Shown here piece by piece: positions 1-64,000 of a stretch of DNA of 64,000 nucleotides; position 1 is the first letter of the stretch; the number at the start of each line of letters is the position of its first letter. The notes below the pieces were generated by a model. The model made no database searches. It was not told the origin of the DNA and saw nothing but the letters and a program-made list of their open reading frames with translations. The position numbers and the translations under genes are program-made. This DNA comes from Hormiphora californensis (taxonomy: Eukaryota; Animalia; Ctenophora): assembly GCA_020137815.1 (NCBI GenBank), contig CM035357.1, positions 7,812,001-7,876,000 of the forward strand, given 5' to 3'.

Positions 1-122
1 CCACATATACCTCCTCGTGTGGCATGTCAACCACATGAAAAAAGTTTTAAAAAGTTGAATCTATCTAAAACTAGTATGGTAACAAATCAATATTACTTGA
101 TGGTAGAGCGGAGATAGAGGTC

Positions 123-3100
123 ACTTGGTTGGTAGTCACTGAACTACACTCAGCCAAACACTTGCTTTCTCCCTTATCAAAGATACAACTAGCACAGCGC
201 TCGTAGTCTTCACATGTAGTGCAGATCTGGATAGGGATATGAAAGGTCACACGAGGGGTTTCATTAGAAAAACGATAGAAAGAAGATACGTACGGTGCAT
301 TTGGTGCAGAGTTTCCCTTTCCATCCATCATTGCAGGTACATGTACCACGTACACAGGTACCATGACCACCACACGTCTTCCTTTCACCCTACATAACAG
401 TACGTGTTAGTTTTAAAGAACTAGAGAACCCGTCAACATGTTAGATTGAAAGATGTTTTACAAAATGGAGCTATCAAGATAGCCACTTTAATACTTTATT
501 TACTCACATCGACAACAGAGAGACAGGCATCATTAGAGTATTGGCACGCCTCCCCTGTATATGTCCCATAACATACACACTTCTCTTTCACACACGTTCC
601 TGAGAGGAAACAATATAGCAACATATAGTTATTGACTAGCCGATCTCGTTTCATAATTCGAACTTTCATCACTATGAACCATGGACCTCACCTCGATCAG
701 AACAAGCTTCAACCTTGAAACTATCACCATATCTAACTATCCCCTTGGGACAGTTTAGATGGTCGTACTGACAGTACTTTCCATACGACTGAAACAAAGG
801 ATTGTTAGATCTACTACTTCATAAAACTTTATGGTAACCATGGTAACCATGCTACTTACAAACGGTTGACATTTGCACTTTCCACACTGGCATTCTCCAC
901 GGTTAGAGCACTCCGGCTTGGCATTAGGACTCCGACTCTTTGGGTTGATACATTGGGTAAGAAGGCCATGGCTGCCCATTGCGCATCCACACTTATCACC
1001 TACCCAACCTGTATGAGGAGAGACCTGTATCAGCTATCTGGGACCTGTCAGGCCATTGCTCTGACCGCGGTTCAGGCCAATGCTCTGGTCATATAGTCTA
1101 GGGACCCGGGGGGTCAGGGATGGATCACATACCTTCATTACAGAAGCATGCCCCACCCTGATATGATCCATTACCATTACACTTTGTACTGTCAGGCTCC
1201 ACTGGGAGATCTATAGTGCACATCGTCTCCAGCTGAGGAGGGGAGAAAGAAAGGGTAGAGTGAGGGGGAAGGGGAAGAGGGTTCGTGAAGGGGGGGGAAG
1301 AGGGTGGAGTGAGGGGGGTCTCTTTATAGTTGGCCCTATTGAAGTTTGATGCAGAAGTGCGTTTTAGGAAGTCGTGAGTTACGGCTGGCCTGATAATAGA
1401 AACACCTTGAGGTTTAGGTCACGCTTGTGTATTAAAAACAGAGTACAAGTCGTGCCCTAGGAGACAGAGGGAGAATTAGAGATGGATAGGAGAAAGAGAG
1501 AACGTGGGAGAGAGAATGATAGAATAGTAGAACTATGATCCCACGTATCGTGACTACTATTGGCCGTGATGCGTGACTGTACAACGCTCACGCAGCGTAC
1601 TGCAGTTTGGATCATCAGCGCGTGGAGTTGCTTTCTCTCAGGACTGTGTGAGAGAGAGCTAATGGGTATATGACAAAGAGAGAGGGAGAGAGGAGGGGAG
1701 GGCACAGTCACAGCTTGTACGGCAGATTCTATCTGTGCAGCTGTGATCTGTTAGCTAGCTATAGGTTTTACATATCATGCAGCTTAAGTGGTATCATTTA
1801 GATCACGGCATCACGCCTATTATAAGATGGGAGAGAAGAGGAGAGCTATAGAAAGACGGCATTCATTTTATTCATCGGGTGACATATTACCAATCTGTAA
1901 CTGGAGACATTATTATGCAAAATGCCAAAATATCCAAAGTGACGTTATTGAATTCAATGTATCTAACTTGTACTTGTCAACTACAAACCTCAACGCCAAG
2001 TTGTCCATAAGCAGGGAAGTTGAGAAGGATATCACCCCGTGTATTATTTAGACATCTATCTGCACACACTGTTACTTGATAGGTCAGCTCAGTACCCGCA
2101 GCTACATTCTCACACCTGGGAGAGGAGGGATGGGGTGGGTTACTAAGTTGAAAAATATCGCTTTCGAACATTATGTCTGGTATTCAGTGGGTAATTATCT
2201 ACTGATATCCGGAGTTTCAGCCCAAACGGTTGAGCCACTAAAAGTCGCAAGCCACTTTTGTGACCCTTGTTTTCGGTGAAAAATCGGAAAAATCGAGAAA
2301 AAATTTTAAAATTTTAAAATTTCAAAACATGGAAATTAGTCCTTAGAACATCCCAATACACGTGCAAGACTTAAAAATTGTGTATTCAAAAATTTTCAAC
2401 TTAGCAACCCCTGGTTACTGGTTATTGACTTGTTGAGCAATAGCTGGAGTCAGTGGGATGGGCTTGTGGGATGTAACGTGACCTTTTGAGAACAATATAA
2501 TGGGGTGACATGGTACACACTCCCTATCTAGAAAGGAGATGTATATTGACAAGCTTTATACCTTGCGGATGAATCAGCGGTTGGGTAGCAGGTATAGTTC
2601 ACACTGACCCCCTCAGGGATTATAACTTGGTTCATAGTGGGGAACTCAACCAGCTCCTTGTAGTATTCTTCTAGCTTGAGATCCAGAGAACCAAGATCTC
2701 CAATACCGAATATCTGAACAACGAGGGGGGGGGGTGAACATGTTTGTAAACCCTCTCTCTAATCCTAATAATTACAGAAACCCTCTCTCTAATCAACACA
2801 CCTTTGCTCCAGGTATCATCTCTTTGATCATATCTGTGTTAACTTTGACCCCTGCTACAAATACAGGTATGGTGTTGTTCTGTAAGAGCTGGTTAGCAAC
2901 GTCAACCAGGGTCGGATAGTCCGTGGTGAAGGTGTACTTCCGTGTGTTACCTGGGAGGAAGGGAGGAGTTGGGATTAATGGTTTGTTCAAAACGGGGCGA
3001 GGAGAGAGGGTCCAGCAAGGAAAGTAATGTCTGCAACTTAATTTGAATTTTGAATCGAGGGGCACTTTGACAAACCAAATTCTTGGTAAATAATATTTCT

Positions 3101-4170
3101 AGCTGTATCTGTACCTGTGTTACACTTCTTATCAAATGGTTCAACCATCCCTGCTAGCTGTCCGTCCCCACCCACTCTGGGGTCCGAGGAAAGGACCACC
3201 AGGACCATTTTGTTACTAGCATACCTCCATCCAAATTGATCACATGCCTGGGGAATATGATGGTGTTACCATGGTTACCATGGGTTGCTATGGTAACTAA
3301 CTGTACCGGAAACAGGTACTAACAGATACTGACAGACATGTCTACAATGACTGACTGACAATAGGAATGCAATGATATCAACTGACCACAACACGATGAC
3401 AGACGCTATGACGAGGTTGCAATGTCGTTCTGCCCTACGGGGCAGAGTTTGGCACGCCATAACCTATCTGCACCACCACCACCACCACCACATGTCTAGA
3501 TTTACAGCCCTGTACTTACCAGACTCTGATAGATAGCATCCATAGCGGAATTCCCCTCATCGAACTTGTTAGTTGTATTGGTTACCATGGTATCCAAGAT
3601 GCTCTCATAAATCTTGTCATTGTTATCCAGATAGTTCAGCATCTTGAACGCGTAACTCTCCCCGCACGTCCCTTCACTAAGACACGTGTTCTCTGTCCCA
3701 TTGCCCCACTCAACCACAAATGGGGTGATATCACGGTCTGCAAAGGCCCCATACCCAAAGTTGGTCGTATTAGCCAGGCCTCCCATAGCAATAACAATAT
3801 CTTTAATGGCCGCATTGAATTTAGTTCGCAGGGTGGATGGAGTCTGTTGCTGCAGGATCATCAGATCTATTGGGTAGTTGGGTGTTGCACGTGCAAGTGT
3901 GGGTATAGTGGTGCACTGTCCGGGTCTCATTTTAGCCTTGACCTTCATAGGGGTGATCTGTGTTGCCTTATAGTACCCACTACCCACAAACACATTCTCG
4001 ATAACTTGCTGAGATGGCTGGTAGTTGATCAGGTTACTGCACCCTTCTGTTAGGGTACTGTAATATGTGAGACATCTATAGTTATCCCAATCATCATCAG
4101 CACACCACGCACACTCACTACCCCGTCCCATACATCCATTACCACTCTCTGCGTCCCAACACAAATCATA
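123..4170 (-). CDS. Integrin beta-type ectodomain portion of the giant gene (PSI, hybrid, beta-I, I-EGF1-4, beta-tail)
   Basis: PSI: CMGRGSECAWC..RC..GCSNLI. Hybrid entry: TQITPMKVKAKMRPG. beta-I: NYPIDLMIL, NFGYGAFAD, AMDAIYQSL, DYPTL. Then RCENVAAGTELTYQVTV; I-EGF exons KCNGNGSYQGGACFCNEGWVGDKCGC, ECSNRGECQCGKCKC..YGKYCQYD, CSDRGTCVKEKCVC..YTGEAC, CGGHGTCVRGTCTCNDGWKG; beta-tail CEDYERCASC. The order matches integrin beta subunits. Confidence 0.9.
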
Positions 4171-7100
4171 GCCAACATCCTGGAGGTTCTTAACAGCTCC
4201 CTCCACCACTATATCATAGCTGATCTCATCGACACTACCATCTGTGTAGGTCACCACTACGAAGTAATTCCCGGAATCAGTCTTCTGTAGGTTCCCAATT
4301 TCCAGGAATGTACCACCCTGTTTTATGTAGTACCTACCATCCTGCGATGTGATCTGATACCTGACACCGTCTATTGTATAGTACCACTGGATCTGATCTC
4401 CTGGGTTTATAGAGAACGGGATGATCAGCTCAATGTTACCATCTTCAGTGGCCTCGCACACAGAGTGACTTGTAGCCTCCACATAGGAACATTTATCACC
4501 CGTCTTCTCTTCTTCCTCTTCCTCATCATCCTTTCCTCCTCCTTCAAGGTCAGGACGGTTAATACCACCACCACCACCACTGCTGCTAACCTCGACCTTC
4601 CAAGGATAGGTGATCACATAGTTCTCGTTGGATGTGTAGGTGACCTGTCCGTAGTACGTATCCCCATCACCCCTACTAACACTACTGATCACCAGCACCC
4701 CATCCTCTAGTTTGTACTTGTACCCGTCTATCTTAACAAACTGTTTAGCACCGTTAAGTATGGTATACCACAGAACTTGTTTCCACCCTGTGTACAGCCC
4801 AACAGATACCTGACACTCTTTATCAGTAGTACATTGCTTAGTTTGAAGGACTGGTTGGGGGATGACCGTGACATTAACAATTGAAGATGTTGTGACTCCT
4901 GTTGAAGGGTCAAGGTAAACCCCGTGGTACTGACCAGCGTCACTCTTCTGCAGGTTCACGAATGTGAGTGATCCATAGGTCTGTTGTAGGTAGAGGAACA
5001 CTTATTCTCAATAGGAGCCGAGGGACTGTGTGGTTGGGTCTTGTTTCAGCCAGGATAGCGGGGCAGGGATATCTAGACCACTGGATACTGTCAGAGGATT
5101 ATCCTTCATACCATACATACAACAGGGATAGTTCAAGAGGGTATACCCTGTATGTGTATGTGACTTCTTCCCCTGTAGTAGTTGTTAGCTTTGCGTAGTA
5201 ACTACCAGCATCATCCTCACCAAGGTTCTTTATAACTAGATTAGAGCCAGGTAACTCAAACTTAGTATTGGCTGAGACTTTGTCTGTCAGAGTGAACTGG
5301 TACCATCTGATCTTCTTTATCCTCTCATCAGGGGACAGTTGGACAGTGCTCCCTACAACCCGATACACAAACACAGTGACAGATCTGGAGAGGCTCTGCT
5401 CCGGACATGACTCTATACACACTCCCTCTACCAGGAAAGGGATGGACTCTGGGGACAGGCACAGGTTTTAGGTTGGCAGCTAGTGAAGGTATTAGAGTCC
5501 ACTGTCTCGGGGCAGGTTCGTGTCCTGGGTGCACAGTACTCATAGTACTCCTGGTTAGTGGGACATGTGATAGGTGTAGCATCAATACATGTGTCATAGC
5601 TGACACACCACCCATCAGTGTTTAGATAGGGTTTACTAGAGGGGCACCCACAGACATCAGTTAGACATGATGAGGGACATGGTACCCCCATATCAGTACA
5701 CGTGGTGTTACACAGTGCACACTCGTTAGTGTATAGCACCATATTAGTGTCACCACCACACCCTCCACTGGGGCAGTCCTCCCGGGTAATACACCGACCA
5801 CTATACTCAATAGGGGCCTCAGTAGGGCACCCACACACATTCCTCCTGCACTCACAACTGGATACAGCCCCACCCTCACAGCTCTCCTGACAAGGTGCAC
5901 ACGTGGTAGGGCCGTGATACACGTACCCCTCCACCCCATACTGTGCACAGGGGTCTGCAGTGTTAGCAGGGCAGGCTGCACGTGCAATACACTCCCCGTT
6001 ATGGAAGACAGGGGTCTCAGCGGGACATGCACATACACCCTTCCTGCATTCAAAAAGGCAGATTTGGTTGGAACATGTCTCCTGGCAGGGTGCACAGGAT
6101 GTGTCGTAGTATCTCATGGTGGCGGGACAAAGACGAGGTGAACCAGCACCCAGTACTATCAGTTGGAATATGAAACTCTCGTCCCTCCTGCCCTCCGTGA
6201 AGTAGATATTGACCCTGGTGGGGGGAGTGAGCTTAACTTGTAGTGAATATAATCTAAAACTATTATGGGAGGGATGGTGGGATATTAGTGAACTCGAGGC
6301 GAGAAACCAGTGATATAAACTAAACCCTGGCCATCAATAACGAACCTATAATAATATCCCTGAGTCCAGGCCTCTAGTTACCATGGTAACCACTAACCTG
6401 TAATAACCCTGATCCAGTTCAACAAGTTCCTGTTTAAACAACTCTCGTGTAGTATAGGATGGTAGCTGAATACTGGTTGTGCTGTTGAAGTAGGTCCAAG
6501 TGTAGAAAAGGGAGTTGGGTTTATTGTTTACTGACAGGGTCAGGTTCTGTCCCTCGTATCCTGTGTGGAATGTACGGATGATAGGGGTGGGAAAGGGGAA
6601 GAGGGTTTGGTTTGTTGTGGCTAACTAGACATGATCTGCGAGGAGTTTCGGGAGGGAAACAGACTACAGAGGATCTCAGAATCATATTCAAATCATGGTA
6701 GGTCTCATTAATTTGTAAAAAGAGATGAAAACATCCGTAATCACTGGATCAGAGACAGTGAAAGTAGTTCTCCCACACATTGTGGCGACAGTGTAATTTT
6801 AACTGCTGACATGACAGCAAGCAGTGCAGTAAGCAGTGCAGTAAGTGCATGTTTTTGACAGTTGATTGAATTAACTCATCATCTCGTGAATGAGAAACAG
6901 AATAAACACAGTTTTGTTTGGTTTTTTAGTTTGTAAAGCATTAATAGTTGTTCTGATTTAGAACTCGAATCTCTAACCGCAGAGCGTGGAGTGATTAGGC
7001 TTGCTGAGATAGATTTACCTACACCTAATTCTAATTCTGTTTTTCAGCATTTCTGATATGGTCAGCAAGTTATCTAAAATAAAGCGCATGATGGGATGGA

Positions 7101-10100
7101 AACAGAAAGTCAAGAAGCCATTTATTGTTATGATCGGTGATGTTGGTACCGGTAAATCTACCATCGTTGAAAAGATAGCCGAACAATCGGGACGAAGTGG
7201 TGATGCTACTTTCAGTCTTACTACCCAAAGTGAGATATTCTGGAGCTATGATGGCTCTATGATAATAGCGGACACCCCGGGCTGTAATGCAATACAAGAC
7301 CCCTTCACACATAACCAATGGGTTGCCAGCGCTATAAACTTTGCTCCTGTTTCCAAGATCTTCATCATTGTTAAAGCCGAGACCAGGATAGATAGCGTGG
7401 TCTCTAAGGTGCTTCAGTACAACTCTAAGCTGCTGGAGATTCCTGAAGAGTTAGTGGGTGTCCTAGTATCTCACATGGATACTGTTAAATATATTGACAA
7501 GCAACTGAAAGATAATATCCTGGAATTTTGCCAGATAAAAGACGTAGTTTTGACGAGTAAGGATGAGGCACGTCATCTCTTACTGAGAAATCTCAAGAAA
7601 ATGAGCGAGAAAACGAAACCGATAGACTTTCAAATTGACGGAGAATCATTTCTCAAGATATTCCGGGTGGAGCCGAGAGAGAGGAGAGCACTGGCCGCTA
7701 TTGACAGGCGAGTTGACCACTTTCTAACTATGAAGGAGGATTTCGATAGCAACATTATACCGGCATACCAGGGTAAAGATCTGATAGATGTCCTCTTTGC
7801 ATTCCAAGCCTGGATGGCTGATATATTGGCTAAGATGCAGAGTGATATGTGTGTGGAGCTGGGTTATGACGCCACTTTCTCAGGTCCTAACGGCAACACA
7901 GAGGCGGCACATTGTGCAATGTTAGCTAACAGACTCCGTGTTATAATGTTTGAAATCAGGAAACTAACAGCCCATCACGCCCAGAGGAGTGCCGTGGATG
8001 CCAGGGCGTGTAATCACTGTGGGTTTGTGTGGGTGAAGGTGGAAGGGTGCGAGGGGGCTACAATCTGTGGTAATAAATCTGGAGATCTGCCAACACCAGT
8101 TGATGTGAGGAACACTGCTTTTACCACTGTTGGAAGGTTCAAATTCAACTGGAACTCTGTTAAACTGTTGATAGAGAGGACTACCAACACTGAGGTACAA
8201 CTCCAGGCCACCGCAGGGAAGGACAGGGTGGGGTGTGGGAGAACAATAACCTGGTGCAACATGCCCAGAGTCAACACATTAGATCTAGAGGATGAGAGTC
8301 AGGCACCTCGACAGGATGGGAGTGAGGTCCTTCCCAAGTGTGATGGGTACAAAGATAAGTTGGAGTTAGAGATAGAGGCTAAAACTGAGAAGTTACAGTT
8401 GTCAGATAGTAAACCTGGACCTAGCAAGTAATGTATGGATATATCTAGATCATAGCAGTGACTGACCTTCATCATGGCAATAATCTATGGACGAAAGAAA
8501 CCACCTTCAAAAACAGCCCAACCCCCCCCCACTCAATTACCTATGACGATGGCATCCCCACCGGGAAGGAAGTTGACTTGAAGGTAGGTCACATAGTATC
8601 TGATAGAGTCAGGGTAGATCAGCTGAGCAATGTAGTAGCCTTGTTCGTGTAGTTGCACACCATACAACTCCAGGGAGTCTACACCAAACTGAGGGAGGGG
8701 AAGATCACAGTGTCAGAGCCGTAGTGGAATACAGTGTCAAAATAAGTTTTGTTGCGGGTTTATTGTCGTCGCGTTAATGAGCTTTGAAATAATATTTTAT
8801 TATATTTTGTTAATTGACTGTTGATTTTCCACAAACGCATTTCCAATTTTCAGGACAGAATAGGTTCCTATTACCTGAAGCCTTGGAGTTTCCTTTGTAA
8901 GACGTACAAACAACCCCCGATCACTGTTCCTCTTATAATGCCAACTAACACTTGTGTAACCCTTGGGCATGTCTTTGAACCTGAAATATTAGAATAATGA
9001 GTCAGACTAGGCGAAATCAAAAGGGCTTAATCACCATTTGCATTTGAAGTGAATGTCAAGGAAGAAACCCAGATGTACATTGTACCCTAAAAAGTTTCTC
9101 CCTATCCCATACCTGATAACTACATCATAGTTCACATAAGACTCCAAGACCCTGAAGGGGGATGGCAGCCGATCCACAGTCACCCTGTATACATGTCTAA
9201 ACGTCTGTAGATCAGTTTCAACTTCTGCTTCATACACCCCCGCATCACCAAGTGTAACCCGTGTGAACACCAGGGAGGTGGCAGTAGGGAGGATAGTTCC
9301 ATTATTATCACCGGATAGTTTAGATCTCACCCCTGATTGGGACACCCTGTACCAGGTAGTGGTTGTAGTTGTGGGTTCAGGGAGGACCAAATCCACCTCC
9401 TGGTCCTCTATCACGTTCATAGTGTACTCCTTAACTACTTGTGTCTAGAGAGAGGGAGGCATGTTAGAGGGGTATGTTAGAATGTTAGGTGAGGTAGAAA
9501 CAATAACTATTTTTCAGTCATTGGGCATGGATGATATGATTCAGGAGAAGGGATAAAAAGAAGGGGAGAAATATATGGCGGTCGGCGGATCATAGAGTGA
9601 GAAAATAAAATGGTGCCATTTTCATTTTCAAGAAAAGTATAAATGGTACCCACTTAAGAAGTTTAATGAAAGTTAAATGGGTAGGAGAAAAAGAAAGAGG
9701 TCAACTCTAAAACTCATTAGAAGAAGGTAGAAAAAAGAAGAAACAGCAACAAAATGGAGCATTCAGAGATTTCATGCAGCACAGGTCATAGCCCCAACTC
9801 ACATCTTCAACAAATATCTGGAAGGCATGTTCAGACTGCTGCTGGGATCCAGGGTATTGTACAATTGCAATGTAGATCCCATCATCAGGTCGGGTAACGG
9901 AACTTATACGAACACTGTACGCATCAACCTGGGGGGGGGGGTAGTTTATTGTGGGGTTAGTGGGATTTGTTAGACTCATCTATGTCAATTGAATAGCCGT
10001 GTGATAGCAGATCTCCCTCTCTGAAATTGTACCTGTGTCACCCTACTCTGGTCCAGATCGAGAGGTCTGAGAAGTCCATTTTGTACTCGATACCACGTCA

Positions 10101-13100
10101 TAGCACTGTACTGAGAAACCTGGGAGAGGGAGAGATGGTAACCATCGAGAAAGGGAAAGATATGGTCAGGAAATAATACAATATGAGTTCTGAAAAACTG
10201 ATCAGAGTACAGTACCTTGGAAATCTCCATAATGACCTGTTCCCCGACCTTGCGTTGGAACTGTTTCAGATCTCTAAGATGAACACCGTTCAGACTCCAG
10301 GTGTACTGGAAGGAGTCCGTCAGGGATATGTAGATACCTGGGGAGAGGTTGGGATATTGGGTCCTGCAAAGGGGTGGGGAGAGAGGGATAGAAAGTGGGT
10401 CCTACAGCAGTAATTAAACAACTAGGAGACATTATTATACTTGGTATGGTATAAATGTAACCCCAGTTACTATAGTTACCCCAGCTGGTTATTCTAGTTA
10501 CCCTAATTACCGGTATCAGAGGGTCGAAGGGTGGAGATGGTTAGGCCGGTACTGGTTGTAGTGAAGCGGTCCCCAGTGAGCTCCTCTAGTGGTAAAGGGG
10601 GTTTCGTGTACTTCAACCAAACCCTGGGGAATTGGATTTTAGAACTTAACATCCAACACACCACTCTCTCCCTATTTACCTTCGGGAAGTGCTGGGTAGA
10701 GATACATCCAAACTAAACACTCCTGTGTAAGTCTGTTGAACAAGAGGTGTCTTGATGCCTGTTATCCGTAGGAAGGTATAAGAATATTGGTCCGTCACCT
10801 ATGAGAAGATTTAATACTATGATGGTTAAAGAATAATTCAGTCTCACCTCGCAGCTTTCAGTCTGCTGCAGTTTATTATTGTGTGCCCAGAACCGCATAG
10901 TCCGGTGAAGATTCAAATATTATATTGTGATCAAAATATGCACCCGCTAAGAAGCAAGATAATATTAACGCTCTTAATTGTATAATGCTACCTTGTGAAC
11001 AATGTAGTAGTCTCCCTGACTAGCGGTTGTTAGAGTTCGCACCGATATCTCGCTTTCATTCTCGATATTATCTTCAAGGAGTAGCATATCTTTCCTGCCC
11101 ACCCTGTACAACTGGTGAATTGCAGGGCTGATAGGGACAGAGAGGGGGAACCCATACACACCATACACTGTCCTTCTAATCACTTCATCTCCAACACCTG
11201 GGGAGGGGTTCAGTTAGTTTGGTCTGGACATGAAACATGCTAAAAAAGAATTGGGTAGCGACTACTTTGTTATGGTGGGCCTAGCTTTGTTAGGGACAGG
11301 GTTGAACAAGGCAACTCACCAGTTAGAATGTAAGTGAGGGTATCCCTGCCCCTCTCTGCTCGATATGTTGCTACTTCACCACCTCCCACAGGCTCCACAC
11401 CCAGGACAGGACCAGGGCCCATGGACTGCCTCCCACCACCTCCCATTACCCGGTACCATTGGGTAACAGTGTTGGTAGTGGTACCAGGTGATATGAGAGA
11501 TAGGGGCATACCAGCAGGCACCCACATCCTTATTGTTGGGTCTCGTACCTGTATCATGTGAGAGGTGGTAGTTACTTATTTTACTGCAGTAGACTCCTGG
11601 CTATACTTATTGGTAACCCTAGTATTTCTAGGTGAACAGCCTCACCAAAAATTGTCTAAACTAGCTGACCTAATTACTGATTAATTAACTAATTAATTAC
11701 CTGGACAGGAACAACCCTCCATCCCGCTAGAGGTGTTTTAATGTTAGCTGGATCATAACACAAGTACACCCCAGCATCAGTATCCTGAAGTTTCTCCAGT
11801 ACCAGAGTCTCTGTATCCCTCCCTCCCACTATACTGGTGGTGTCTGGGAAGGAGTCCAGGATAGCCAGCCAGGACCTGCATGACCGGCCTGTTAGAATGG
11901 TATCCTCACCAATCGGCCGCTCCAACCTCGTCACAGTCGGCAGAGAGGAGTGGATCTGGGGGTGGGGGTCAATTTACCGTAGTACATCATACTATTATTA
12001 AAGCAAATAGGGAAATCCAGTGTAACGTTTTTTACCAAATATGGCATTTTGCACGTGCAGGTTTAGAGGTGGAGTCTACTAGCTGGAGTGGGGCCAGGGG
12101 TGGGGAGCCGTTACCAAGGATCGTTACTATTGTAGTGCAGTTGCACGTGCATCTGATCTTGCTTTGTATTGCGTCACTGTTCCAGCTAATTATATGCTCT
12201 CTTCAACAACTGCTGATATACGACAGCGACAATTTGAGTTACTCATGCAAGATCCGACCGCCGTTCTCTACTTTTCCATACACTGAGGGAGCAGCAACAC
12301 AAGAGAAGTGCAGAGAGAACGAACAAGGCGTTGGAGATTAAACAGAACCGATGATCAATCTCAGAGATTGAGGCAGATGACCACAATCTGACGAAATGCG
12401 AGGAATCTGCAAAATAGTAAGTTCTTTTATCACTTTGATCATCTTCTGGCGTTCTAAAACTCACAGCGATCCCGCCTGGGCTCCTTTTACGTTGCCGTAG
12501 GGATAGTGCATGTCAACAGTTCGACTGGTGATGTCAGTATTTCCTAATCCAGCTACCATTTCCGCGAAATTCGCCCGTAGGGCGAACGGGTTTACTAGTA
12601 ATCAATAATCATGATAATCCTTATTATAATTTGCAAATGCGTGGCGTGGTGATGATGTCGTATCCCACGTGCAAATAGAGGGGGGTTGCCAGGGAGGTGC
12701 CCTGGGAGGGGTATTGGAGATTGTGGGGGGATACTGCACGTGCATGTTGTTTGTTGTTTATTGCGTGTTCCTGTGTTGTTCCTGTGGTGTTTTGGGATCT
12801 ACTGCTGGGACCGCCATGATTGCCAAAGCCTTTCTACCTACGTACCGCGTTGATTCTATACACAGCTACAATTCTACGGATCTTTATCGCCTGATTCTAC
12901 ATGTTATTCAGCGGAATTTCCCTTGATGTTTATCACCAGCGCTCTACAACTTACCAACCTCCGTATTCTTTACCCCGGCATAGAGAGACAAAGAATGAGA
13001 GGGGGGAATAAAGACATAGAGACGGGTGGGGGGGCTGTTGTAAGGCTACAATGGGCTTTCTAGTGTGACAAAATACTTTAAAGGAAATCATACCATAAAT

Positions 13101-16100
13101 AAAAATGCATTTATTCAGAAATGCATAAAATGCAGTTCGATTTACTGGGTAGCTTTCATTCAATTCTATTTACTGGATTATATAGCTTTCATACCGAACA
13201 ATCGTGTCTGAAGACCTCTAGCTGTCCAGATCCCTCTAGAACACCCACTGCAACGTATTCCCCTACTTCTGAGATACTGGCCTTCTTGACCAGGAGAAGG
13301 AAACCATTCTCCCTTATCTCGTACTTAGCAGATGGGACCACTCTATTGGGACATAGTTCCAGTTTTCATTGTACAAGAACCCAATCTACCCTTCCCAGTA
13401 TTTCGAATTAGTTTAGAATTAATTAGGAATTTTTTACCTCTGCATAATGCCTGCTGATAGTCGATACCAGACAACACTAAGGGGTTGGGCATCAAATACG
13501 GCTCTGATTGCAAAGTTATATCCCGCTATCATAACATTAACAGAGGGCATCTGTAAGGTGTTATTAATTATTCGATTTTTTATTAGTGGACCCAGGCCAT
13601 CCTACAGATGGCTAACTTAACAATTGATTGGTTGCTAGCAATCGATTAATTGCTCAAGCAACTATAAAATATCCCTCTTACTCGTTCTTTTCATATCTCC
13701 AAATTTCCTCTTAGTCCCACCTCTCTCTCTCTCTCTGCTATCTCTCTCTCTCTCTGCTATCTCTCTCTCTCTCTCTGCTATCTCTCTCTCTGCTATCTCT
13801 CTCAGCTATCTATCTCGTTCTCTATGGGAATGACGTTTTCTCTAGATTGTAATTCCTCGCTCAATAAATAAAATCTGAAATTGTGTCTTTTATTTCCATT
13901 GTACCATAATTGTACCACTATAAAATCATTGTTGTTTGGAATACAGTCAAGCGTGGAGCTATATATTTCTCTTCGATAAAAAGGGACTTTATTGTACTCC
14001 TCTTTGCTCTACATTATATAGCTAGTTCACTAAAGAGTGTTATGAATGGTTCATTAGATAGTTCTTTACAACTTATAGTTCTCTCGACTCTCGTGCCACG
14101 GTGTTTTTATATACTCCTAGAGAGAACCCTATCTATAATAGATCTACCTTCAATTGCTACTTAGCTGTATGTGCCCACAAGAAACCCATACTCCCTACAA
14201 AAAAGTAGTATTCTTACCGGTTCATTGATGATAGGAACTAGCTGGTACACGGTGTGGTGAATCACGCCATTTTCCTGGGTTGCGAAATGATAGTAACCAC
14301 GGTGGGTAGTTGCCATGAAATCTCTGATTTTTAGAGTAGCACTATCATCCCTGACACCTGAAGAGAGAGAGAGAGAGAGAGAGATGCTTTGTAATTGGCC
14401 ACTGGTCAGTTAACTTGTTTAATAATAAAAGCTAGTTCACGTGATCCCTACTAGTTCTTAACTCGAGAATTGAGTCGCCAGACACCTTGTAAAGTATGAA
14501 AAATTCAACACGAGACCCCCTATATTATACCTGGTAGAGAGTCTGCGAAGACTGTCTGGCCGCCTCCCTGGGTCGTGGTATAGAGCCATCTAGTTGATCT
14601 CCCTGACCCATTGTACAGGACAATACCAGCCCCTCTCAACACATACTCTGTGTTCTGAGCTGCAAACATCTCCACCCGGCTTACCATGTACGATTCAATG
14701 GGGTTCCTGTCGTAATACACCACGTAGGTACCTGGGGGTTGGGTGGAGAAGATAGGGGTGTCCCCTTCTCCGAGAAAGGAGCAATAGTTATGGGTGGTAA
14801 CTGGTAAGTAGATAAGGGAGGCATGTAAAATCAGAGGAATGTGTCCTACCTTCACTTTGAATGGTAAGTCTATCAATGATAACAGCACCCTCGGCACCAG
14901 GTTTCACCTCCCTGCTCTCACCAGCCCTCTGGACCATCCAGGTGACGGGTTGACGGGCTGAACTGGTCAACACTACCCGGTACCCGGTGAGAGATAACAC
15001 GGGGACGCTGTCCAGCGCTTCCTGATATTATTTAGAGATCAGACACATCTACATATTTGAGTGTAATCAACAATTTAAATTGTGATTAGTTAACAGCAGT
15101 TACACTGACCTTGATAACCTTGACATCCCACGAGACCCATGACAACCCAGAAGAGGGGGACTTGGAAATGTAGAGTCGTTCATCGGAGTCCTGCAATGAA
15201 ACAGATTTAAGGGTACACCTGGCGTTTTTCATCATCGAGTGCCCAACCAAATGACTTCACCAGGGTTTAGGCCATGCAAAATGGACCTCAAATATGCAGT
15301 TTTAGCCCTAAAGTCGAATTCATATTTTTGCTACAGCCTATTTTCAAAGTGGCGTTTTTTCAATTTTTGTTGAAATTTTTAACCTCAGGACCACTTTTTT
15401 TGAGATAGAAACATTAAATTCTTGGAATTTGAAGAGAATATAAAGGTGAATAAGCCCAAAGAAGGATTTTTGAAATGGAGCTTATTTCTGGCCATGAGAA
15501 CGGTTTACTTTTTTGCTTCTTTGACACGCTAGCTGAGAATGTTCCCATGCTTCATTAGAGATGAAAATCTGGAAATAGTTGCTCAAAACGATTATCTATG
15601 TGGCCCAAAAATTTTGGAACTTTCCCACCAAAGATGTGGTGTACAGAGCTTTTTTTGTGAAACCTGTCTTTTTGAAAAAGAGGGAAATTCCCTGTATCTC
15701 AAAAACGGATGATCGTAGAGACCTGGGACCAAGCTCAATCGATTCAGAAGGTCCGATTTTGGGGGGGTCTTCTGAGAGACATTTTGCTCCTACTCCAACT
15801 GTTTTTGCTGTAATTGCGAAAAAGGTATCAGCAAGTAAGGGGGAAATCAGCCCGAAGCAGGCTACTAGAATAGAGTTGTTTCCCCTTTTCATAGAATTGG
15901 TTTTTTGCAATTACAGCAAAATCGGTTGGAGTAGGAGCAAAATGTCTCTCAGAAGACCCCCCCAAAATCGGACCTTCTGAATCGATTAAGCTTAGTCCCA
16001 GGTCTCTACGATCATCCGTTTTTGAGATACAGGGAATTTCCCTCTTTTTCAAAAAGACAGGTTTCACAAAAAAAGCTCTGTACACCACATCTTTGGTGGG

Positions 16101-19100
16101 AAAGTTCCAAAATTTTTGGGCCACATAGATAATCGTTTTGAGCAACTATTTCCAGATTTTCATCTCTAATGAAGCATGGGAACATTCTCAGCTAGCGTGT
16201 CAAAGAAGCAAAAAAGTAAACCGTTCTCATGGCCAGAAATAAGCTCCATTTCAAAAATCCTTCTTTGGGCTTATTCACCTTTATATTCTCTTCAAATTCC
16301 AAGAATTTAATGTTTCTATCTCAAAAAAAGTGGTCCTGAGGTTAAAAATTTCAACAAAAATTGAAAAAACGCCACTTTGAAAATAGGCTGTAGCAAAAAT
16401 ATGAATTCGACTTTAGGGCTAAAACTGCATATTTGAGGTCCATTTTGCATGGCCTAAACCCTGGTGAAGTCATTTGGTTGGGCACTCGATGATGAAAAAC
16501 GCCAGGTGTACCCTTAAGATAAGTAACTCTGGGTCCTCTTTTATTAAAATCCTGAATCGTAGTCATTGCTGATCACTAATTATCTGTTATCAATTAACCA
16601 CCACTAACCTGTACGCTGGAAATAACAAGAGATCCTTGCTTCACGTATAGCTTATCTGCACTCAGTACTCTCTCTAACACACCTCCTCTCTCCATATACC
16701 ACTCTGTCTGCTGTCTCTCCTTCTCACCCAACGTTACCATGGTCCCCCTAACAACGGTTACCATGCGCCGGTCCGTTACTGTTACTATGGTTACCACGAA
16801 CTCGTCCACTTGTCCGGTACTGTCCGACACGTAGTATACTCCTAGAGGGTGGGTAGTGTCTTCATCAAACAACTATGCAAGAATAAATGCGATAGAGAGA
16901 GAGAGAGCTTGAGGCTTAAATAGGTGCAGTATACGGTGTAGTAAGCCATGTCTTGCAGTGCCATTAGACAGCGAATGCCGGGGTATTGGGTAAAGGCCGG
17001 TATAATCTGAGTTGTACCTGAGTTGCGGGGTGTAACTTTATTGATGATGGCCTGGTTACCATACACCTTCAGATCGTCACTCAGTGCTGAAACAACCCCA
17101 GTTGCAGGATCTCTCAGGTACCAGTGAAGAGGAGGGTTCAGAGCAGTTGTCATGGTTACTGTTGCTTCCTCTAACACATACAGCTCAAACTGGGATCCTG
17201 AAAACATGGAGTGAACTGAATTGCAGCTGTACCGTGGTACTTTTAGAAACAAGAAATATATTGTACATAATATCCAAGCACGATTCTCAAATATAATATG
17301 CTGCATCGGCCTTTTTCTTCTTCTTCTTCTTCGTAGAGGCTGTCTCAGCCCCGTGAGGGGCTGAGATGAAGGGATGTAGCACAGTGGTTACGTTCCCCAG
17401 CCTTGAGGTACCCCGACCAGAAACTCGGGATTTCTTGGGTGTACTTCTTGGAGTCGTAGTGTTTTCTACCTAGAGGACGGGGGAGGGTCCTCAGGGTGTA
17501 GTAGTTTCTCCGCCCTTCGGTAAAACGTGACGGTTTTTTGGAAGGGCAGGTGGTTTCTTATGTCGTCTAAAGTCACGCACAATTTATCGAATACTTCTTG
17601 TCGAAGTTTCCACAATAGTGGGCATTCTGTGAGTACGTGTTTGACAGTTTCGTCCTCCATCCCACACAGGTTGCAGGTTGTGGTTTTGACTTTTTTCAGT
17701 TTTTTCATATGGTAGTTTAGATTGCCATGTCCCGTGAGAAGGTGCATCGGCCTTTATTTTCTCAACCATTCTCAGCAATAAAGCATGTGAATTTCTCTAG
17801 CACAGTTTTCACTTTAACACAGTATTTATTTGAATATATTCATGTCATATTTATATTCTCGTTATGCTTTCATAACCCGTCGCTGCTCGAGATTGTCTGA
17901 GCGATTAAATAGATGTAGCGTACTGTGAGACTGTAAGAGAAGAAGAAGAAGAGAGGACATAGATCTTTGTCATGTCCCCCTTTTTACAGAGCCCTGCCTC
18001 TTTGTGAAGACTACATGCAGCCACAACTTTAAAGATGGCTAACCATCTTTAAAGTTGTTGCTGTAGTCTTCACAAAGAGGCAGGGCTCTGTAAAAAGGGG
18101 GAGATGCATTGTTGCAATGCTCATATTTAGTTATAGTCAAACTAACATCAAACTATCACGTAGGATGAAATGGCTAATATTCCTCTGTTGTGTTATATTC
18201 CAAGGTAATCAAGTGATAATGTCCTTATATAGTGTTACGTAACAGTATATTGCTATCAATCAATAGAACTGCACATCATGTGATCTGTTACAGCTGTTAT
18301 CTCAGTCAATAGAACTTCACATCATGTGATCTGTTACAGGTTGCTGGTGTTCTTTGAAACTGGTTGATGAACGTTCCAGGAGTCGGGGTTATGGAATCCT
18401 CACATACACAGACGCCCAGGTGGGTTACAGCTCCGGTATAAGAGACTGTAGTTTAGTTGTTCTGAGTCCTCATAATATCCCCCCTTTGTAACAGAGTGGT
18501 ACAAGAGGTCTGGTGATTGATGAGGGGTTTACAGAGAGGCATGCAATGGCGGTGTGTCGTTCCCTCAACTACACATCAGTTAACACTTGGTATATCACGG
18601 AATTCCCTCCCCTCTTCACAGAGCGATTCAAGGTACTGCAGTGCCAATATAGTAGACACATGACATGCTGACAGAAACAGACCGAGTTGTATTGTTAATT
18701 GATTCATTAACTGGACCTCAACATACCACAGGGACGATTCAAGGTGACTGGCAGGATACAGAATGGCACCGAGCTGAACTTTAAATCTGTCCGTGGGATG
18801 TACAGCTATGTTACCTATGTGGTCTGCAACCCTTTTCCACAAGGTATAACGTTATAGTGAACCGAGTGAGTGTAGAGCGTGACGTATACACTTTAATTTA
18901 ACTAGTAAGCCCGCTCGCCCTACGGGCGAATGTCGGGGATGGTCAATGGTCATACAGTAAACTAAGCAAATAGTGTAGTATCATTTGAAATTTTTAAAAT
19001 CAGTAAATTTATCAGGTAAATTAACCACAGCGATTCTTTAGACAGAAAAACCACGGGTCCTCTTTTGCCAGGTCCTGAAGTATTTTATGAAGGAGCACAT

Positions 19101-22100
19101 TTGCAAAATACTTTCACGTATTACTGCCATTTCTTATTAGTGCCATTGATACTTTGTTATTACGTGTATTGACAACATTTTTTGAATAATAATCACATCT
19201 TTTGTAGGATTCTATCACGTACCTAGTCTATAGGCGTCAGCGCCAGTTTGGGACATATGGCTCCTCCAAACTCGCTGGCGATTGTGTTGAAGTTGAGTAG
19301 TCATGTTCACGAAACGTGGTGAACAGGGGGTGAACAGATCAAATCGAGCAAACGATCAATCACACAACCGGCAGAGATGAATCAAGGATGCACATTGCAC
19401 GTGCAGTTTAAGGCTCAAGCTAGCAGGTTGCCAGGGTCCCTCTAGGGACAACACGTGCAAAAGGCCATTTCCAGGAATTTTGTGCCATATTTGGTAAAAA
19501 AACCATCACCCATCATTTCCCTATTTGCTTTAATAATAGTATGATTTACATATAATATTCCCTGCAGATGCGTGTGAGTTGAGGATAAGGAATGGTTTCC
19601 AGAAGTCCGCCTGTGGCCGTATTTTTGGTAAAACTCTGTACAAGTGTCTGGAGAGTGACCAGGTTTATGTTATAGTTGATGGCCACCTCCCTCAACCAGG
19701 GATAGTGTCTACGAGGTGCAACAATGACCCATCCTTTTATCAGGTGAAGGACTGTCTGGGTCAAGTTGTAGACCAATCACGGGTGGATTTGTTGAGTAAT
19801 GCTACAAAACATGTCTCGTTTTTACTGAACAATAATTCAATTCCAGGCGTGCGGGTTGACGGATGTGATATCCCCCACCGGTCCAGTCTGCGGTCAGGTG
19901 ATTTGTGATACAACCCACCCCTACCTCCTGACTCAAAAGATGGCGTGCGGTGAAGAATTTTGCGGGTTTAGACCCTGTGGACATCAAAATGCGGTAACAA
20001 AGAAATAGTAGATCATGAGACTCACGGAAAATTCAATTTGAAATTGATAAGTTGTACACAGGTGTAACCTTGTTTAATCTTTGTACAGATCGATCTGAGG
20101 GCTTCATGTCCCAACCTGGACTACTCTTCATGCAGTGCAGTTGGACCCAAAGTGTCCAACAATACAATCCATGATGATGATCACTGCGATGGCAACTGTG
20201 ATCACTACTCCTGCGAGGACGAGTCAGAGTGTGATGGCGTGGTGTACGGTATCAGATGCACTGTAAGTAGAGTGGTAGATTATAGGGCCCCTGGATTCAC
20301 CGGCAAATCCAAAATATAGTATAAAGCCGAATTTTTTGAAGTTGCCACCCAATCCCAATGCCCTCTTCCTCCCTCTCCAGAAGTACGGTCTGCCCAACAA
20401 GTACATCCAACCTTCGTTCTTGTGTGATAGTTTCACACACTGTGATGCGGGAGAAGATGAAGATAGGACTATGTGTACCAATACTTCCTCCCTTCATTGT
20501 ACCAGGAGTGTGCATGAGCATCGGAGAGTTAACATGCCGATTATTAATCGGTGTAGTGCCCCATTTAGTGAAGGGGTCTACAAGCCACTGTGTCTCGACT
20601 CCATGGACCAGACTAACTGTTCAGGTAGTTGCCATGGTAACGAATATTACATGATACGTTGCCATTATTTACAAACTATTTGTTACAGGTTCAGAAGCTG
20701 CTGGGTTGACCTGCAAGATTGATGGATACTGGAGCACTGTCTCTAATACCGTCCTCTGTATCCTCCCACACTCCCCATTGTGTGATAATGGGATGGACCA
20801 GGAATGTGCCAGGCTATCTACCTCCTGCTTCCTACACAAACACTTCATTTGTGATGGTATCCCACACTGTGAGGACGGGGCTGATGAGCAGTGTCCCCAT
20901 CTAACTAACTCTACCTGTCAGAGGTACATAGTGAACCAGCCCCCACACCCCATCCCTACCCCTTGGCTGCTAGATGGTGTGACGGACTGTATCTCCGGTC
21001 TAGATGAACTACAGGGTGTCTGGCCAGTGTGTGGTGTTGGTAGGAGGAAGAGGTTCGTGGTGGATAACTCCACGTGCAATGAGGTATACTATTGCACAGG
21101 GAGGGCTGATTTCTTGGAACTCAGCCAACTTTGTGATGGAGTGGAGGAGTGCGGGGAAGAGGTGGGGGTGTGTAAGGAGAGTCTGAATCAGGTTAAGGTG
21201 TTCTCCAATCCAGTAAAAAGTAAGGGTGATAGTATCTATCTGTCTCATTGTCTCCCAGGGCTAAAGGGTATTCTAACATCTGACTGTGTAGCACTGACGG
21301 TCCCCAAGAGGAAGGGACTATTAGAAAAGGGCATGGTTAACACCCTACACATCACCCCTACTAACTGTAATTTCCTGTACGGGGAGGCCTATGTGCGGGT
21401 CAGCTGCTCTAACATGTGTCTGGATACAACAACACCATGCCCCATCACCCGCCGTCTGGAGTATGATTCCTGTACTCTTCAGTACCCTGACAGGACCTAC
21501 ACCCTGGCAGACAACTCCTACCTCACCTTCCTCCTTCCAGGGGAGGATGAGGTGTTCCGGTGTGCCAATAACCGGTGTGTGACCCTCTCTGCAGTGTGCA
21601 ACTTGGCTGACGAGTGTGGGGATGGTAGTGATGAGAGGGAGTGTAGGAACAACTTCCAGTGCAGGGATCAATCTAAATACATCCCCCTGTCCCAGGTATG
21701 TGATGGATCCCCTGATTGTGTGGACTTGTCTGATGAGTGTAATGAACAGTGCAGTGTGGAGGTTTTATCAAACATACCATATTTGGTAGTGTGCTGCGTC
21801 CTTGGTTTCCTAGCAACCACCCTCAATATCGGGGTACTAGTATCACTGTTAGTGACCCTATATAAAGAGGGTGCTAAAAAGAAGGTCCAACTCTACAACC
21901 GACTACTGATACTTCTCATCTCCTGTGGAGACCTCCTAACAGGCTGCTATCTCTCCTCAATAGCCATCACTCACCTGATATACAATGACTCCTACTGTAC
22001 CCAGCGATACACCTGGCTGACCTCCAAATACTGTGCAACACTGGGGGTAGTCAGTACTATCGGGACCCAGATATCAGTCCATGCCATGGCCATACTGGGT

Positions 22101-25100
22101 GTAACAAGACTGGTAGCGGTGAAGAACTCTCTGAGAGACTGGAGGAATATCGAGACGGTGAAGAAGTCAGCACTGGTCAAGATTGGGTTAGTGTTACTGG
22201 GGGTAGTATTGGTATGTGCTAGTTTTGCTATTGTCCCCCTCATCCCATCCCTAAGAGATGTGTTTGTGAATGGTATGGTGTATCCTCAACATCTTCGCCT
22301 CTTCGCCGGGACTGTCGACAAGATGACTCATTGGAGGGTATTCAGAGCCTATTTCGGATATCTATCCTCAGTGACGTTGTCATGGGAACAAGTGGAGTCC
22401 CTTGTCAGCGAGATGTTCAGTAGGGACTACCAAGATATCTCCCAATCTATGGTTCACTTCTATGGTAGCAGCGAGGTTTGTCTGTTCAAATTCTTTGTCT
22501 CAATATCAGACCCCCAGCGCTACTACACGTGGGCGCTAATTGGTGCTGACTGTGGCTGCTTCATCACTACTACAGTGTGCTACATGATAATCAATTACAG
22601 GACACAACTAGCTACAAGGACCCTGGCCCAGAACATGAACGCGGTGAGGGACAGGAACAGGAAACTACAGAACAAAGTGCTGATGATTGTTCTAACTAAC
22701 CAGATCGTCTGGTTACCCTTTGTGGTGTTGTGCAGTCTCCATACTGCTGGGGTGGTAGATGCGGGGAGGTGGTACGTGTTTATCTCCATCTGTATCCTAC
22801 CCCTCAACTCGGTGATCAACCCCTGTTTGTACAACACTGAACTGTTTGAGAAGGTGATGGGGAAGGTGTTATCTTGGTACACTGTTCCTGATTTCCAGTT
22901 GATGAGGAGAATAAGGGTTTGGACAAGTACCAGGAAGGATGATATTGGTCCTGTTGATATTGAATTGGGTCCAGTAACTGCAGGGACTGGTTTGGTAGCT
23001 CAGGTTGTTCCTACATGTTCCGGAGTTGATTTAGACATTCAAAGTCAAACCCCAGTTGGAGGATGCCAAGGGGTGGCTCCAATTATACCTCGGAAACGGG
23101 CAGGAAGTTTACCGATCACTCGAATGAAACTAATGACTATAGAACCAAGTAACAATGGGCTGATACCGAGAAGAGGGAGGACCGTGAAACAGTGTCAACT
23201 AGATGATGGTGGAACTGTTAGCAGAAGACATTCGGTTAACTAAACATGTGTCAAAGGGAAGTAATTTTGATATCTCCTTCTGGTGATCAACAGACACACA
23301 CGCCCTCTGTACAACAGTTTAATGGGGAATCTCACACATACACGGGCAGAACTCGGTTAAGGAGAGATTAATTAGTATTCTGAATAATGAGTTCAGAGCA
23401 AGAATTAAATAGGGAAGAAAATCGAAAAATACTGGGTTTGACCGGGAATTGAACCAGGGACCTCCAGAGAGACATGCTCGGAGCTATAAACCACTAAGCT
23501 ACCAAACCCTATATAGGGTTTGGTAGCTTAGTGGTTTATAGTGGTTCAATTCCCGGTCAAACCCAGTATTTTTCGATTTTCTTCCCTATTTAATTCTTGC
23601 TCTGAACTCATTATTCAGTAAACATGTGTCTGCAAGAGAAGTATGTTTTGGGATAGCAATTTTGGGTTGACGATCCTTCTGGTGCACCGTGGTAAGGGTG
23701 TCGGGTGATAACACCAATATTTCAAGTTAAGTTACAAGTTGCATACCTTTAATTTTCTCCAGTAAGAGCTCATAAATGAAGTGTTGAGTTATAAAATCCT
23801 CTGAGATTGTAGCTTGGTAATATCCCTGGTCCGATAAACCAAACGTTTCTATCACCTGCAAAGAAGGTTTAGTTGGTCCGGTGAACTGGGAGATCATAAC
23901 CTGTACGAGGTACTTGAAGTCCTGAAATATTCCAAGTGGTATAACTTACTAGGCTGTCCCCTGTTGCTGGCAGCTTGTTCGTGATACCCACACCGCTCTC
24001 TGGGTTGCCATGATACTGCCATGTGACACCACCAGGTGACACTCTCACGGGTAATGTGATCCCAAACGTAGCACCTGACCTGATAGGATGTGAAACTATT
24101 AGGGGGGGGGGTGACACACATTGGGGGCCTCTGAATGGCACAATACTTTTAATATCACTCTAAAAACTTTACCGTTGTCTAAAGTTCATATTTTTCTTTA
24201 CCAAATGGACTATTTCAGCCCTGATTTCCACAGTCGATGACATCGGAGGCTCAAAACATCCGCAAATTAGTAAAAAAGTGTATGTTTTAACCCTAGAAAT
24301 GATTTAAAACTTTTAGATGTGTTCTAGAAAGACACCAAAGTCGTTCAAATTACTTATTCACCAACCGTCTTATATATTTTGTAAATATTTTGTAAGAATT
24401 TGTAACACTTTGTAACAATTTGTAACACTTTGTGACACTATGTAACACTTTGTGACACTTTGTAACACTATGTAACACTTTGTAACACTATGTAACACTT
24501 TGTAACACTATGTAACACTTTGTAACACTATGTAACACTTTGTAACACTATGTAACACTTTGTAACACTATGTAACACTTTGTAACACTATGTAACACTT
24601 TGTAACACTATGTAACACTATGTAACACTTTGTAACACTATGTAACACTTTGTAACACTATGTAACACTTTGTAACATGTGCAGAAAACTTTTTGTGCAC
24701 GTTACATGTTACAAAGTGTTACAAAGTGTTACGTGTCACCCCCCCCCCTATTAACATATCCCAGTCTTCAGACTTACATACCCGTCTTCTAAGTCATTAA
24801 GGGAGGGCGGGACGATTTTTTATTTTTAGATATTTCGTATTTGGTTTGAATGCGCTTTTATGAGCCGCAAAAACACTATCAAACAAGCTTTTAACAAATA
24901 CAATAGTTGTTAAAGACTTTTAAGAGTTTTTGCGCCACCCCCTCTCTTACGATGGTGAGCATAATGAGGACGTGTTTCATAATAGCTCGATTTAAATCTC
25001 GAGCTGCTATCCTCCATTACCTGATGTAGTAGACAACCTTGGCCACCATAGGCAGGACATTTAGTTTGTAGTATCTCCACGATCTATCTGTCACCCGCAC

Positions 25101-28100
25101 AGCGTAGACACCTAGAGATGGGGTGTGTTGGAAATATAGTTTGAGTGTTGGAAAATGGACATGATCTCTCTTTATCAGGGTACAAACAACAGGTAATTTA
25201 ACTGAAGGCTTGGAGACTTGACTAAAATGTCCCTATCAATTACCTTGGTCCTGCTCCTGTATGTTTTTCAGAGTTAGCTGGGTCTGGGTTACACCAGTGT
25301 TATAGGTGTCTCTCATCTCTCTGAACACTCCATCCACCACACGGTACCACACAACTTCACCTGTCTATGGGTGGAATAGGAGCTATAACTTGTCTGATTT
25401 GGTTGGAAGGAAAACAACCAAATTGTTTACTCCCCTTGCCAGCACTGAGTGAACAACTTGTCTGATTTGGCACCCTTTCCAGCCCTACAAGACCCTGCCT
25501 GAACACATTATATCATAGTTCTCCTTACCTCAGCAGGGATAGCAAGTTTGGCAGTCTGCCCGGTGAAAGTGTTGACTGCTATGTAGGACTCCTTTCTAGG
25601 TAGGGGCACCCCAACCACAGTATAACGTCCATAGTAACCACCCTCCCGGGAAGATAAACTATATACACCTGTAAATAAGGGTCATTATCATGCAATGGGG
25701 TGGGAGTTGGGAGTTGAGGGGAACCGATTGGATAGCAATATATCAATTCGTTCAACCTAGCTGCAGAATAATCATGATATGAATCAGTAGTACACGTACC
25801 CTCATTGACAGTTGACAGTTCCTCGATGACATAACTCTGTCCCACTGGGCCAGCTCTGAGCACCCCATCCCTAACCAGATACCACTGCCCAGCAATGGGC
25901 ACCGTCTCAGGTTGTTTCAACTCTACCCTCGCACCATACAGTGCGTACACCACCCTCTCCTCAGAAACATGAGGACAGAGCCTCAAGTTATAGACAGTGT
26001 GGGAGTTTGTAGCATCAAAGGTAGCCCTGTAATACCCCACGTGAGATGCTGAAAAGGCTCTAATAATCAGGGTCTGGGAATCTGGGAGGAGATAATCAGG
26101 GGATTCTCCTATCAGACTAGTTCCTGTCTGTCCAAGGTAGGTCCAGGTTACCGGCGTATCTGTTACAAGCGCAAACTTAGATCCCTCCTCGATAAGGTAG
26201 GTCGTGTACTTGACTGAAAAGGGAAGAGTATATTGTGGGGCGGTGGGAAAGTGTACCTATAATATTATGTTCCACGGAAATGTTGAATTGCGAAGCACGG
26301 TCACAGTGCCAGGCGACTCAACAGAAATGAGGTATTATTGTTGCTGAAGTTGCTAAACACATTCAAAATTTCTAAGCGGCCTTCTTACCCGGTTCATCAA
26401 TGACCTCCAGAATCCAAGACACCCACCGACGTGTCTCATCCCTGACAACATATTGTCCAGTGTGCCACTTCTCAGCCCTCTCAATCACCATCCCATCACT
26501 GTAGAATGAGAAGGAGGAGGAGGTGGAGTCAATAGAGCGAAGCATACCACTATCCAGCTGAAACCTGCAGAGAAATGAGGTGAGAAGATTATATATCTAA
26601 TGAGAATTCAGACATTTATCAAGAGAATGTCCGTGTCTAGGGATATGACTGCTAAACTGTAGGTAAAACTTGTTGGGGAAGGGGAGTTAGGGGTATCATA
26701 CTAACCAGTTGACACTGCCATATAACTGGGAGGGAGAGGTAAGTGTGACAGTAGAGCCCACTAGAACAGTTACTCGCACCACCTCCATACCATCAGGAAT
26801 ACCTCGAACATTATACTTGTATCCGTACCCAATATTATCAACAGCTAGATATGAACCTGTGGAAGTGGGGGTTATTAGGACTATTTGATTGTGATGGAGG
26901 GGGAATGGTGCGATCAGATAGTTCAGAGATTGGACAAATTGAGATGGGGAGAGAGACACTTACCTTCAAGGCTAATTTCTAGTGAGCGAATTGTAAGAAT
27001 TCCATTAGTGACGTCATAGTTCGGATCATCTGCCCTCACCAATCCAGTCAACTGGTCCTGCAACACAAAATGTGTAATTAAGTGGCCTGCTAAATGGGGT
27101 ACCCTGGCAAACTATGTACACGTAGAAATATGAGTTACCTGTAGCCGTTTTGTCCATTGTACAGTTGAAGCTGCGTTACCAGGTTGTAGAGTTACAGTTG
27201 TCCCTCTAATAGCCCACACATCCTCCTCCTGTACCACGCCCACCAAACTCTCAATCTTAACATACTTCTCACCACTTCTACCATCTGTGTACTTGTAGAA
27301 TCCTTGAGGAGCATGGAATATTTTATGAAGGAGTAGTTAAGGCAAATATAGTAATTTATGAAGGAGTCGTTCGAGATCGAAAGAGCAGATTAGGAAAGCG
27401 TGTTTTCCTACCTTTCAGTTCATCCCTAAAGTTGACGATAACAAACAATTTTCCATTTTCCAGGATTCTGAAGTCCTTGTTATTTGCCGAAATGGGAGTA
27501 AGGGGTGATGCTCTAAACCATGAGACCTCTCCTCCACCAGGTACAGTAATTACATAATTAGATGCTAATTGGATGTAATGGATCTCGTATGAGGCAGGTT
27601 CCTCTCGTACGTTAACTTTCCATGTGAACCAGGTCTGACCATTGGAACCTGAGGAGAAGGGAGATGTGTCAGGTGTGTGTGGAGACTAGTTTGCATTGGA
27701 AAAGAGATGATTTGCAAAATTCCCGCTACAAATACCCTAACAACTAAAAACTATGTAAAACGTGTGACTCACCGTAGTAGACTGCTTCATGGTTGTACCC
27801 AATGTTGGGTATAACAAGCTGCTGAGAATTGTAGGAAACATCCGCCGGGGGAGGGTATAGAATCCCTTCCCTGGCTACATACCAAACCAGCTGGTAGGTG
27901 CCAACACTGTTGGGAGAGATAGGGAGAGTCGAGAGATAGAGGGGGGGGGGGTACTGTGGATAGTGGACAAATCATGTGACAAGAGGACTAACACAACTTC
28001 ATGACATCATCTTACCTTGGTGAGAGAGGTACGTCACTACCAAGGAGGGCTGTTATGGTAACGGAATTAGAACCAGCAGGAATTTCCACCACAGTAACCC

Positions 28101-31100
28101 TGTAAATTGTAACTGACCCAGAACCGTCAACAGTGTAGTAGTCGCCTAAGAAGGGTGGGGAGTTTTATGACTCACTTCTCATTTATTCTAAAATGTGTAA
28201 TAATAATTAATTGCGGCTAATCTAATTGTTGATCTGGTAAGCAGGAAGAACGTGGCTGTTCGAGGCCTCATGGCTCATGGTACAAACGGCCACGTTCTTC
28301 CTACTACTTCCTATACCACCTAACTCACCCTGCAAAGTCCGGTCAATGCGAGTTAGAGTAAGAGCATCATTGGTAACCCGGTACATCTGGTCAGATGTAA
28401 TGGGCCGAGCGTAGTGGCTTCCACCGGTATTAGTGTACCAGGTGGGTTCTCCCCTCAATACAACTTCACTTCCACTGATAGCCATCACTGGTACTTCCCG
28501 GACTGAGGCGTGGGTGTGTGACATTAGGTAGATTGTAAAGCAGTAAACTTGGAAATATGTAGGAGGGGCTAGTTACCAGAAGTAGCAGGTAGAAGATTAT
28601 AAAACTGATCCACAGCCCCGCCCCCTCTCTCAACCACTGCTTTGTAGTACCCCTTAGTGTCCTGGGTAAACTTCCCTATCACAAGACTGGATTGGTAGAC
28701 TGTATAGACGCTGTTAGAGGTTAACTGATCTCTGTCTGACTCCTCCATATAGTACCACCGGATACTGGTGGAGCCCGCAATGTCAATACCAAAGGAAATA
28801 CCTGAAAAACACAGATCATGATGCTCCTTATGTGATACCATGGCACGGTTGTTCAATAAAATGTTTGATAAAGGAGCACAACTGACCAATAGGAATGTAG
28901 ATAGTGGTAACTCCGTCTGTTGGAATGCGGTTAACTGTCACTTGGTATCCTACCCACCCAGAACTTGTCCTTCCAGTGTATAGACCTGGAATAAAGTAGG
29001 TAAGTACCAATGACCAATCTTTCAGAACGATTTCAACTATCCTGATTTATGGTGATGCGACCCGAAAATCTCCAGACCTGAGTTTGCAACTCGTACCTTG
29101 ATCACTGAGTAGTACAGCAGGGAAAACAAGTCCATTTGCAGAGGTTCCCTGTTTGAGGTCTAGCTGAAGAGATGTGGGATTCTCAACAAACCACTCTTCT
29201 ACCCTACCATCTCCAAACTGCACATAGGTACCTGTGTGGATCAGTTGGTTTTATGAAGGAGCAATATCACTTCTCATTGCCTAGCAACGTGTCAAAATTG
29301 GGTGGAAATGTGATTGAAACTTGGTGAAAATGATGTTTTTCATTGTACAGAGTAAGGGATAGGGGGTCAGTGATCATTTTATTCTTAAAAAAACTATTCA
29401 GACGTTCTTCCTTTTATTTCAATTTTCATTCAATCTCACACACACACACACACACACTCATTATTTTGTAGACTAGCTACAATTCCGTCCCATATCTTCC
29501 CATACCTCTCCTTTATTAAATGCACACGTCACACACACTGAATCACACAATTATTGTCTTTGTTTGGTTATTAATATCACACACTTCACTCGAATCACAC
29601 GTCTAGGAGGTACTAGTACCGACCAGAACTAATGGTAATCAGAGACAGTTATATCCGAATGACGAATTCCTGGAAGTCCTACACACCATACCACCATCCA
29701 TCTACCATCTCACATGTCCCTCTACCATTTCACATGTCCCTCTACCATTTCACATGTCCCTCTACCATCTCACATGTCCCTCTACCATCTCACATGTCCC
29801 TCTACCATCTCACATGTCCCTTTACCATCTCACATGTCCCTCTACCATCTCACATGTCCCTTTACCATCTCACATGTCCCTCTACCATCTCACATGTCCC
29901 TTTACCATCTCACATGTCCCTCTACCATCTCACATGTCCCTCTACCATCTCACATGTCCCTCTACCATCTCACATGTCCCTCTACCATCTCACATGTCCC
30001 TTTACCATCTCACATGTCCCTCTACCATCTCACATGTCCCTCTACCATCTCACATGTCCCTCTACCATCTCACATGTCCCTCTACCATCTCACATGTCCC
30101 TTTACCATCTCACATGTCCCTCTACCATCTCACATGTCCCTCTACCATCTCACATGTCCTAATTTCCTTGTTTGATTTCCATGTCTGACCAGCACAACCA
30201 ATTAATTTGCAGCTCTCACACATTTGAAGATCTCACCGCAGCACACGTCGCTTCTTTCTTTTTCTCGCGTTCCACACATGATACAAATCAAACATATCAC
30301 CTTCAAGAGCGTTAATGTTCTCAACCCGCTCCAGGTACACTACTCTAACATCTGTAATGTGGATCCTGCCATAGCTGCTGACTGCGTAGTATCGACCTGA
30401 GATAAACAACAATTATAGAGGAATAGAGGATAGAGCTTTATTGAAACTCAATCAGAGGTGGGACTGTCCCACTGGGACACTCCCTTAACAAATCATAGTC
30501 ATAACTTTTAATTGTTAGTTACCCTGTGAGTAGTTATCGACACTAGGAACAGTATAGGATGTTGCCCTCTGTCCGGGAAGGAGGGTGTAAAGACCATCCT
30601 GTCCCAAATGATACCATCGCTCTACTGAGTCCAGTCTGCTCTGGATTTTGAGTTGTCGGCCACTGATTACAAACACTGTATCCATGACAACTGAAGTAGT
30701 GGGATAATTAGGGGGGTTTAGGAGGAGAAGTACGGGGTTTCAGGGGGAATTTAAGAGGGGAAATTTAGGAGGGGAACTAGTGGAGGAATTTAGGAGAGGT
30801 AGTGAGGTACGGTTACTGGTTAGAATTTGACGGTACTGTATGATCTGTATAATTACTGTACGTACCATCAGTGGTGAGTCGAAGATCGAAAAATACAGTT
30901 TCACCGCCTGTAACGGCCTTGTAGATGGCTTCCTTTTGAGCGGAGAACTCTCGAATAACTAAACGGTTAGCTCCTAGTTGATAATCAGCATTATTTGTTA
31001 GTTCAGTGTTGGGCACTCTCCACCAGGTCCTAACTACACCTCTCTTCACGTCCAGTGCCACGTCCACCCCTCCAGGGATATAGACCAGCAGGGAACTCTC

Positions 31101-34100
31101 TAAAAGAGGAGGGAAGAGGGTGAGAGAAAGGGAAACAGGAAGGGGGCTAGATAGGATAGGTTCATGTTTTGCCCTCTAATTCCCACTTCCTGGTGTTACC
31201 TGGTTTATCTGACACAGAGAGCTGCCAGGCAAACCACCTGTCACCGTTCTTTCCAAGGTAAAGGCCCTGGTGGGACATGCCAACTGATTCTATAACATAC
31301 TGCCCCGTCAAGCCCTGGAGGAGGGGAGTTGTGATTTTGGAGGATACAAAGAATAGTGCCCTGGAAGAGGTGGAGGGGGAGTATAGTTGTGATTTTGGAT
31401 TTTGGTGCGTGCCAGCTGCAAGTACAAGGAATTCACACATTCATACACAATCATACAATCAGGATCCTTGCCTTACCTTCAAGGTCTGTAGTATGCCTCT
31501 CTCTACCTTGTACCATGCTGATACAGCCCCGTTCCTCAACACCACCCTCTCTCCAACCAGGACCTGCAGAGGAGTTATTGGATTGGTTACGAAATAACCT
31601 TCACGCGCTGGCAAGGGAGGGGTAACTTGGTAACCAATTTATTGGAGTGGTCAAGTTTTATGTACAACCAGAACATTTAGTTGTTTTAACTATGGAATAT
31701 AATGCTTTTGATGGATATTAATTGGTTAACTAATTATAATCTCACCTGGATTGTCTCCACAACAGTTGGCATGACAACCCTCCGAATATTAAATGTCTCC
31801 GTACTTCCCGTGTTCGCGTTGACGTAGTGGTATGAACCTAGTAGTGAAGGATGAATCAGCAAACAAACAAAGACAACAATTTCGTATCAAAATATGCCAT
31901 CCATACCTTCATTTTCGTAGCTAAGTTTCCGTATGATTAATCCATTATTGACTACATCCACCCCGGATAATACGAGAGGTTGCGTTGCCCCACTTCCCCG
32001 ATAATACCACTGGTCTGCACTGTACCGGCTGGTGATTGTGATTCGGATCTCATCTCCCTCCAATGCAAGGATGTCAGTGGTTCTCATGACTAGAAAAAGA
32101 GGTGAATTGGTGACATAACCACAATCTTCTTCTTCTAAGTGTGCCGGGTTAGAGGAACCCCAGCGACTATCAAGACTTGTGCCAATGCGATGTGGTCAAG
32201 ACTTGTCAGTGCTCTAGTGAGGTAACATAATCACCATGACAACTAATAATATAACTCACCGCTTCCCAGACGAACATCAAAGAAGAGCTCCTTCTCCACT
32301 CTTCGTTCTACAAATATGGCCCGGTAGTAGCCCTCTAGATCTGCTGACATGCTCCTCAGAACCAACTTTTGACCTGCAGATAAACTGAGTTTTAGTCTCA
32401 CATATAATACATTGTAAACTGAAAGGCGGGAGCTATGATGGCCTATGATGCCTTTCCCGGGGGCCGCGTGAGAGAAAATAATGGTGCAATACGTCTTCTA
32501 CTTCAAGTATGCCCAAATATCAAATCATCTTACCAGACACGGTGTATCGATTGTTTGACACCAGTTCTCGCTGAGCATCCCCAGAGTTCTGACCAATAAA
32601 AAACCTGTAAGAAGACACTTGGTAACCATGGTAACCAGTTGGTAACAAAGAGCAGAGTAGTCCTATATCATGGTATAACGATAACATACCATTTTAGTTC
32701 ACTAATTTGCTGCCTGAAACTGATCCCAAAACTGTCCCCGGAGAGCACCCAGTACGTTCGGTAGATGTTAGGTTGAGGAAGTACTGTCAGGACAAATAGG
32801 AACCAGTCACCACGGGGACTCTGCCCAATGTAACTTCCTGGAGTTGTTGCAAAGCAGTAATAAAAGTTTGTAAAGCGGCCAATATATAATATATTGAAAT
32901 GAGTGGTTCTGCAGAATTCTGCAAGTTTCGGTTTGTGAGGATTGAAGACTAGATTCAGTAGTCAGTACCTCACAAACAGCAGCTACAAAAACACAGTTTA
33001 ATTACAAGTCCCATGACTGTACCTGAATCGCTCTCGGCAGCTCGAACTATCTCCAGCTCAGTTTCCCTGACTAGAAACTTGCTGTTTGGGGATACAGGCA
33101 CTAGTAGACCGGCAGTATCTCGATACCAGGTTACCCTCATGTGGGCAGGGAGGACAACGGTCGAACCAGAGATCACAGACACGTCACGTGTTATTGCTGT
33201 AATGAGATTTTATAAACTGAACAAACTTAGCCAATCTACTGATCTGCCAATTATACCGATACAAATAATATATGAAAGAGTTTTATCTCTTACTGAATTG
33301 TTTATGAAGGAGCGACTGGACGGTGTAAATTATCGTGTTTCCTTCCTTGTCTGTCATGTAGTATTTTCCTGAAAAAGGCACGATTTATTATAACAGCACA
33401 CCGGGTGGAGTCTCAACAACTCTCTAGATCCGCCACTCATCACCATGGTAACTATGGAGACTTGGCAGTTACCTTCGGTATCCTTGTTGATAGAAACAAT
33501 GATAAGACTCTTATCATGGACAACAAATCTAGAATCACCCTCAGATATCACTGATGTCATTCCTGAAATATGTGATTGGAAGGGGGACAAAAAAGGACAA
33601 AATAGAGTTGCATTGACTTCGCTACTACTCAAAACTATGACTTTTCTACCCAGAATCTCAAAACGATTCGTGAATCAGAGTGTATATACCCTCAAGGTTG
33701 GTATGTAAGATGGATGTAGCGTACATTCCGCTGACTAATGATACCATGGAACCCTCCATCGCCAGAACCACCTCCTCTCTCACTGAAACGACCGCGGGTG
33801 TCAAGTTGAATTTAACTTTTATAGTACTCGTTCAAACTGAGCGAGTATGAAGAGTGAAGAAGTGTAGGGAGGGGCGAACTAGGGGGCTTACATGTTGTTT
33901 CTAGAGGTGCGATGGTAATCTGTATCACATCAAAGGATCTACCACTGTCAATCACAGCCGTGTAACTACCTGAAACATAAACAGGTCCATTTAATAATAG
34001 TTTGGCAAATATGGTGAGTATAACAAAACGTGTGATTTCATTATTGTGACAATGCGTGAGATGTAACGCATGAGATATAACGCGTTATTTTCCCTTACGG

Positions 34101-37100
34101 TACATGTCGTTAGTCAGTCTGTTCACTTCCATTCCGGATTGGGTGAACGTGATCCCGTTGTAAGATTGTACTTTTTCACTTGCACCCTGAAGATATTTCA
34201 AGTATAGAAGTGACATAAAAATGATACTGTAATGAACTCGAACTCGCAGAAGAGATACCCTATAATAAAAGGAAGAACAATCATACCATATGCCAGAAGA
34301 GAGTGCCAGAAGATTTGTGAATGGTGATCCTTAACCACGATCCAAGAGGAACATAGTACGTTCTGGATCTGATCACTGCATGGGTTGAGAAGGCGTGAAT
34401 CAGTGACAAAATATTATAAAAATAAAGAATTCAGATGTTAATCTCGGCTATTTTGTATTTCGGTAACACCTACTAGAATCTGAGATGACAGTGAGATCAA
34501 AGAGCACAACCAGGGAGCCGCTTTCTACATAATACTGTCCCGAGAGATCACCAGAGAGCTGAGAGATAATGAGACCATCTGCTGTCACCCTGAAACCTGT
34601 AGGAAAAAACGGAAGAATCAATATTAGATAGAGACTTTGGCAAGATTCAAGATTCCCCTATCCTGGTTCTAACTTATATATTGCACCTCTCTTTCTTTAC
34701 TAGCTGTATAAAAGCTCTCCCTCTCCTGTTTACCTTGTTGACCTGTGCTCTCTATCTCAACAGCAGCACCATCCATAATCCCCCACCATTTAGCATCCGA
34801 ACCAGCCATGGGTAGTAACACCTGCTGGCCGGCAAAACCTACAGATTTAACAACTTTTAGACATTATTGTACTTGTGTTATGTGCACCTACAAGATAGAT
34901 TGGGAAACATAACGAGCTAAACTGAGCCTATAATTACCATACACACGACGTGTTTCTCCAGCCTTGGAAATACCATGGACCCTCCACACATGAAGACCAT
35001 TGGGTAGCAGTGCAACATAAAGACCTGGAAAAGGGGAAATTAATTGGAGATGGCTAAATAATACAGAGAGTTTTTTTGGATACAAATTACTAATTGTAGC
35101 TCATACCAAGATGCCGTTCCTCAAAGCGTTTGATGGTTAGTGATGTAGCAGAGATTGAGTACTCAGAATTGGATTGAACCAGTTTCATCCTATCTCGAGT
35201 GTTGATGAAGTACCAGACACTAGCCCGTTCATCATTCATCCGCAAAGTTACTCTGTTACCAAACATATGCCATGTTGTCTTGGAAACCCGGTGAGCTGAG
35301 ATGTAGTGAGGGAGGTGTGAGGAGGAGTGAGAGGAGTGCTTATCTAGTTCCTCTTTCCTTTGTTCTCTCCTTAGTAAAAGTAACGATCTCACTATTCAAC
35401 TCACCCATGACTGTTGGATTGACAACGTAAAAGACTTGTCCGTGGAACCCTCCCTTCACACTACACTCCACATAGATACTGTCCACATCTTGATAGGGAC
35501 CCTCCCGGATTGTCAGGGTATATCCACTGTCTGGGGGATGGGGGGATTAGATTGTCAGATTGAGTGAGGGAATCATTTTCAAATCAGAAGATGAAAGGGG
35601 AGTGGAGCTTGAATAAAAAGGCTAAAAGGAAGGGACACGTTAGTAAATTGTGTTTCAACTCCCTTTAGACGGGAGGAAAGACATTCCTTACCAGTTATTT
35701 TGGCGTACTGATCGTCTCTAATCTCGGAGAGAACACCAGCTCGTGAGTAAAACCAGGACACTTCTCTACAGGTAACGGACCGAGGAAGGGAAAATACCTG
35801 AAATGTGCAACACGTAATGTATTCTCAATAATGAAAAGTTGAATTTAAAATGAACTCTCTATCAACACTGTATATCATATGATTAGTGAAAGGCCTGCTC
35901 ACCAGGGTTGAAGAGTAAGCAGTGATTTGTGATTCTCCTCCTCCATGAATCTGTCTTCCAGACAACTCCCATAGGCAAGGTTTGTTATTGTTCTTATCTG
36001 AGGAAGGGGAATATAACGCTTTTCTACAGTTTTAAGTTCTTCAAAACGTGTGAGTAGATGTATTCCACCGCTATAAAGTGTCTTGGTACCTACCGTAAAC
36101 TAGATAGAGACCCTCGAGGCTGCGGTTTAACCTCCGTACAACCAGGTCTGTTCGAGAGACGGAGTAGTCATTATTGGGAGAGATGGGCCGGAGATCATCC
36201 TCGTATACTCTGAACCAGACATTGTCAGCATTTGCACCTGAAGTGTGTTTTAATGTGTTTTAGTAGGCAAATAAATGGGAAATGATAGAGAATTCTGAAT
36301 TAAGAAGTTCATTCACTTTCAGTGAATAATTAACTGGAAACTAATTGATAACTTACTCTGGTTAGGGTTGTATAGTTTAACATCCCACCCAATAACACCC
36401 GTTATCTTGTAGGAGGTTGTCATGTCAACAGTCAGTAGTTGGTGATTTAGGGAGGAGGTGGAACCATTGGCGTACACTACCACAGATACATACGTTCCTG
36501 AAACATTCAATGTTAGATATATTTGGAGTTCCGTGAGCGTTATTTGTGAATCATACCCGAATCATACTGTATGAAGTACATAACTGGCTCGGTAACGTAG
36601 ACTGAGGTGCCCGAAAGGTTAGGCTGGTAGATCAGGGTGCCATCAACTAGACGATACCAGAGAATCTGGGAGTAGGATCCTGACACATCCACTGATATCC
36701 TGAGGAGAGGGTTGTTGTTTACTTGAAGGTGATTAGAAACATTTTAGAAACATTTGAATTGTCAACACTAATTACCTATTTCGTTGTCCAGTACGATAGA
36801 AGACAAGCCTGTCCCTTGTTCCAGCACCCATCCTCGTTACCCTGAGATCCACAGTAACGACTATCTGATCAGGTCCAATGCCATAGTACAATCCTTCATT
36901 GTCAAGTGTAATATCTTGTAGTGTGAATCCAGTTTCATCTCCATCTACACTTGCAATTCTACCTATCAGATAGTGTAGTGACTAGGAAGTGGTGACAAAC
37001 GAAGATCTGTAACCATGGCAACATACATCAGGCTTCAAACAAACCTTGAACAAGGGAGTACCAGATCATTCCTGGACGTGGTGGATTCAGGTCCACCCTC

Positions 37101-40100
37101 ACAGTATAGGTCTCTGGAACATAGACAACCCGGTCAATGTTCGTCGTACTACCACTTCTTCTCACCTGTAAAGTTGAAATAATTTGTGTTACAGTGCTCC
37201 TGTATCAAGATGTTTATATTATAGCGCTCCTTTATAAATAAAACCATCATCACAAACTCACAGTGAGATGGATATAGTAGCTGTCCTGTCCGACTGTAGC
37301 CACATAAGTCCCTCCATCAGCAACATTGAGACTCCCAGGTATCACTAGATACCCATTCTCCGCCCTCCACCCCTCAGCAGTTCTTCCATCATCCCTTCTC
37401 CATACTCCCTCCACTCCAACACTCCGGAACTGCTCAGGCAATCTAACCGCCGCTCCATATCCCTCAACCCCGACAAGATAAAACTCGAATCTGCGTGTTG
37501 GGGTGGAGGTATCCACCACCACCAACCACACAACCTCGTGCAGGATGGACCCTGTGCTGGATAGGAACTGGGCTTTATAATACCCAGCATAGTCACGGGA
37601 TGGGGAGGTAATGTAGACAGTGTTTCCACGGATATCAATAGTCCCCTGGATGTTTGTCATACCTTCCCAGTTACCACCTGATCATGTAAGGGTTTAGCAA
37701 TGAAGAAACGAGCAGTGGAGGCTAGTAAGCATACATAACATCATATGATATTATTCAATCACGTACCTATACGGCGGAACCAGCGGATACTATGGAAGTT
37801 AGAGTTCCACAATCCCCGGAAGGTCAGGGTAGATCCAGGTCGGAAGGATACCTTCTCATCATATCGATCATCTGAACAGTAAAACAGTGAGTTATGAGGA
37901 TACCTAATGTGTAATAGAATGATTGAGTTGCTGACATCCTACCTCGGGTCACCCTGACATCGTACACAAAACTGGAGTCAACATCCCCAAATCCATAGTC
38001 AATCTGGGCCTGGTAAAGACCGGAACTCTCGTATGCTAAGTTGAGGAGTTCAAGGGACCTTCCACCCGCGGACAAAACCCTCTAAAAGAGAAGTTGCACT
38101 GTCAAATTGTCAGCTGCCATGGGCATGAACCCCGTGTGTAGTCACAGAGGGATATATGTTACCTTGTTGGTAGCGGGCATGATAAGCTCAGGTACGGTGC
38201 TCCCGGGTGGGTAGTAGAAACCAGCTAATGATCCTATAATCCTTACATTTGTAGCGGTTAGAGTCGTGCTGCTACCAGGCTGAGATTCAATAACAAACTC
38301 AGGAACCTGTAATGGGGTGGAAGTTAGTACTTCCACAGTAGCTCTTTGCTTTGTTCAGACTGTCTTGATCTTGTGTGGTGATGTATGAATAACTCTTGGC
38401 TTGTCTTATCCTCTACTAACCGGTGGCCAGGAATTCCTCGCCAAAGCAAATTGATATCTTTCACGGTGACCGTTTGAGCATACAACGTCAGCTAGATAAA
38501 CAGTGAAATTGTCCTCTGTGGTGGTTCGGAATTGCAAGATCTGACCTCCAGATAGGATCTTCTGTTGCATTGTTGATTGGAGCAGCGTCATACTGGGAAG
38601 TGATAAAAAGTGAGGGATGTGGGAGCTTTGAAAAATGAAAGTTATGGAAAGCATTAAATTCGAAATGTATTGTTTCCTTACCCATTAGAGTCAACTTTGA
38701 ACCACTGAGCAGTGTGGACGGGCATTGAGAGATGAAGAACTGAACTCTGACTTTGCCTTCCGTATACTCGACATGTTTGGGCCGTAAAGGGACTCACGTA
38801 CAGCCGAAAATGCTCCCTGTGGAAGTGAGGTTTTATTTTTTCTTTCGTGGAAGTTTCAGTGAAGTTACTTCACCTACTATACTGTTACCATGGTAACAAA
38901 CTCACAGTCCCCAGGTCCCCTCTCATACCTCACTTTAGGATTGTAAGCATCATACACGGTATATGAGGCCTCGTCTTGCACCATCAGATTCTTGATCTGC
39001 ATTACTTTCCCATAGATATTCAGTCTACTGTGCTCGGGGGCAATTGAAGTCGTGTTATCTCGCAGCCACTTGTAGGCAGAGGATTCAAACGAAGGGGACA
39101 TAATGGCGTCTCCTCCCGCAATGCTATACACTCCAGTGCTCTTGTCTGCACTTCGTCGGCTGGCAACCACGTAGAACCAGCGTGACCACAGCTGACCATC
39201 GGAGGACATTTCAGCCCGGTAGTAACCCTCATCCTCATTCGTAAAACTAGGGAGGTTATAATTTATATTCCTGGATTATGCTCTAATATTATCTTCTATT
39301 CTTGCTCTAATCTTGCTCAGTATAATAACAGACAGCGCTTATAATAGGCAAGAGATGCCCATTATATGTAACCCATTATGTGATTTATGACATGTGCGAC
39401 GGATATAATTATAGGCACTGGTCTCTTAGATCGGAGTTAAAGGTTATCGCTGCTGTCTTAGAGCTATTATCACGTCCTGAACAGTCTTATAGGTTGCCAG
39501 GGAGTGAAAACTTAACTTTTTTATCTGAGCTAACAAAGAGGGAGGCTTCAGCATTACCAACATATAATATAGACTAGCGCACCCATTGGGTGCGCCTCAA
39601 GTAAGGGCTTTTTGATAACCCACCCGGCTTCGCTGGGTGGTTCTTTTTGCCCCTTTCAACATCTATAAAACGGTTGCCATGGCAACTGAATTGGTAACTA
39701 TGGGGACTGGCATGTTAAAAGTCATTCGAAAATATTAACAAACTTCCACTGGAAGTTCCAAAGTGTGAATGACAGCTTATACAGCTTTGGTCATATGAAG
39801 TGTTTTATGAAGGAGCACTGTCGCGTAGAAACGCACTGAACGAACGACCACCACTTCGACGTTCATCTCCGAAATTATAATAGAGATTAAGCGTTAGTTT
39901 TCTAACCTGTGGATGAGGAGATGTGCACTGTTAGCTTTTAAAACCAGTCTTCCTTCATCCTCTCCATCGGGCAACAGGGCTACCTAGCGGGAATCGGAAT
40001 TATGGGTGGAAAAAGTTGTAAGGGTAAAAAAGTTGTGATAATCAATATAATTATTTTACCTCTTGACCCGGAGTTGATGAAGGGGAAAAGAACCAGCGAG

Positions 40101-41436
40101 GAGTATTTGAACCTGTTATTCCCTCAACTCTGAGTAGAACGGGACGGAAGAGCGTTCCCTCTACCGGCATCGATCCCGCACCTAATATTTGAATGAGTTC
40201 TTTGATCGTGAAACCAAGGCCAACTAAAAAGAACAATTTTTTGGGGCCTATCAACCCTAGTTTAAAACCTCATTATATAGTGAGAATTGACCCTAGTTTA
40301 ATACTTAGTTCCTCCTCCAGAAAACTTACCAGCAGGATCTCGGACGGACAGGACAAAGACTACTTGGGTCTTTTGGGAGCCATAATCCAGGATGGCAACA
40401 TAAACCCCAATATCCTGACTGCAGGTCGTTTGAATTTGCATATGGTGATTCGTGATACTGAACTTGCCTGTAGAAAATTTAATAAACATGGTGATTAGTT
40501 GTTCTTATGCTGCTAGGATTTGAATATTAATGAGCGGCATCCTACTCCTCATATAATAGAGCTGTGAGATATAAACACAACCGTCAACCCAACAAGTCAT
40601 TTTCTGTACACACATCTATATGCAAACGATCCAGAGGGGCAAGTGACTTTGTTTTTTAGCTTTTTCTTTCCTAAATTCCCAGGAGCTCTGCATTATATAT
40701 GCTAGTTTCAATTAGGTTATCTAACCTCATCACCCCATATTTTAGAGTTTCATCATGAAAATGGTTTTACTACTCCTGACACTACTTCTACCAGCACTGG
40801 GTAGCGACCAGCAACTTTTCAATTCTCATCGGCGATGTTTTCAAGTACTCTAGCGAATAATACTGCTACCAAAGCCATAGATGGAAAATTCACCGCATCA
40901 AATGCACACTCGGTATGCAACGATAAGGAACAAGAGATCTGGATGGAGCTAGAGTTGAAAAACCTTGCTTTGGTTACCAAGGTTACCATCTACCCATCTC
41001 ATACTAATGATCAAGAAAATACCTACGAACGACCTGACGGAGCGAAAATATATCAGGTATATGTAACACTTGATCTGCCAAGCCCTAGTAGAGGTCCCAA
41101 GCATTTATTTAATGAATATTATTTCAGGTGACTCCCGAGGGAACGGAGGTATTTTGTGGATCGTATCATCCTGACTGGGATATCAAACCAGAATACTACG
41201 AGGTCCCTTGTAAACAACAAGACGTGCTCAGTGCGGGATTGATGATTCGTTTAACCAAGACCGGAACCGCATGTTTGCATTTTAAGGAAATTGAAGCTTA
41301 TGGCTCGATAGTGGGTAAGTCGAGAAGAGGACAGCATGGGTAACTGGTAAATTATAAGGGATCTTTGAAATGAAAATTGAAAAAGGGGAAGAGGGTAGGA
41401 AAAATAACTTCTGTTGGGCCCAGAAGTTTTGATAGA

Positions 41437-41478
<42 letters not shown>

Positions 41479-44400
41479 TCCTGGCTGTAGATGCTTACTA
41501 CTCTTCAAATTACCTGGAAGGACTGAGAGGTTAACAAATCGTCCTGATCTCCGCTTGTACCACTGTGTTTTGTAGCCCTGAGGTAGATTCTCTGGGATCG
41601 TCAGACTGGCAGGATGACCCTCATCCACTACAACTCTGTCTCGGTATTCTGAAACAAGTGTTGTTGTTTGCAATGTTTGTTTGCTTGTTTGTGTGTGTTT
41701 GTGTGTATGTTTGTTTGTGTTCCCTACCTTCTTTACAGTAGATAACATTGTAGATTACAGATAGTCCACTGGCCAGTTTTGCAATGTATGTTCCTGAAAA
41801 CACATCATACTACTTACTATTCAAATTGTCAGTGCTACATCACCTAGCAACTACACCTGCACGTGCAATTATTAGAGCAACTTAGAAACCTCACTCCCAG
41901 TTGCAGTTTTGGGTACTAAGGGAAATTCAATTCTGCACGTGCATTCTTTTACTTTTGTCCTGATGTCTAACTCTTCAACCCCAAGCGCTATTCGGCAACG
42001 GTCATCTGGGTCCGGAAGATCTGCTGCGGTCAGGGAGCAGGCTAGAGAATATATGACAGTTTACGCCAACGTGTTCAAGCGAGCCAATCAACGACTGCTG
42101 ATAGCTTTACCCAACGTCGCCCAAGGGTGATTACTCCAGTCGAATATAGAAATCTCCGAATCGGCTACATAGCGGCCAAGTTTGCACGTGATGAGTTTCT
42201 GGAACAGCACTGCAACTCCATGACATTGATCTCTTAAATTCGCACCTTGACATTGTCAGGAAGCCCAGAGCGTACAACAACATGGGTAGGGAGAAAGTGA
42301 GAAATAGGCTAGGAACGGATGGTGCAGATGATGTCAGCGTTCCCTAATCAAGCTACCATTTCCCCGAAATTCGCCCGTAGGGCGAACGGGCCTACTAGTA
42401 AGTCATAATGGTAAGTTAAGAATAGGTTTCTCTACCCTTTCCTCCTTATTTAAAGTGAGAGTGGACCGAGTCAGAATTGGATAAAATTGTTGTAGGTAGT
42501 AGAGATTAGTTTTCTGAGCATTTTGCGTTTTTGCCGCTCAAAATCGACCCACCCATCACTGAGATATCTTTATTATGTTGGGAGAATTCCTGCTGGATCA
42601 ATATTTATCAAACAGGATAGAAACAATCCTTGTGTTTTACTAACACATTCTTTAAATTTTGAATATGCTGGCTTGCATTGCCCTGCTTCTGTGCATGGAC
42701 ATGTCAACCTCACTGCTTATATTCAGAATGTGTTAGTAAAACACCACGATTGTTTCTTTTCTGTTTTATACATACTGATTAAACAGGAGTTCTCCCAACA
42801 TAACAAAAATATCTCAGTGATGGGTGGGTCGATTTTGAGCGACAAAAACGCAAAATGCTCAGAAAGCTAATCTCTACTACCTACAACAAACTTGTCCAAT
42901 TCTGATTCTGTCCACTCTCACTTTAATCCTGATCAGATCTCATTGATGATAACTTGCCTAATAACTATCTCTATAATTAAAGGCACTATATTAAACCATT
43001 ACCGGCCATTTCAGGAAGTACTTCAACCAGTCTGAGGATCCTTCCTCCATCGACCAGCCTCTCTCTCGCTGTGGGACGAACTACAACGTTCTGGCTCCTC
43101 CAGTCCTTCTTAAACCACCTCACCTGCCCAGTTGTACGGGGGTTCAGGTCCAGGGTGCCTGTAAGTATATGAGTTTATTAATAATAGAACTTGAACCACA
43201 GCAGATTGTGTTGCTCATACTGTCTGAATAACAAACAACACAAGATATATACCTCCAGTGAAGAATGCCTGTTCGGTAGAAGTTGTCAGGACAGAAAGTT
43301 GGAAGCGATGTACCACAGAACCAATACGACACATGTAAATTCCTGGAAATAATAGGATTGTAAATTAAATTAAACACTAAACAGGTAAATTGGTTACTAA
43401 ATCATGTTATTTCGTCACAGTTATAGGTACCTTCCATATCTTTCCCAACATTATGCAAAATCAGAGAAGTTCCATCCAGACTTATAACTGTCTCCCTTCC
43501 CCTGTTCCGATCCACATAAATCTGTAACGGATAACATGTGATCACTAGAGTATTATAATTTATTTGAAGATCCCATTCTATGAAATTATCTCAAACATTA
43601 CAAAACTTCATGTGTCTACTCATTCTCACCCGCATCTGTGTCTCTGTGCCATCCCTGTCAACCCTGAACCAGGAGGGAGCCACATCAGTATCATTCTCTA
43701 CAGTCATTACAGCACTCCTTCCAATTGCAGCTTCCACTGACACGGCATCTCCCGCTAGAGAAGATCGCAGTGACCTACCCGCTAAAAGGAAACACACTCT
43801 TTCTTTTCAGCCTTAAAACAACGTGTCTGTTGTTCAGTCGTGTTTGTTTGGTTTCGCAGTTGGTTTGTAAAGTGTCAGATTATACTTAAAGAATTTGTGT
43901 GTGTCAGGGCTTACCCTGGTCTGAGATTTCAAGGAGAAAGTTTTCTGTTCTGATAGAGCCGTAGAAACCCATCTCTACCGTGTACTTTCCTACAAGTTGG
44001 GAAGTATGCAAATAAGTTTACTAATACACAGACGATCTTCTTCTATATCTAATGCAAATTTGCACGGAAATGTGACACCCTATCGTCAATGTGACGACGT
44101 GATCCGTCAATGTGACGACGTGATCCGTCAGCGTGACGACATGATCCGTCAGTGTGACGACGTGATTCGTAGGTATCACGTATCACACGTGTTGAGAACT
44201 GCTTGCGACTCACATCACATGTATAAAAGGGAGAGAAAGAGAGAAAAAGAGAGGGATCACATCACATAGCATATAGCAGACAGGCAGAGAGAAAAACAGA
44301 CCCCTCGATTTGCGATCGGTACGATCGCCCCAGTTTTGCTAGTTAAATTAAACACCCACCCACCTGAATCAGTAATGACCAGGTTGTTCATTCTCAGGGT

Positions 44401-47186
44401 GTGACCTCGGTTCAGATAGTTGAATTTAGAGCTGTGTGTTATTCGTTGTAGATTACCCCCGTCGTCACGATACCACCGGTATGTCTAGAGAGACAACAAT
44501 AATTAGCTTTCTAGTGTTTCCGCTTTGTTGTTTTATAGACTTTAGATGCTTGTGTAATATAAAAACTTTAGATGCTTCAAGTTTGTTTATCTCATCTTTA
44601 ATTTTATTGTCATAATATCATGCTGCAACATACCTCTCCCTCAACGGTGGGTGTAAGCAGTGCCTGTTGCCCAATACCCAGCATTTGCACGGGGTGCGTG
44701 TAACCACTCTTCTTACTTATCATCAGCTCAAACTTGGTGTAGGACACATCCCCACTTAGGTAGGTCAACTTGGCAATGTAGAGACCTGGGAGAGAGAGGG
44801 AGGTTAGTGACCCGAGCGTGGGAGCGGGAAGAGCTAGGTATATTAGCTGATCAACATATATTTTTAGAACACATCAATTATCTCAGTACTTGTGCCACGT
44901 CTAACTTCTATAATCACTTCCATTATAATCACTCCATTTACCAAACAACAAAGACCAGAGAGAAATCATGTGAAATAATTTGATTGATTTCGAACCATTA
45001 TCTGAGTTCGTTAGAATTTCGTCTTCTAGACATATTTTGTATATAAATGCATTCATTGCGTTCAAATTCGCCACAAAGATTTTGGTTCTTTTCCTATATT
45101 TATGCCACAACAGACACACCCTCTAGTCCGTAACAGTATGTACCAGTATGCTGTGAGCGTTTACTCAGCTAATGAGGCTGACAGGCCCCACTCGAGCACA
45201 GGACACTACATCCCCTCCTCCAATCTCTCTTCGCAATCAGTTGCCAGTCACAGAACTGGGTCTGGTCATCTTGAGGTAAGCAGTTGTCAAAGGTTCTGCT
45301 GGATCCTACTGGATATCCCAAGCATTATTATTTTCTGCCCTAAATTTCCCAACCATAACATATCATCGTTTTAGACGGTCTTTAGGAGCAGAAAACTTTC
45401 GGACAGGGAAACATTTGACTACTTCGGCTCCTGTCCCTTTCTTCCCTCGTCTGAAGAGTCACTACAAGAAAGCGAAGAGGTACTCCAATCTCTATGGAGT
45501 GTAGGTCGTCGTTCAAATGGAAAACACGGTCACCAGAAACAGTATTTTGGGGGATTGGCATACAAGACATTCAATATTGCAGGTATATATTATTGTTGTA
45601 ATTTATTAATTATGATTCTAGTTCTTCCGGCACTATCGATGATATAAATAATCACTAATCAATCGTAATGAATATTGCCATTTCAGGAGCGATCTATATG
45701 ATAGATAGCCGCGTTTTCGAATCATATCCCGATTCCCTGCTGGGGTCACCTGATATTGACCAGTTTTATTGCATGGACAGAAGGATGTACTTCATAGAGC
45801 ACAGTCGCCATGTCTTTGAGAAAGTTGCCAGATTCTACACCCATGGAGATGCCCTTACACCACCCTGCTGCATCCCTAAAGACTTCTTTGAGCGATCCAT
45901 GGAGTTTTACAGGTTAACAAACTATTATAAAAACGCAGCCGCCACGCCCCTAGAGGAATTTGTTCCAAAGACCTGGAGGGAGAAGGTCTACGCTTCGATT
46001 TTCATACCCGAATATTCCAAGCTATCTCTGGTGTACAACCTGGTAGACACGGTAATTATAGTGATGGGCACTATTTTCTTTATCCTGGAGACGATTCAGG
46101 GCCTGGGAGACGGTATCTATCAGGCAGCAAAGGTTGTCAATGTAGTAGTTAATATTCATGTTTTGATTCAGTTGACCATGTTACTGTTGGTGCATCCAAA
46201 CAAAATAGAACTTTGTAAATCGCCCTTCACCTGGATTGATCTGATTGTTCTATCGACCTTCCTTGTGGAAAAAATCTTCACAGAGTCTTATCAAAACTTT
46301 GGGGTTTTCCGGATTTTGCGACTCTTTCGTGTCTCCATCATCACGAAGCTGTTACGAATGTCTAACAGCGGTAGAAGCATGCTAGCCTTCCTCAGCGTAT
46401 GCCGTCCTGAATTGGGCCTCATCTTCATCATCCTAGCCATGGCTGTCCTAATCTTTGGGCCGTTATTTCATTTTGTGGAGAAAGATACCTTCCCTAACGC
46501 GTTTGAGGGCATGTGGTTTTGTGTGGTAACTGTGTCCATGGTAGGCTACGGGGATCAGACACCGGAAACGGATCTTGGAAAGTTACTAGCGTGTGCCTAC
46601 ATAATTAGTAACATCACCATCTTGGCACTACCCATCTCACTGTTACTCGCTAAATTTAGCAAACAAAATAAAGGAAAGTAACTAGCGCTGGGGAAATTAA
46701 TACTTTTGAAACAATTCCACACTTCTTGCTCTATTAAACGGAAATTATTTATTCAGTTACAATTAAAAAGACTCCAACTCTAACTTTATTCTATGAAGTA
46801 TGTTATATGGATGTTATACCTTGATCTTCCCGGGTGAGAAAGAGGATCATGAGAAGGCGTTGATCTTTTGATATCTTAAACTTTGCCGACTGTTCTATCT
46901 GATAGATCGGTTCAGCAACAGGGCCCTTGAACCAATCCACGGTCTGAAACAATAAGTATTAATAATTGAATTGATGTTTGTCGGTTACATTGAATACAGT
47001 GAAGTTACAGTGAAGTTGCAGTGAAGATACTTAATATATTGTGTTTACCATGAGACCAGATTTTCCAGGTTCCACGGCGAGGGAAACTTTCACAGTCCCC
47101 TCATCCAACCAATACCTCTGCACCTCCCCTGAAGTGGTCGTCACACCACCCTGCAGCAGTGCCAAGACAAGGATGAGAGGGAGCAT
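123..47186 (-). CDS. Giant multi-exon Ig-array / TIL / integrin-beta-ectodomain chimeric protein (3' end continues beyond position 1)
   Basis: First exon 47049-47186 encodes a signal peptide (MLPLILVLALLQGGVTTTSG). Dozens of GT-AG-bounded minus-strand exons follow, each giving Ig-like segments (W-Y/F strand, then D-x-G-x-Y), and lead into TIL repeats (about 5400-6130) and integrin-beta homology (about 123-4170). Junctions checked by eye (e.g. 46820/44785, 8541/6561, 6398/6214) join in frame. Not every junction was checked. Confidence 0.8.
5400..6130 (-). CDS. Four tandem TIL-like (trypsin-inhibitor-like) Cys-rich repeats within the giant gene
   Basis: ORF 5428-6117 has repeated C..Y..C.PCQ.TC.....C...C...VC.CP..P....G.CI....CP units. 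The fourth unit is completed across an apparent frameshift near 5451. Confidence 0.75.
6130..46943 (-). CDS. N-terminal array of about 50 Ig-like domains (many short exons) of the giant gene
   Basis: Recurrent exon peptides such as TTWYRV..SLVFTRVTLGDAGVYEAEV (9031-9420), TLVLEKLQDTDAGVYLC (11689-), RWYYME..SLVIGKFTQDTKGYYKAVV (28569-), YKWLRD..MQIKNLMVQDEASYTVY (38877-) and VDWFKG..LMILFLTREDQGLYIAK (46943-44785). The count is an eyeball tally of G-x-Y F-strand motifs. Confidence 0.8.
7058..8431 (+). CDS. Intronless TRAFAC-class P-loop GTPase with C-terminal RBR RING2(Rcat)-like Cys cluster; nested antisense in host intron about 6562-8540
   Basis: 457-aa ORF with G1 GDVGTGKST, G3 DTPG and G4-like SHMD. 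C-terminus CNHCGFVWVKVEGCEGATICG...GCGRTITW. Confidence 0.85.
   Translation: MVSKLSKIKRMMGWKQKVKKPFIVMIGDVGTGKSTIVEKIAEQSGRSGDATFSLTTQSEIFWSYDGSMIIADTPGCNAIQDPFTHNQWVASAINFAPVSKIFIIVKAETRIDSVVSKVLQYNSKLLEIPEELVGVLVSHMDTVKYIDKQLKDNILEFCQIKDVVLTSKDEARHLLLRNLKKMSEKTKPIDFQIDGESFLKIFRVEPRERRALAAIDRRVDHFLTMKEDFDSNIIPAYQGKDLIDVLFAFQAWMADILAKMQSDMCVELGYDATFSGPNGNTEAAHCAMLANRLRVIMFEIRKLTAHHAQRSAVDARACNHCGFVWVKVEGCEGATICGNKSGDLPTPVDVRNTAFTTVGRFKFNWNSVKLLIERTTNTEVQLQATAGKDRVGCGRTITWCNMPRVNTLDLEDESQAPRQDGSEVLPKCDGYKDKLELEIEAKTEKLQLSDSKPGPSK
11987..12598 (+). mobile_element. Non-autonomous Helitron-type element, copy 1
   Basis: 5' A|TC (tcatactattattaaagc), 3' hairpin TTCGCCCGTAGGGCGAA followed by CTAG|T, no TSD. 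Ends are shared with the copies at 18902 and 41805. Confidence 0.7.
13720..13822. repeat. (CT)n / CTCTGCTAT compound microsatellite
   Basis: Directly visible. Confidence 0.9.
15211..16513. mobile_element. Foldback non-autonomous DNA transposon, TTAA target duplication (Kolobok/T2-MITE-like)
   Basis: ttaa|GGGTACACC...GGTGTACCC|ttaa. Near-perfect inverted arms of about 610 bp surround a spacer of about 80 bp, which is why mirror ORFs appear on both strands. Confidence 0.9.
17315..17742 (-). mobile_element. 5'-truncated non-LTR retrotransposon (LINE) 3' end
   Basis: ORF2 C-terminal zinc knuckle LLTGHGNLNYH...CNLCG..ETVKHVLTECP, a (GAA)n tail, and a 13-bp TSD TGCATCGGCCTTT at 17302-17314 and 17743-17755. 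Confidence 0.85.
17975..18102. repeat. Near-perfect 128-bp palindrome (hairpin) just upstream of the nested GPCR start
   Basis: TCCCCCTTTTTACAGAGCCCTGCC...GGCAGGGCTCTGTAAAAAGGGGGA. Confidence 0.85.
18165..23243 (+). CDS. Multi-exon class A GPCR with signal peptide, SRCR-like domain and multiple LDLa repeats (GRL101/RXFP-like 7TM, no LRRs seen); nested antisense in host intron about 17199-23746
   Basis: Exon 1 MKWLIFLCCVIFQG (18165-18204); SRCR-like GLVIDEGFTERHAMAVCRSLNY (about 18495-18631); LDLa exons at about 20089-20263 and 20381-20624. The terminal exon (20689-23243) has LDLa units ([27 protein letters not shown]) and a 7TM with GDLLTGCYL, IVWLP and LPLNSVINPCLY. Some internal exon boundaries are uncertain. 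Confidence 0.85.
18902..19544 (-). mobile_element. Non-autonomous Helitron-type element, copy 2 (inside an intron of the nested GPCR)
   Basis: On the minus strand it starts TCATACTATTATTAAAGCAAATAGGGAAAT (identical to copy 1) and ends TTCGCCCGTAGGGCGAGCGGGCTTACTAG|T. Confidence 0.7.
23380..23618. repeat. Head-to-head palindrome of a tRNA-derived (SINE-like) unit
   Basis: Symmetric about CCCTATATAGGG (centre 23512/23513). Each arm has a GGGTTTG...CAAACCC acceptor-like stem, an A box TAGCTTAGTGG and a B box GGTTCAATTCC. The right arm lacks the central anticodon-arm segment. Confidence 0.8.
24102..24748. mobile_element. MITE-like element with G10-TGACAC terminal inverted repeats carrying an internal minisatellite
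   Basis: GGGGGGGGGGTGACAC ... GTGTCACCCCCCCCCC, flanked on both sides by TATTA. Confidence 0.6.
24400..24678. repeat. 10-bp minisatellite (TGTAACACT[A/T])n
   Basis: Directly visible, about 27 units, with a few inverted units at about 24700-24731. Confidence 0.95.
29699..30158. repeat. 20-bp minisatellite (TCTACCATCTCACATGTCCC)n
   Basis: About 23 near-identical units, intronic. Confidence 0.95.
40755..41343 (+). CDS. Small secreted F-type lectin / F5-8 type C-like protein (2 exons, apparent frameshift after the signal peptide); nested antisense in a host intron
   Basis: MKMVLLLLTLLLPALG signal peptide at 40755, then in another frame SSTLANNTATKAIDG..AHS..IWMELEL..VTKVTIY. Intron 41058-41127, then FCG..YEVPC..CLHFKEIEAYG. 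Confidence 0.65.
41805..42398 (+). mobile_element. Non-autonomous Helitron-type element, copy 3
   Basis: A|TCATACTA start. The last 70 bp or so resemble copy 1 and end GAAATTCGCCCGTAGGGCGAACGGGCCTACTAG|T. Confidence 0.65.
42454..42922. mobile_element. MITE with long TIRs and TTAA target duplication (Kolobok/T2-like AG...CT ends)
   Basis: ttaa|AGTGAGAGTGGAC...GTCCACTCTCACT|ttaa, with imperfect inverted arms of about 150 bp. Confidence 0.85.
44083..44168. repeat. 21-bp tandem repeat (CGTCAATGTGACGACGTGATC) x4
   Basis: Directly visible. Confidence 0.85.
45668..46681 (+). CDS. Shaker-family voltage-gated K+ channel subunit (T1 + S1-S6), divergent, intronless CDS; nested antisense in host intron 44786-46819
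   Basis: T1 (NIAISG..YPDSLLG..YFIEHS..F..VARFY..G.L..P), S4 FRILRLFRVSIITKLLR, pore WFCVVTVSMVGYGD, S6 ILALPIS. Confidence 0.9.
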   Translation: MNIAISGAIYMIDSRVFESYPDSLLGSPDIDQFYCMDRRMYFIEHSRHVFEKVARFYTHGDALTPPCCIPKDFFERSMEFYRLTNYYKNAAATPLEEFVPKTWREKVYASIFIPEYSKLSLVYNLVDTVIIVMGTIFFILETIQGLGDGIYQAAKVVNVVVNIHVLIQLTMLLLVHPNKIELCKSPFTWIDLIVLSTFLVEKIFTESYQNFGVFRILRLFRVSIITKLLRMSNSGRSMLAFLSVCRPELGLIFIILAMAVLIFGPLFHFVEKDTFPNAFEGMWFCVVTVSMVGYGDQTPETDLGKLLACAYIISNITILALPISLLLAKFSKQNKGK

Positions 47187-47684
47187 GATGGTGTGGGTGG
47201 GCCGGCCACGGTGTATTGTCTTCAATACACCCACTGTTCAGTACTAGAATACGTAGCTGGGAGAAGGGGGAGACTGAGAGACTAGAGAGGGACTTAGTGT
47301 GCTCAAATGATGTGACCAATTTCACTTAACAATTACAGCTCAGTCAACACGACTTTAGCACTCATGCAAAGTAGTGAATGAGCGCTGAACAGTTGATCCA
47401 TAATTGTGTGGGCCAACAACAAAACTAATCAAGTCTGCAAAAAACGGCGGAAGCAGTGTCACGTAAATGTGAAGGAGCACAAAAATAACGATGTTTATGA
47501 AGGAGTATAGTTCTTCACCGTTTGTAGAAGATACAATTGGGTGGAATGTGGTAGGCTGGTACCGCAAGGCTCATTAACGTCATTCAACTATAGACCTATG
47601 TAATCATAGCGGTTTCAGCGGTTTCAATGCACAGGAGCCAGGACAAGACCGAAGACGAGATGATAAATAGAGAAATTAGAGGGC

Positions 47685-47989
<305 letters not shown>

Positions 47990-48281
47990 ATGTACGTGGG
48001 GGAACTGCTCAGGGACGACGGACAGTAATTTCAAATTACGTGCAACATAGCCTATCAACGAATGTCACCAATGGCCGGCAATTTGCTGGCAGGAGCTGGA
48101 GATGCCTCACACGTATTCAGCAAAGTACGTTTAGGTAACAAAAGGGTTCAGTAGTGTACGTTTAGGTAACAAAAGGGTTCACAAGGGGACACAGTATCAT
48201 TGTCTGCTTGCATTTGTGTGTGTATAGCATATCAGCTGCAGACAGCCGGGAGACTATTGGCAAGTGTCGTGTATCTTGTTC

Positions 48282-48385
<104 letters not shown>

Positions 48386-48867
48386 CATTTGAACAATTGT
48401 TCAAAAGGTGCTCCAACAATTAGAAAATGGTATCCTTTGCAGCAGCATTGTGCCAAAAGTTAATTGATATAACTAACTCCAGAAGAGCTTACAGGCGTGC
48501 GGGCGTGCCTTTGCGACATACAATTAAATAAGAAAACCACACTACCTATTTGAGCCTCTTTAATATCCAAAAGCTGTTACATTCTACCCGCCTAGCCTAT
48601 TAGTTGTTAGTCAGACGTGATCATCACGGTGATGCTTGGAAATCTTAATTCTTATTGCAAAAAAGAACAAATAAGTCAAAAGTATCAAATCAAAACATGA
48701 GGTCTCTTATCACGGAGACTCCTGAGCTCTTATAATAACTATCCATAAAGTCCGGGAACTATATTTGAATAAATTCAATATTGCAAAATAAACAATCGTA
48801 CCCGGAAAACTCATAATTAAATTTTCTGCCTTATAAAACGACGATCCCAAGAGGGAAAGGAACAAAA

Positions 48868-50886
48868 ATGCGTTCGTTTGTTTTTGTGTTGGCTCTGATC
48901 GCACAGGGGTAAGTGAGATATTCTCATTGTGTTTGATTTTTCTAGTAGTTTTTTAGCTGGTTACGGAAAACATTCTTCCCTTCTAAGGTGGTGTGCCTGG
49001 CGGGAGGCAGCCCAAGGAATCCAGAAGGGTTTGTTCGGACCCGAAGGTAGAGGTCTTCAATTCTCTAAAACCCAGAGTTTATTAGCAGCACCGGGCCAAG
49101 GAGGAGCATACTACAGACACAGAGACAGAGATAGTAGCCTTCCTAATATTGAACCTTGTCAGGGTGAGTGAATTGCATAGCTGACCTCCATGGCAGCGCC
49201 AACCCGAGAATTAAAACGGGGTTTGGCGGCTGACTACCGGCTATAATACTGGAGAATTATGTAATTTACAGACCCCAAAACATGTTCTCAATCCTTCTCT
49301 CAGCTGTTAAATGCCACATGACATTGGTAGTGGCCCTTGACTCCTCCGGGAGCGTGGGACTGGAAAACTTTAATAAGGAGCTGAATTTTCTTAGGACTCT
49401 ACTCGAGATTGTAAGTCCCGGCCCCTACTCCACCAAATCTTGTGTATGGAGAGTTATCAATCACTCATAAAACACACTTTTGACTTAGATGTCGACTATT
49501 CACTAGCACTGTTGAACGAAACACATAACAATTTTAATTTTGTAACAACTTACTGATTCTAACTTCCTATATTTCAGGTTCAAATGAAGTCCTCAACGAA
49601 TGGTGTGAAGGTGTGTGTAGGAGTGATAAGTTACTCGACATCCGTGAGGGTAATTGACAACCCATGCTGTGAAAACACCCTCTGCAGGTAACACTGATCT
49701 TCAAGTCAATACATTGATTCCATAGTTACACTCTATTATAGTCAAGTACAAAATATGGCCTTTCTTCTTAGCTGTCTTTCTCTTCATTGCAGGATATTTG
49801 ATCAAACAGGTTCAGTTCCCTACGATGGTGGTTCTACAAACACTGCCGGTGCTTTAAAGGTAAGCGGTAAGGTGCCACACTACTACATTATAGGCGGGGG
49901 TTCTCTCTGGTTTGGCAGAATTAGAACATCCTCTAAAATGTTCCTGTTTCTCAGGTAGCCAGGCAGATGCTCCAGGCAACATCAAGTTACAAGAGGATTC
50001 TTCTCCTCATAACAGATGGAAGATCAAACACTGGCGGATCTCCAATTAGCTTTGCTCAACAAATGAGGTATAAAGGTAGAAGAAAGATAAAGAAGAAGTT
50101 GATGAATATTAAAGAGAGCCGATTGAGGGGGATTTTGCTCGACTTAGGGTAATCATTAAGTTTTAGAAAATAGAGCCCAAACTAAAGTGTTTAATAACAC
50201 AGGGATGAGGACGAGATATCTATAGTGGCACTGGGAGTAACGGACAATATCAGAGAATCCGAGTTACAGGGAATCTCAGGAGAGGATGAAGTTCTACAGA
50301 TTGATTCCTTTGACGAGTTTCACGAGTTAGCTGAATTCCTCATCTCAGCAAGTATGCTTCAATTAGTACAATCAATTGTGTCAAGATTGTAGTGAGACCT
50401 TTCGCCCCCTCGTCCCCTTATTAAATTACGATTCTTAATTTTCAGATATCTTGGAAGATGATCCTGACATGCACTTCGCCGAGATCTGCACTGAAGATAC
50501 CAGTGTTTGTAAGTAGATAATTGTAGTGAAATTAGTGAATGTACCATCATAATATAATATATCTGTAACTCTACGTTTCAGTTGATCATTGTCAGACTAC
50601 TATGACAGCTGGTAGAACTAGCACGTCGTGTTTATGGAAGGATGCTACTGAATGTGAAAGGAATGTGAGAGGATCTGGATATATCCCATCTCACTTGGTG
50701 ACGCAGCGTGGCAAACGAAGCCCGCGAAGGCATCACCACCCATCTCACAGAGTACGGTTCTGTACTAAGATGGTGATCTGTCAATCTTCTGCTGGTGACA
50801 TTGTTGATTCCAAAACTGAAGCTTGTCAATGTCCAACTCCATATGTGAAAACCAGTCAAATACAAAGCAGGTGGCCGTATAAGTAG
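48868..50886 (+). CDS. Secreted single-vWA-domain protein with Cys-rich C-terminus (about 9 exons)
   Basis: Signal peptide MRSFVFVLALIAQGWC. Spliced vWA: LVVALDSSGSVG (intact MIDAS), VGVISYS, YDGGSTNTAGAL, ILLLITDGRSN, IVALGV..SELQGISG. All exons GT-AG. Confidence 0.8.
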
Positions 50887-51094
50887 AAGTACCTTGATCT
50901 ACCGAACCCTCACAGTGCTTTATGAAATAAGTTACAGACCTAGAGCCAATAAAATGACGATCCATGTTGGTGAACATTTATATTAATATTTTTAAATACA
51001 CTTCTAACATAAACATCTCATTTGTAGTCATTTCGTGAGTCCAATCCATTTCCCTTGTACTGAGATCTGAACTAAATTAACACCTGACACATGA

Positions 51095-52159
51095 TTATAA
51101 TATGGTATTAACGGAGTCTATGCTAACGAGGGTGGGAGAGGAAAGGGTCTTCATTGTGATTGTCTCTGGTTCAGATTGTTGTGCAGGTGACTTCTTCATG
51201 CACCCTGATCTTATCTCCATCCTCAACCACTCTTGAAATGAGGTCGTCCTGCAGAAGAAAACAATACCATTTACAGTTGAGTTCGCTGCCACGCAAACGT
51301 TGTTTATCGTTAAGACGATCCACAAGTATACTAGGAAGTTGCCCTCTTTTTTGCCGATAAACTCTCCCCAGTTTATAATAGTGAGGTCTTCATCCAGAGG
51401 AATTCCAATTTGCACTAGCAGCTCATTCAAATCGTACAGGAAGAGAGGTAGATTGAAGACTATGTACACCAGGGTAAGAATTAATATCGTTTTAGTGCCA
51501 GCACGGTGTATAGGTCGTGTCTCCCTTCGCAGGAACCAAACCGCCACCACACAAGAAACACAAATGGGCAGGAAGGGGACCATGAAACCAGTTAGATTCA
51601 TCAGTCCTAGAGTTATCAGGCTGACTGGGTGACTGAAACCAATTTTTTCTTGGAGCTGGGTCATGATCATCGTGGATCGGTGCATTCTGGGGCTGTAAAC
51701 GGTGTACACTTTGTAGTAGAACCGGACAGTTTGAATGCCTGCTATGACGGTAGTGAACACCCCAATAACCACTAGGAGGGTCCTCTTGGAGACAGGGATA
51801 GAGAATGGTCTGACCAGGGCCCGGGTCCTCAGAATACTCTGTGTCCCGATCAGGAACACGGACAATCTAGCAAAGACCTGCCAGGTGAAATACCATGTTT
51901 CCCTAAACCAGAAGGCATCATAGCACATGGGTGCACTCTCATTCCACACACTGAGAATGACAGGGAAAAGAAGTGCAGAAATGATGAAGTCTACAGCGTT
52001 TATGATAGTGAAGAGAAGGCTTGTCACGGTTCGGCGGGGTCTTGTCCAGTTGTAAATGAAGAGCAGGGCGTTTATAACTGTTCCGATGGTAAAGCAGGCC
52101 GTTTCACAAGTTCCTGAGTAGATGAGGGGCCCTTTGAAGTATGTGTAGTTGAAACCCAT
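51095..52159 (-). CDS. Intronless orphan class A (rhodopsin-like) GPCR
   Basis: 354 aa with seven hydrophobic segments: GTVIN (TM1), NAVD (TM2), SILRT..LVRPF (TM3), YIVFNLP (TM6), NSTVNGIVFF (TM7). Confidence 0.85.
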   Translation of the reverse strand: MGFNYTYFKGPLIYSGTCETACFTIGTVINALLFIYNWTRPRRTVTSLLFTIINAVDFIISALLFPVILSVWNESAPMCYDAFWFRETWYFTWQVFARLSVFLIGTQSILRTRALVRPFSIPVSKRTLLVVIGVFTTVIAGIQTVRFYYKVYTVYSPRMHRSTMIMTQLQEKIGFSHPVSLITLGLMNLTGFMVPFLPICVSCVVAVWFLRRETRPIHRAGTKTILILTLVYIVFNLPLFLYDLNELLVQIGIPLDEDLTIINWGEFIGKKEGNFLVYLWIVLTINNVCVAANSTVNGIVFFCRTTSFQEWLRMEIRSGCMKKSPAQQSEPETITMKTLSSPTLVSIDSVNTIL

Positions 52160-52642
52160 GGTCTAAAAAAAGGATGGAGTTTCGTATTTTTTACATGAAA
52201 ATATTTAAAATAAACCATGGATAAAATTATCCAAAAAATAAATATCATGGACTCATCTGCAGCAGTTTATGAGTTCAGAGTTTAGCTGGGAATAAGGAAA
52301 CAGATTGACATTTGACAGCTTTGGAAGTTGATCGCAAGGGAACTATTTTTAGGAACAGCAAACACCTGAACAGCTGTTCATTCCTTGCCGTGAGGAGTAA
52401 TCGAAAAACTATTAAAGCTAGCTCAAATGTTCATCAGCTAGTAAGTCATGAAATGCTCTCAGCTGTGTGCAATGGCAGATCATGCAACGACAGAAAAATG
52501 ACGAGCTTTAAACCACTATTCACTCGAACAAAGAGTCTATCGCTGACATGGCTAATGAAGAAAGTGTGGCCCAAGTTTTTTGTGAGTTGATTAATAAGAG
52601 AGAGAATAAGGATCGGTTGATTGTTTATTAGCCGCATATCAG

Positions 52643-52778
52643 TGAGGAAGTTTTGTTTTCTCCTTCCGGCTGGACAAATGAGTAGACGTAGATTTTATTG
52701 TAGAATAACGCGTTATTCTACAATAAAATCTACGTCTACTCATTTGTCCAGCCGGAAGGAGAAAACAAAACTTCCTCA
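52643..52778. repeat. Perfect spacer-less 136-bp palindrome
   Basis: Centre AATAACG|CGTTATT at 52710/52711. TTGATTAATAAG is repeated at 52587-52598 and 52779-52790. Confidence 0.9.
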
Positions 52779-53596
52779 TTGATTAATAAGGTTCCAAAGA
52801 TTGGGCCATGTACCCGCCCCCTTAGAAGGTCTTTTCAAATCAGTAGTATTACAAGGTATTTTCAAATCAGCAATGCTGCAGCTGCATGACCTTTTTTAAT
52901 TAAACTAACCACTATCACACAATTAAAGATACGTGGAACAGGGGCCAGGCTCCTGCTAGTCTGAATAAGATTGGTATAACTGGATTGCTGGTATCCATGG
53001 TCCCTGCGTGAGCAAGTACTATCACTAATTGATGTACATGTGCTGCAGTGTGTTCTAGAGAGTAAGAGAGCAGCAGCAGGTGGTATAGAGCCCATCTGCA
53101 CTGATTAGAATTTCATGGGCGGAGAGAAGATCTAGGCATGTTGTATACTAGTATTACCACCTAGTTGTGACAACAACATTGCGTTGAGGAAATTATCTTG
53201 CCTCAATAATATTCAAAAAAGCAACAGTGTTCAATATTTTTGTTGTTAACATAATATAAAGAGTCCAGACCCGATATCAGTATTCGTGTATAGAAAACAA
53301 TATAGCGACCATGACACCTGTTTTATTGGAAAACAATAGTTCAGGATTCTATCAGGGGGGTAGAAAAATATGGACTGCCTGTTAAACGTATAAAATGTGG
53401 ATGGAGAGATGTTAAATTTCTGTCCCAGGTGTTAGTTCGTCATAAGATAGATGGCAATTGAATGATACCCCGAAGCCAAGACTGTGAAAAAAGTTTCACA
53501 AAAGAATGGAAACTCAATCTAGCTAACTAAAAGGCGGTTTTTTGTCGGTTCTTGAAGAACAGCTATACAACAGTGTTAGATTTAGTTGTTAATTAA

Positions 53597-54995
53597 GGGT
53601 ACGCTAACCAAAAATTTTTTTCGAGTGCAGGGAAATCTCTCACCGTAGGGTTGTAGGCCATGCCAAGGAGACCTCAAATATGCAATTTGAGCTCTCAAGT
53701 CGAATTCATATTTTTGCTACAGCTGTTTAAAAAATGTCCTGTAAATACGTTTTTGGCATCTCAAAAAAATTTTTTAAAGATAGGAGCATGAAAATTTGGG
53801 GATTTGAAGAGGACATGAAGGTGAATAACCACAAAAAATTTTTTTGTAATCCGAGCTGATTTCCGGTCCTGAGATGGATTTCTTTTTTTCCACGCCCTAT
53901 TTGGCCCTATTTGGCAAAGTTCCGAAAACATGTGAAAGCTGTAAATTGGTGAAAAGTTGCGTCTAACGATTATCTAAGTGGCCATAAATTTTGGGCGTGT
54001 CCTTATTTGAGATAAGCTGTACAGAGTTTTTTTTGTGAAAGCTGTCATTTCAGAAATAAATAAATTCCCTGTATCTCAAAAACGGCTGATCGTAGAGACC
54101 TGAGACTATGCTTAAACGATTCAGAAGGTCCGATTTTGGGGGGGTCTTCTGAGAGACATTTTGCTCATACTTCAACCGTTTTTGCTGTAATTGCGAAAAA
54201 CAAAACCCATCTTCGCCATCGTGGATTTTTTTGTGATTTTGTTTTTGGTGATTATAGGGACCCATATGGACCAAATAGTGAAGGAATTAGCTTGTTACAC
54301 ATTTTTCCATAGTTTCGGTCCTTTCTTAGCTAAAATTCCCTAATTACAGGATATTGGATTTTAGCTTTTGCCCTTTCCATAGAATTTGTTTTTCGCAATT
54401 ACAGCAAAAACGGTTGAAGTAGGAGCAAAATGTCTCTCAGAAGACCCCCCCCCCCCCAAAATCGGACCTTCTGAATCGTTTAAGCATAGTCTCAGGTCTC
54501 TACGATCAGCCGTTTTTGAGATACAGGGAATTTATTTATTTCTGAAATGACGGCTTACACAAAAAAAACTCTGTACAGCTTATCTCAAATAAGGACACGC
54601 CCAAAATTTATGGCCACTTAGATAATCGTTAGACGCAACTTTTCACCAATTTACAGCTTTCACATGTTTTCGGAACTTTGCCAAATAGGGCGTTAAAGTG
54701 GAAAAAAAGAAATCCATCTCATGACCGGAAATCAGCTCGGATTGCAAAAAAATTTTTTGTGGTTATTCACCTTCATGTCCTCTTCAAATCCCCAAATTTT
54801 CATGCTCCTATCTTTAAAAAAAATTTTTTGAGATGCCAAAAACGTATTTACAGGACATTTTTTAAACATCTGTAGCAAAAATATGAATTCGACTTGAGAG
54901 CTCAAATTGCATATTTGAGGTCTCCTTGGCATGGCCTACAACCCTACGGTGAGAGATTTCCCTGCACTCGAAAAAAATTTTTGGTTAGCGTACCC
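53597..54995. mobile_element. Foldback non-autonomous DNA transposon, TTAA target duplication; diverged relative of 15211-16513
   Basis: ttaa|GGGTACGC...GCGTACCC|ttaa, arms of about 610-625 bp. Shares internal blocks with the first element (AAGTCGAATTCATATTTTTGCTACAGC; TTCAGAAGGTCCGATTTTGGGGGGGTCTTCTGAGAGACATTTTGCTC). Confidence 0.9.
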
Positions 54996-55185
54996 TTAAC
55001 AACAAAAAAGAAACGGCGACACGCTATTTGATCTAGTTAGAAACATCGGATCAACAGTGGGTATAACAGCTGTTGATACCCCTCTCCTCTGGTAGATCAC
55101 ACAGGAAAGATGGCAGTAACAATGGGGACGATTTATAGTAGCAGGGAACATGTTCCTATCCAGCTTCCGACACAAGAATTGTTAC

Positions 55186-55364
55186 TAAAGTCGGATTTTT
55201 TGAAGTTTTCACCCTCTCTCTCTTCTCGTGTGGCGTGTGCTGTCAGGCCAATGCTCTGACAGGGCGTGTGCGGATGTGTTTTGCATGCCTATCCTATGGT
55301 CAACAAGTAATAAATATCTCGCACGCACGAGTTTGGGGTGATAACTTCAACAAATCCGACTTTA
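55186..55364. mobile_element. Small MITE-like inverted-repeat element
   Basis: TAAAGTCGGATTT..TGAAGTT.TCACCC / GGGTGATAACTTCA..AAATCCGACTTTA terminal inverted repeats. Confidence 0.5.
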
Positions 55365-55695
55365 TTCTACCAATGGAAACAAACCATTTTCTACGTCAAA
55401 ATGTTATAACTTAAATTTTACTGGTTAATTTCGTTCAAATTGTTAGTTACTTTCTCTCTCTCAGATTAAATTCTCTTAATTTTCTCAGGAAAAATTCAAT
55501 GTACAGACTCTTGTGTCTAAAATTCTCACGCTCTGAGGGCTTGAAGGATATATACACACTTCCGGACACATATTATGCACGATCCTACAGTTCTTGTAGC
55601 CACATGTCCACCTCTCTCTCCCTCTCTTTGTGTCTCTCTCCCTCCTTCCTCCTTTGATCAGGTTCTATAACTCACAATCCCTTGCAATTCATCAC

Positions 55696-58600
55696 TCACT
55701 TTGTGATTTCGAACATATTATTGAATCCTCCGTATACCAAATCAGAGTCGGTGCACCTTACAATCACCTTGTGCGTTCCTTTCTCCGTGGGGCTTGCTCG
55801 GACCTTATAGATACAGTCCTGCACGGTCGTCTTGGTGTCCACCAATTTCTTGCCAGGCCCGAGGACCTTGACGGCGGGGGGCTGGCTGGGTCCACACACT
55901 GCTGCGAGGGCCTTGAACCTCTGGGCGTACTTCAGCTTAAGATCAATGAAGTCATCAACAGAGCTCTTAGCAGGGGCCTGCAGAGACATCCTGGTGACCT
56001 GAATTTCCACCCTTCGTCGATCATTAGCGAATACTCCCACGTTGTGGGTGTGGACCTTGGGAGTGAAGGGTTTTCCCTTGTTGAGGGTCTCCTCTCCGTA
56101 CTTGACAGCGAGTTTGTAGTTGTTGTGCAGGGGAACATCATACTTCACGTGGAACAGACCCTTCTTAGGCTCCGTGATGGTAGGCTGGGGTTTGTATTCT
56201 CCGGTACCCACTCCCTGGATGTCCACCACGAGTTTCTCCTCTCCCGCCTCCCGGGCATCAACAGTGAAATCAGTATCGAAACCACACAGGTTGCCAGTCG
56301 GCTCAATACCAGGCCCGTAAACCTTGATGGCCTTGAGTCCTCGGGCCTTTAGGGGCACTGGGCACTTGGGGGCGGCTACACCCTCGCACTCAGCGACGAA
56401 GAGGTAGTCTCCAGCCTTATCAGGGGTGAATGACACCTTGAAAACACCATCATCACTCTCCTCAATGTCCAGGGCGATTGGTCGACCGTCAGGTCCGACT
56501 ACGAGGAGCTCCAGATCGGCAGGGCTGTCTCCACTCTGTCCTGAGGTGTCCTTCTCCCTGATCACGACATCTCCAGTCATTGCTCTACTGGCATCAATAG
56601 TCATCCTGCACTCTTCTCCAACCTGAAAGATGGATAAGTATTAAACATACTTCAACTGTTGTTTATATCAAATAAAATATCATATTTCTGAACAAATGTA
56701 CCTTGAGAGGTTTGTTGCTGTTAAGACCATCTCCAAAGATATTGAGTCTATCTAGCTTGAGTCTGGGCTCGGCAGCCACCTTGAACTCGCCAACAGGCTG
56801 TCCAGCAAACTTCACATCAATAACATAATCACCCTCCTTCTTAGGAGTGAATGTGAACTCATCCAGACCTAGAATGATTTATGTGTTAGAGAAGAAACAA
56901 ACAAAATAAAACGTTTCTTATAATCAAAAGTTGGAGATTTTACCATGATCGTTTTGGTCGTAGTCGAAGTCCATCTCCTTGCCCTGGTCGTCCAGGATCC
57001 TGACCTTGAGGTCACCATAACCAGCCTCCTTGGAGTCAATCTTGAAGATAGAGGGCTGCCCAATTCTGATATTTCCAGTTCCAATGTCAACCTTAACCTT
57101 GTCAGGCTCACTCTCGGGGCGGACCTTCACGACGTAAGGTCCAGTTGGGACGGGGACCTTGCCGTATACCAGGTTGACAGTGTAGCTACCAACTTCACTG
57201 GGACTAATCTTTAGGGTGTGATGACCCTTATCGTCATCATCATGGACATGCTTCACAACCTGTGTGGGGAGTGGGGTTACAGGCATCTTGAAATAGCTCT
57301 ATTTATGCAAATATGCCCCAGGAATTCATAAGTAGCCTAATTTTGAATAAATGACCTAAAATTAGAGGAGAAAGTTGTCCGTGAGAGGAGGTGAGAACAG
57401 ACAAATGCACACACACAGACTCCTAAAACCAAGTTAATTCAAATAGGTTTGTTTACTAACCTAACTCGTTTTAAACTTTTCCACACTACTTTAAACAAAT
57501 TAATCTGAGTTATGAAGCAGGCGTAGACGCCGAAGCTGTCAACAAACGTGTACAATTCATTCGAGGTTCATCATGCTATGTACTACAACCTAACTCCCAT
57601 CAAATTTATTTCAAGGTGAAATCTGTTTACCTTTCCAGTTGGTGAAATGATGGTGGCCTCGAGTTTGCCCTCTCCAGCAGCTGAGGTATCAATATCAAAG
57701 ACAGGGTTATCGCCTATCCTTATAGTCTGGGCTGTGATGGGGAACGTTTTAGCTGGGTATTTCAAATGCAAAATTCATTTTGAAATAAACACATTTTAAG
57801 ACGGAGCAACCTTCAGAAGCTAAGTTAGAACTTACCAAGTCCAGAAATCTTGACCTTGGACGCATCAACCTTGGGTGCGATCTTCACCTTGTAGGGTGAG
57901 TTAGGTAGCGGCATGCCACCAAAGTTCACTGCAACATTGAACATTCCGAATTTGGGGACCTTGTATGTAACATACTGCTCTCCCTTTCCATCCTGCTCAA
58001 CATTGAAGGGCACCGGCTGACTGTCCGGTCCCACGATCTCAACTTTAGGCTCCGCGGGGCCAGCCTCAGCATAGTTGATCTTGAACCAGGCCTTCTCGTC
58101 GGGTAGAATGTCTTCACCGGTCAGACCAGGACCTTCGCAGATAACCTTCTTAGGATCAACCTTGTTCCGGGGTCCGTCTCCGTAGATGTTCACGGCGAAG
58201 GGAGCCTTTGGTACATCAACTCCACAGAATGTCACATTGACAACGTACTCTCCTTCATCCTGAATGAAGGTAAGTTTAGTCAGCATCACCATAGCGACAC
58301 AATGCAGTAGCCATGGTAACCATTATAAGTACCTTGGGCATGTAGGATCCAGTGTAGATTCCGGGTGTGTCTGTCTGTGTGTATTCTACCTTGATGGGAT
58401 CGCTACCCTCAGGTCCATCCACAATCACCTTCACCTCACCAACACCACACTTACTGGCATCCACTTCAAAGGTAGCGGGCTTACCGGGAAGAAGTCCAAC
58501 CCCTGATACTCCAGGACCTCGAACAATTGCCTGCGAGGTACACACAATTATTTTAGGAATCATATTAAAGTTAGAGTATTGGGGGAAATCATAACGTGGC

Positions 58601-60750
58601 TCCAAACAAGGCTTTCAATTCTTAAACCTACCCGATTGGGATATACAACAGGGGCTCCCTCCTTGACCTTACAATCCAGGAATCCTGACAGATAGGTCAT
58701 GTTGGACAAATCGTCCGCCTGGAAGAAACAAGATGTTAGATAATTGATGAAAACAGCTGTTATACAATTATCCTAATAATATGATAAACTAATTCAAATG
58801 ATTCTCGTTATACTTACACTAGCACTGGTCATGTCCTCTGCCGCCAGAAGTTTGGGGATGTCCATCCAGGTTTCAGCAAGGTCCATTGCAAGAGCACAGT
58901 TAGCTACCCGATCATCAGGGTTCATTTTCGTGTGATGAGGAATGAGCCCAGGAGCAATACAGTTCACCAAACACGCCAACAATGTTCCGTCCGCCCAGTC
59001 GGTTGTGAAGTTCTTAGCCTTCCTACCACTAGGTTTCAGTTTTATGTTGATTTGGTTGAGAAGCTTCTTTTTGGCGCCACCACCACTGTTGTCATCCTTG
59101 AGGTTGGCTGCAATCTGTGGGTGAAAAGGAGGAGTATTTAGCACAAAATATGCAGTAAGTTGGACGTGGACGTGACCTAACTGTAGGAATGATAACGGGC
59201 ATCAGAAAGAAAATACCACTCTGAGAATTAACCAGAGCCCCGTTGTAAAAAACATCCCTTGTTAGTTACCTGATAGTTGAAAATGAGGGTCCAGATGAGT
59301 CCCAGGGTGAGTTTCATGTTTCCCTGGATAATATCCGTACTGTCAATATTCACAATTTTAATTCCCTCCCCCTTCATAAACTTGAATGTGGCCATGATGT
59401 TCTCCATCTTTTGGGCGTTTATCTTGGGTTTCTTCGTGAAATGCCTACAGAAATAGATGTTTCAAGTCCTATATCCAGTTCTGGCTTGAAAACATAAATT
59501 GATTGATGACAACAAAGTATGATCAAGTTGTGATCGACTTACTGGCCGATTGATTTATGTGATAATATCTCGAGAAGGTTGATAAGAGCAAGACCATCTC
59601 CTAAATCTTCCGTCAGATCTTCGACCTCTAATTTCCGATGTTTCAAATGTTCGTTGATCCACCGTTTGAAGGTTTTCTCCTGGATTCGAATCCAGCCCAC
59701 ATTCTCACTGAAACAAATGTTACATTATGTGAGGTTGCATTTTAACTTGCATAAGGCTAGGTCGACACGAATTTCGAACAGGAACTAATTAGATAGACAG
59801 TCACACACGTGTAGACAAACATTTTGCGTCTGTATTTTGCTGTGTAATCCAGCCTCCCGCTACCGGAAATTTTACGGATTCGGAGCTCTGAGTCATTCCT
59901 ATTCCCTGGTATAAAACTCTCTCTCTCTCACAGGACTCTCTCCATCTGTTGACACTTACACATTATACATACAGGCACACTTTACGTAAACTCGGTGTCT
60001 CTATGGTTTTATTCGATTTGACTAAACACATTAGAACTCTGGAGCTCTCCGGCTGTGTGTGTTCCTACAAGAAAGTCACGACATAGTCGGGGGTGAAGTT
60101 GGACTAGCTGGTTTACCATGACATTTAGTTCCCGATAATAGTGAACTCTAAATACATTGAGCTAATCCGTTAACTATAAACAGTGATGAACTTATGTAGA
60201 GCGTTACCTGGATGAATCAATGAACTATAATATAATTAAAACCAAGAGTCAGGATGAACTAAAGAATTCATTCCAGGACTGGTGATTGGGCAAATTACCG
60301 ATGTCGAAGGTGTGACAGATATGGAAGAGTCGTATCATTACCGCAGACAATACTTTGACACAGACAAATGTAGCGAGGAAAGCTCTCTGCAGCTTTATGT
60401 GTGTGGGAAGCCTAGTAGTGACTGTAAAAGGAATTTGAAACATCGCAGTGCAAATTCTAGAAAATAGCCTCAGCGGATTGTAAAGAAAGGCACGTCTCAC
60501 TTAACAATCAAGGAACATTACAAAAGGTTTTAAATTGCAAAGTTAGATCGTTAATGAACAATCTGGTTCTGGTTCTTAACAGTTTATTCAGGCTAATTGT
60601 TAGCAGTGTGTGTCAGCTTGTGGTTTTACCTGATAAGTGATAACAATCAGGGAACATTACAAACAGTTTAACTTCATGAGCAGTGTGACATTACCTGATA
60701 ACATCGTCTAGATAGCACTGTCTCTCATCTTCATTGACTTGTTGGGTCAT
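55696..60750 (-). CDS. FLN: Short filamin: tandem CH actin-binding domain plus about 7 filamin repeats (about 11 coding exons)
   Basis: CH1: WIRIQEKTFKRWINEHL..LGDGLALINLLE..IVNIDSTDIIQGNMKLTLGLIWTLI. CH2: KNFTTDWADGTLLACLVN. Repeats: DPKKVICEGPGL..SPYKVKI, DASKVKISGL, IKVYGPGI. ATG 60750 splices in frame to 59707. Upstream exons are possible. Confidence 0.9.
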
Positions 60751-61665
60751 CGTTTCAACTTGTCCTGAGACAAAACAAATCTTTAGAAAATGTTTGAAAA
60801 TAAGGAAACTGACAATAAAAAAAAGTTTCAGAAGAACTAGATGACTCTCTCGCTCACAACCATTCAATAGCTCGCAATTCACTATTCACAGTCTAAGAAA
60901 CTATATAACTCGCAATTCACAGTAGTTTCAGCAAATCCTATAAAAGCAGTGTGTTGTTATGTAGGAGTAGTATTAGGAAACCCTACAATCAATAAGTTGT
61001 AGTACAAGCCTGAAAGTACACACTAGCTATCTCTCTCGGAGAGTGCATAATATAGAGGCGCAAGGTTTGGGAGTCACGTGATAGCTACATAAACACGTGG
61101 TTACCTCCAGTGACAAGCCAGTGGCCTACACCATAATGCAATCACACGAGGGAGAGAGAAAGAGAGAGAACAAAGAGAGAGACAATATATAGTGGTTGAA
61201 GAAGGCAGGAAGGGTAGACAGTGACTGGAACAGTGACTCTGTACCTCATACACATATTGGGTAGTGTATAAAAAGCTGTTAATTCGATGTGTATTACAAG
61301 GGGGACACCATCACAAAGTTATTTTATGCTCAAAGAGAATTGCTTGTTGGCGGGATGGTGCAACTTTTGTGAGGTCAGAGCAGCGTGTACATTGTTGGAG
61401 CTTTTCCTGTACCTAGTGGTTCCACCATGCAATGCCTCAACACCGAATAGGGATATTATATGTGAGCGTACAGGCTCGTAGATGCACGGGCAGGAATTAA
61501 TTCGAGTGTAAAAAAAGAGAAACGTTTTACATGATTCCCTAGACCTTAATTTATACAATGCATAAAATGGACAGCCAAAGAAAGTCTTTTAGAGGTTAGC
61601 AAAATGAGAACGCACTCGTACACACAGTCACAGGCAAGTAATTGAATGTGTTCTCAACTACCTAC

Positions 61666-61668
<3 letters not shown>

Positions 61669-61719
<51 letters not shown>

Positions 61720-61750
61720 CCTCTCTCTCCCTCTCTCTTCTTTCTCTTTG
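61669..61750. repeat. (CT)n microsatellite
   Basis: Directly visible. Confidence 0.9.
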
Positions 61751-63421
61751 GAGCTCTCATCACCTCGGGAGATAGAGATAGAAAGGGGGAGGTTGCAGCG
61801 GATTCAAAGAGCCAGCAGCTATACAGCTGATGTGCCCTACGTCAAACAAGTGTGTAACGTGTTAAACTTTGGTCCAAGCAAGGTTTGTCAAGAGGTCTAA
61901 ACGTTATAGGAGCACTCGCAACTATATGTACAAGGAGGACACGCTGACACACAATGTTCTAGAGAGTTCACAGACCAGCCGCTATGAACTGTGAAAGATA
62001 TATCCTGGAATAATATATCCGGTATGACACTATGTGTTAAGCCACAGTGAAATGTTTGACACTACTTACCAAATACGTCATGTGGTATGATATAAATTCC
62101 TATCTCATGCGCTATCTCTAATACACACCCTCACTATTTATATTATAGAGAAGTACTATAGTTTTTACAAACTCCAATGCAGCACTATAACAGTCTAATA
62201 CTACTGGCAGGTTTACTGGATATGTCGTGATGATTATTAGGTGGAATACCTGAAGGTCTTCTTGAAGTACATTCTAGAAACACATTTATCGACTAGGCAG
62301 TTTATTTTCCTGTCGACTATTATAGACTCCATGATACTGCACATGAATGAACCTTCTTATCCACACGCTTTCGTGCACGTTCATTTCTCGCCACACACTC
62401 TGCTCACAACTTCATTTCGCCATACTTAGTTCATACCCTATCGTTCACACTGCTCACACCACCTCCCATACTGTTATCCGCACTGCTCACATGTTCACCA
62501 CTGCTGCACTCGTCACATGTTCACCGCACCTCTCACATTGTTACCAGTGGAAGTTCGGAGTTTCTTCCTCTTCCGTAGACTGGCTCGAATGACTCTCCCT
62601 GCATCATCACTCCTCAGAGGTTCCCCGTTGTTACCGTTAACCTGTGTGTCGGAATTATAACTTCCCCTCTTACAAAGGGTTAAACATGTGCAGGAGTTGT
62701 TAGTTGCACATGTAACAGTTTATCTCAATAATTGAAAGTTGCTGCAATTGAAAGTTCAAGAGCTGCTTCAGAACATTATAGAATGAATTATACAAGAAAA
62801 GAAGTTAAAATAATAAAAAAAAAACTATTAAATCTTCAAACCTCGGCATCAACATTGAATCGAGTAAACTTCTTCATTTCATAATCGACACATGATTAAA
62901 ACTGTCCTATATTATGATCAACTGTATCGGGCTATGTGGAACATATTATGTGAGGGAGATGCAACAATTAAATGTGGGAGAAAACAAAAATCTGCATAAA
63001 ATGCAAGCGCTCAAAAGGACAACATCGGCCGAGTTATTCGCACGTGAGAAATGGATAAAAACCGCACGGGGATCAAGATATAATAACACATCGACACAAA
63101 ACATAGTGTAACAGAGAGGAAGAGAGTCATTGATCGAACTCGAGATCACACGATTTGGTTGCCATGGTAACCACACGACAATGAAACACAGTAGCTCTGA
63201 CAGAAACCCAGGGAAGGCGTTTAGTTACAACAGGCAGAGTTGTGACTATATTCTTAAGTAAAAGCAATGAATCATCAGTATTTTAGAAAGCAAGAAGAAA
63301 TGTGAGAGAAGAAGGAAGATCGAGTATTTGGAATAATTGTGACGGCCATGATCAAGGTGTAACATCAAATATGCTAAGGTCAGAGACCCATATATTCCCA
63401 GCTATGATAATACCATTCCCG

Positions 63422-63426
<5 letters not shown>

Positions 63427-63480
<54 letters not shown>

Positions 63481-63526
63481 CACTCACTTTTTCTCTCTCT
63501 CTCTCTTTCTCTCTATCTCTCTCTCT
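63427..63526. repeat. (CT)n microsatellite
   Basis: Directly visible. Confidence 0.9.
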
Positions 63527-63889
63527 ATCAGTCTCCTGTTCCTGATAATAATCACTTATTAGTAACACCATAACCCCTCCCTTAATCTCTCATCTATAAA
63601 AGTGTCGCTGTTAAAACAATATCACTCCCGACTCAAGTACCCCTGATTAACAAACAGGGAGGGGCAGCTCATGGGAAACACACGAGAAAGAACCAGATCA
63701 TACCAGCTCGAATTATTACCTGGCAGGGATTGTAGGAAAAAGGAATGTGTGTGAGAGATGTGTATATCAATAACCGAATCAGACAGACAGTGTTCCGCAG
63801 CAGGGGGCCTGGGTGAAATTGGGCCTCAGAAACACGTCTCGCGGGTTATGAATACCGATATAGCTCTTTACTAAAGATCAGAGAGAGTG

Positions 63890-64000
<111 letters not shown>

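What the first reader, a model, noticed from the sequence alone, without database searches (positions are those of the whole stretch)
123..47186. Giant chimeric integrin-beta: about 50 Ig-like domains plus TIL repeats fused in front of a complete beta ectodomain
Seen: one signal-peptide exon, then an uninterrupted run of same-strand Ig exons leading into TIL repeats. In ORF 3502-5001, Ig domains continue directly into PSI/hybrid/beta-I within one reading frame, so the Ig-integrin fusion itself needs no splicing assumption. Established: integrin beta subunits are about 800 aa (beta-4 is longer only in its cytoplasmic tail) and begin at PSI right after the signal peptide. Inference: a protein of roughly 5,500-6,500 aa in which an integrin-beta scaffold anchors a very long Ig rod (about 200 nm if extended at about 4 nm per domain), perhaps a long-range adhesion, tether or mechanosensory link. 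I know of no described integrin with this architecture.
Basis: partly seen in the sequence, partly recalled or inferred. Interest (0 to 1): 0.95.

Follow-up and report, generated by a model that had tools for sequence, protein, structure and literature searches.

The report
Giant Ig-array integrin-beta-like gene
A comb-jelly gene really does fuse immunoglobulin-like domains and cysteine-rich modules to the front of an integrin-beta-like receptor that has lost its metal-binding sites, an arrangement conserved in other comb jellies; that all ~50 Ig domains form one giant protein is likely but unproven.

Summary
On the minus strand there is one signal-peptide exon (ATG 47186) and a same-strand series of Ig-like units: 38 HMM cores against 0 on the plus strand, about 52 by reading. 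Four TIL-like 10-Cys modules follow, then ORF 3505-5001, where Ig-like domains run in frame into PSI and the beta-I domain.

The rest of the beta subunit follows with canonical GT-AG introns. The TM helix and an NPIY tail lie left of the window.

The Ig-TIL-Ig-PSI-beta-I fusion is conserved. It occurs in a Pleurobrachia bachei gene model (92% identity), a 2408-aa UniParc model and four uninterrupted environmental ORFs. Two of the three large introns that host opposite-strand genes are bridged by direct evidence.

Caveats:
- No transcript data were obtainable.
- The 6.5-kb gap (17.2-23.7 kb) is only phase-compatible, and an in-frame Met plus hydrophobic stretch at 17306 could start a shorter gene or isoform.
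- The assembly has five single-base frame breaks at 5002-5461, probably consensus errors.
- All MIDAS, ADMIDAS and SyMBS residues are replaced, so this is an integrin-beta-like protein, not a canonical one.

No paper found describes this architecture. I rate it a new variant of a known kind.

The parts
47049..47186 (-). Exon 1: ATG, signal peptide (MLPLILVLALLQGG...) and the first strands of Ig unit 1; donor GTAAAC, phase 0
46820..46943 (-). Exon 2: middle of Ig unit 1 (core Trp ... REDQ-G); acceptor TTTCAG, donor GTATAA in the Gly codon (phase 1)
44634..44785 (-). Exon 3: completes Ig unit 1 (G-LYIAKL...), so a single domain spans the 2-kb intron that holds the Kv channel gene
23747..44785 (-). 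Ig-like array, units about 1-35. Most units are split into an N-half exon (core Trp) and a C-half exon (L.I...D.G.Y)
17198..23746 (-). Largest gap (6.5 kb): a putative intron with phase 1 on both sides. It holds the plus-strand LDLa-GPCR gene and a retroelement tail (17469-17753). This is the one junction without bridging evidence
17197..17306 (-). In-frame Met at 17306 followed by a hydrophobic stretch, just upstream of acceptor 17197: candidate alternative start and signal peptide for a shorter gene or isoform
8541..17197 (-). Ig-like array, units about 36-47
   Evidence: unit 46 and the end of unit 47 are colinear with P0153 and P0152
6561..8540 (-). Intron hosting the plus-strand GTPase ORF. 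The flanking exons are contiguous in one ORF in relative P0152
6398..6560 (-). Exon: Ig unit 48, N part
5446..6214 (-). Exon: end of Ig unit 48 plus four TIL-like 10-Cys modules (5971-6135, 5773-5970, 5587-5772, 5446-5586, the last continuing to 5405 in another frame)
5002..5461 (-). Stretch with frame breaks relative to all relatives: an extra C and an extra T near 5440-5450, an extra G at about 5105, an extra G near 5020 and one base missing near 5005 (in-frame TGA and TAA between them). Ig unit 49 (5105-5461) is open only in a different frame
3520..5001 (-). Open frame: C-half of Ig unit 50, Ig units 51 and 52, PSI (4036-4164), N part of beta-I (3517-3879). QQQTPS stands where MIDAS DxSxS should be (3835-3852)
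2802..3247 (-). Two beta-I exons (3115-3247 and 2802-2950)
1989..2713 (-). Two hybrid-domain exons (2562-2713 and 1989-2115)
508..1232 (-). I-EGF exons (1133-1232, 860-1008, about 692-815, 508-599)
97..226 (-). Beta-tail exon. The next exons lie left of the window in L004: about 7984-8072, TM about 7594-7835, Cys-rich juxtamembrane 7380-7513, NPIY 7043-7209, further tail to 5315 and probably into L003 and L011
7058..8431 (+). Nested GTPase gene (MMR_HSR1)
20068..23243 (+). Nested LDLa plus rhodopsin-type GPCR gene
45668..46681 (+). Nested Kv-type channel gene (BTB_2 plus Ion_trans)

Best explanation
This is a real, lineage-conserved ctenophore gene for a type I membrane protein. The genome matches Hormiphora californensis in size and scaffold number. 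A complete but metal-site-less integrin-beta-like module forms the membrane-proximal end: PSI, hybrid/beta-I, I-EGFs, beta-tail, TM, a Cys-rich juxtamembrane segment and a long tail with one NPIY. It is preceded in the same polypeptide by four Ig-like domains, four TIL-like Cys-rich modules and further Ig-like domains. In this genome the most likely gene starts at ATG 47186 and threads about 52 Cys-poor Ig-like units, giving roughly 5,600-6,500 aa. Three opposite-strand genes and one same-strand 7TM ORF are nested in its introns. Inferred mechanism: a long Ig rod provides reach and binding surfaces. The beta-like module serves as stalk and membrane anchor rather than as a cation-dependent ligand site. 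NPIY couples the tail to PTB-domain adaptors of the talin/kindlin type. The frame breaks at 5002-5461 are most likely consensus errors of the long-read assembly. Shown: the domain content, the fusion, its conservation, the splice sites of the 3' half, and continuity across two of the three nested-gene introns. Inferred: unity of the whole array, function, and adaptor binding.
For: Fusion in one frame. Only 3 of 1.84 billion representative proteins match at E<1e-30; each of these (P0002, P0003, P0004) carries Ig-like domains ahead of the integrin part. P0002 is the P. bachei model (92% identity, 1453 aa) and maps colinearly from 5691 to 95 and on into L004 with TM and NPIY. P0003, P0152 and P0001 are single uninterrupted ORFs running Ig-TILx4-Igx4-PSI-beta-I (P0001 holds only the Ig-PSI-beta-I part). 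P0152 joins window 8604-8539 directly to 6561 onward, across the GTPase intron. P0153 adds unit 46. Ig unit 1 is split over exons 1-3, across the Kv intron, with strong splice sites. Strand asymmetry of Ig hits. A chain built without any Ig information carries 33 of 35 Ig hits in frame; 57% of its introns are phase 1. No TM helix lies in an Ig frame, and apart from ATG 47186 only one signal-peptide-like start does, at 17306. Ig fold. TIL. Nested intronic genes are a described feature of the H. californensis genome, which was assembled with wtdbg2 from PacBio reads and has 3.2% heterozygosity (PMC8527503). There is no second copy in the genome.
Against: No transcript evidence. The only listed run holds none of the locus. 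The junction 23747 to 17197 rests on phase compatibility and good splice scores only. An in-frame Met plus hydrophobic stretch sits right before acceptor 17197. As assembled, the frame is broken at three places and has two stops. No relative reaches upstream of unit 46, and a far-upstream exon found no homologue. The exon chain is my own dynamic-programming model; it always returns some chain and puts false exons into the large introns.
Confidence: 0.6

Rival explanations
1. There are two transcription units, or an internal promoter. An upstream gene (47186 to about 23730) would encode a secreted rod of about 35 Ig units ending shortly after 23747. A second gene or isoform would start at Met 17306 with its own signal peptide and encode about 17 Ig units, 4 TIL-like modules and the integrin-beta-like module (roughly 3,000 aa).
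For: Met 17306 plus a hydrophobic core (AWILCTIYFLFL) is in frame with Ig unit 36. It is one of only three such hits among minus-strand frames of 60 aa or more between 5.7 and 47.3 kb; one of the other two is the true signal peptide. It lies at the far side of the largest gap, which holds another gene and a retroelement. A stop follows 17 nt after donor 23747. No relative bridges this junction.
Against: Acceptor 17197 (TTTTCAG|G, score 8.6) and donor 23747 (score 7.0) are as good as validated sites, and both are phase 1. The hydrophobic stretch is encoded by a T/C-rich tract upstream of that acceptor and may be only a translated polypyrimidine tract. The c-region is long and atypical. Nested genes in introns are common in this genome. 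The other two large introns are shown to be internal.
Confidence: 0.3
2. The locus is a recently inactivated pseudogene in this species or haplotype. The frame breaks at 5002-5461 are real, so no Ig-array to integrin fusion protein is made here.
For: Three frame switches and two in-frame stops relative to five relatives. The assembly was polished with arrow and pilon.
Against: All five are single-base length differences in short runs (CC, TTT, GG, GG, AA). They cluster in 460 bp, while the other ~1.5 kb of the exon and some 20 further exons are intact. The shifted Ig unit is still 90% identical to P. bachei, and the 5 residues between the last two indels are identical. The changes sum so that the frame is restored each time, which random decay would not do. 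The assembly derives from noisy long reads of a 3.2% heterozygous animal, where short reads map poorly.
Confidence: 0.15
3. The fusion is an assembly chimera or a chance open frame.
For: None found.
Against: The same order of domains occurs in one frame in at least five independent sequences from other sources, with 38-92% identity.
Confidence: 0.01

Closest known systems
Canonical integrin beta subunits (best solved matches: human beta-2, beta-7, beta-6, beta-1, beta-3)
   Same: PSI, hybrid/beta-I, I-EGF repeats, Cys-rich tail domain, one TM helix and an NPxY motif, in the canonical order. The relative P0152 matches beta-2 at E=5.5e-33 from the PSI domain to the end of beta-I.
   Different: It does not begin at PSI: Ig-like and TIL-like modules precede it. 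MIDAS, ADMIDAS and SyMBS residues are all replaced, and this is conserved in every relative. There is no HDRRE-type membrane-proximal motif; a Cys-rich juxtamembrane segment stands there. The cytoplasmic tail is several hundred residues or longer. Pfam's tail and cytoplasmic models do not match.
Integrin beta-4
   Same: It is the only described beta subunit that is much longer than about 800 aa (established knowledge). The protein here also has a long cytoplasmic tail.
   Different: The beta-4 extension is cytoplasmic only (FN3, Calx-beta). Here the main extension is extracellular and N-terminal, and the tail has no Pfam domain.
Hemicentin (fibulin-6) and other giant extracellular Ig arrays
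   Same: Dozens of tandem Ig domains together with a VWA-fold domain and EGF-type modules in one extracellular protein (established knowledge).
   Different: Hemicentin is secreted, its VWA domain is N-terminal, and it is not of the integrin-beta type. The Ig units here mostly lack the disulfide pair, and the protein is membrane-anchored.
Dictyostelium Sib proteins (integrin-beta-like A-E)
   Same: VWA-like domain, TM helix and NPxY tail without a canonical integrin context. There is a weak Pfam vWA_SIBA-E match (E=1.8e-4 in P0152; precomputed for P0001).
   Different: The protein here has true PSI and I-EGF modules and a much stronger Integrin_beta match (124 bits). The Sib match is below its cut-off.
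TIL-domain proteins (Ascaris trypsin inhibitor, VWF and mucin D assemblies)
   Same: Ten-Cys spacing, with all Cys aligned to 1ATA.
   Different: There is no VWD/C8 context. Pfam TIL is not matched at E<=0.1. The fold prediction failed.

Membership tests
Integrin beta subunit | Beta-I (VWA-type) domain matching Pfam Integrin_beta | tested here: met
   40.3 bits in ORF 3505-5001 and 31.4 bits in exon 3041-3265 (cut-off 24.8). 124 bits in relatives P0152 and P0153.
Integrin beta subunit | PSI domain directly before hybrid/beta-I | tested here: met
   PSI_integrin E=1.8e-4, 21.6 bits, below the 27-bit cut-off. The Cys/Trp pattern is invariant in 5 relatives. The alignment to beta-2 starts at its residue 13.
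Integrin beta subunit | MIDAS DxSxS plus ADMIDAS and SyMBS acidic residues | tested here: not met
   QQQTPS stands in place of DLSYS, RT in place of DD, SS in place of the TDD Asp, and GNSA in place of the DAPE segment. All relatives show the same.
Integrin beta subunit | I-EGF repeats | tested here: met
   I-EGF_1 at 35.1 bits (cut-off 26.1) and EGF_integrin at 29.3 bits (cut-off 27) on separate exons.
Integrin beta subunit | Beta-tail domain | tested here: inconclusive
   A Cys-rich exon at 97-226 is colinear with P0002, but there is no Pfam match.
Integrin beta subunit | Single TM helix and cytoplasmic NPxY | tested here: met
   TM exon and NPIY exon in L004, with GT-AG introns matching P0002. 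This is motif-level only; Pfam's cytoplasmic model gives no match.
Integrin beta subunit | Mature protein begins at PSI; total length about 800 aa | tested here: not met
   At least six Ig-like domains and four TIL-like modules precede PSI in frame, here and in relatives.
Integrin beta subunit | Heterodimer with an alpha subunit | not testable with these tools
   Needs biochemistry.
Immunoglobulin-like domain | Two-sheet beta sandwich of Ig topology | tested here: met
   AlphaFold2 pLDDT 92.9 on alignment A2. Foldseek top hits are all Ig superfamily domains, TM up to 0.86.
Immunoglobulin-like domain | Pfam Ig-clan match above cut-off | tested here: inconclusive
   I-set at 28.1 bits (cut-off 23.7) for unit 52. 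Upstream units give only E=0.006-0.1, below cut-offs.
Immunoglobulin-like domain | Core Trp and the inter-sheet Cys pair | tested here: not met
   Trp is nearly invariant, but the Cys pair is absent from most units. The fold is kept without the disulfide.
TIL (trypsin-inhibitor-like Cys-rich) domain | Ten Cys in the family spacing | tested here: met
   Alignment A3. All Cys align to Ascaris trypsin inhibitor 1ATA, E=0.018; the next hits are LL-TIL.
TIL (trypsin-inhibitor-like Cys-rich) domain | Pfam TIL match, or the TIL fold | tested here: inconclusive
   No Pfam family at E<=0.1. No single-sequence PDB hit. The AlphaFold2 model has pLDDT 43.7 and is unusable.

The most novel reading that the evidence does not exclude
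One polypeptide of about 6,000-7,000 aa is made, a roughly 200-nm rod of some 52 disulfide-free Ig domains. In it an integrin-beta module that lost all metal sites before the sampled ctenophore lineages split has been turned from a ligand-binding head into a membrane-proximal stalk and force transducer. It would work without cation-dependent ligand binding, and possibly without an alpha subunit, and would couple through NPIY and a large repeat-containing tail to the cytoskeleton. That would be a ctenophore-specific long-range adhesion or mechanosensory system.
Probability: 0.3. Interest if true: 0.9.

Novelty: new variant of a known kind. Interest (0 to 1): 0.78.

Why it matters
As far as I know, and as far as five literature searches showed, integrin beta subunits have never been described with an N-terminal extension; they begin at PSI. 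Here an early-branching animal lineage has kept a beta-type ectodomain, TM helix and NPxY tail. It has discarded the metal sites that define integrin ligand binding and has placed Ig-like and TIL-like modules in front. This shows that the beta scaffold can serve another purpose. It gives a concrete gene for asking how ctenophores, which lack much of the usual matrix and junction toolkit, attach cells over distance. It is also a test case for gene models in a genome rich in nested genes.

Tried and rejected
- RNA evidence. The look-up of sequencing runs listed one run of the same species label, with no words of the locus. Laying it on 3400-9399 gave two 91-base pieces only. None was listed that holds the stretch.
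- The JGI metagenome scan with alignment A1 found nothing.
- A homologue search with the far-upstream segment 25582-26256 found nothing.
- Pfam on the Cys-rich exon and a single-sequence PDB search gave nothing. AlphaFold2 on three TIL-like modules gave pLDDT 43.7.
- My first exon-chaining run overfitted, producing hundreds of tiny exons. I replaced it with fixed splice matrices from 13 validated introns, a 12-bit intron penalty and a 36-nt minimum exon. Even so it places false exons antisense to the nested genes, so the chain shows consistency and proves nothing.
- A 26-nt 'intron' that would remove the stops at 5002-5010 was rejected as too short and as contradicted by the orthologues.
- Multi-Ig proteins P0015, P0030, P0054 and P0149 do not map to the window.
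- A second genomic copy that could explain the 92% identity of P0002 does not exist.
- The spliced model was never joined into one protein for any search or fold. All searches used single exons by reference or natural database proteins.
Full report
**Where the window lies**

The window is G000:C8:7,812,001-7,876,000 of a 110.7-Mb assembly in 45 contigs. The size and scaffold number match the published Hormiphora californensis assembly, 110 Mb in 44 scaffolds (PMC8527503). The closest protein in the databases is a Pleurobrachia bachei gene model at 92% identity. I therefore take the organism to be H. californensis or a very close relative. This is an inference; the tools gave no name.

**Checking the observation**

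- ORF 3505-5001 on the minus strand translates without a stop.
- In that frame it carries I-set (28.1 bits, cut-off 23.7), PSI_integrin (21.6 bits, below cut-off) and the first half of Integrin_beta (40.3 bits, cut-off 24.8).
- I built an HMM of the repeated unit from seven whole units and iterated it on all stop-free six-frame segments.
  - At E<=1 it finds 39 hits on the minus strand and none on the plus strand. All lie between 46.9 and 4.2 kb, with one gap at 16.7-23.8 kb.
  - Hits that cover the domain core number 38 against 0 at E<=10.
- An HMM made only from the Ig domains of relatives from other organisms still finds 18 units upstream of 6.7 kb at E<=0.1, and none on the plus strand. 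The upstream units are therefore the same kind of domain as those provably fused to the integrin part.
- Reading the exon chain unit by unit gives about 48 units before the Cys-rich modules and four after.
- AlphaFold2 on an alignment of 19 units (A2) gives pLDDT 92.9. Foldseek places the model among Ig superfamily domains: CD147, FGFR2 Ig-C2, Dscam, 2B4 and JAM, with TM up to 0.86.
- Most units lack the Cys pair and fall below Pfam thresholds.

**The Cys-rich modules**

- Exon 5446-6214 holds four repeats with ten Cys each.
- Pfam finds nothing at E<=0.1. A single-sequence PDB search also finds nothing.
- A profile of the four repeats has Ascaris trypsin inhibitor as its best PDB match (1ATA, E=0.018), followed by two LL-TIL entries. 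All Cys are aligned.
- The fold prediction failed, with pLDDT 43.7.
- 'TIL-like' is therefore reasonable but weakly supported.

**The integrin part**

- Exons downstream of the ORF match Integrin_beta positions 127-186, I-EGF_1 and EGF_integrin.
- The P. bachei model P0002 (1453 aa) maps colinearly from window 5691 to 95 and on into the left flank, locus L004, down to about 5926. The introns are canonical GT-AG.
- This adds a TM helix, a Cys-rich juxtamembrane stretch and a tail exon with NPIY.
- The 2,024-nt intron between the beta-tail exon (donor at 97) and the next exon holds a same-strand 351-aa multi-TM ORF with no Pfam match.
- A 2408-aa UniParc model in the same 90% cluster as P0152 (P0153) continues the tail. 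Its tail pieces match L004 5833-5315 and repeated modules in L003 and L011, in order.
- The cytoplasmic part may therefore be about 1,000 aa, and the locus may reach some 25 kb left of the window. This rests on an automatic gene model and colinearity only.

**Metal sites**

- Aligned to solved beta-2, the relative P0152 has HQVRS where MIDAS DLSYS stands, RA for the ADMIDAS DD, SQGNS for the DAPEG segment and YNN for TDD.
- The window has QQQTPS (3835-3852), RT, and SS before DP.
- All five relatives share the QQQ/QHQ motif.
- The loss is therefore old and conserved. By homology this is an integrin beta. By the defining metal-dependent site it is not, and I call it integrin-beta-like.
- The genome has about five other Integrin_beta loci and no second copy of this one.

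**Conservation of the fusion**

- Of 1.84 billion representative proteins, only three match the ORF at E<1e-30.
- With the word-indexed searches, the set is as follows:

| Protein | Source | Length | Identity to the ORF unless stated |
|---|---|---|---|
| P0002 | P. bachei model (EukProt) | 1453 aa | 92% |
| P0152 | ENA, 117-kb contig | 1099 aa | 45% (to P0002) |
| P0003 | ENA, 24-kb contig | 1029 aa | 43% |
| P0001 | JGI | 612 aa | 48% |
| P0004 | ENA | 452 aa | 38% |
| P0153 | UniParc model | 2408 aa | in P0152's 90% cluster |

- P0003 and P0152 are single uninterrupted ORFs that run Ig, four TIL-like modules, four Ig, PSI and beta-I.
- They end in junk exactly where the window has an intron after '...AKV'. 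They are therefore genomic ORFs from species with fewer introns.
- This excludes an assembly chimera and shows the fusion without any splicing assumption.

**Is the whole array one gene?**

Three large introns hold plus-strand genes:

| Nested gene | Coordinates | Pfam evidence |
|---|---|---|
| Kv-type channel | 45668-46681 | BTB_2, Ion_trans |
| LDLa-GPCR | about 20068-23243 | Ldl_recept_a, 7tm_1 |
| GTPase | 7058-8431 | MMR_HSR1 |

Nested intronic genes are a described hallmark of this genome. What bears on each junction, and on the array as a whole:

- **Kv intron.** Ig unit 1 is split over exon 1 (signal peptide plus first strands), exon 2 (46820-46943, ending ...REDQ-G with a donor in the Gly codon) and exon 3 (44785 onward, G-LYIAKL...). 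All splice sites are strong. One domain thus spans the Kv intron.
- **GTPase intron.** P0152 reads ...YLQVNFLPGGDAIVIG-YEGQNLTLSVNN... in one ORF. This joins window 8604-8539 directly to 6561 onward.
- **GPCR gap (23747 to 17197).** I have only phase compatibility (1 and 1) and good site scores (7.0 and 8.6; validated sites average 6.5 and 7.1).
- **Exon chain.** It uses codon usage plus splice matrices from 13 validated introns, with no Ig information, and carries 33 of 35 Ig hits in frame. Of the array's introns, 57% are phase 1. The method always yields some chain and inserts false exons in the big introns, so this is consistency, not proof.
- **Signal peptides and TM helices.** No TM helix lies in an Ig frame. 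A broader scan found three Met-plus-hydrophobic starts: the true one at 47186, one in an unrelated frame at 15892, and one at 17306. The last is in frame with unit 36, just upstream of acceptor 17197.
- **The hit at 17306.** It may be a translated pyrimidine-rich tract, or it may be a real internal start. Hence the main rival: two units or an alternative promoter. I give that 0.3, against about 0.5-0.55 for one continuous gene.

**Frame breaks**

- Against P0002, P0003 and P0152, the window switches frame near 5446-5461 and near 5105. It has TGA and TAA at 5002-5010.
- Base by base the differences are these:
  - an extra C and an extra T about 8 nt apart;
  - an extra G in GG at about 5105;
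  - an extra G near 5020;
  - one base missing from an A run near 5005.
- Between the last two, the shifted frame reads APIEN, identical to P. bachei.
- All five lie in 460 bp, and they sum to restore the frame.
- The Ig unit between the breaks is still 90% identical to P. bachei.
- The assembly was made with wtdbg2 from PacBio reads of an animal with 3.2% heterozygosity, where short reads map poorly for polishing.
- I judge consensus error at about 0.75-0.8 and real lesions at about 0.15. I could not test this with reads.

**How it most likely works**

Shown:
- a signal peptide;
- a long series of Ig-fold units;
- TIL-like modules;
- a beta-like ectodomain without metal sites;
- one TM helix;
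- NPIY.

Inferred:
- The Ig rod gives reach and binding surfaces. At about 4 nm per domain, 52 units would span about 200 nm if extended.
- The beta-like module acts as a stalk and perhaps as a docking site for a partner.
- NPIY recruits PTB-domain adaptors as in integrins (established for canonical beta tails; not tested here).
- The units are only 10-24% identical to each other. This fits a fixed rod of the titin or hemicentin type better than Dscam-like clusters of alternative exons.

**Novelty**

Five literature searches and two papers read for this point gave no description of an Ig-extended or MIDAS-less integrin beta in ctenophores. Automatic models exist (P. bachei sb/3460908; UniParc UPI0004EA6B84). 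The latter is visibly chimeric, with a GPCR at its N-terminus, and it skips the I-EGF-to-TM part. I rate the finding a new variant of a known kind.

**Limits**

- The spliced model was not joined for any search or fold. Searches used single exons by reference or natural database proteins.

Noticed in passing
window 7058-8431 (+): Intact 457-aa ORF with a GTPase domain (MMR_HSR1, E=3e-6), nested in the intron between Ig units 47 and 48 of the host gene.
   Followed up: partly
window 20068-23243 (+): LDLa repeats followed by a rhodopsin-type 7TM region (845-aa ORF plus upstream LDLa exons), antisense inside the 6.5-kb gap of the Ig array.
   Followed up: partly
window 45668-46681 (+): Single-exon Kv-type channel (BTB_2 plus Ion_trans), nested in the intron that splits Ig unit 1.
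   Followed up: partly
L004 8575-9627 (-) (= C8:7,810,575-7,811,627): A 351-aa ORF with several hydrophobic helices and no Pfam match. It lies on the same strand as the host gene, inside the 2-kb intron between the beta-tail exon and the next exon.
   Followed up: partly
L004 5315-5833, 979-2123; L003 3276-7213; L011 4537-4954 (-): Exons colinear with the long C-terminal tail of P0153, including a Lys/Glu-rich stretch and at least three copies of a helical module of about 190 aa with no Pfam match. The host gene may extend about 25 kb left of the window.
   Followed up: partly
window 17469-17753 (-): Open frame with a CxxC...HxxxxC tail typical of the end of a non-LTR retrotransposon ORF2, inside the 6.5-kb gap.
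   Followed up: no
L004 2600-4900 and window 12246-12512 (-): Two direct copies of about 1 kb of a repeated element in the tail introns (open frames beginning HHLKLRYRKRSSGG...), and a related copy inside the Ig array. Probably a dispersed mobile element.
   Followed up: no
window 29697-30159, 24389-24677, 47688-47989: Tandem repeats: a 20-nt unit x 23 (97% matches) and a 10-nt unit x 29 in introns of the array, and an (AG)n tract of about 300 nt just upstream of the start codon.
   Followed up: partly
window 55696-59144 (-): Filamin/ABP280 repeat ORFs (E=8e-25), the next gene upstream on the same strand. ORF 51095-52159 (-) of 354 aa has no Pfam match.
   Followed up: no
G000 C13:3.017-3.018 Mb, C13:5.261-5.267 Mb (two tandem), C7:6.184 Mb, C10:7.201-7.203 Mb, C2:4.102 Mb: Other integrin-beta loci in the same genome. 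I did not check whether any of them also has Ig exons in front.
   Followed up: no

Follow-up and report, generated by a model that had tools for sequence, protein, structure and literature searches.

Can an integrin beta subunit remain useful to an animal once the residues that hold its ligand-binding cation are gone? In integrin betas, the DxSxS motif and the glutamate of the PEG segment coordinate the MIDAS cation that binds ligand carboxylates, and the DD pair forms the ADMIDAS. In the current study, we analyzed a stretch of 64,000 nucleotides from the ctenophore Hormiphora californensis (the window), the minus strand of which encodes an integrin beta with PSI, hybrid and beta-I domains and EGF legs. 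Here, we ask what has become of its metal sites, what the rest of the subunit retains, and how the protein might act.

Gene structure

Both altered segments singled out by the original prediction exist, in one minus-strand frame that aligns to integrin betas. This frame is a single ORF (3502-5001) containing Ig domains, the PSI domain and the first half of beta-I; the conserved NYPIDL (3879-3862) lies in the same ORF as both altered motifs. The beta-I part of the ORF matches Pfam PF00362 (E = 2.3e-9), and when 4230-3520 was compared with solved structures, the 57 distinct sequences matched were all integrin betas, with beta6 at the top (E = 1.9e-15). PSI and beta-I identity is given by matches to PF17205 and PF00362, respectively, and the EGF leg repeats by PF23105 in the window and by PF18372 and PF23105 in P0001, a Pleurobrachia bachei gene model that is the nearest named protein (96% identity). 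P0001 aligns exon by exon as far as position 95 (tblastn) and provides the parts that lie past the window edge, namely, EGF legs, transmembrane helix and tail. Joined, the four beta-I exons give 366 codons with 0 stops (Table 1).

The P0001 model omits about 33 residues of exon 2802-2950 (minus strand), the DYP segment, which the contig of run X1 (see below) and both orthologues keep; this is likely a gene-model error.

Table 1. Features of the integrin beta gene in the window
Feature	Position	Strand	Evidence or remark
Further exons: hybrid, integrin EGF repeats, start of beta-tail domain	95..2138	-	P0001 tblastn; PF23105 E 8.6e-7; gene leaves window at left end
End of beta-I and start of second hybrid half	2561..2713	-	X1 joints, P0001 tblastn
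Beta-I exon with DYPT (canonical DYPS)	2802..2950	-	X1 joints, alignment
Beta-I exon with GWR, LSSDPR (D251 -> S, H255 -> R) and GDGQLAG	3115..3247	-	PF00362 E 3.2e-6; X1 joints
PSI, first half of hybrid and first half of beta-I	3520..4182	-	3' end of large exon 6214-3520; structure and Pfam matches, X1
TNKFDEGNSAMDA replacing SGNLDxPEGGxDA	3535..3573	-	Alignment; E220 -> N at 3552-3550
FADR: SyMBS D158 kept, K159 -> R	3733..3744	-	Column is D in window, P0001 and P0002; Y in P0003
Beta1-alpha1 loop LQQQTPSTLRT replacing the DxSxSxxDD MIDAS/ADMIDAS motif	3823..3855	-	Alignment to betas
Four Ig domains immediately before PSI, same exon	4190..5430	-	Profile matches, contigs
Cysteine-rich TIL-like repeats	5446..6214	-	PF01826 E 0.12 only, below cutoff
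Ig exon spliced onto large exon	6398..6562	-	Joint 6213/6397, GT..AG ends, X1
Upstream array of cysteine-less Ig exons, inferred same gene	8536..46958	-	Profile matches; spliced X1 pieces
Candidate start and signal peptide MLPLILVLALLQGGVTTTSGE	47124..47186	-	Sequence

The Ig and TIL-like array

Fusion of an Ig array to the beta, which had been predicted, is real for at least five domains: going upstream from PSI, there are four Ig domains in the large exon, then the TIL-like repeats, then the spliced Ig exon. The Ig domains match I-set at 28.1 bits, above the cutoff; the TIL-like repeats reach 13 bits with PF01826 against a cutoff of 24.5, in three stretches. The usual F-strand cysteine is missing in 28 of 29 F-strand motifs. 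An iterated profile built from these Ig domains and run over 1,583 frame segments of both strands gave 51 matches (some weak, and including the five fused domains), every one of which lies on the minus strand, from 46958 down to 3505; 43 of them cover the E and F strands, and no segment of any match holds a membrane-spanning stretch. A signal-peptide-like start is found at 47186. Spliced X1 contigs join upstream Ig exon 10990-11194 with 9166-9444 and 14529-14708 with 11698-11955, and the contribution of run X9 to the upstream Ig exons is limited to three short pieces. That about 40 Ig domains form one chain of about 5,000 residues from a single gene is something we can only infer, because none of the contig pieces listed bridges the upstream Ig exons to 6562. 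No full-length protein of 2544 to 5000 residues was found among 3233 candidates, a weak negative in that the chain may exceed 5000.

Within the array, about 250 bases are duplicated in tandem at 15579-16145, giving two near-identical frames.

Loss of metal-site residues

Residues are numbered as in beta3, with D119, S121, S123, D126, D127, N215, D217, E220 and D251 taken from the available portions of PMC3792891 and PMC8275161, and D158 and P219 placed with the help of the consensus in the available portion of 10.1101/2020.04.29.069435. At these positions the window protein has Q119, T121, S123, R126, T127, D158, K215, D217, G219, N220 and S251. The codon changed from D119 to Q lies at 3849-3847, and the D251-to-S change is in the next exon, at 3193-3176 (both minus strand), beyond the coordinates given in the original prediction. 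The MIDAS motif and its glutamate therefore read Q-Q-T-P-S and N220, and the ADMIDAS D126/D127/D251 reads R, T and S. In the SyMBS set (D158, N215, D217, P219 and E220), two of five residues are kept in the window, one in orthologue P0002 and none in orthologue P0003. Loss of the metal motifs, as originally described, thus holds for most ligands but is not total, since S123, D158 and D217 are kept and S121 has become T. The E of "DEGN" was tried as a candidate for E220, but the alignment would then require a gap ahead of the conserved DA, and the orthologues have no counterpart of this E; lying two positions before E220, where the orthologues have Q and G, it is not the conserved glutamate.

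The family comprises three divergent members known, and the expectation that orthologues would share the substitution was borne out. P0002 (47% identity) and P0003 (40%) have the same architecture as the window gene, their models end at the same intron, and they carry H or Q at 119, V121, R126, G219 and N220. R126 and G219-N220 are new residues common to the window and both orthologues, with G219-N220 present in four of four family rows. None of the 175 and 4 pattern matches from scans of metagenomes was a relative, and a search of proteins below 798 residues gave three matches, one of them a fragment from the tail of the P. bachei protein, and no new orthologue.

For comparison, 1.84 billion representatives were searched with a profile; the best 150 of the 774 matches consist of two family members and 148 other betas. 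Among these 148 (best 150 of 774), the core ligands D, S/T, S/T and E are all kept in 143, three of them in four and none in one; position 119 is D in 147 and position 220 is E in 145. D126 and D127, however, are retained in just 84 and 87 of the same 148 (best 150 of 774), so the ADMIDAS change by itself is not unusual. Of the columns conserved at 80% or more among the 148 betas (best 150 of 774; D126 and D127, alignment columns 244 and 245, fall outside the test), at least two of the three family members keep 1 of 8 ligand columns versus 31 of 40 others (Fisher P = 0.001). Betas with equally few non-ligand columns kept (29 to 32 of 40) hold six to eight of the eight ligands, versus one or two in the family, and two partial beta rows with fewer columns still hold five and six.

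One other protein, P0188, is an otherwise ordinary beta that keeps DxSxS and is without the PEG glutamate and D251.

Judged from these alignments, beta-I has replaced most of its MIDAS, ADMIDAS and SyMBS ligands. Cation-dependent binding is very unlikely because D119, E220, D126 and D251 are replaced together, and canonical binding at the MIDAS in particular is very unlikely because the cation sites are dismantled in three divergent orthologues in which the fold and the non-ligand motifs are kept; on this point we concur with the original prediction. For reference, the available parts of two papers report that D119Y alone removes fibrinogen binding by beta3 in patients (PMC8275161) and that MIDAS mutations abolish integrin ligand binding (PMC3792891).

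The former ligand face

The integrin part had been portrayed as a pedestal for the Ig array. The term may undersell beta-I, in which the identity of P0001 to the two orthologues is 51 and 41%, compared with 49 and 42% in the Ig part. This level matches that of the Ig part, and the face that formerly bound ligand carries new residues that do not vary, which points to a constrained role for beta-I rather than decay. One suggestion is that the top of beta-I has been repurposed as a metal-free, neutral-to-basic site (Q118, Q120, R126, R159, G219 and N220) that binds either an anionic ligand, with mesogleal glycans and mucins as examples, or a segment within the same protein. All six of these residues are identical in the window, P0002 and P0003, and the charge of the loops has been neutralized: summed over the three MIDAS-face loops, the net charge comes to +1, +2 and -1 in the family members, whereas the 148 others (best 150 of 774) have a median of -5 and do not exceed -1. 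The ctenophore mesoglea is, moreover, reported as mucins and polysaccharides in the available part of 10.64898/2026.02.02.702917. We nonetheless regard such a site as unlikely; the remaining loop residues vary in length and sequence among the three members, the invariant ones could be structural fill for the missing ions, and the ligand is hypothetical. Repurposing is, in any case, compatible with the reading that we prefer (see Discussion) and not exclusive of it.

Fold, alpha interface and tail

An AlphaFold2 model of orthologue P0005 has a beta-like predicted fold (Foldseek E = 2.6e-20 to integrin betas; Z = 22.0 to beta1, with an rmsd of 2.4 A over 203 residues). Mean pLDDT is 58, and the region from PSI to beta-I, mostly at 70 to 95, is the only confident part. 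Because the underlying alignment is dominated by canonical betas (94 in 100 rows), this fold is partly obtained by construction and indicates compatibility rather than proof; with that proviso, the beta-I fold is predicted to be intact.

GWR, GDG and DYP are kept in the window, P0002 and P0003, as are most cysteines. All three members likewise have L262 and G264, and two have K261; in the window, this position (K or R in canonical betas) is occupied by Q. At H255, three of four family rows carry R or K. The GDGxL and DYP motifs, we presume, face the alpha propeller or the alpha interface. P0001, which alone provides this region (the exons lie outside the window), has a single transmembrane helix with the G-x7-K spacing seen in 75 of 96 full-length betas, and one NPIY motif in its tail. 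The membrane-proximal K-x6-D clasp (D723), present in 79 of the 96, is absent from P0001, where a cysteine-rich stretch stands in its place; the tail is cysteine-rich and has about 290 residues. In beta3, the clasp aspartate pairs with alpha R995, according to the available part of PMC8275161.

The missing clasp aspartate, the long cysteine-rich tail and the Q at 261 in the window could be taken to mean that no alpha subunit is required: the protein, monomeric or homodimeric, would be an Ig adhesion molecule for which the integrin part supplies only a stiff stalk and an anchor in the membrane. We consider this distinctly unlikely, given that three members have GDG, L262, G264 and DYP and two have K261, at positions presumed to lie on the alpha interface, and that the helix keeps its G-x7-K spacing.

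Residual acidic residues

A further alternative is that other residues rebuild a cation site and that binding is still metal dependent. The window protein keeps the acidic residues D158, D217, E218 and D253 near the sites, so one residual cation is possible there, and S123 and T121 might assist; P0003, for its part, has D127 and D251. However, none of these acidic residues is common to all three members, and P0002 has 0 acidic residues in the three MIDAS-face loops, where each of the 148 other betas (best 150 of 774) has at least three. We therefore hold a rebuilt site to be highly improbable.

Reliability of the sequence and expression

The X1 contig, of 3,948 bases, skips four introns with GT..AG ends (2714-2801, 2951-3114, 3248-3519 and 6215-6397); on the basis of these four joints, we read run X1, which is labeled "DNA?", as RNA, possibly from the same sample as the window. 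Over 3519-6213 the contig differs from the window at 32 places, all at 5013 or beyond, and at 0 in the three following exons. Because none of these differences falls in the beta-I exons, the motifs in the transcript are identical to those of the window, and because the spliced contig carries the same letters, the altered motifs are not an assembly error. An intact DxSxS, which would speak for the canonical site, is absent from the spliced X1 contig, which has the letters of the window, and from the orthologues. A compensating frameshift within the motifs was considered as well and is ruled out by the spliced contig. DNA contigs from two samples span the motifs without gaps, each with three to six differing letters at unlocated places.

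The frame of the window does break at about 5000-5450, owing to extra letters at 4996-5018, 5103, 5438 and 5446; contigs are without them, and P0001 reads through. Those at 5438 and 5446 are missing in the contigs of four runs, and in X2 and X3 are missing in part of the depth only. The extra single letters at 4996-5018 and 5103 are errors of the window assembly. Allele differences in the TIL-like part are almost all silent (29 synonymous and 1 nonsynonymous; pN/pS about 0.01), a ratio that covers 30 scored differences, the other 2 of 32 lying in the frame-broken stretch, and that reflects selection on the gene and not on beta-I itself.

That the locus is a pseudogene or an assembly artefact, as the breaks might suggest, is scarcely credible in light of contigs free of the extra letters, a P0001 open across them, four spliced GT..AG introns, synonymous changes at 29 of 30 allele differences and open orthologues. 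The gene is a real, expressed and conserved integrin beta by architecture, yet not a canonical cation-dependent one.

Other genes in the window

An intronless ORF of 471 amino acids (7016-8428, plus strand) lies inside an intron of the integrin gene on the opposite strand and encodes a GTPase domain (MMR_HSR1, E = 3.4e-6) and a cysteine-bearing C-terminal part. Further copies are hinted at by two contigs, one of run X4 that links 6563 with 7182 across opposite strands and one of X7 that leads from 8095 back to 7057. Two more ORFs are found on the strand opposite the Ig array: an intronless one of 862 amino acids (20655-23240, plus strand) with LDL-receptor A repeats and a rhodopsin-family 7TM region, within the array, and a potassium-channel ORF of 340 amino acids (45659-46678, plus strand; BTB_2 and Ion_trans), between candidate first Ig exons. 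On the minus strand, there is an intronless ORF of 355 amino acids (51098-52162) with several hydrophobic stretches, GPCR-like by eye and with no Pfam match at E = 0.01. A filamin gene (55699-59300, minus strand; PF00630, E = 3.7e-25) lies upstream of the integrin gene on the same strand, which is probably coincidence.

Comparison with known systems

The ctenophore protein has in common with metazoan betas (beta1, beta2, beta3 and beta6) its PSI, hybrid and beta-I domains, EGF legs, tail domain and predicted fold, together with 31 of 40 conserved non-ligand columns and, as seen in P0001, a single transmembrane helix and one NPxY. It differs from them in that D119, E220 and most ADMIDAS and SyMBS ligands are replaced and in the Ig/TIL-like array before PSI, and the family, as seen in P0001, differs further in having no K-x6-D clasp and a long cysteine-rich tail. 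As described in the available part of PMC6889490, integrin beta8 (alphaVbeta8) is likewise a natural beta without one cation site, but there only the ADMIDAS is affected; beta8 keeps its MIDAS and binds RGD, whereas the ctenophore MIDAS is gone. A coral beta has EDL for DDL and an intact DxSxS (PMC2397394, available part). From the portion of 10.1101/2020.04.29.069435 available to us, the type II betas of Variosea amoebae resemble the ctenophore protein in their size (1405 to 3641 amino acids), extra domains including Ig-like ones and hypervariable MIDAS and ADMIDAS. Unlike it, they are not from animals, mostly conserve the SyMBS, carry LamG and vWD domains, and have Ig regions that occupy the place of the EGF legs.

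A parallel in design is a protein of the brachiopod Lingula anatina (XP_023933489, P0100; annotated as uncharacterized/integrin beta), which has Ig domains before a whole beta and keeps none of the four core ligands, the sole such case among the 148 other betas (best 150 of 774). It differs in having disulfide-type Ig and FN3 domains (five Ig and FN3 domains) and a Thr-rich stalk, six acidic loop residues, E, N, M and D at the four core MIDAS positions (E at 119 and D at 220), and a short tail without NPxY; it may be a fused gene model. Free trees (FastTree, quick and careful) place it apart from the ctenophore family, also in the best tree under a mixture model, but a single clade that includes it is not rejected: the test gave a p-AU of 0.672, with the higher likelihood, under LG+G4 (36 of 152 rows) and of 0.09 under a mixture model (28 of 152 rows). 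The Lingula design may have arisen independently.

A literature search, with subscription journals outside its scope, found no description of the ctenophore protein and none combining ctenophore, integrin beta and MIDAS. The available parts of PMC5395295, PMC13245172, PMC9729800 and 10.64898/2026.02.02.702917 contain no account of it, and nothing on it was found in those of PMC9856412 and PMC2119619.

Discussion

Our preferred reading, to which we assign a probability of roughly 0.55, is that of a spliced, conserved ctenophore beta that likely has no cation-mediated ligand binding, likely pairs with an alpha subunit and is anchored to the cytoskeleton, and likely adheres by means of its Ig/TIL-like array. 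With most of its cation ligands replaced, beta-I likely binds no ligand through a cation. Elsewhere the subunit is preserved, and it therefore probably remains able to fold, to pair with an alpha subunit and to attach to the cytoskeleton; the tail would bind talin through its one NPIY. The Ig and TIL-like array fused before PSI has probably taken over adhesion. An Ig domain is about 4 nm long, and the array would extend far past the reach of an ordinary integrin. One speculative possibility is that a pull on the array could shift the hybrid arm directly, which is conceivable because the array joins the PSI domain.

A bolder version, which we offer tentatively and think unlikely, is that animals built an integrin by swapping the metal grip for a tether. 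A chain of about 40 Ig domains (about 150 nm) on PSI would bind distant cells or matrix, and a pull would swing the PSI-hybrid arm and signal through the alpha-beta pair without a MIDAS step; the same solution may have been reached independently in a brachiopod.

The MIDAS is regarded as indispensable for ligand binding, and 143 of 148 diverse betas (best 150 of 774) keep it. A conserved animal beta without a MIDAS separates the scaffold and signaling roles of the subunit from its ligand site and would serve as a natural test of hybrid-domain movement and tail signaling without a cation-bound ligand. It may also bear on cell attachment in ctenophores, whose matrix is unusual.
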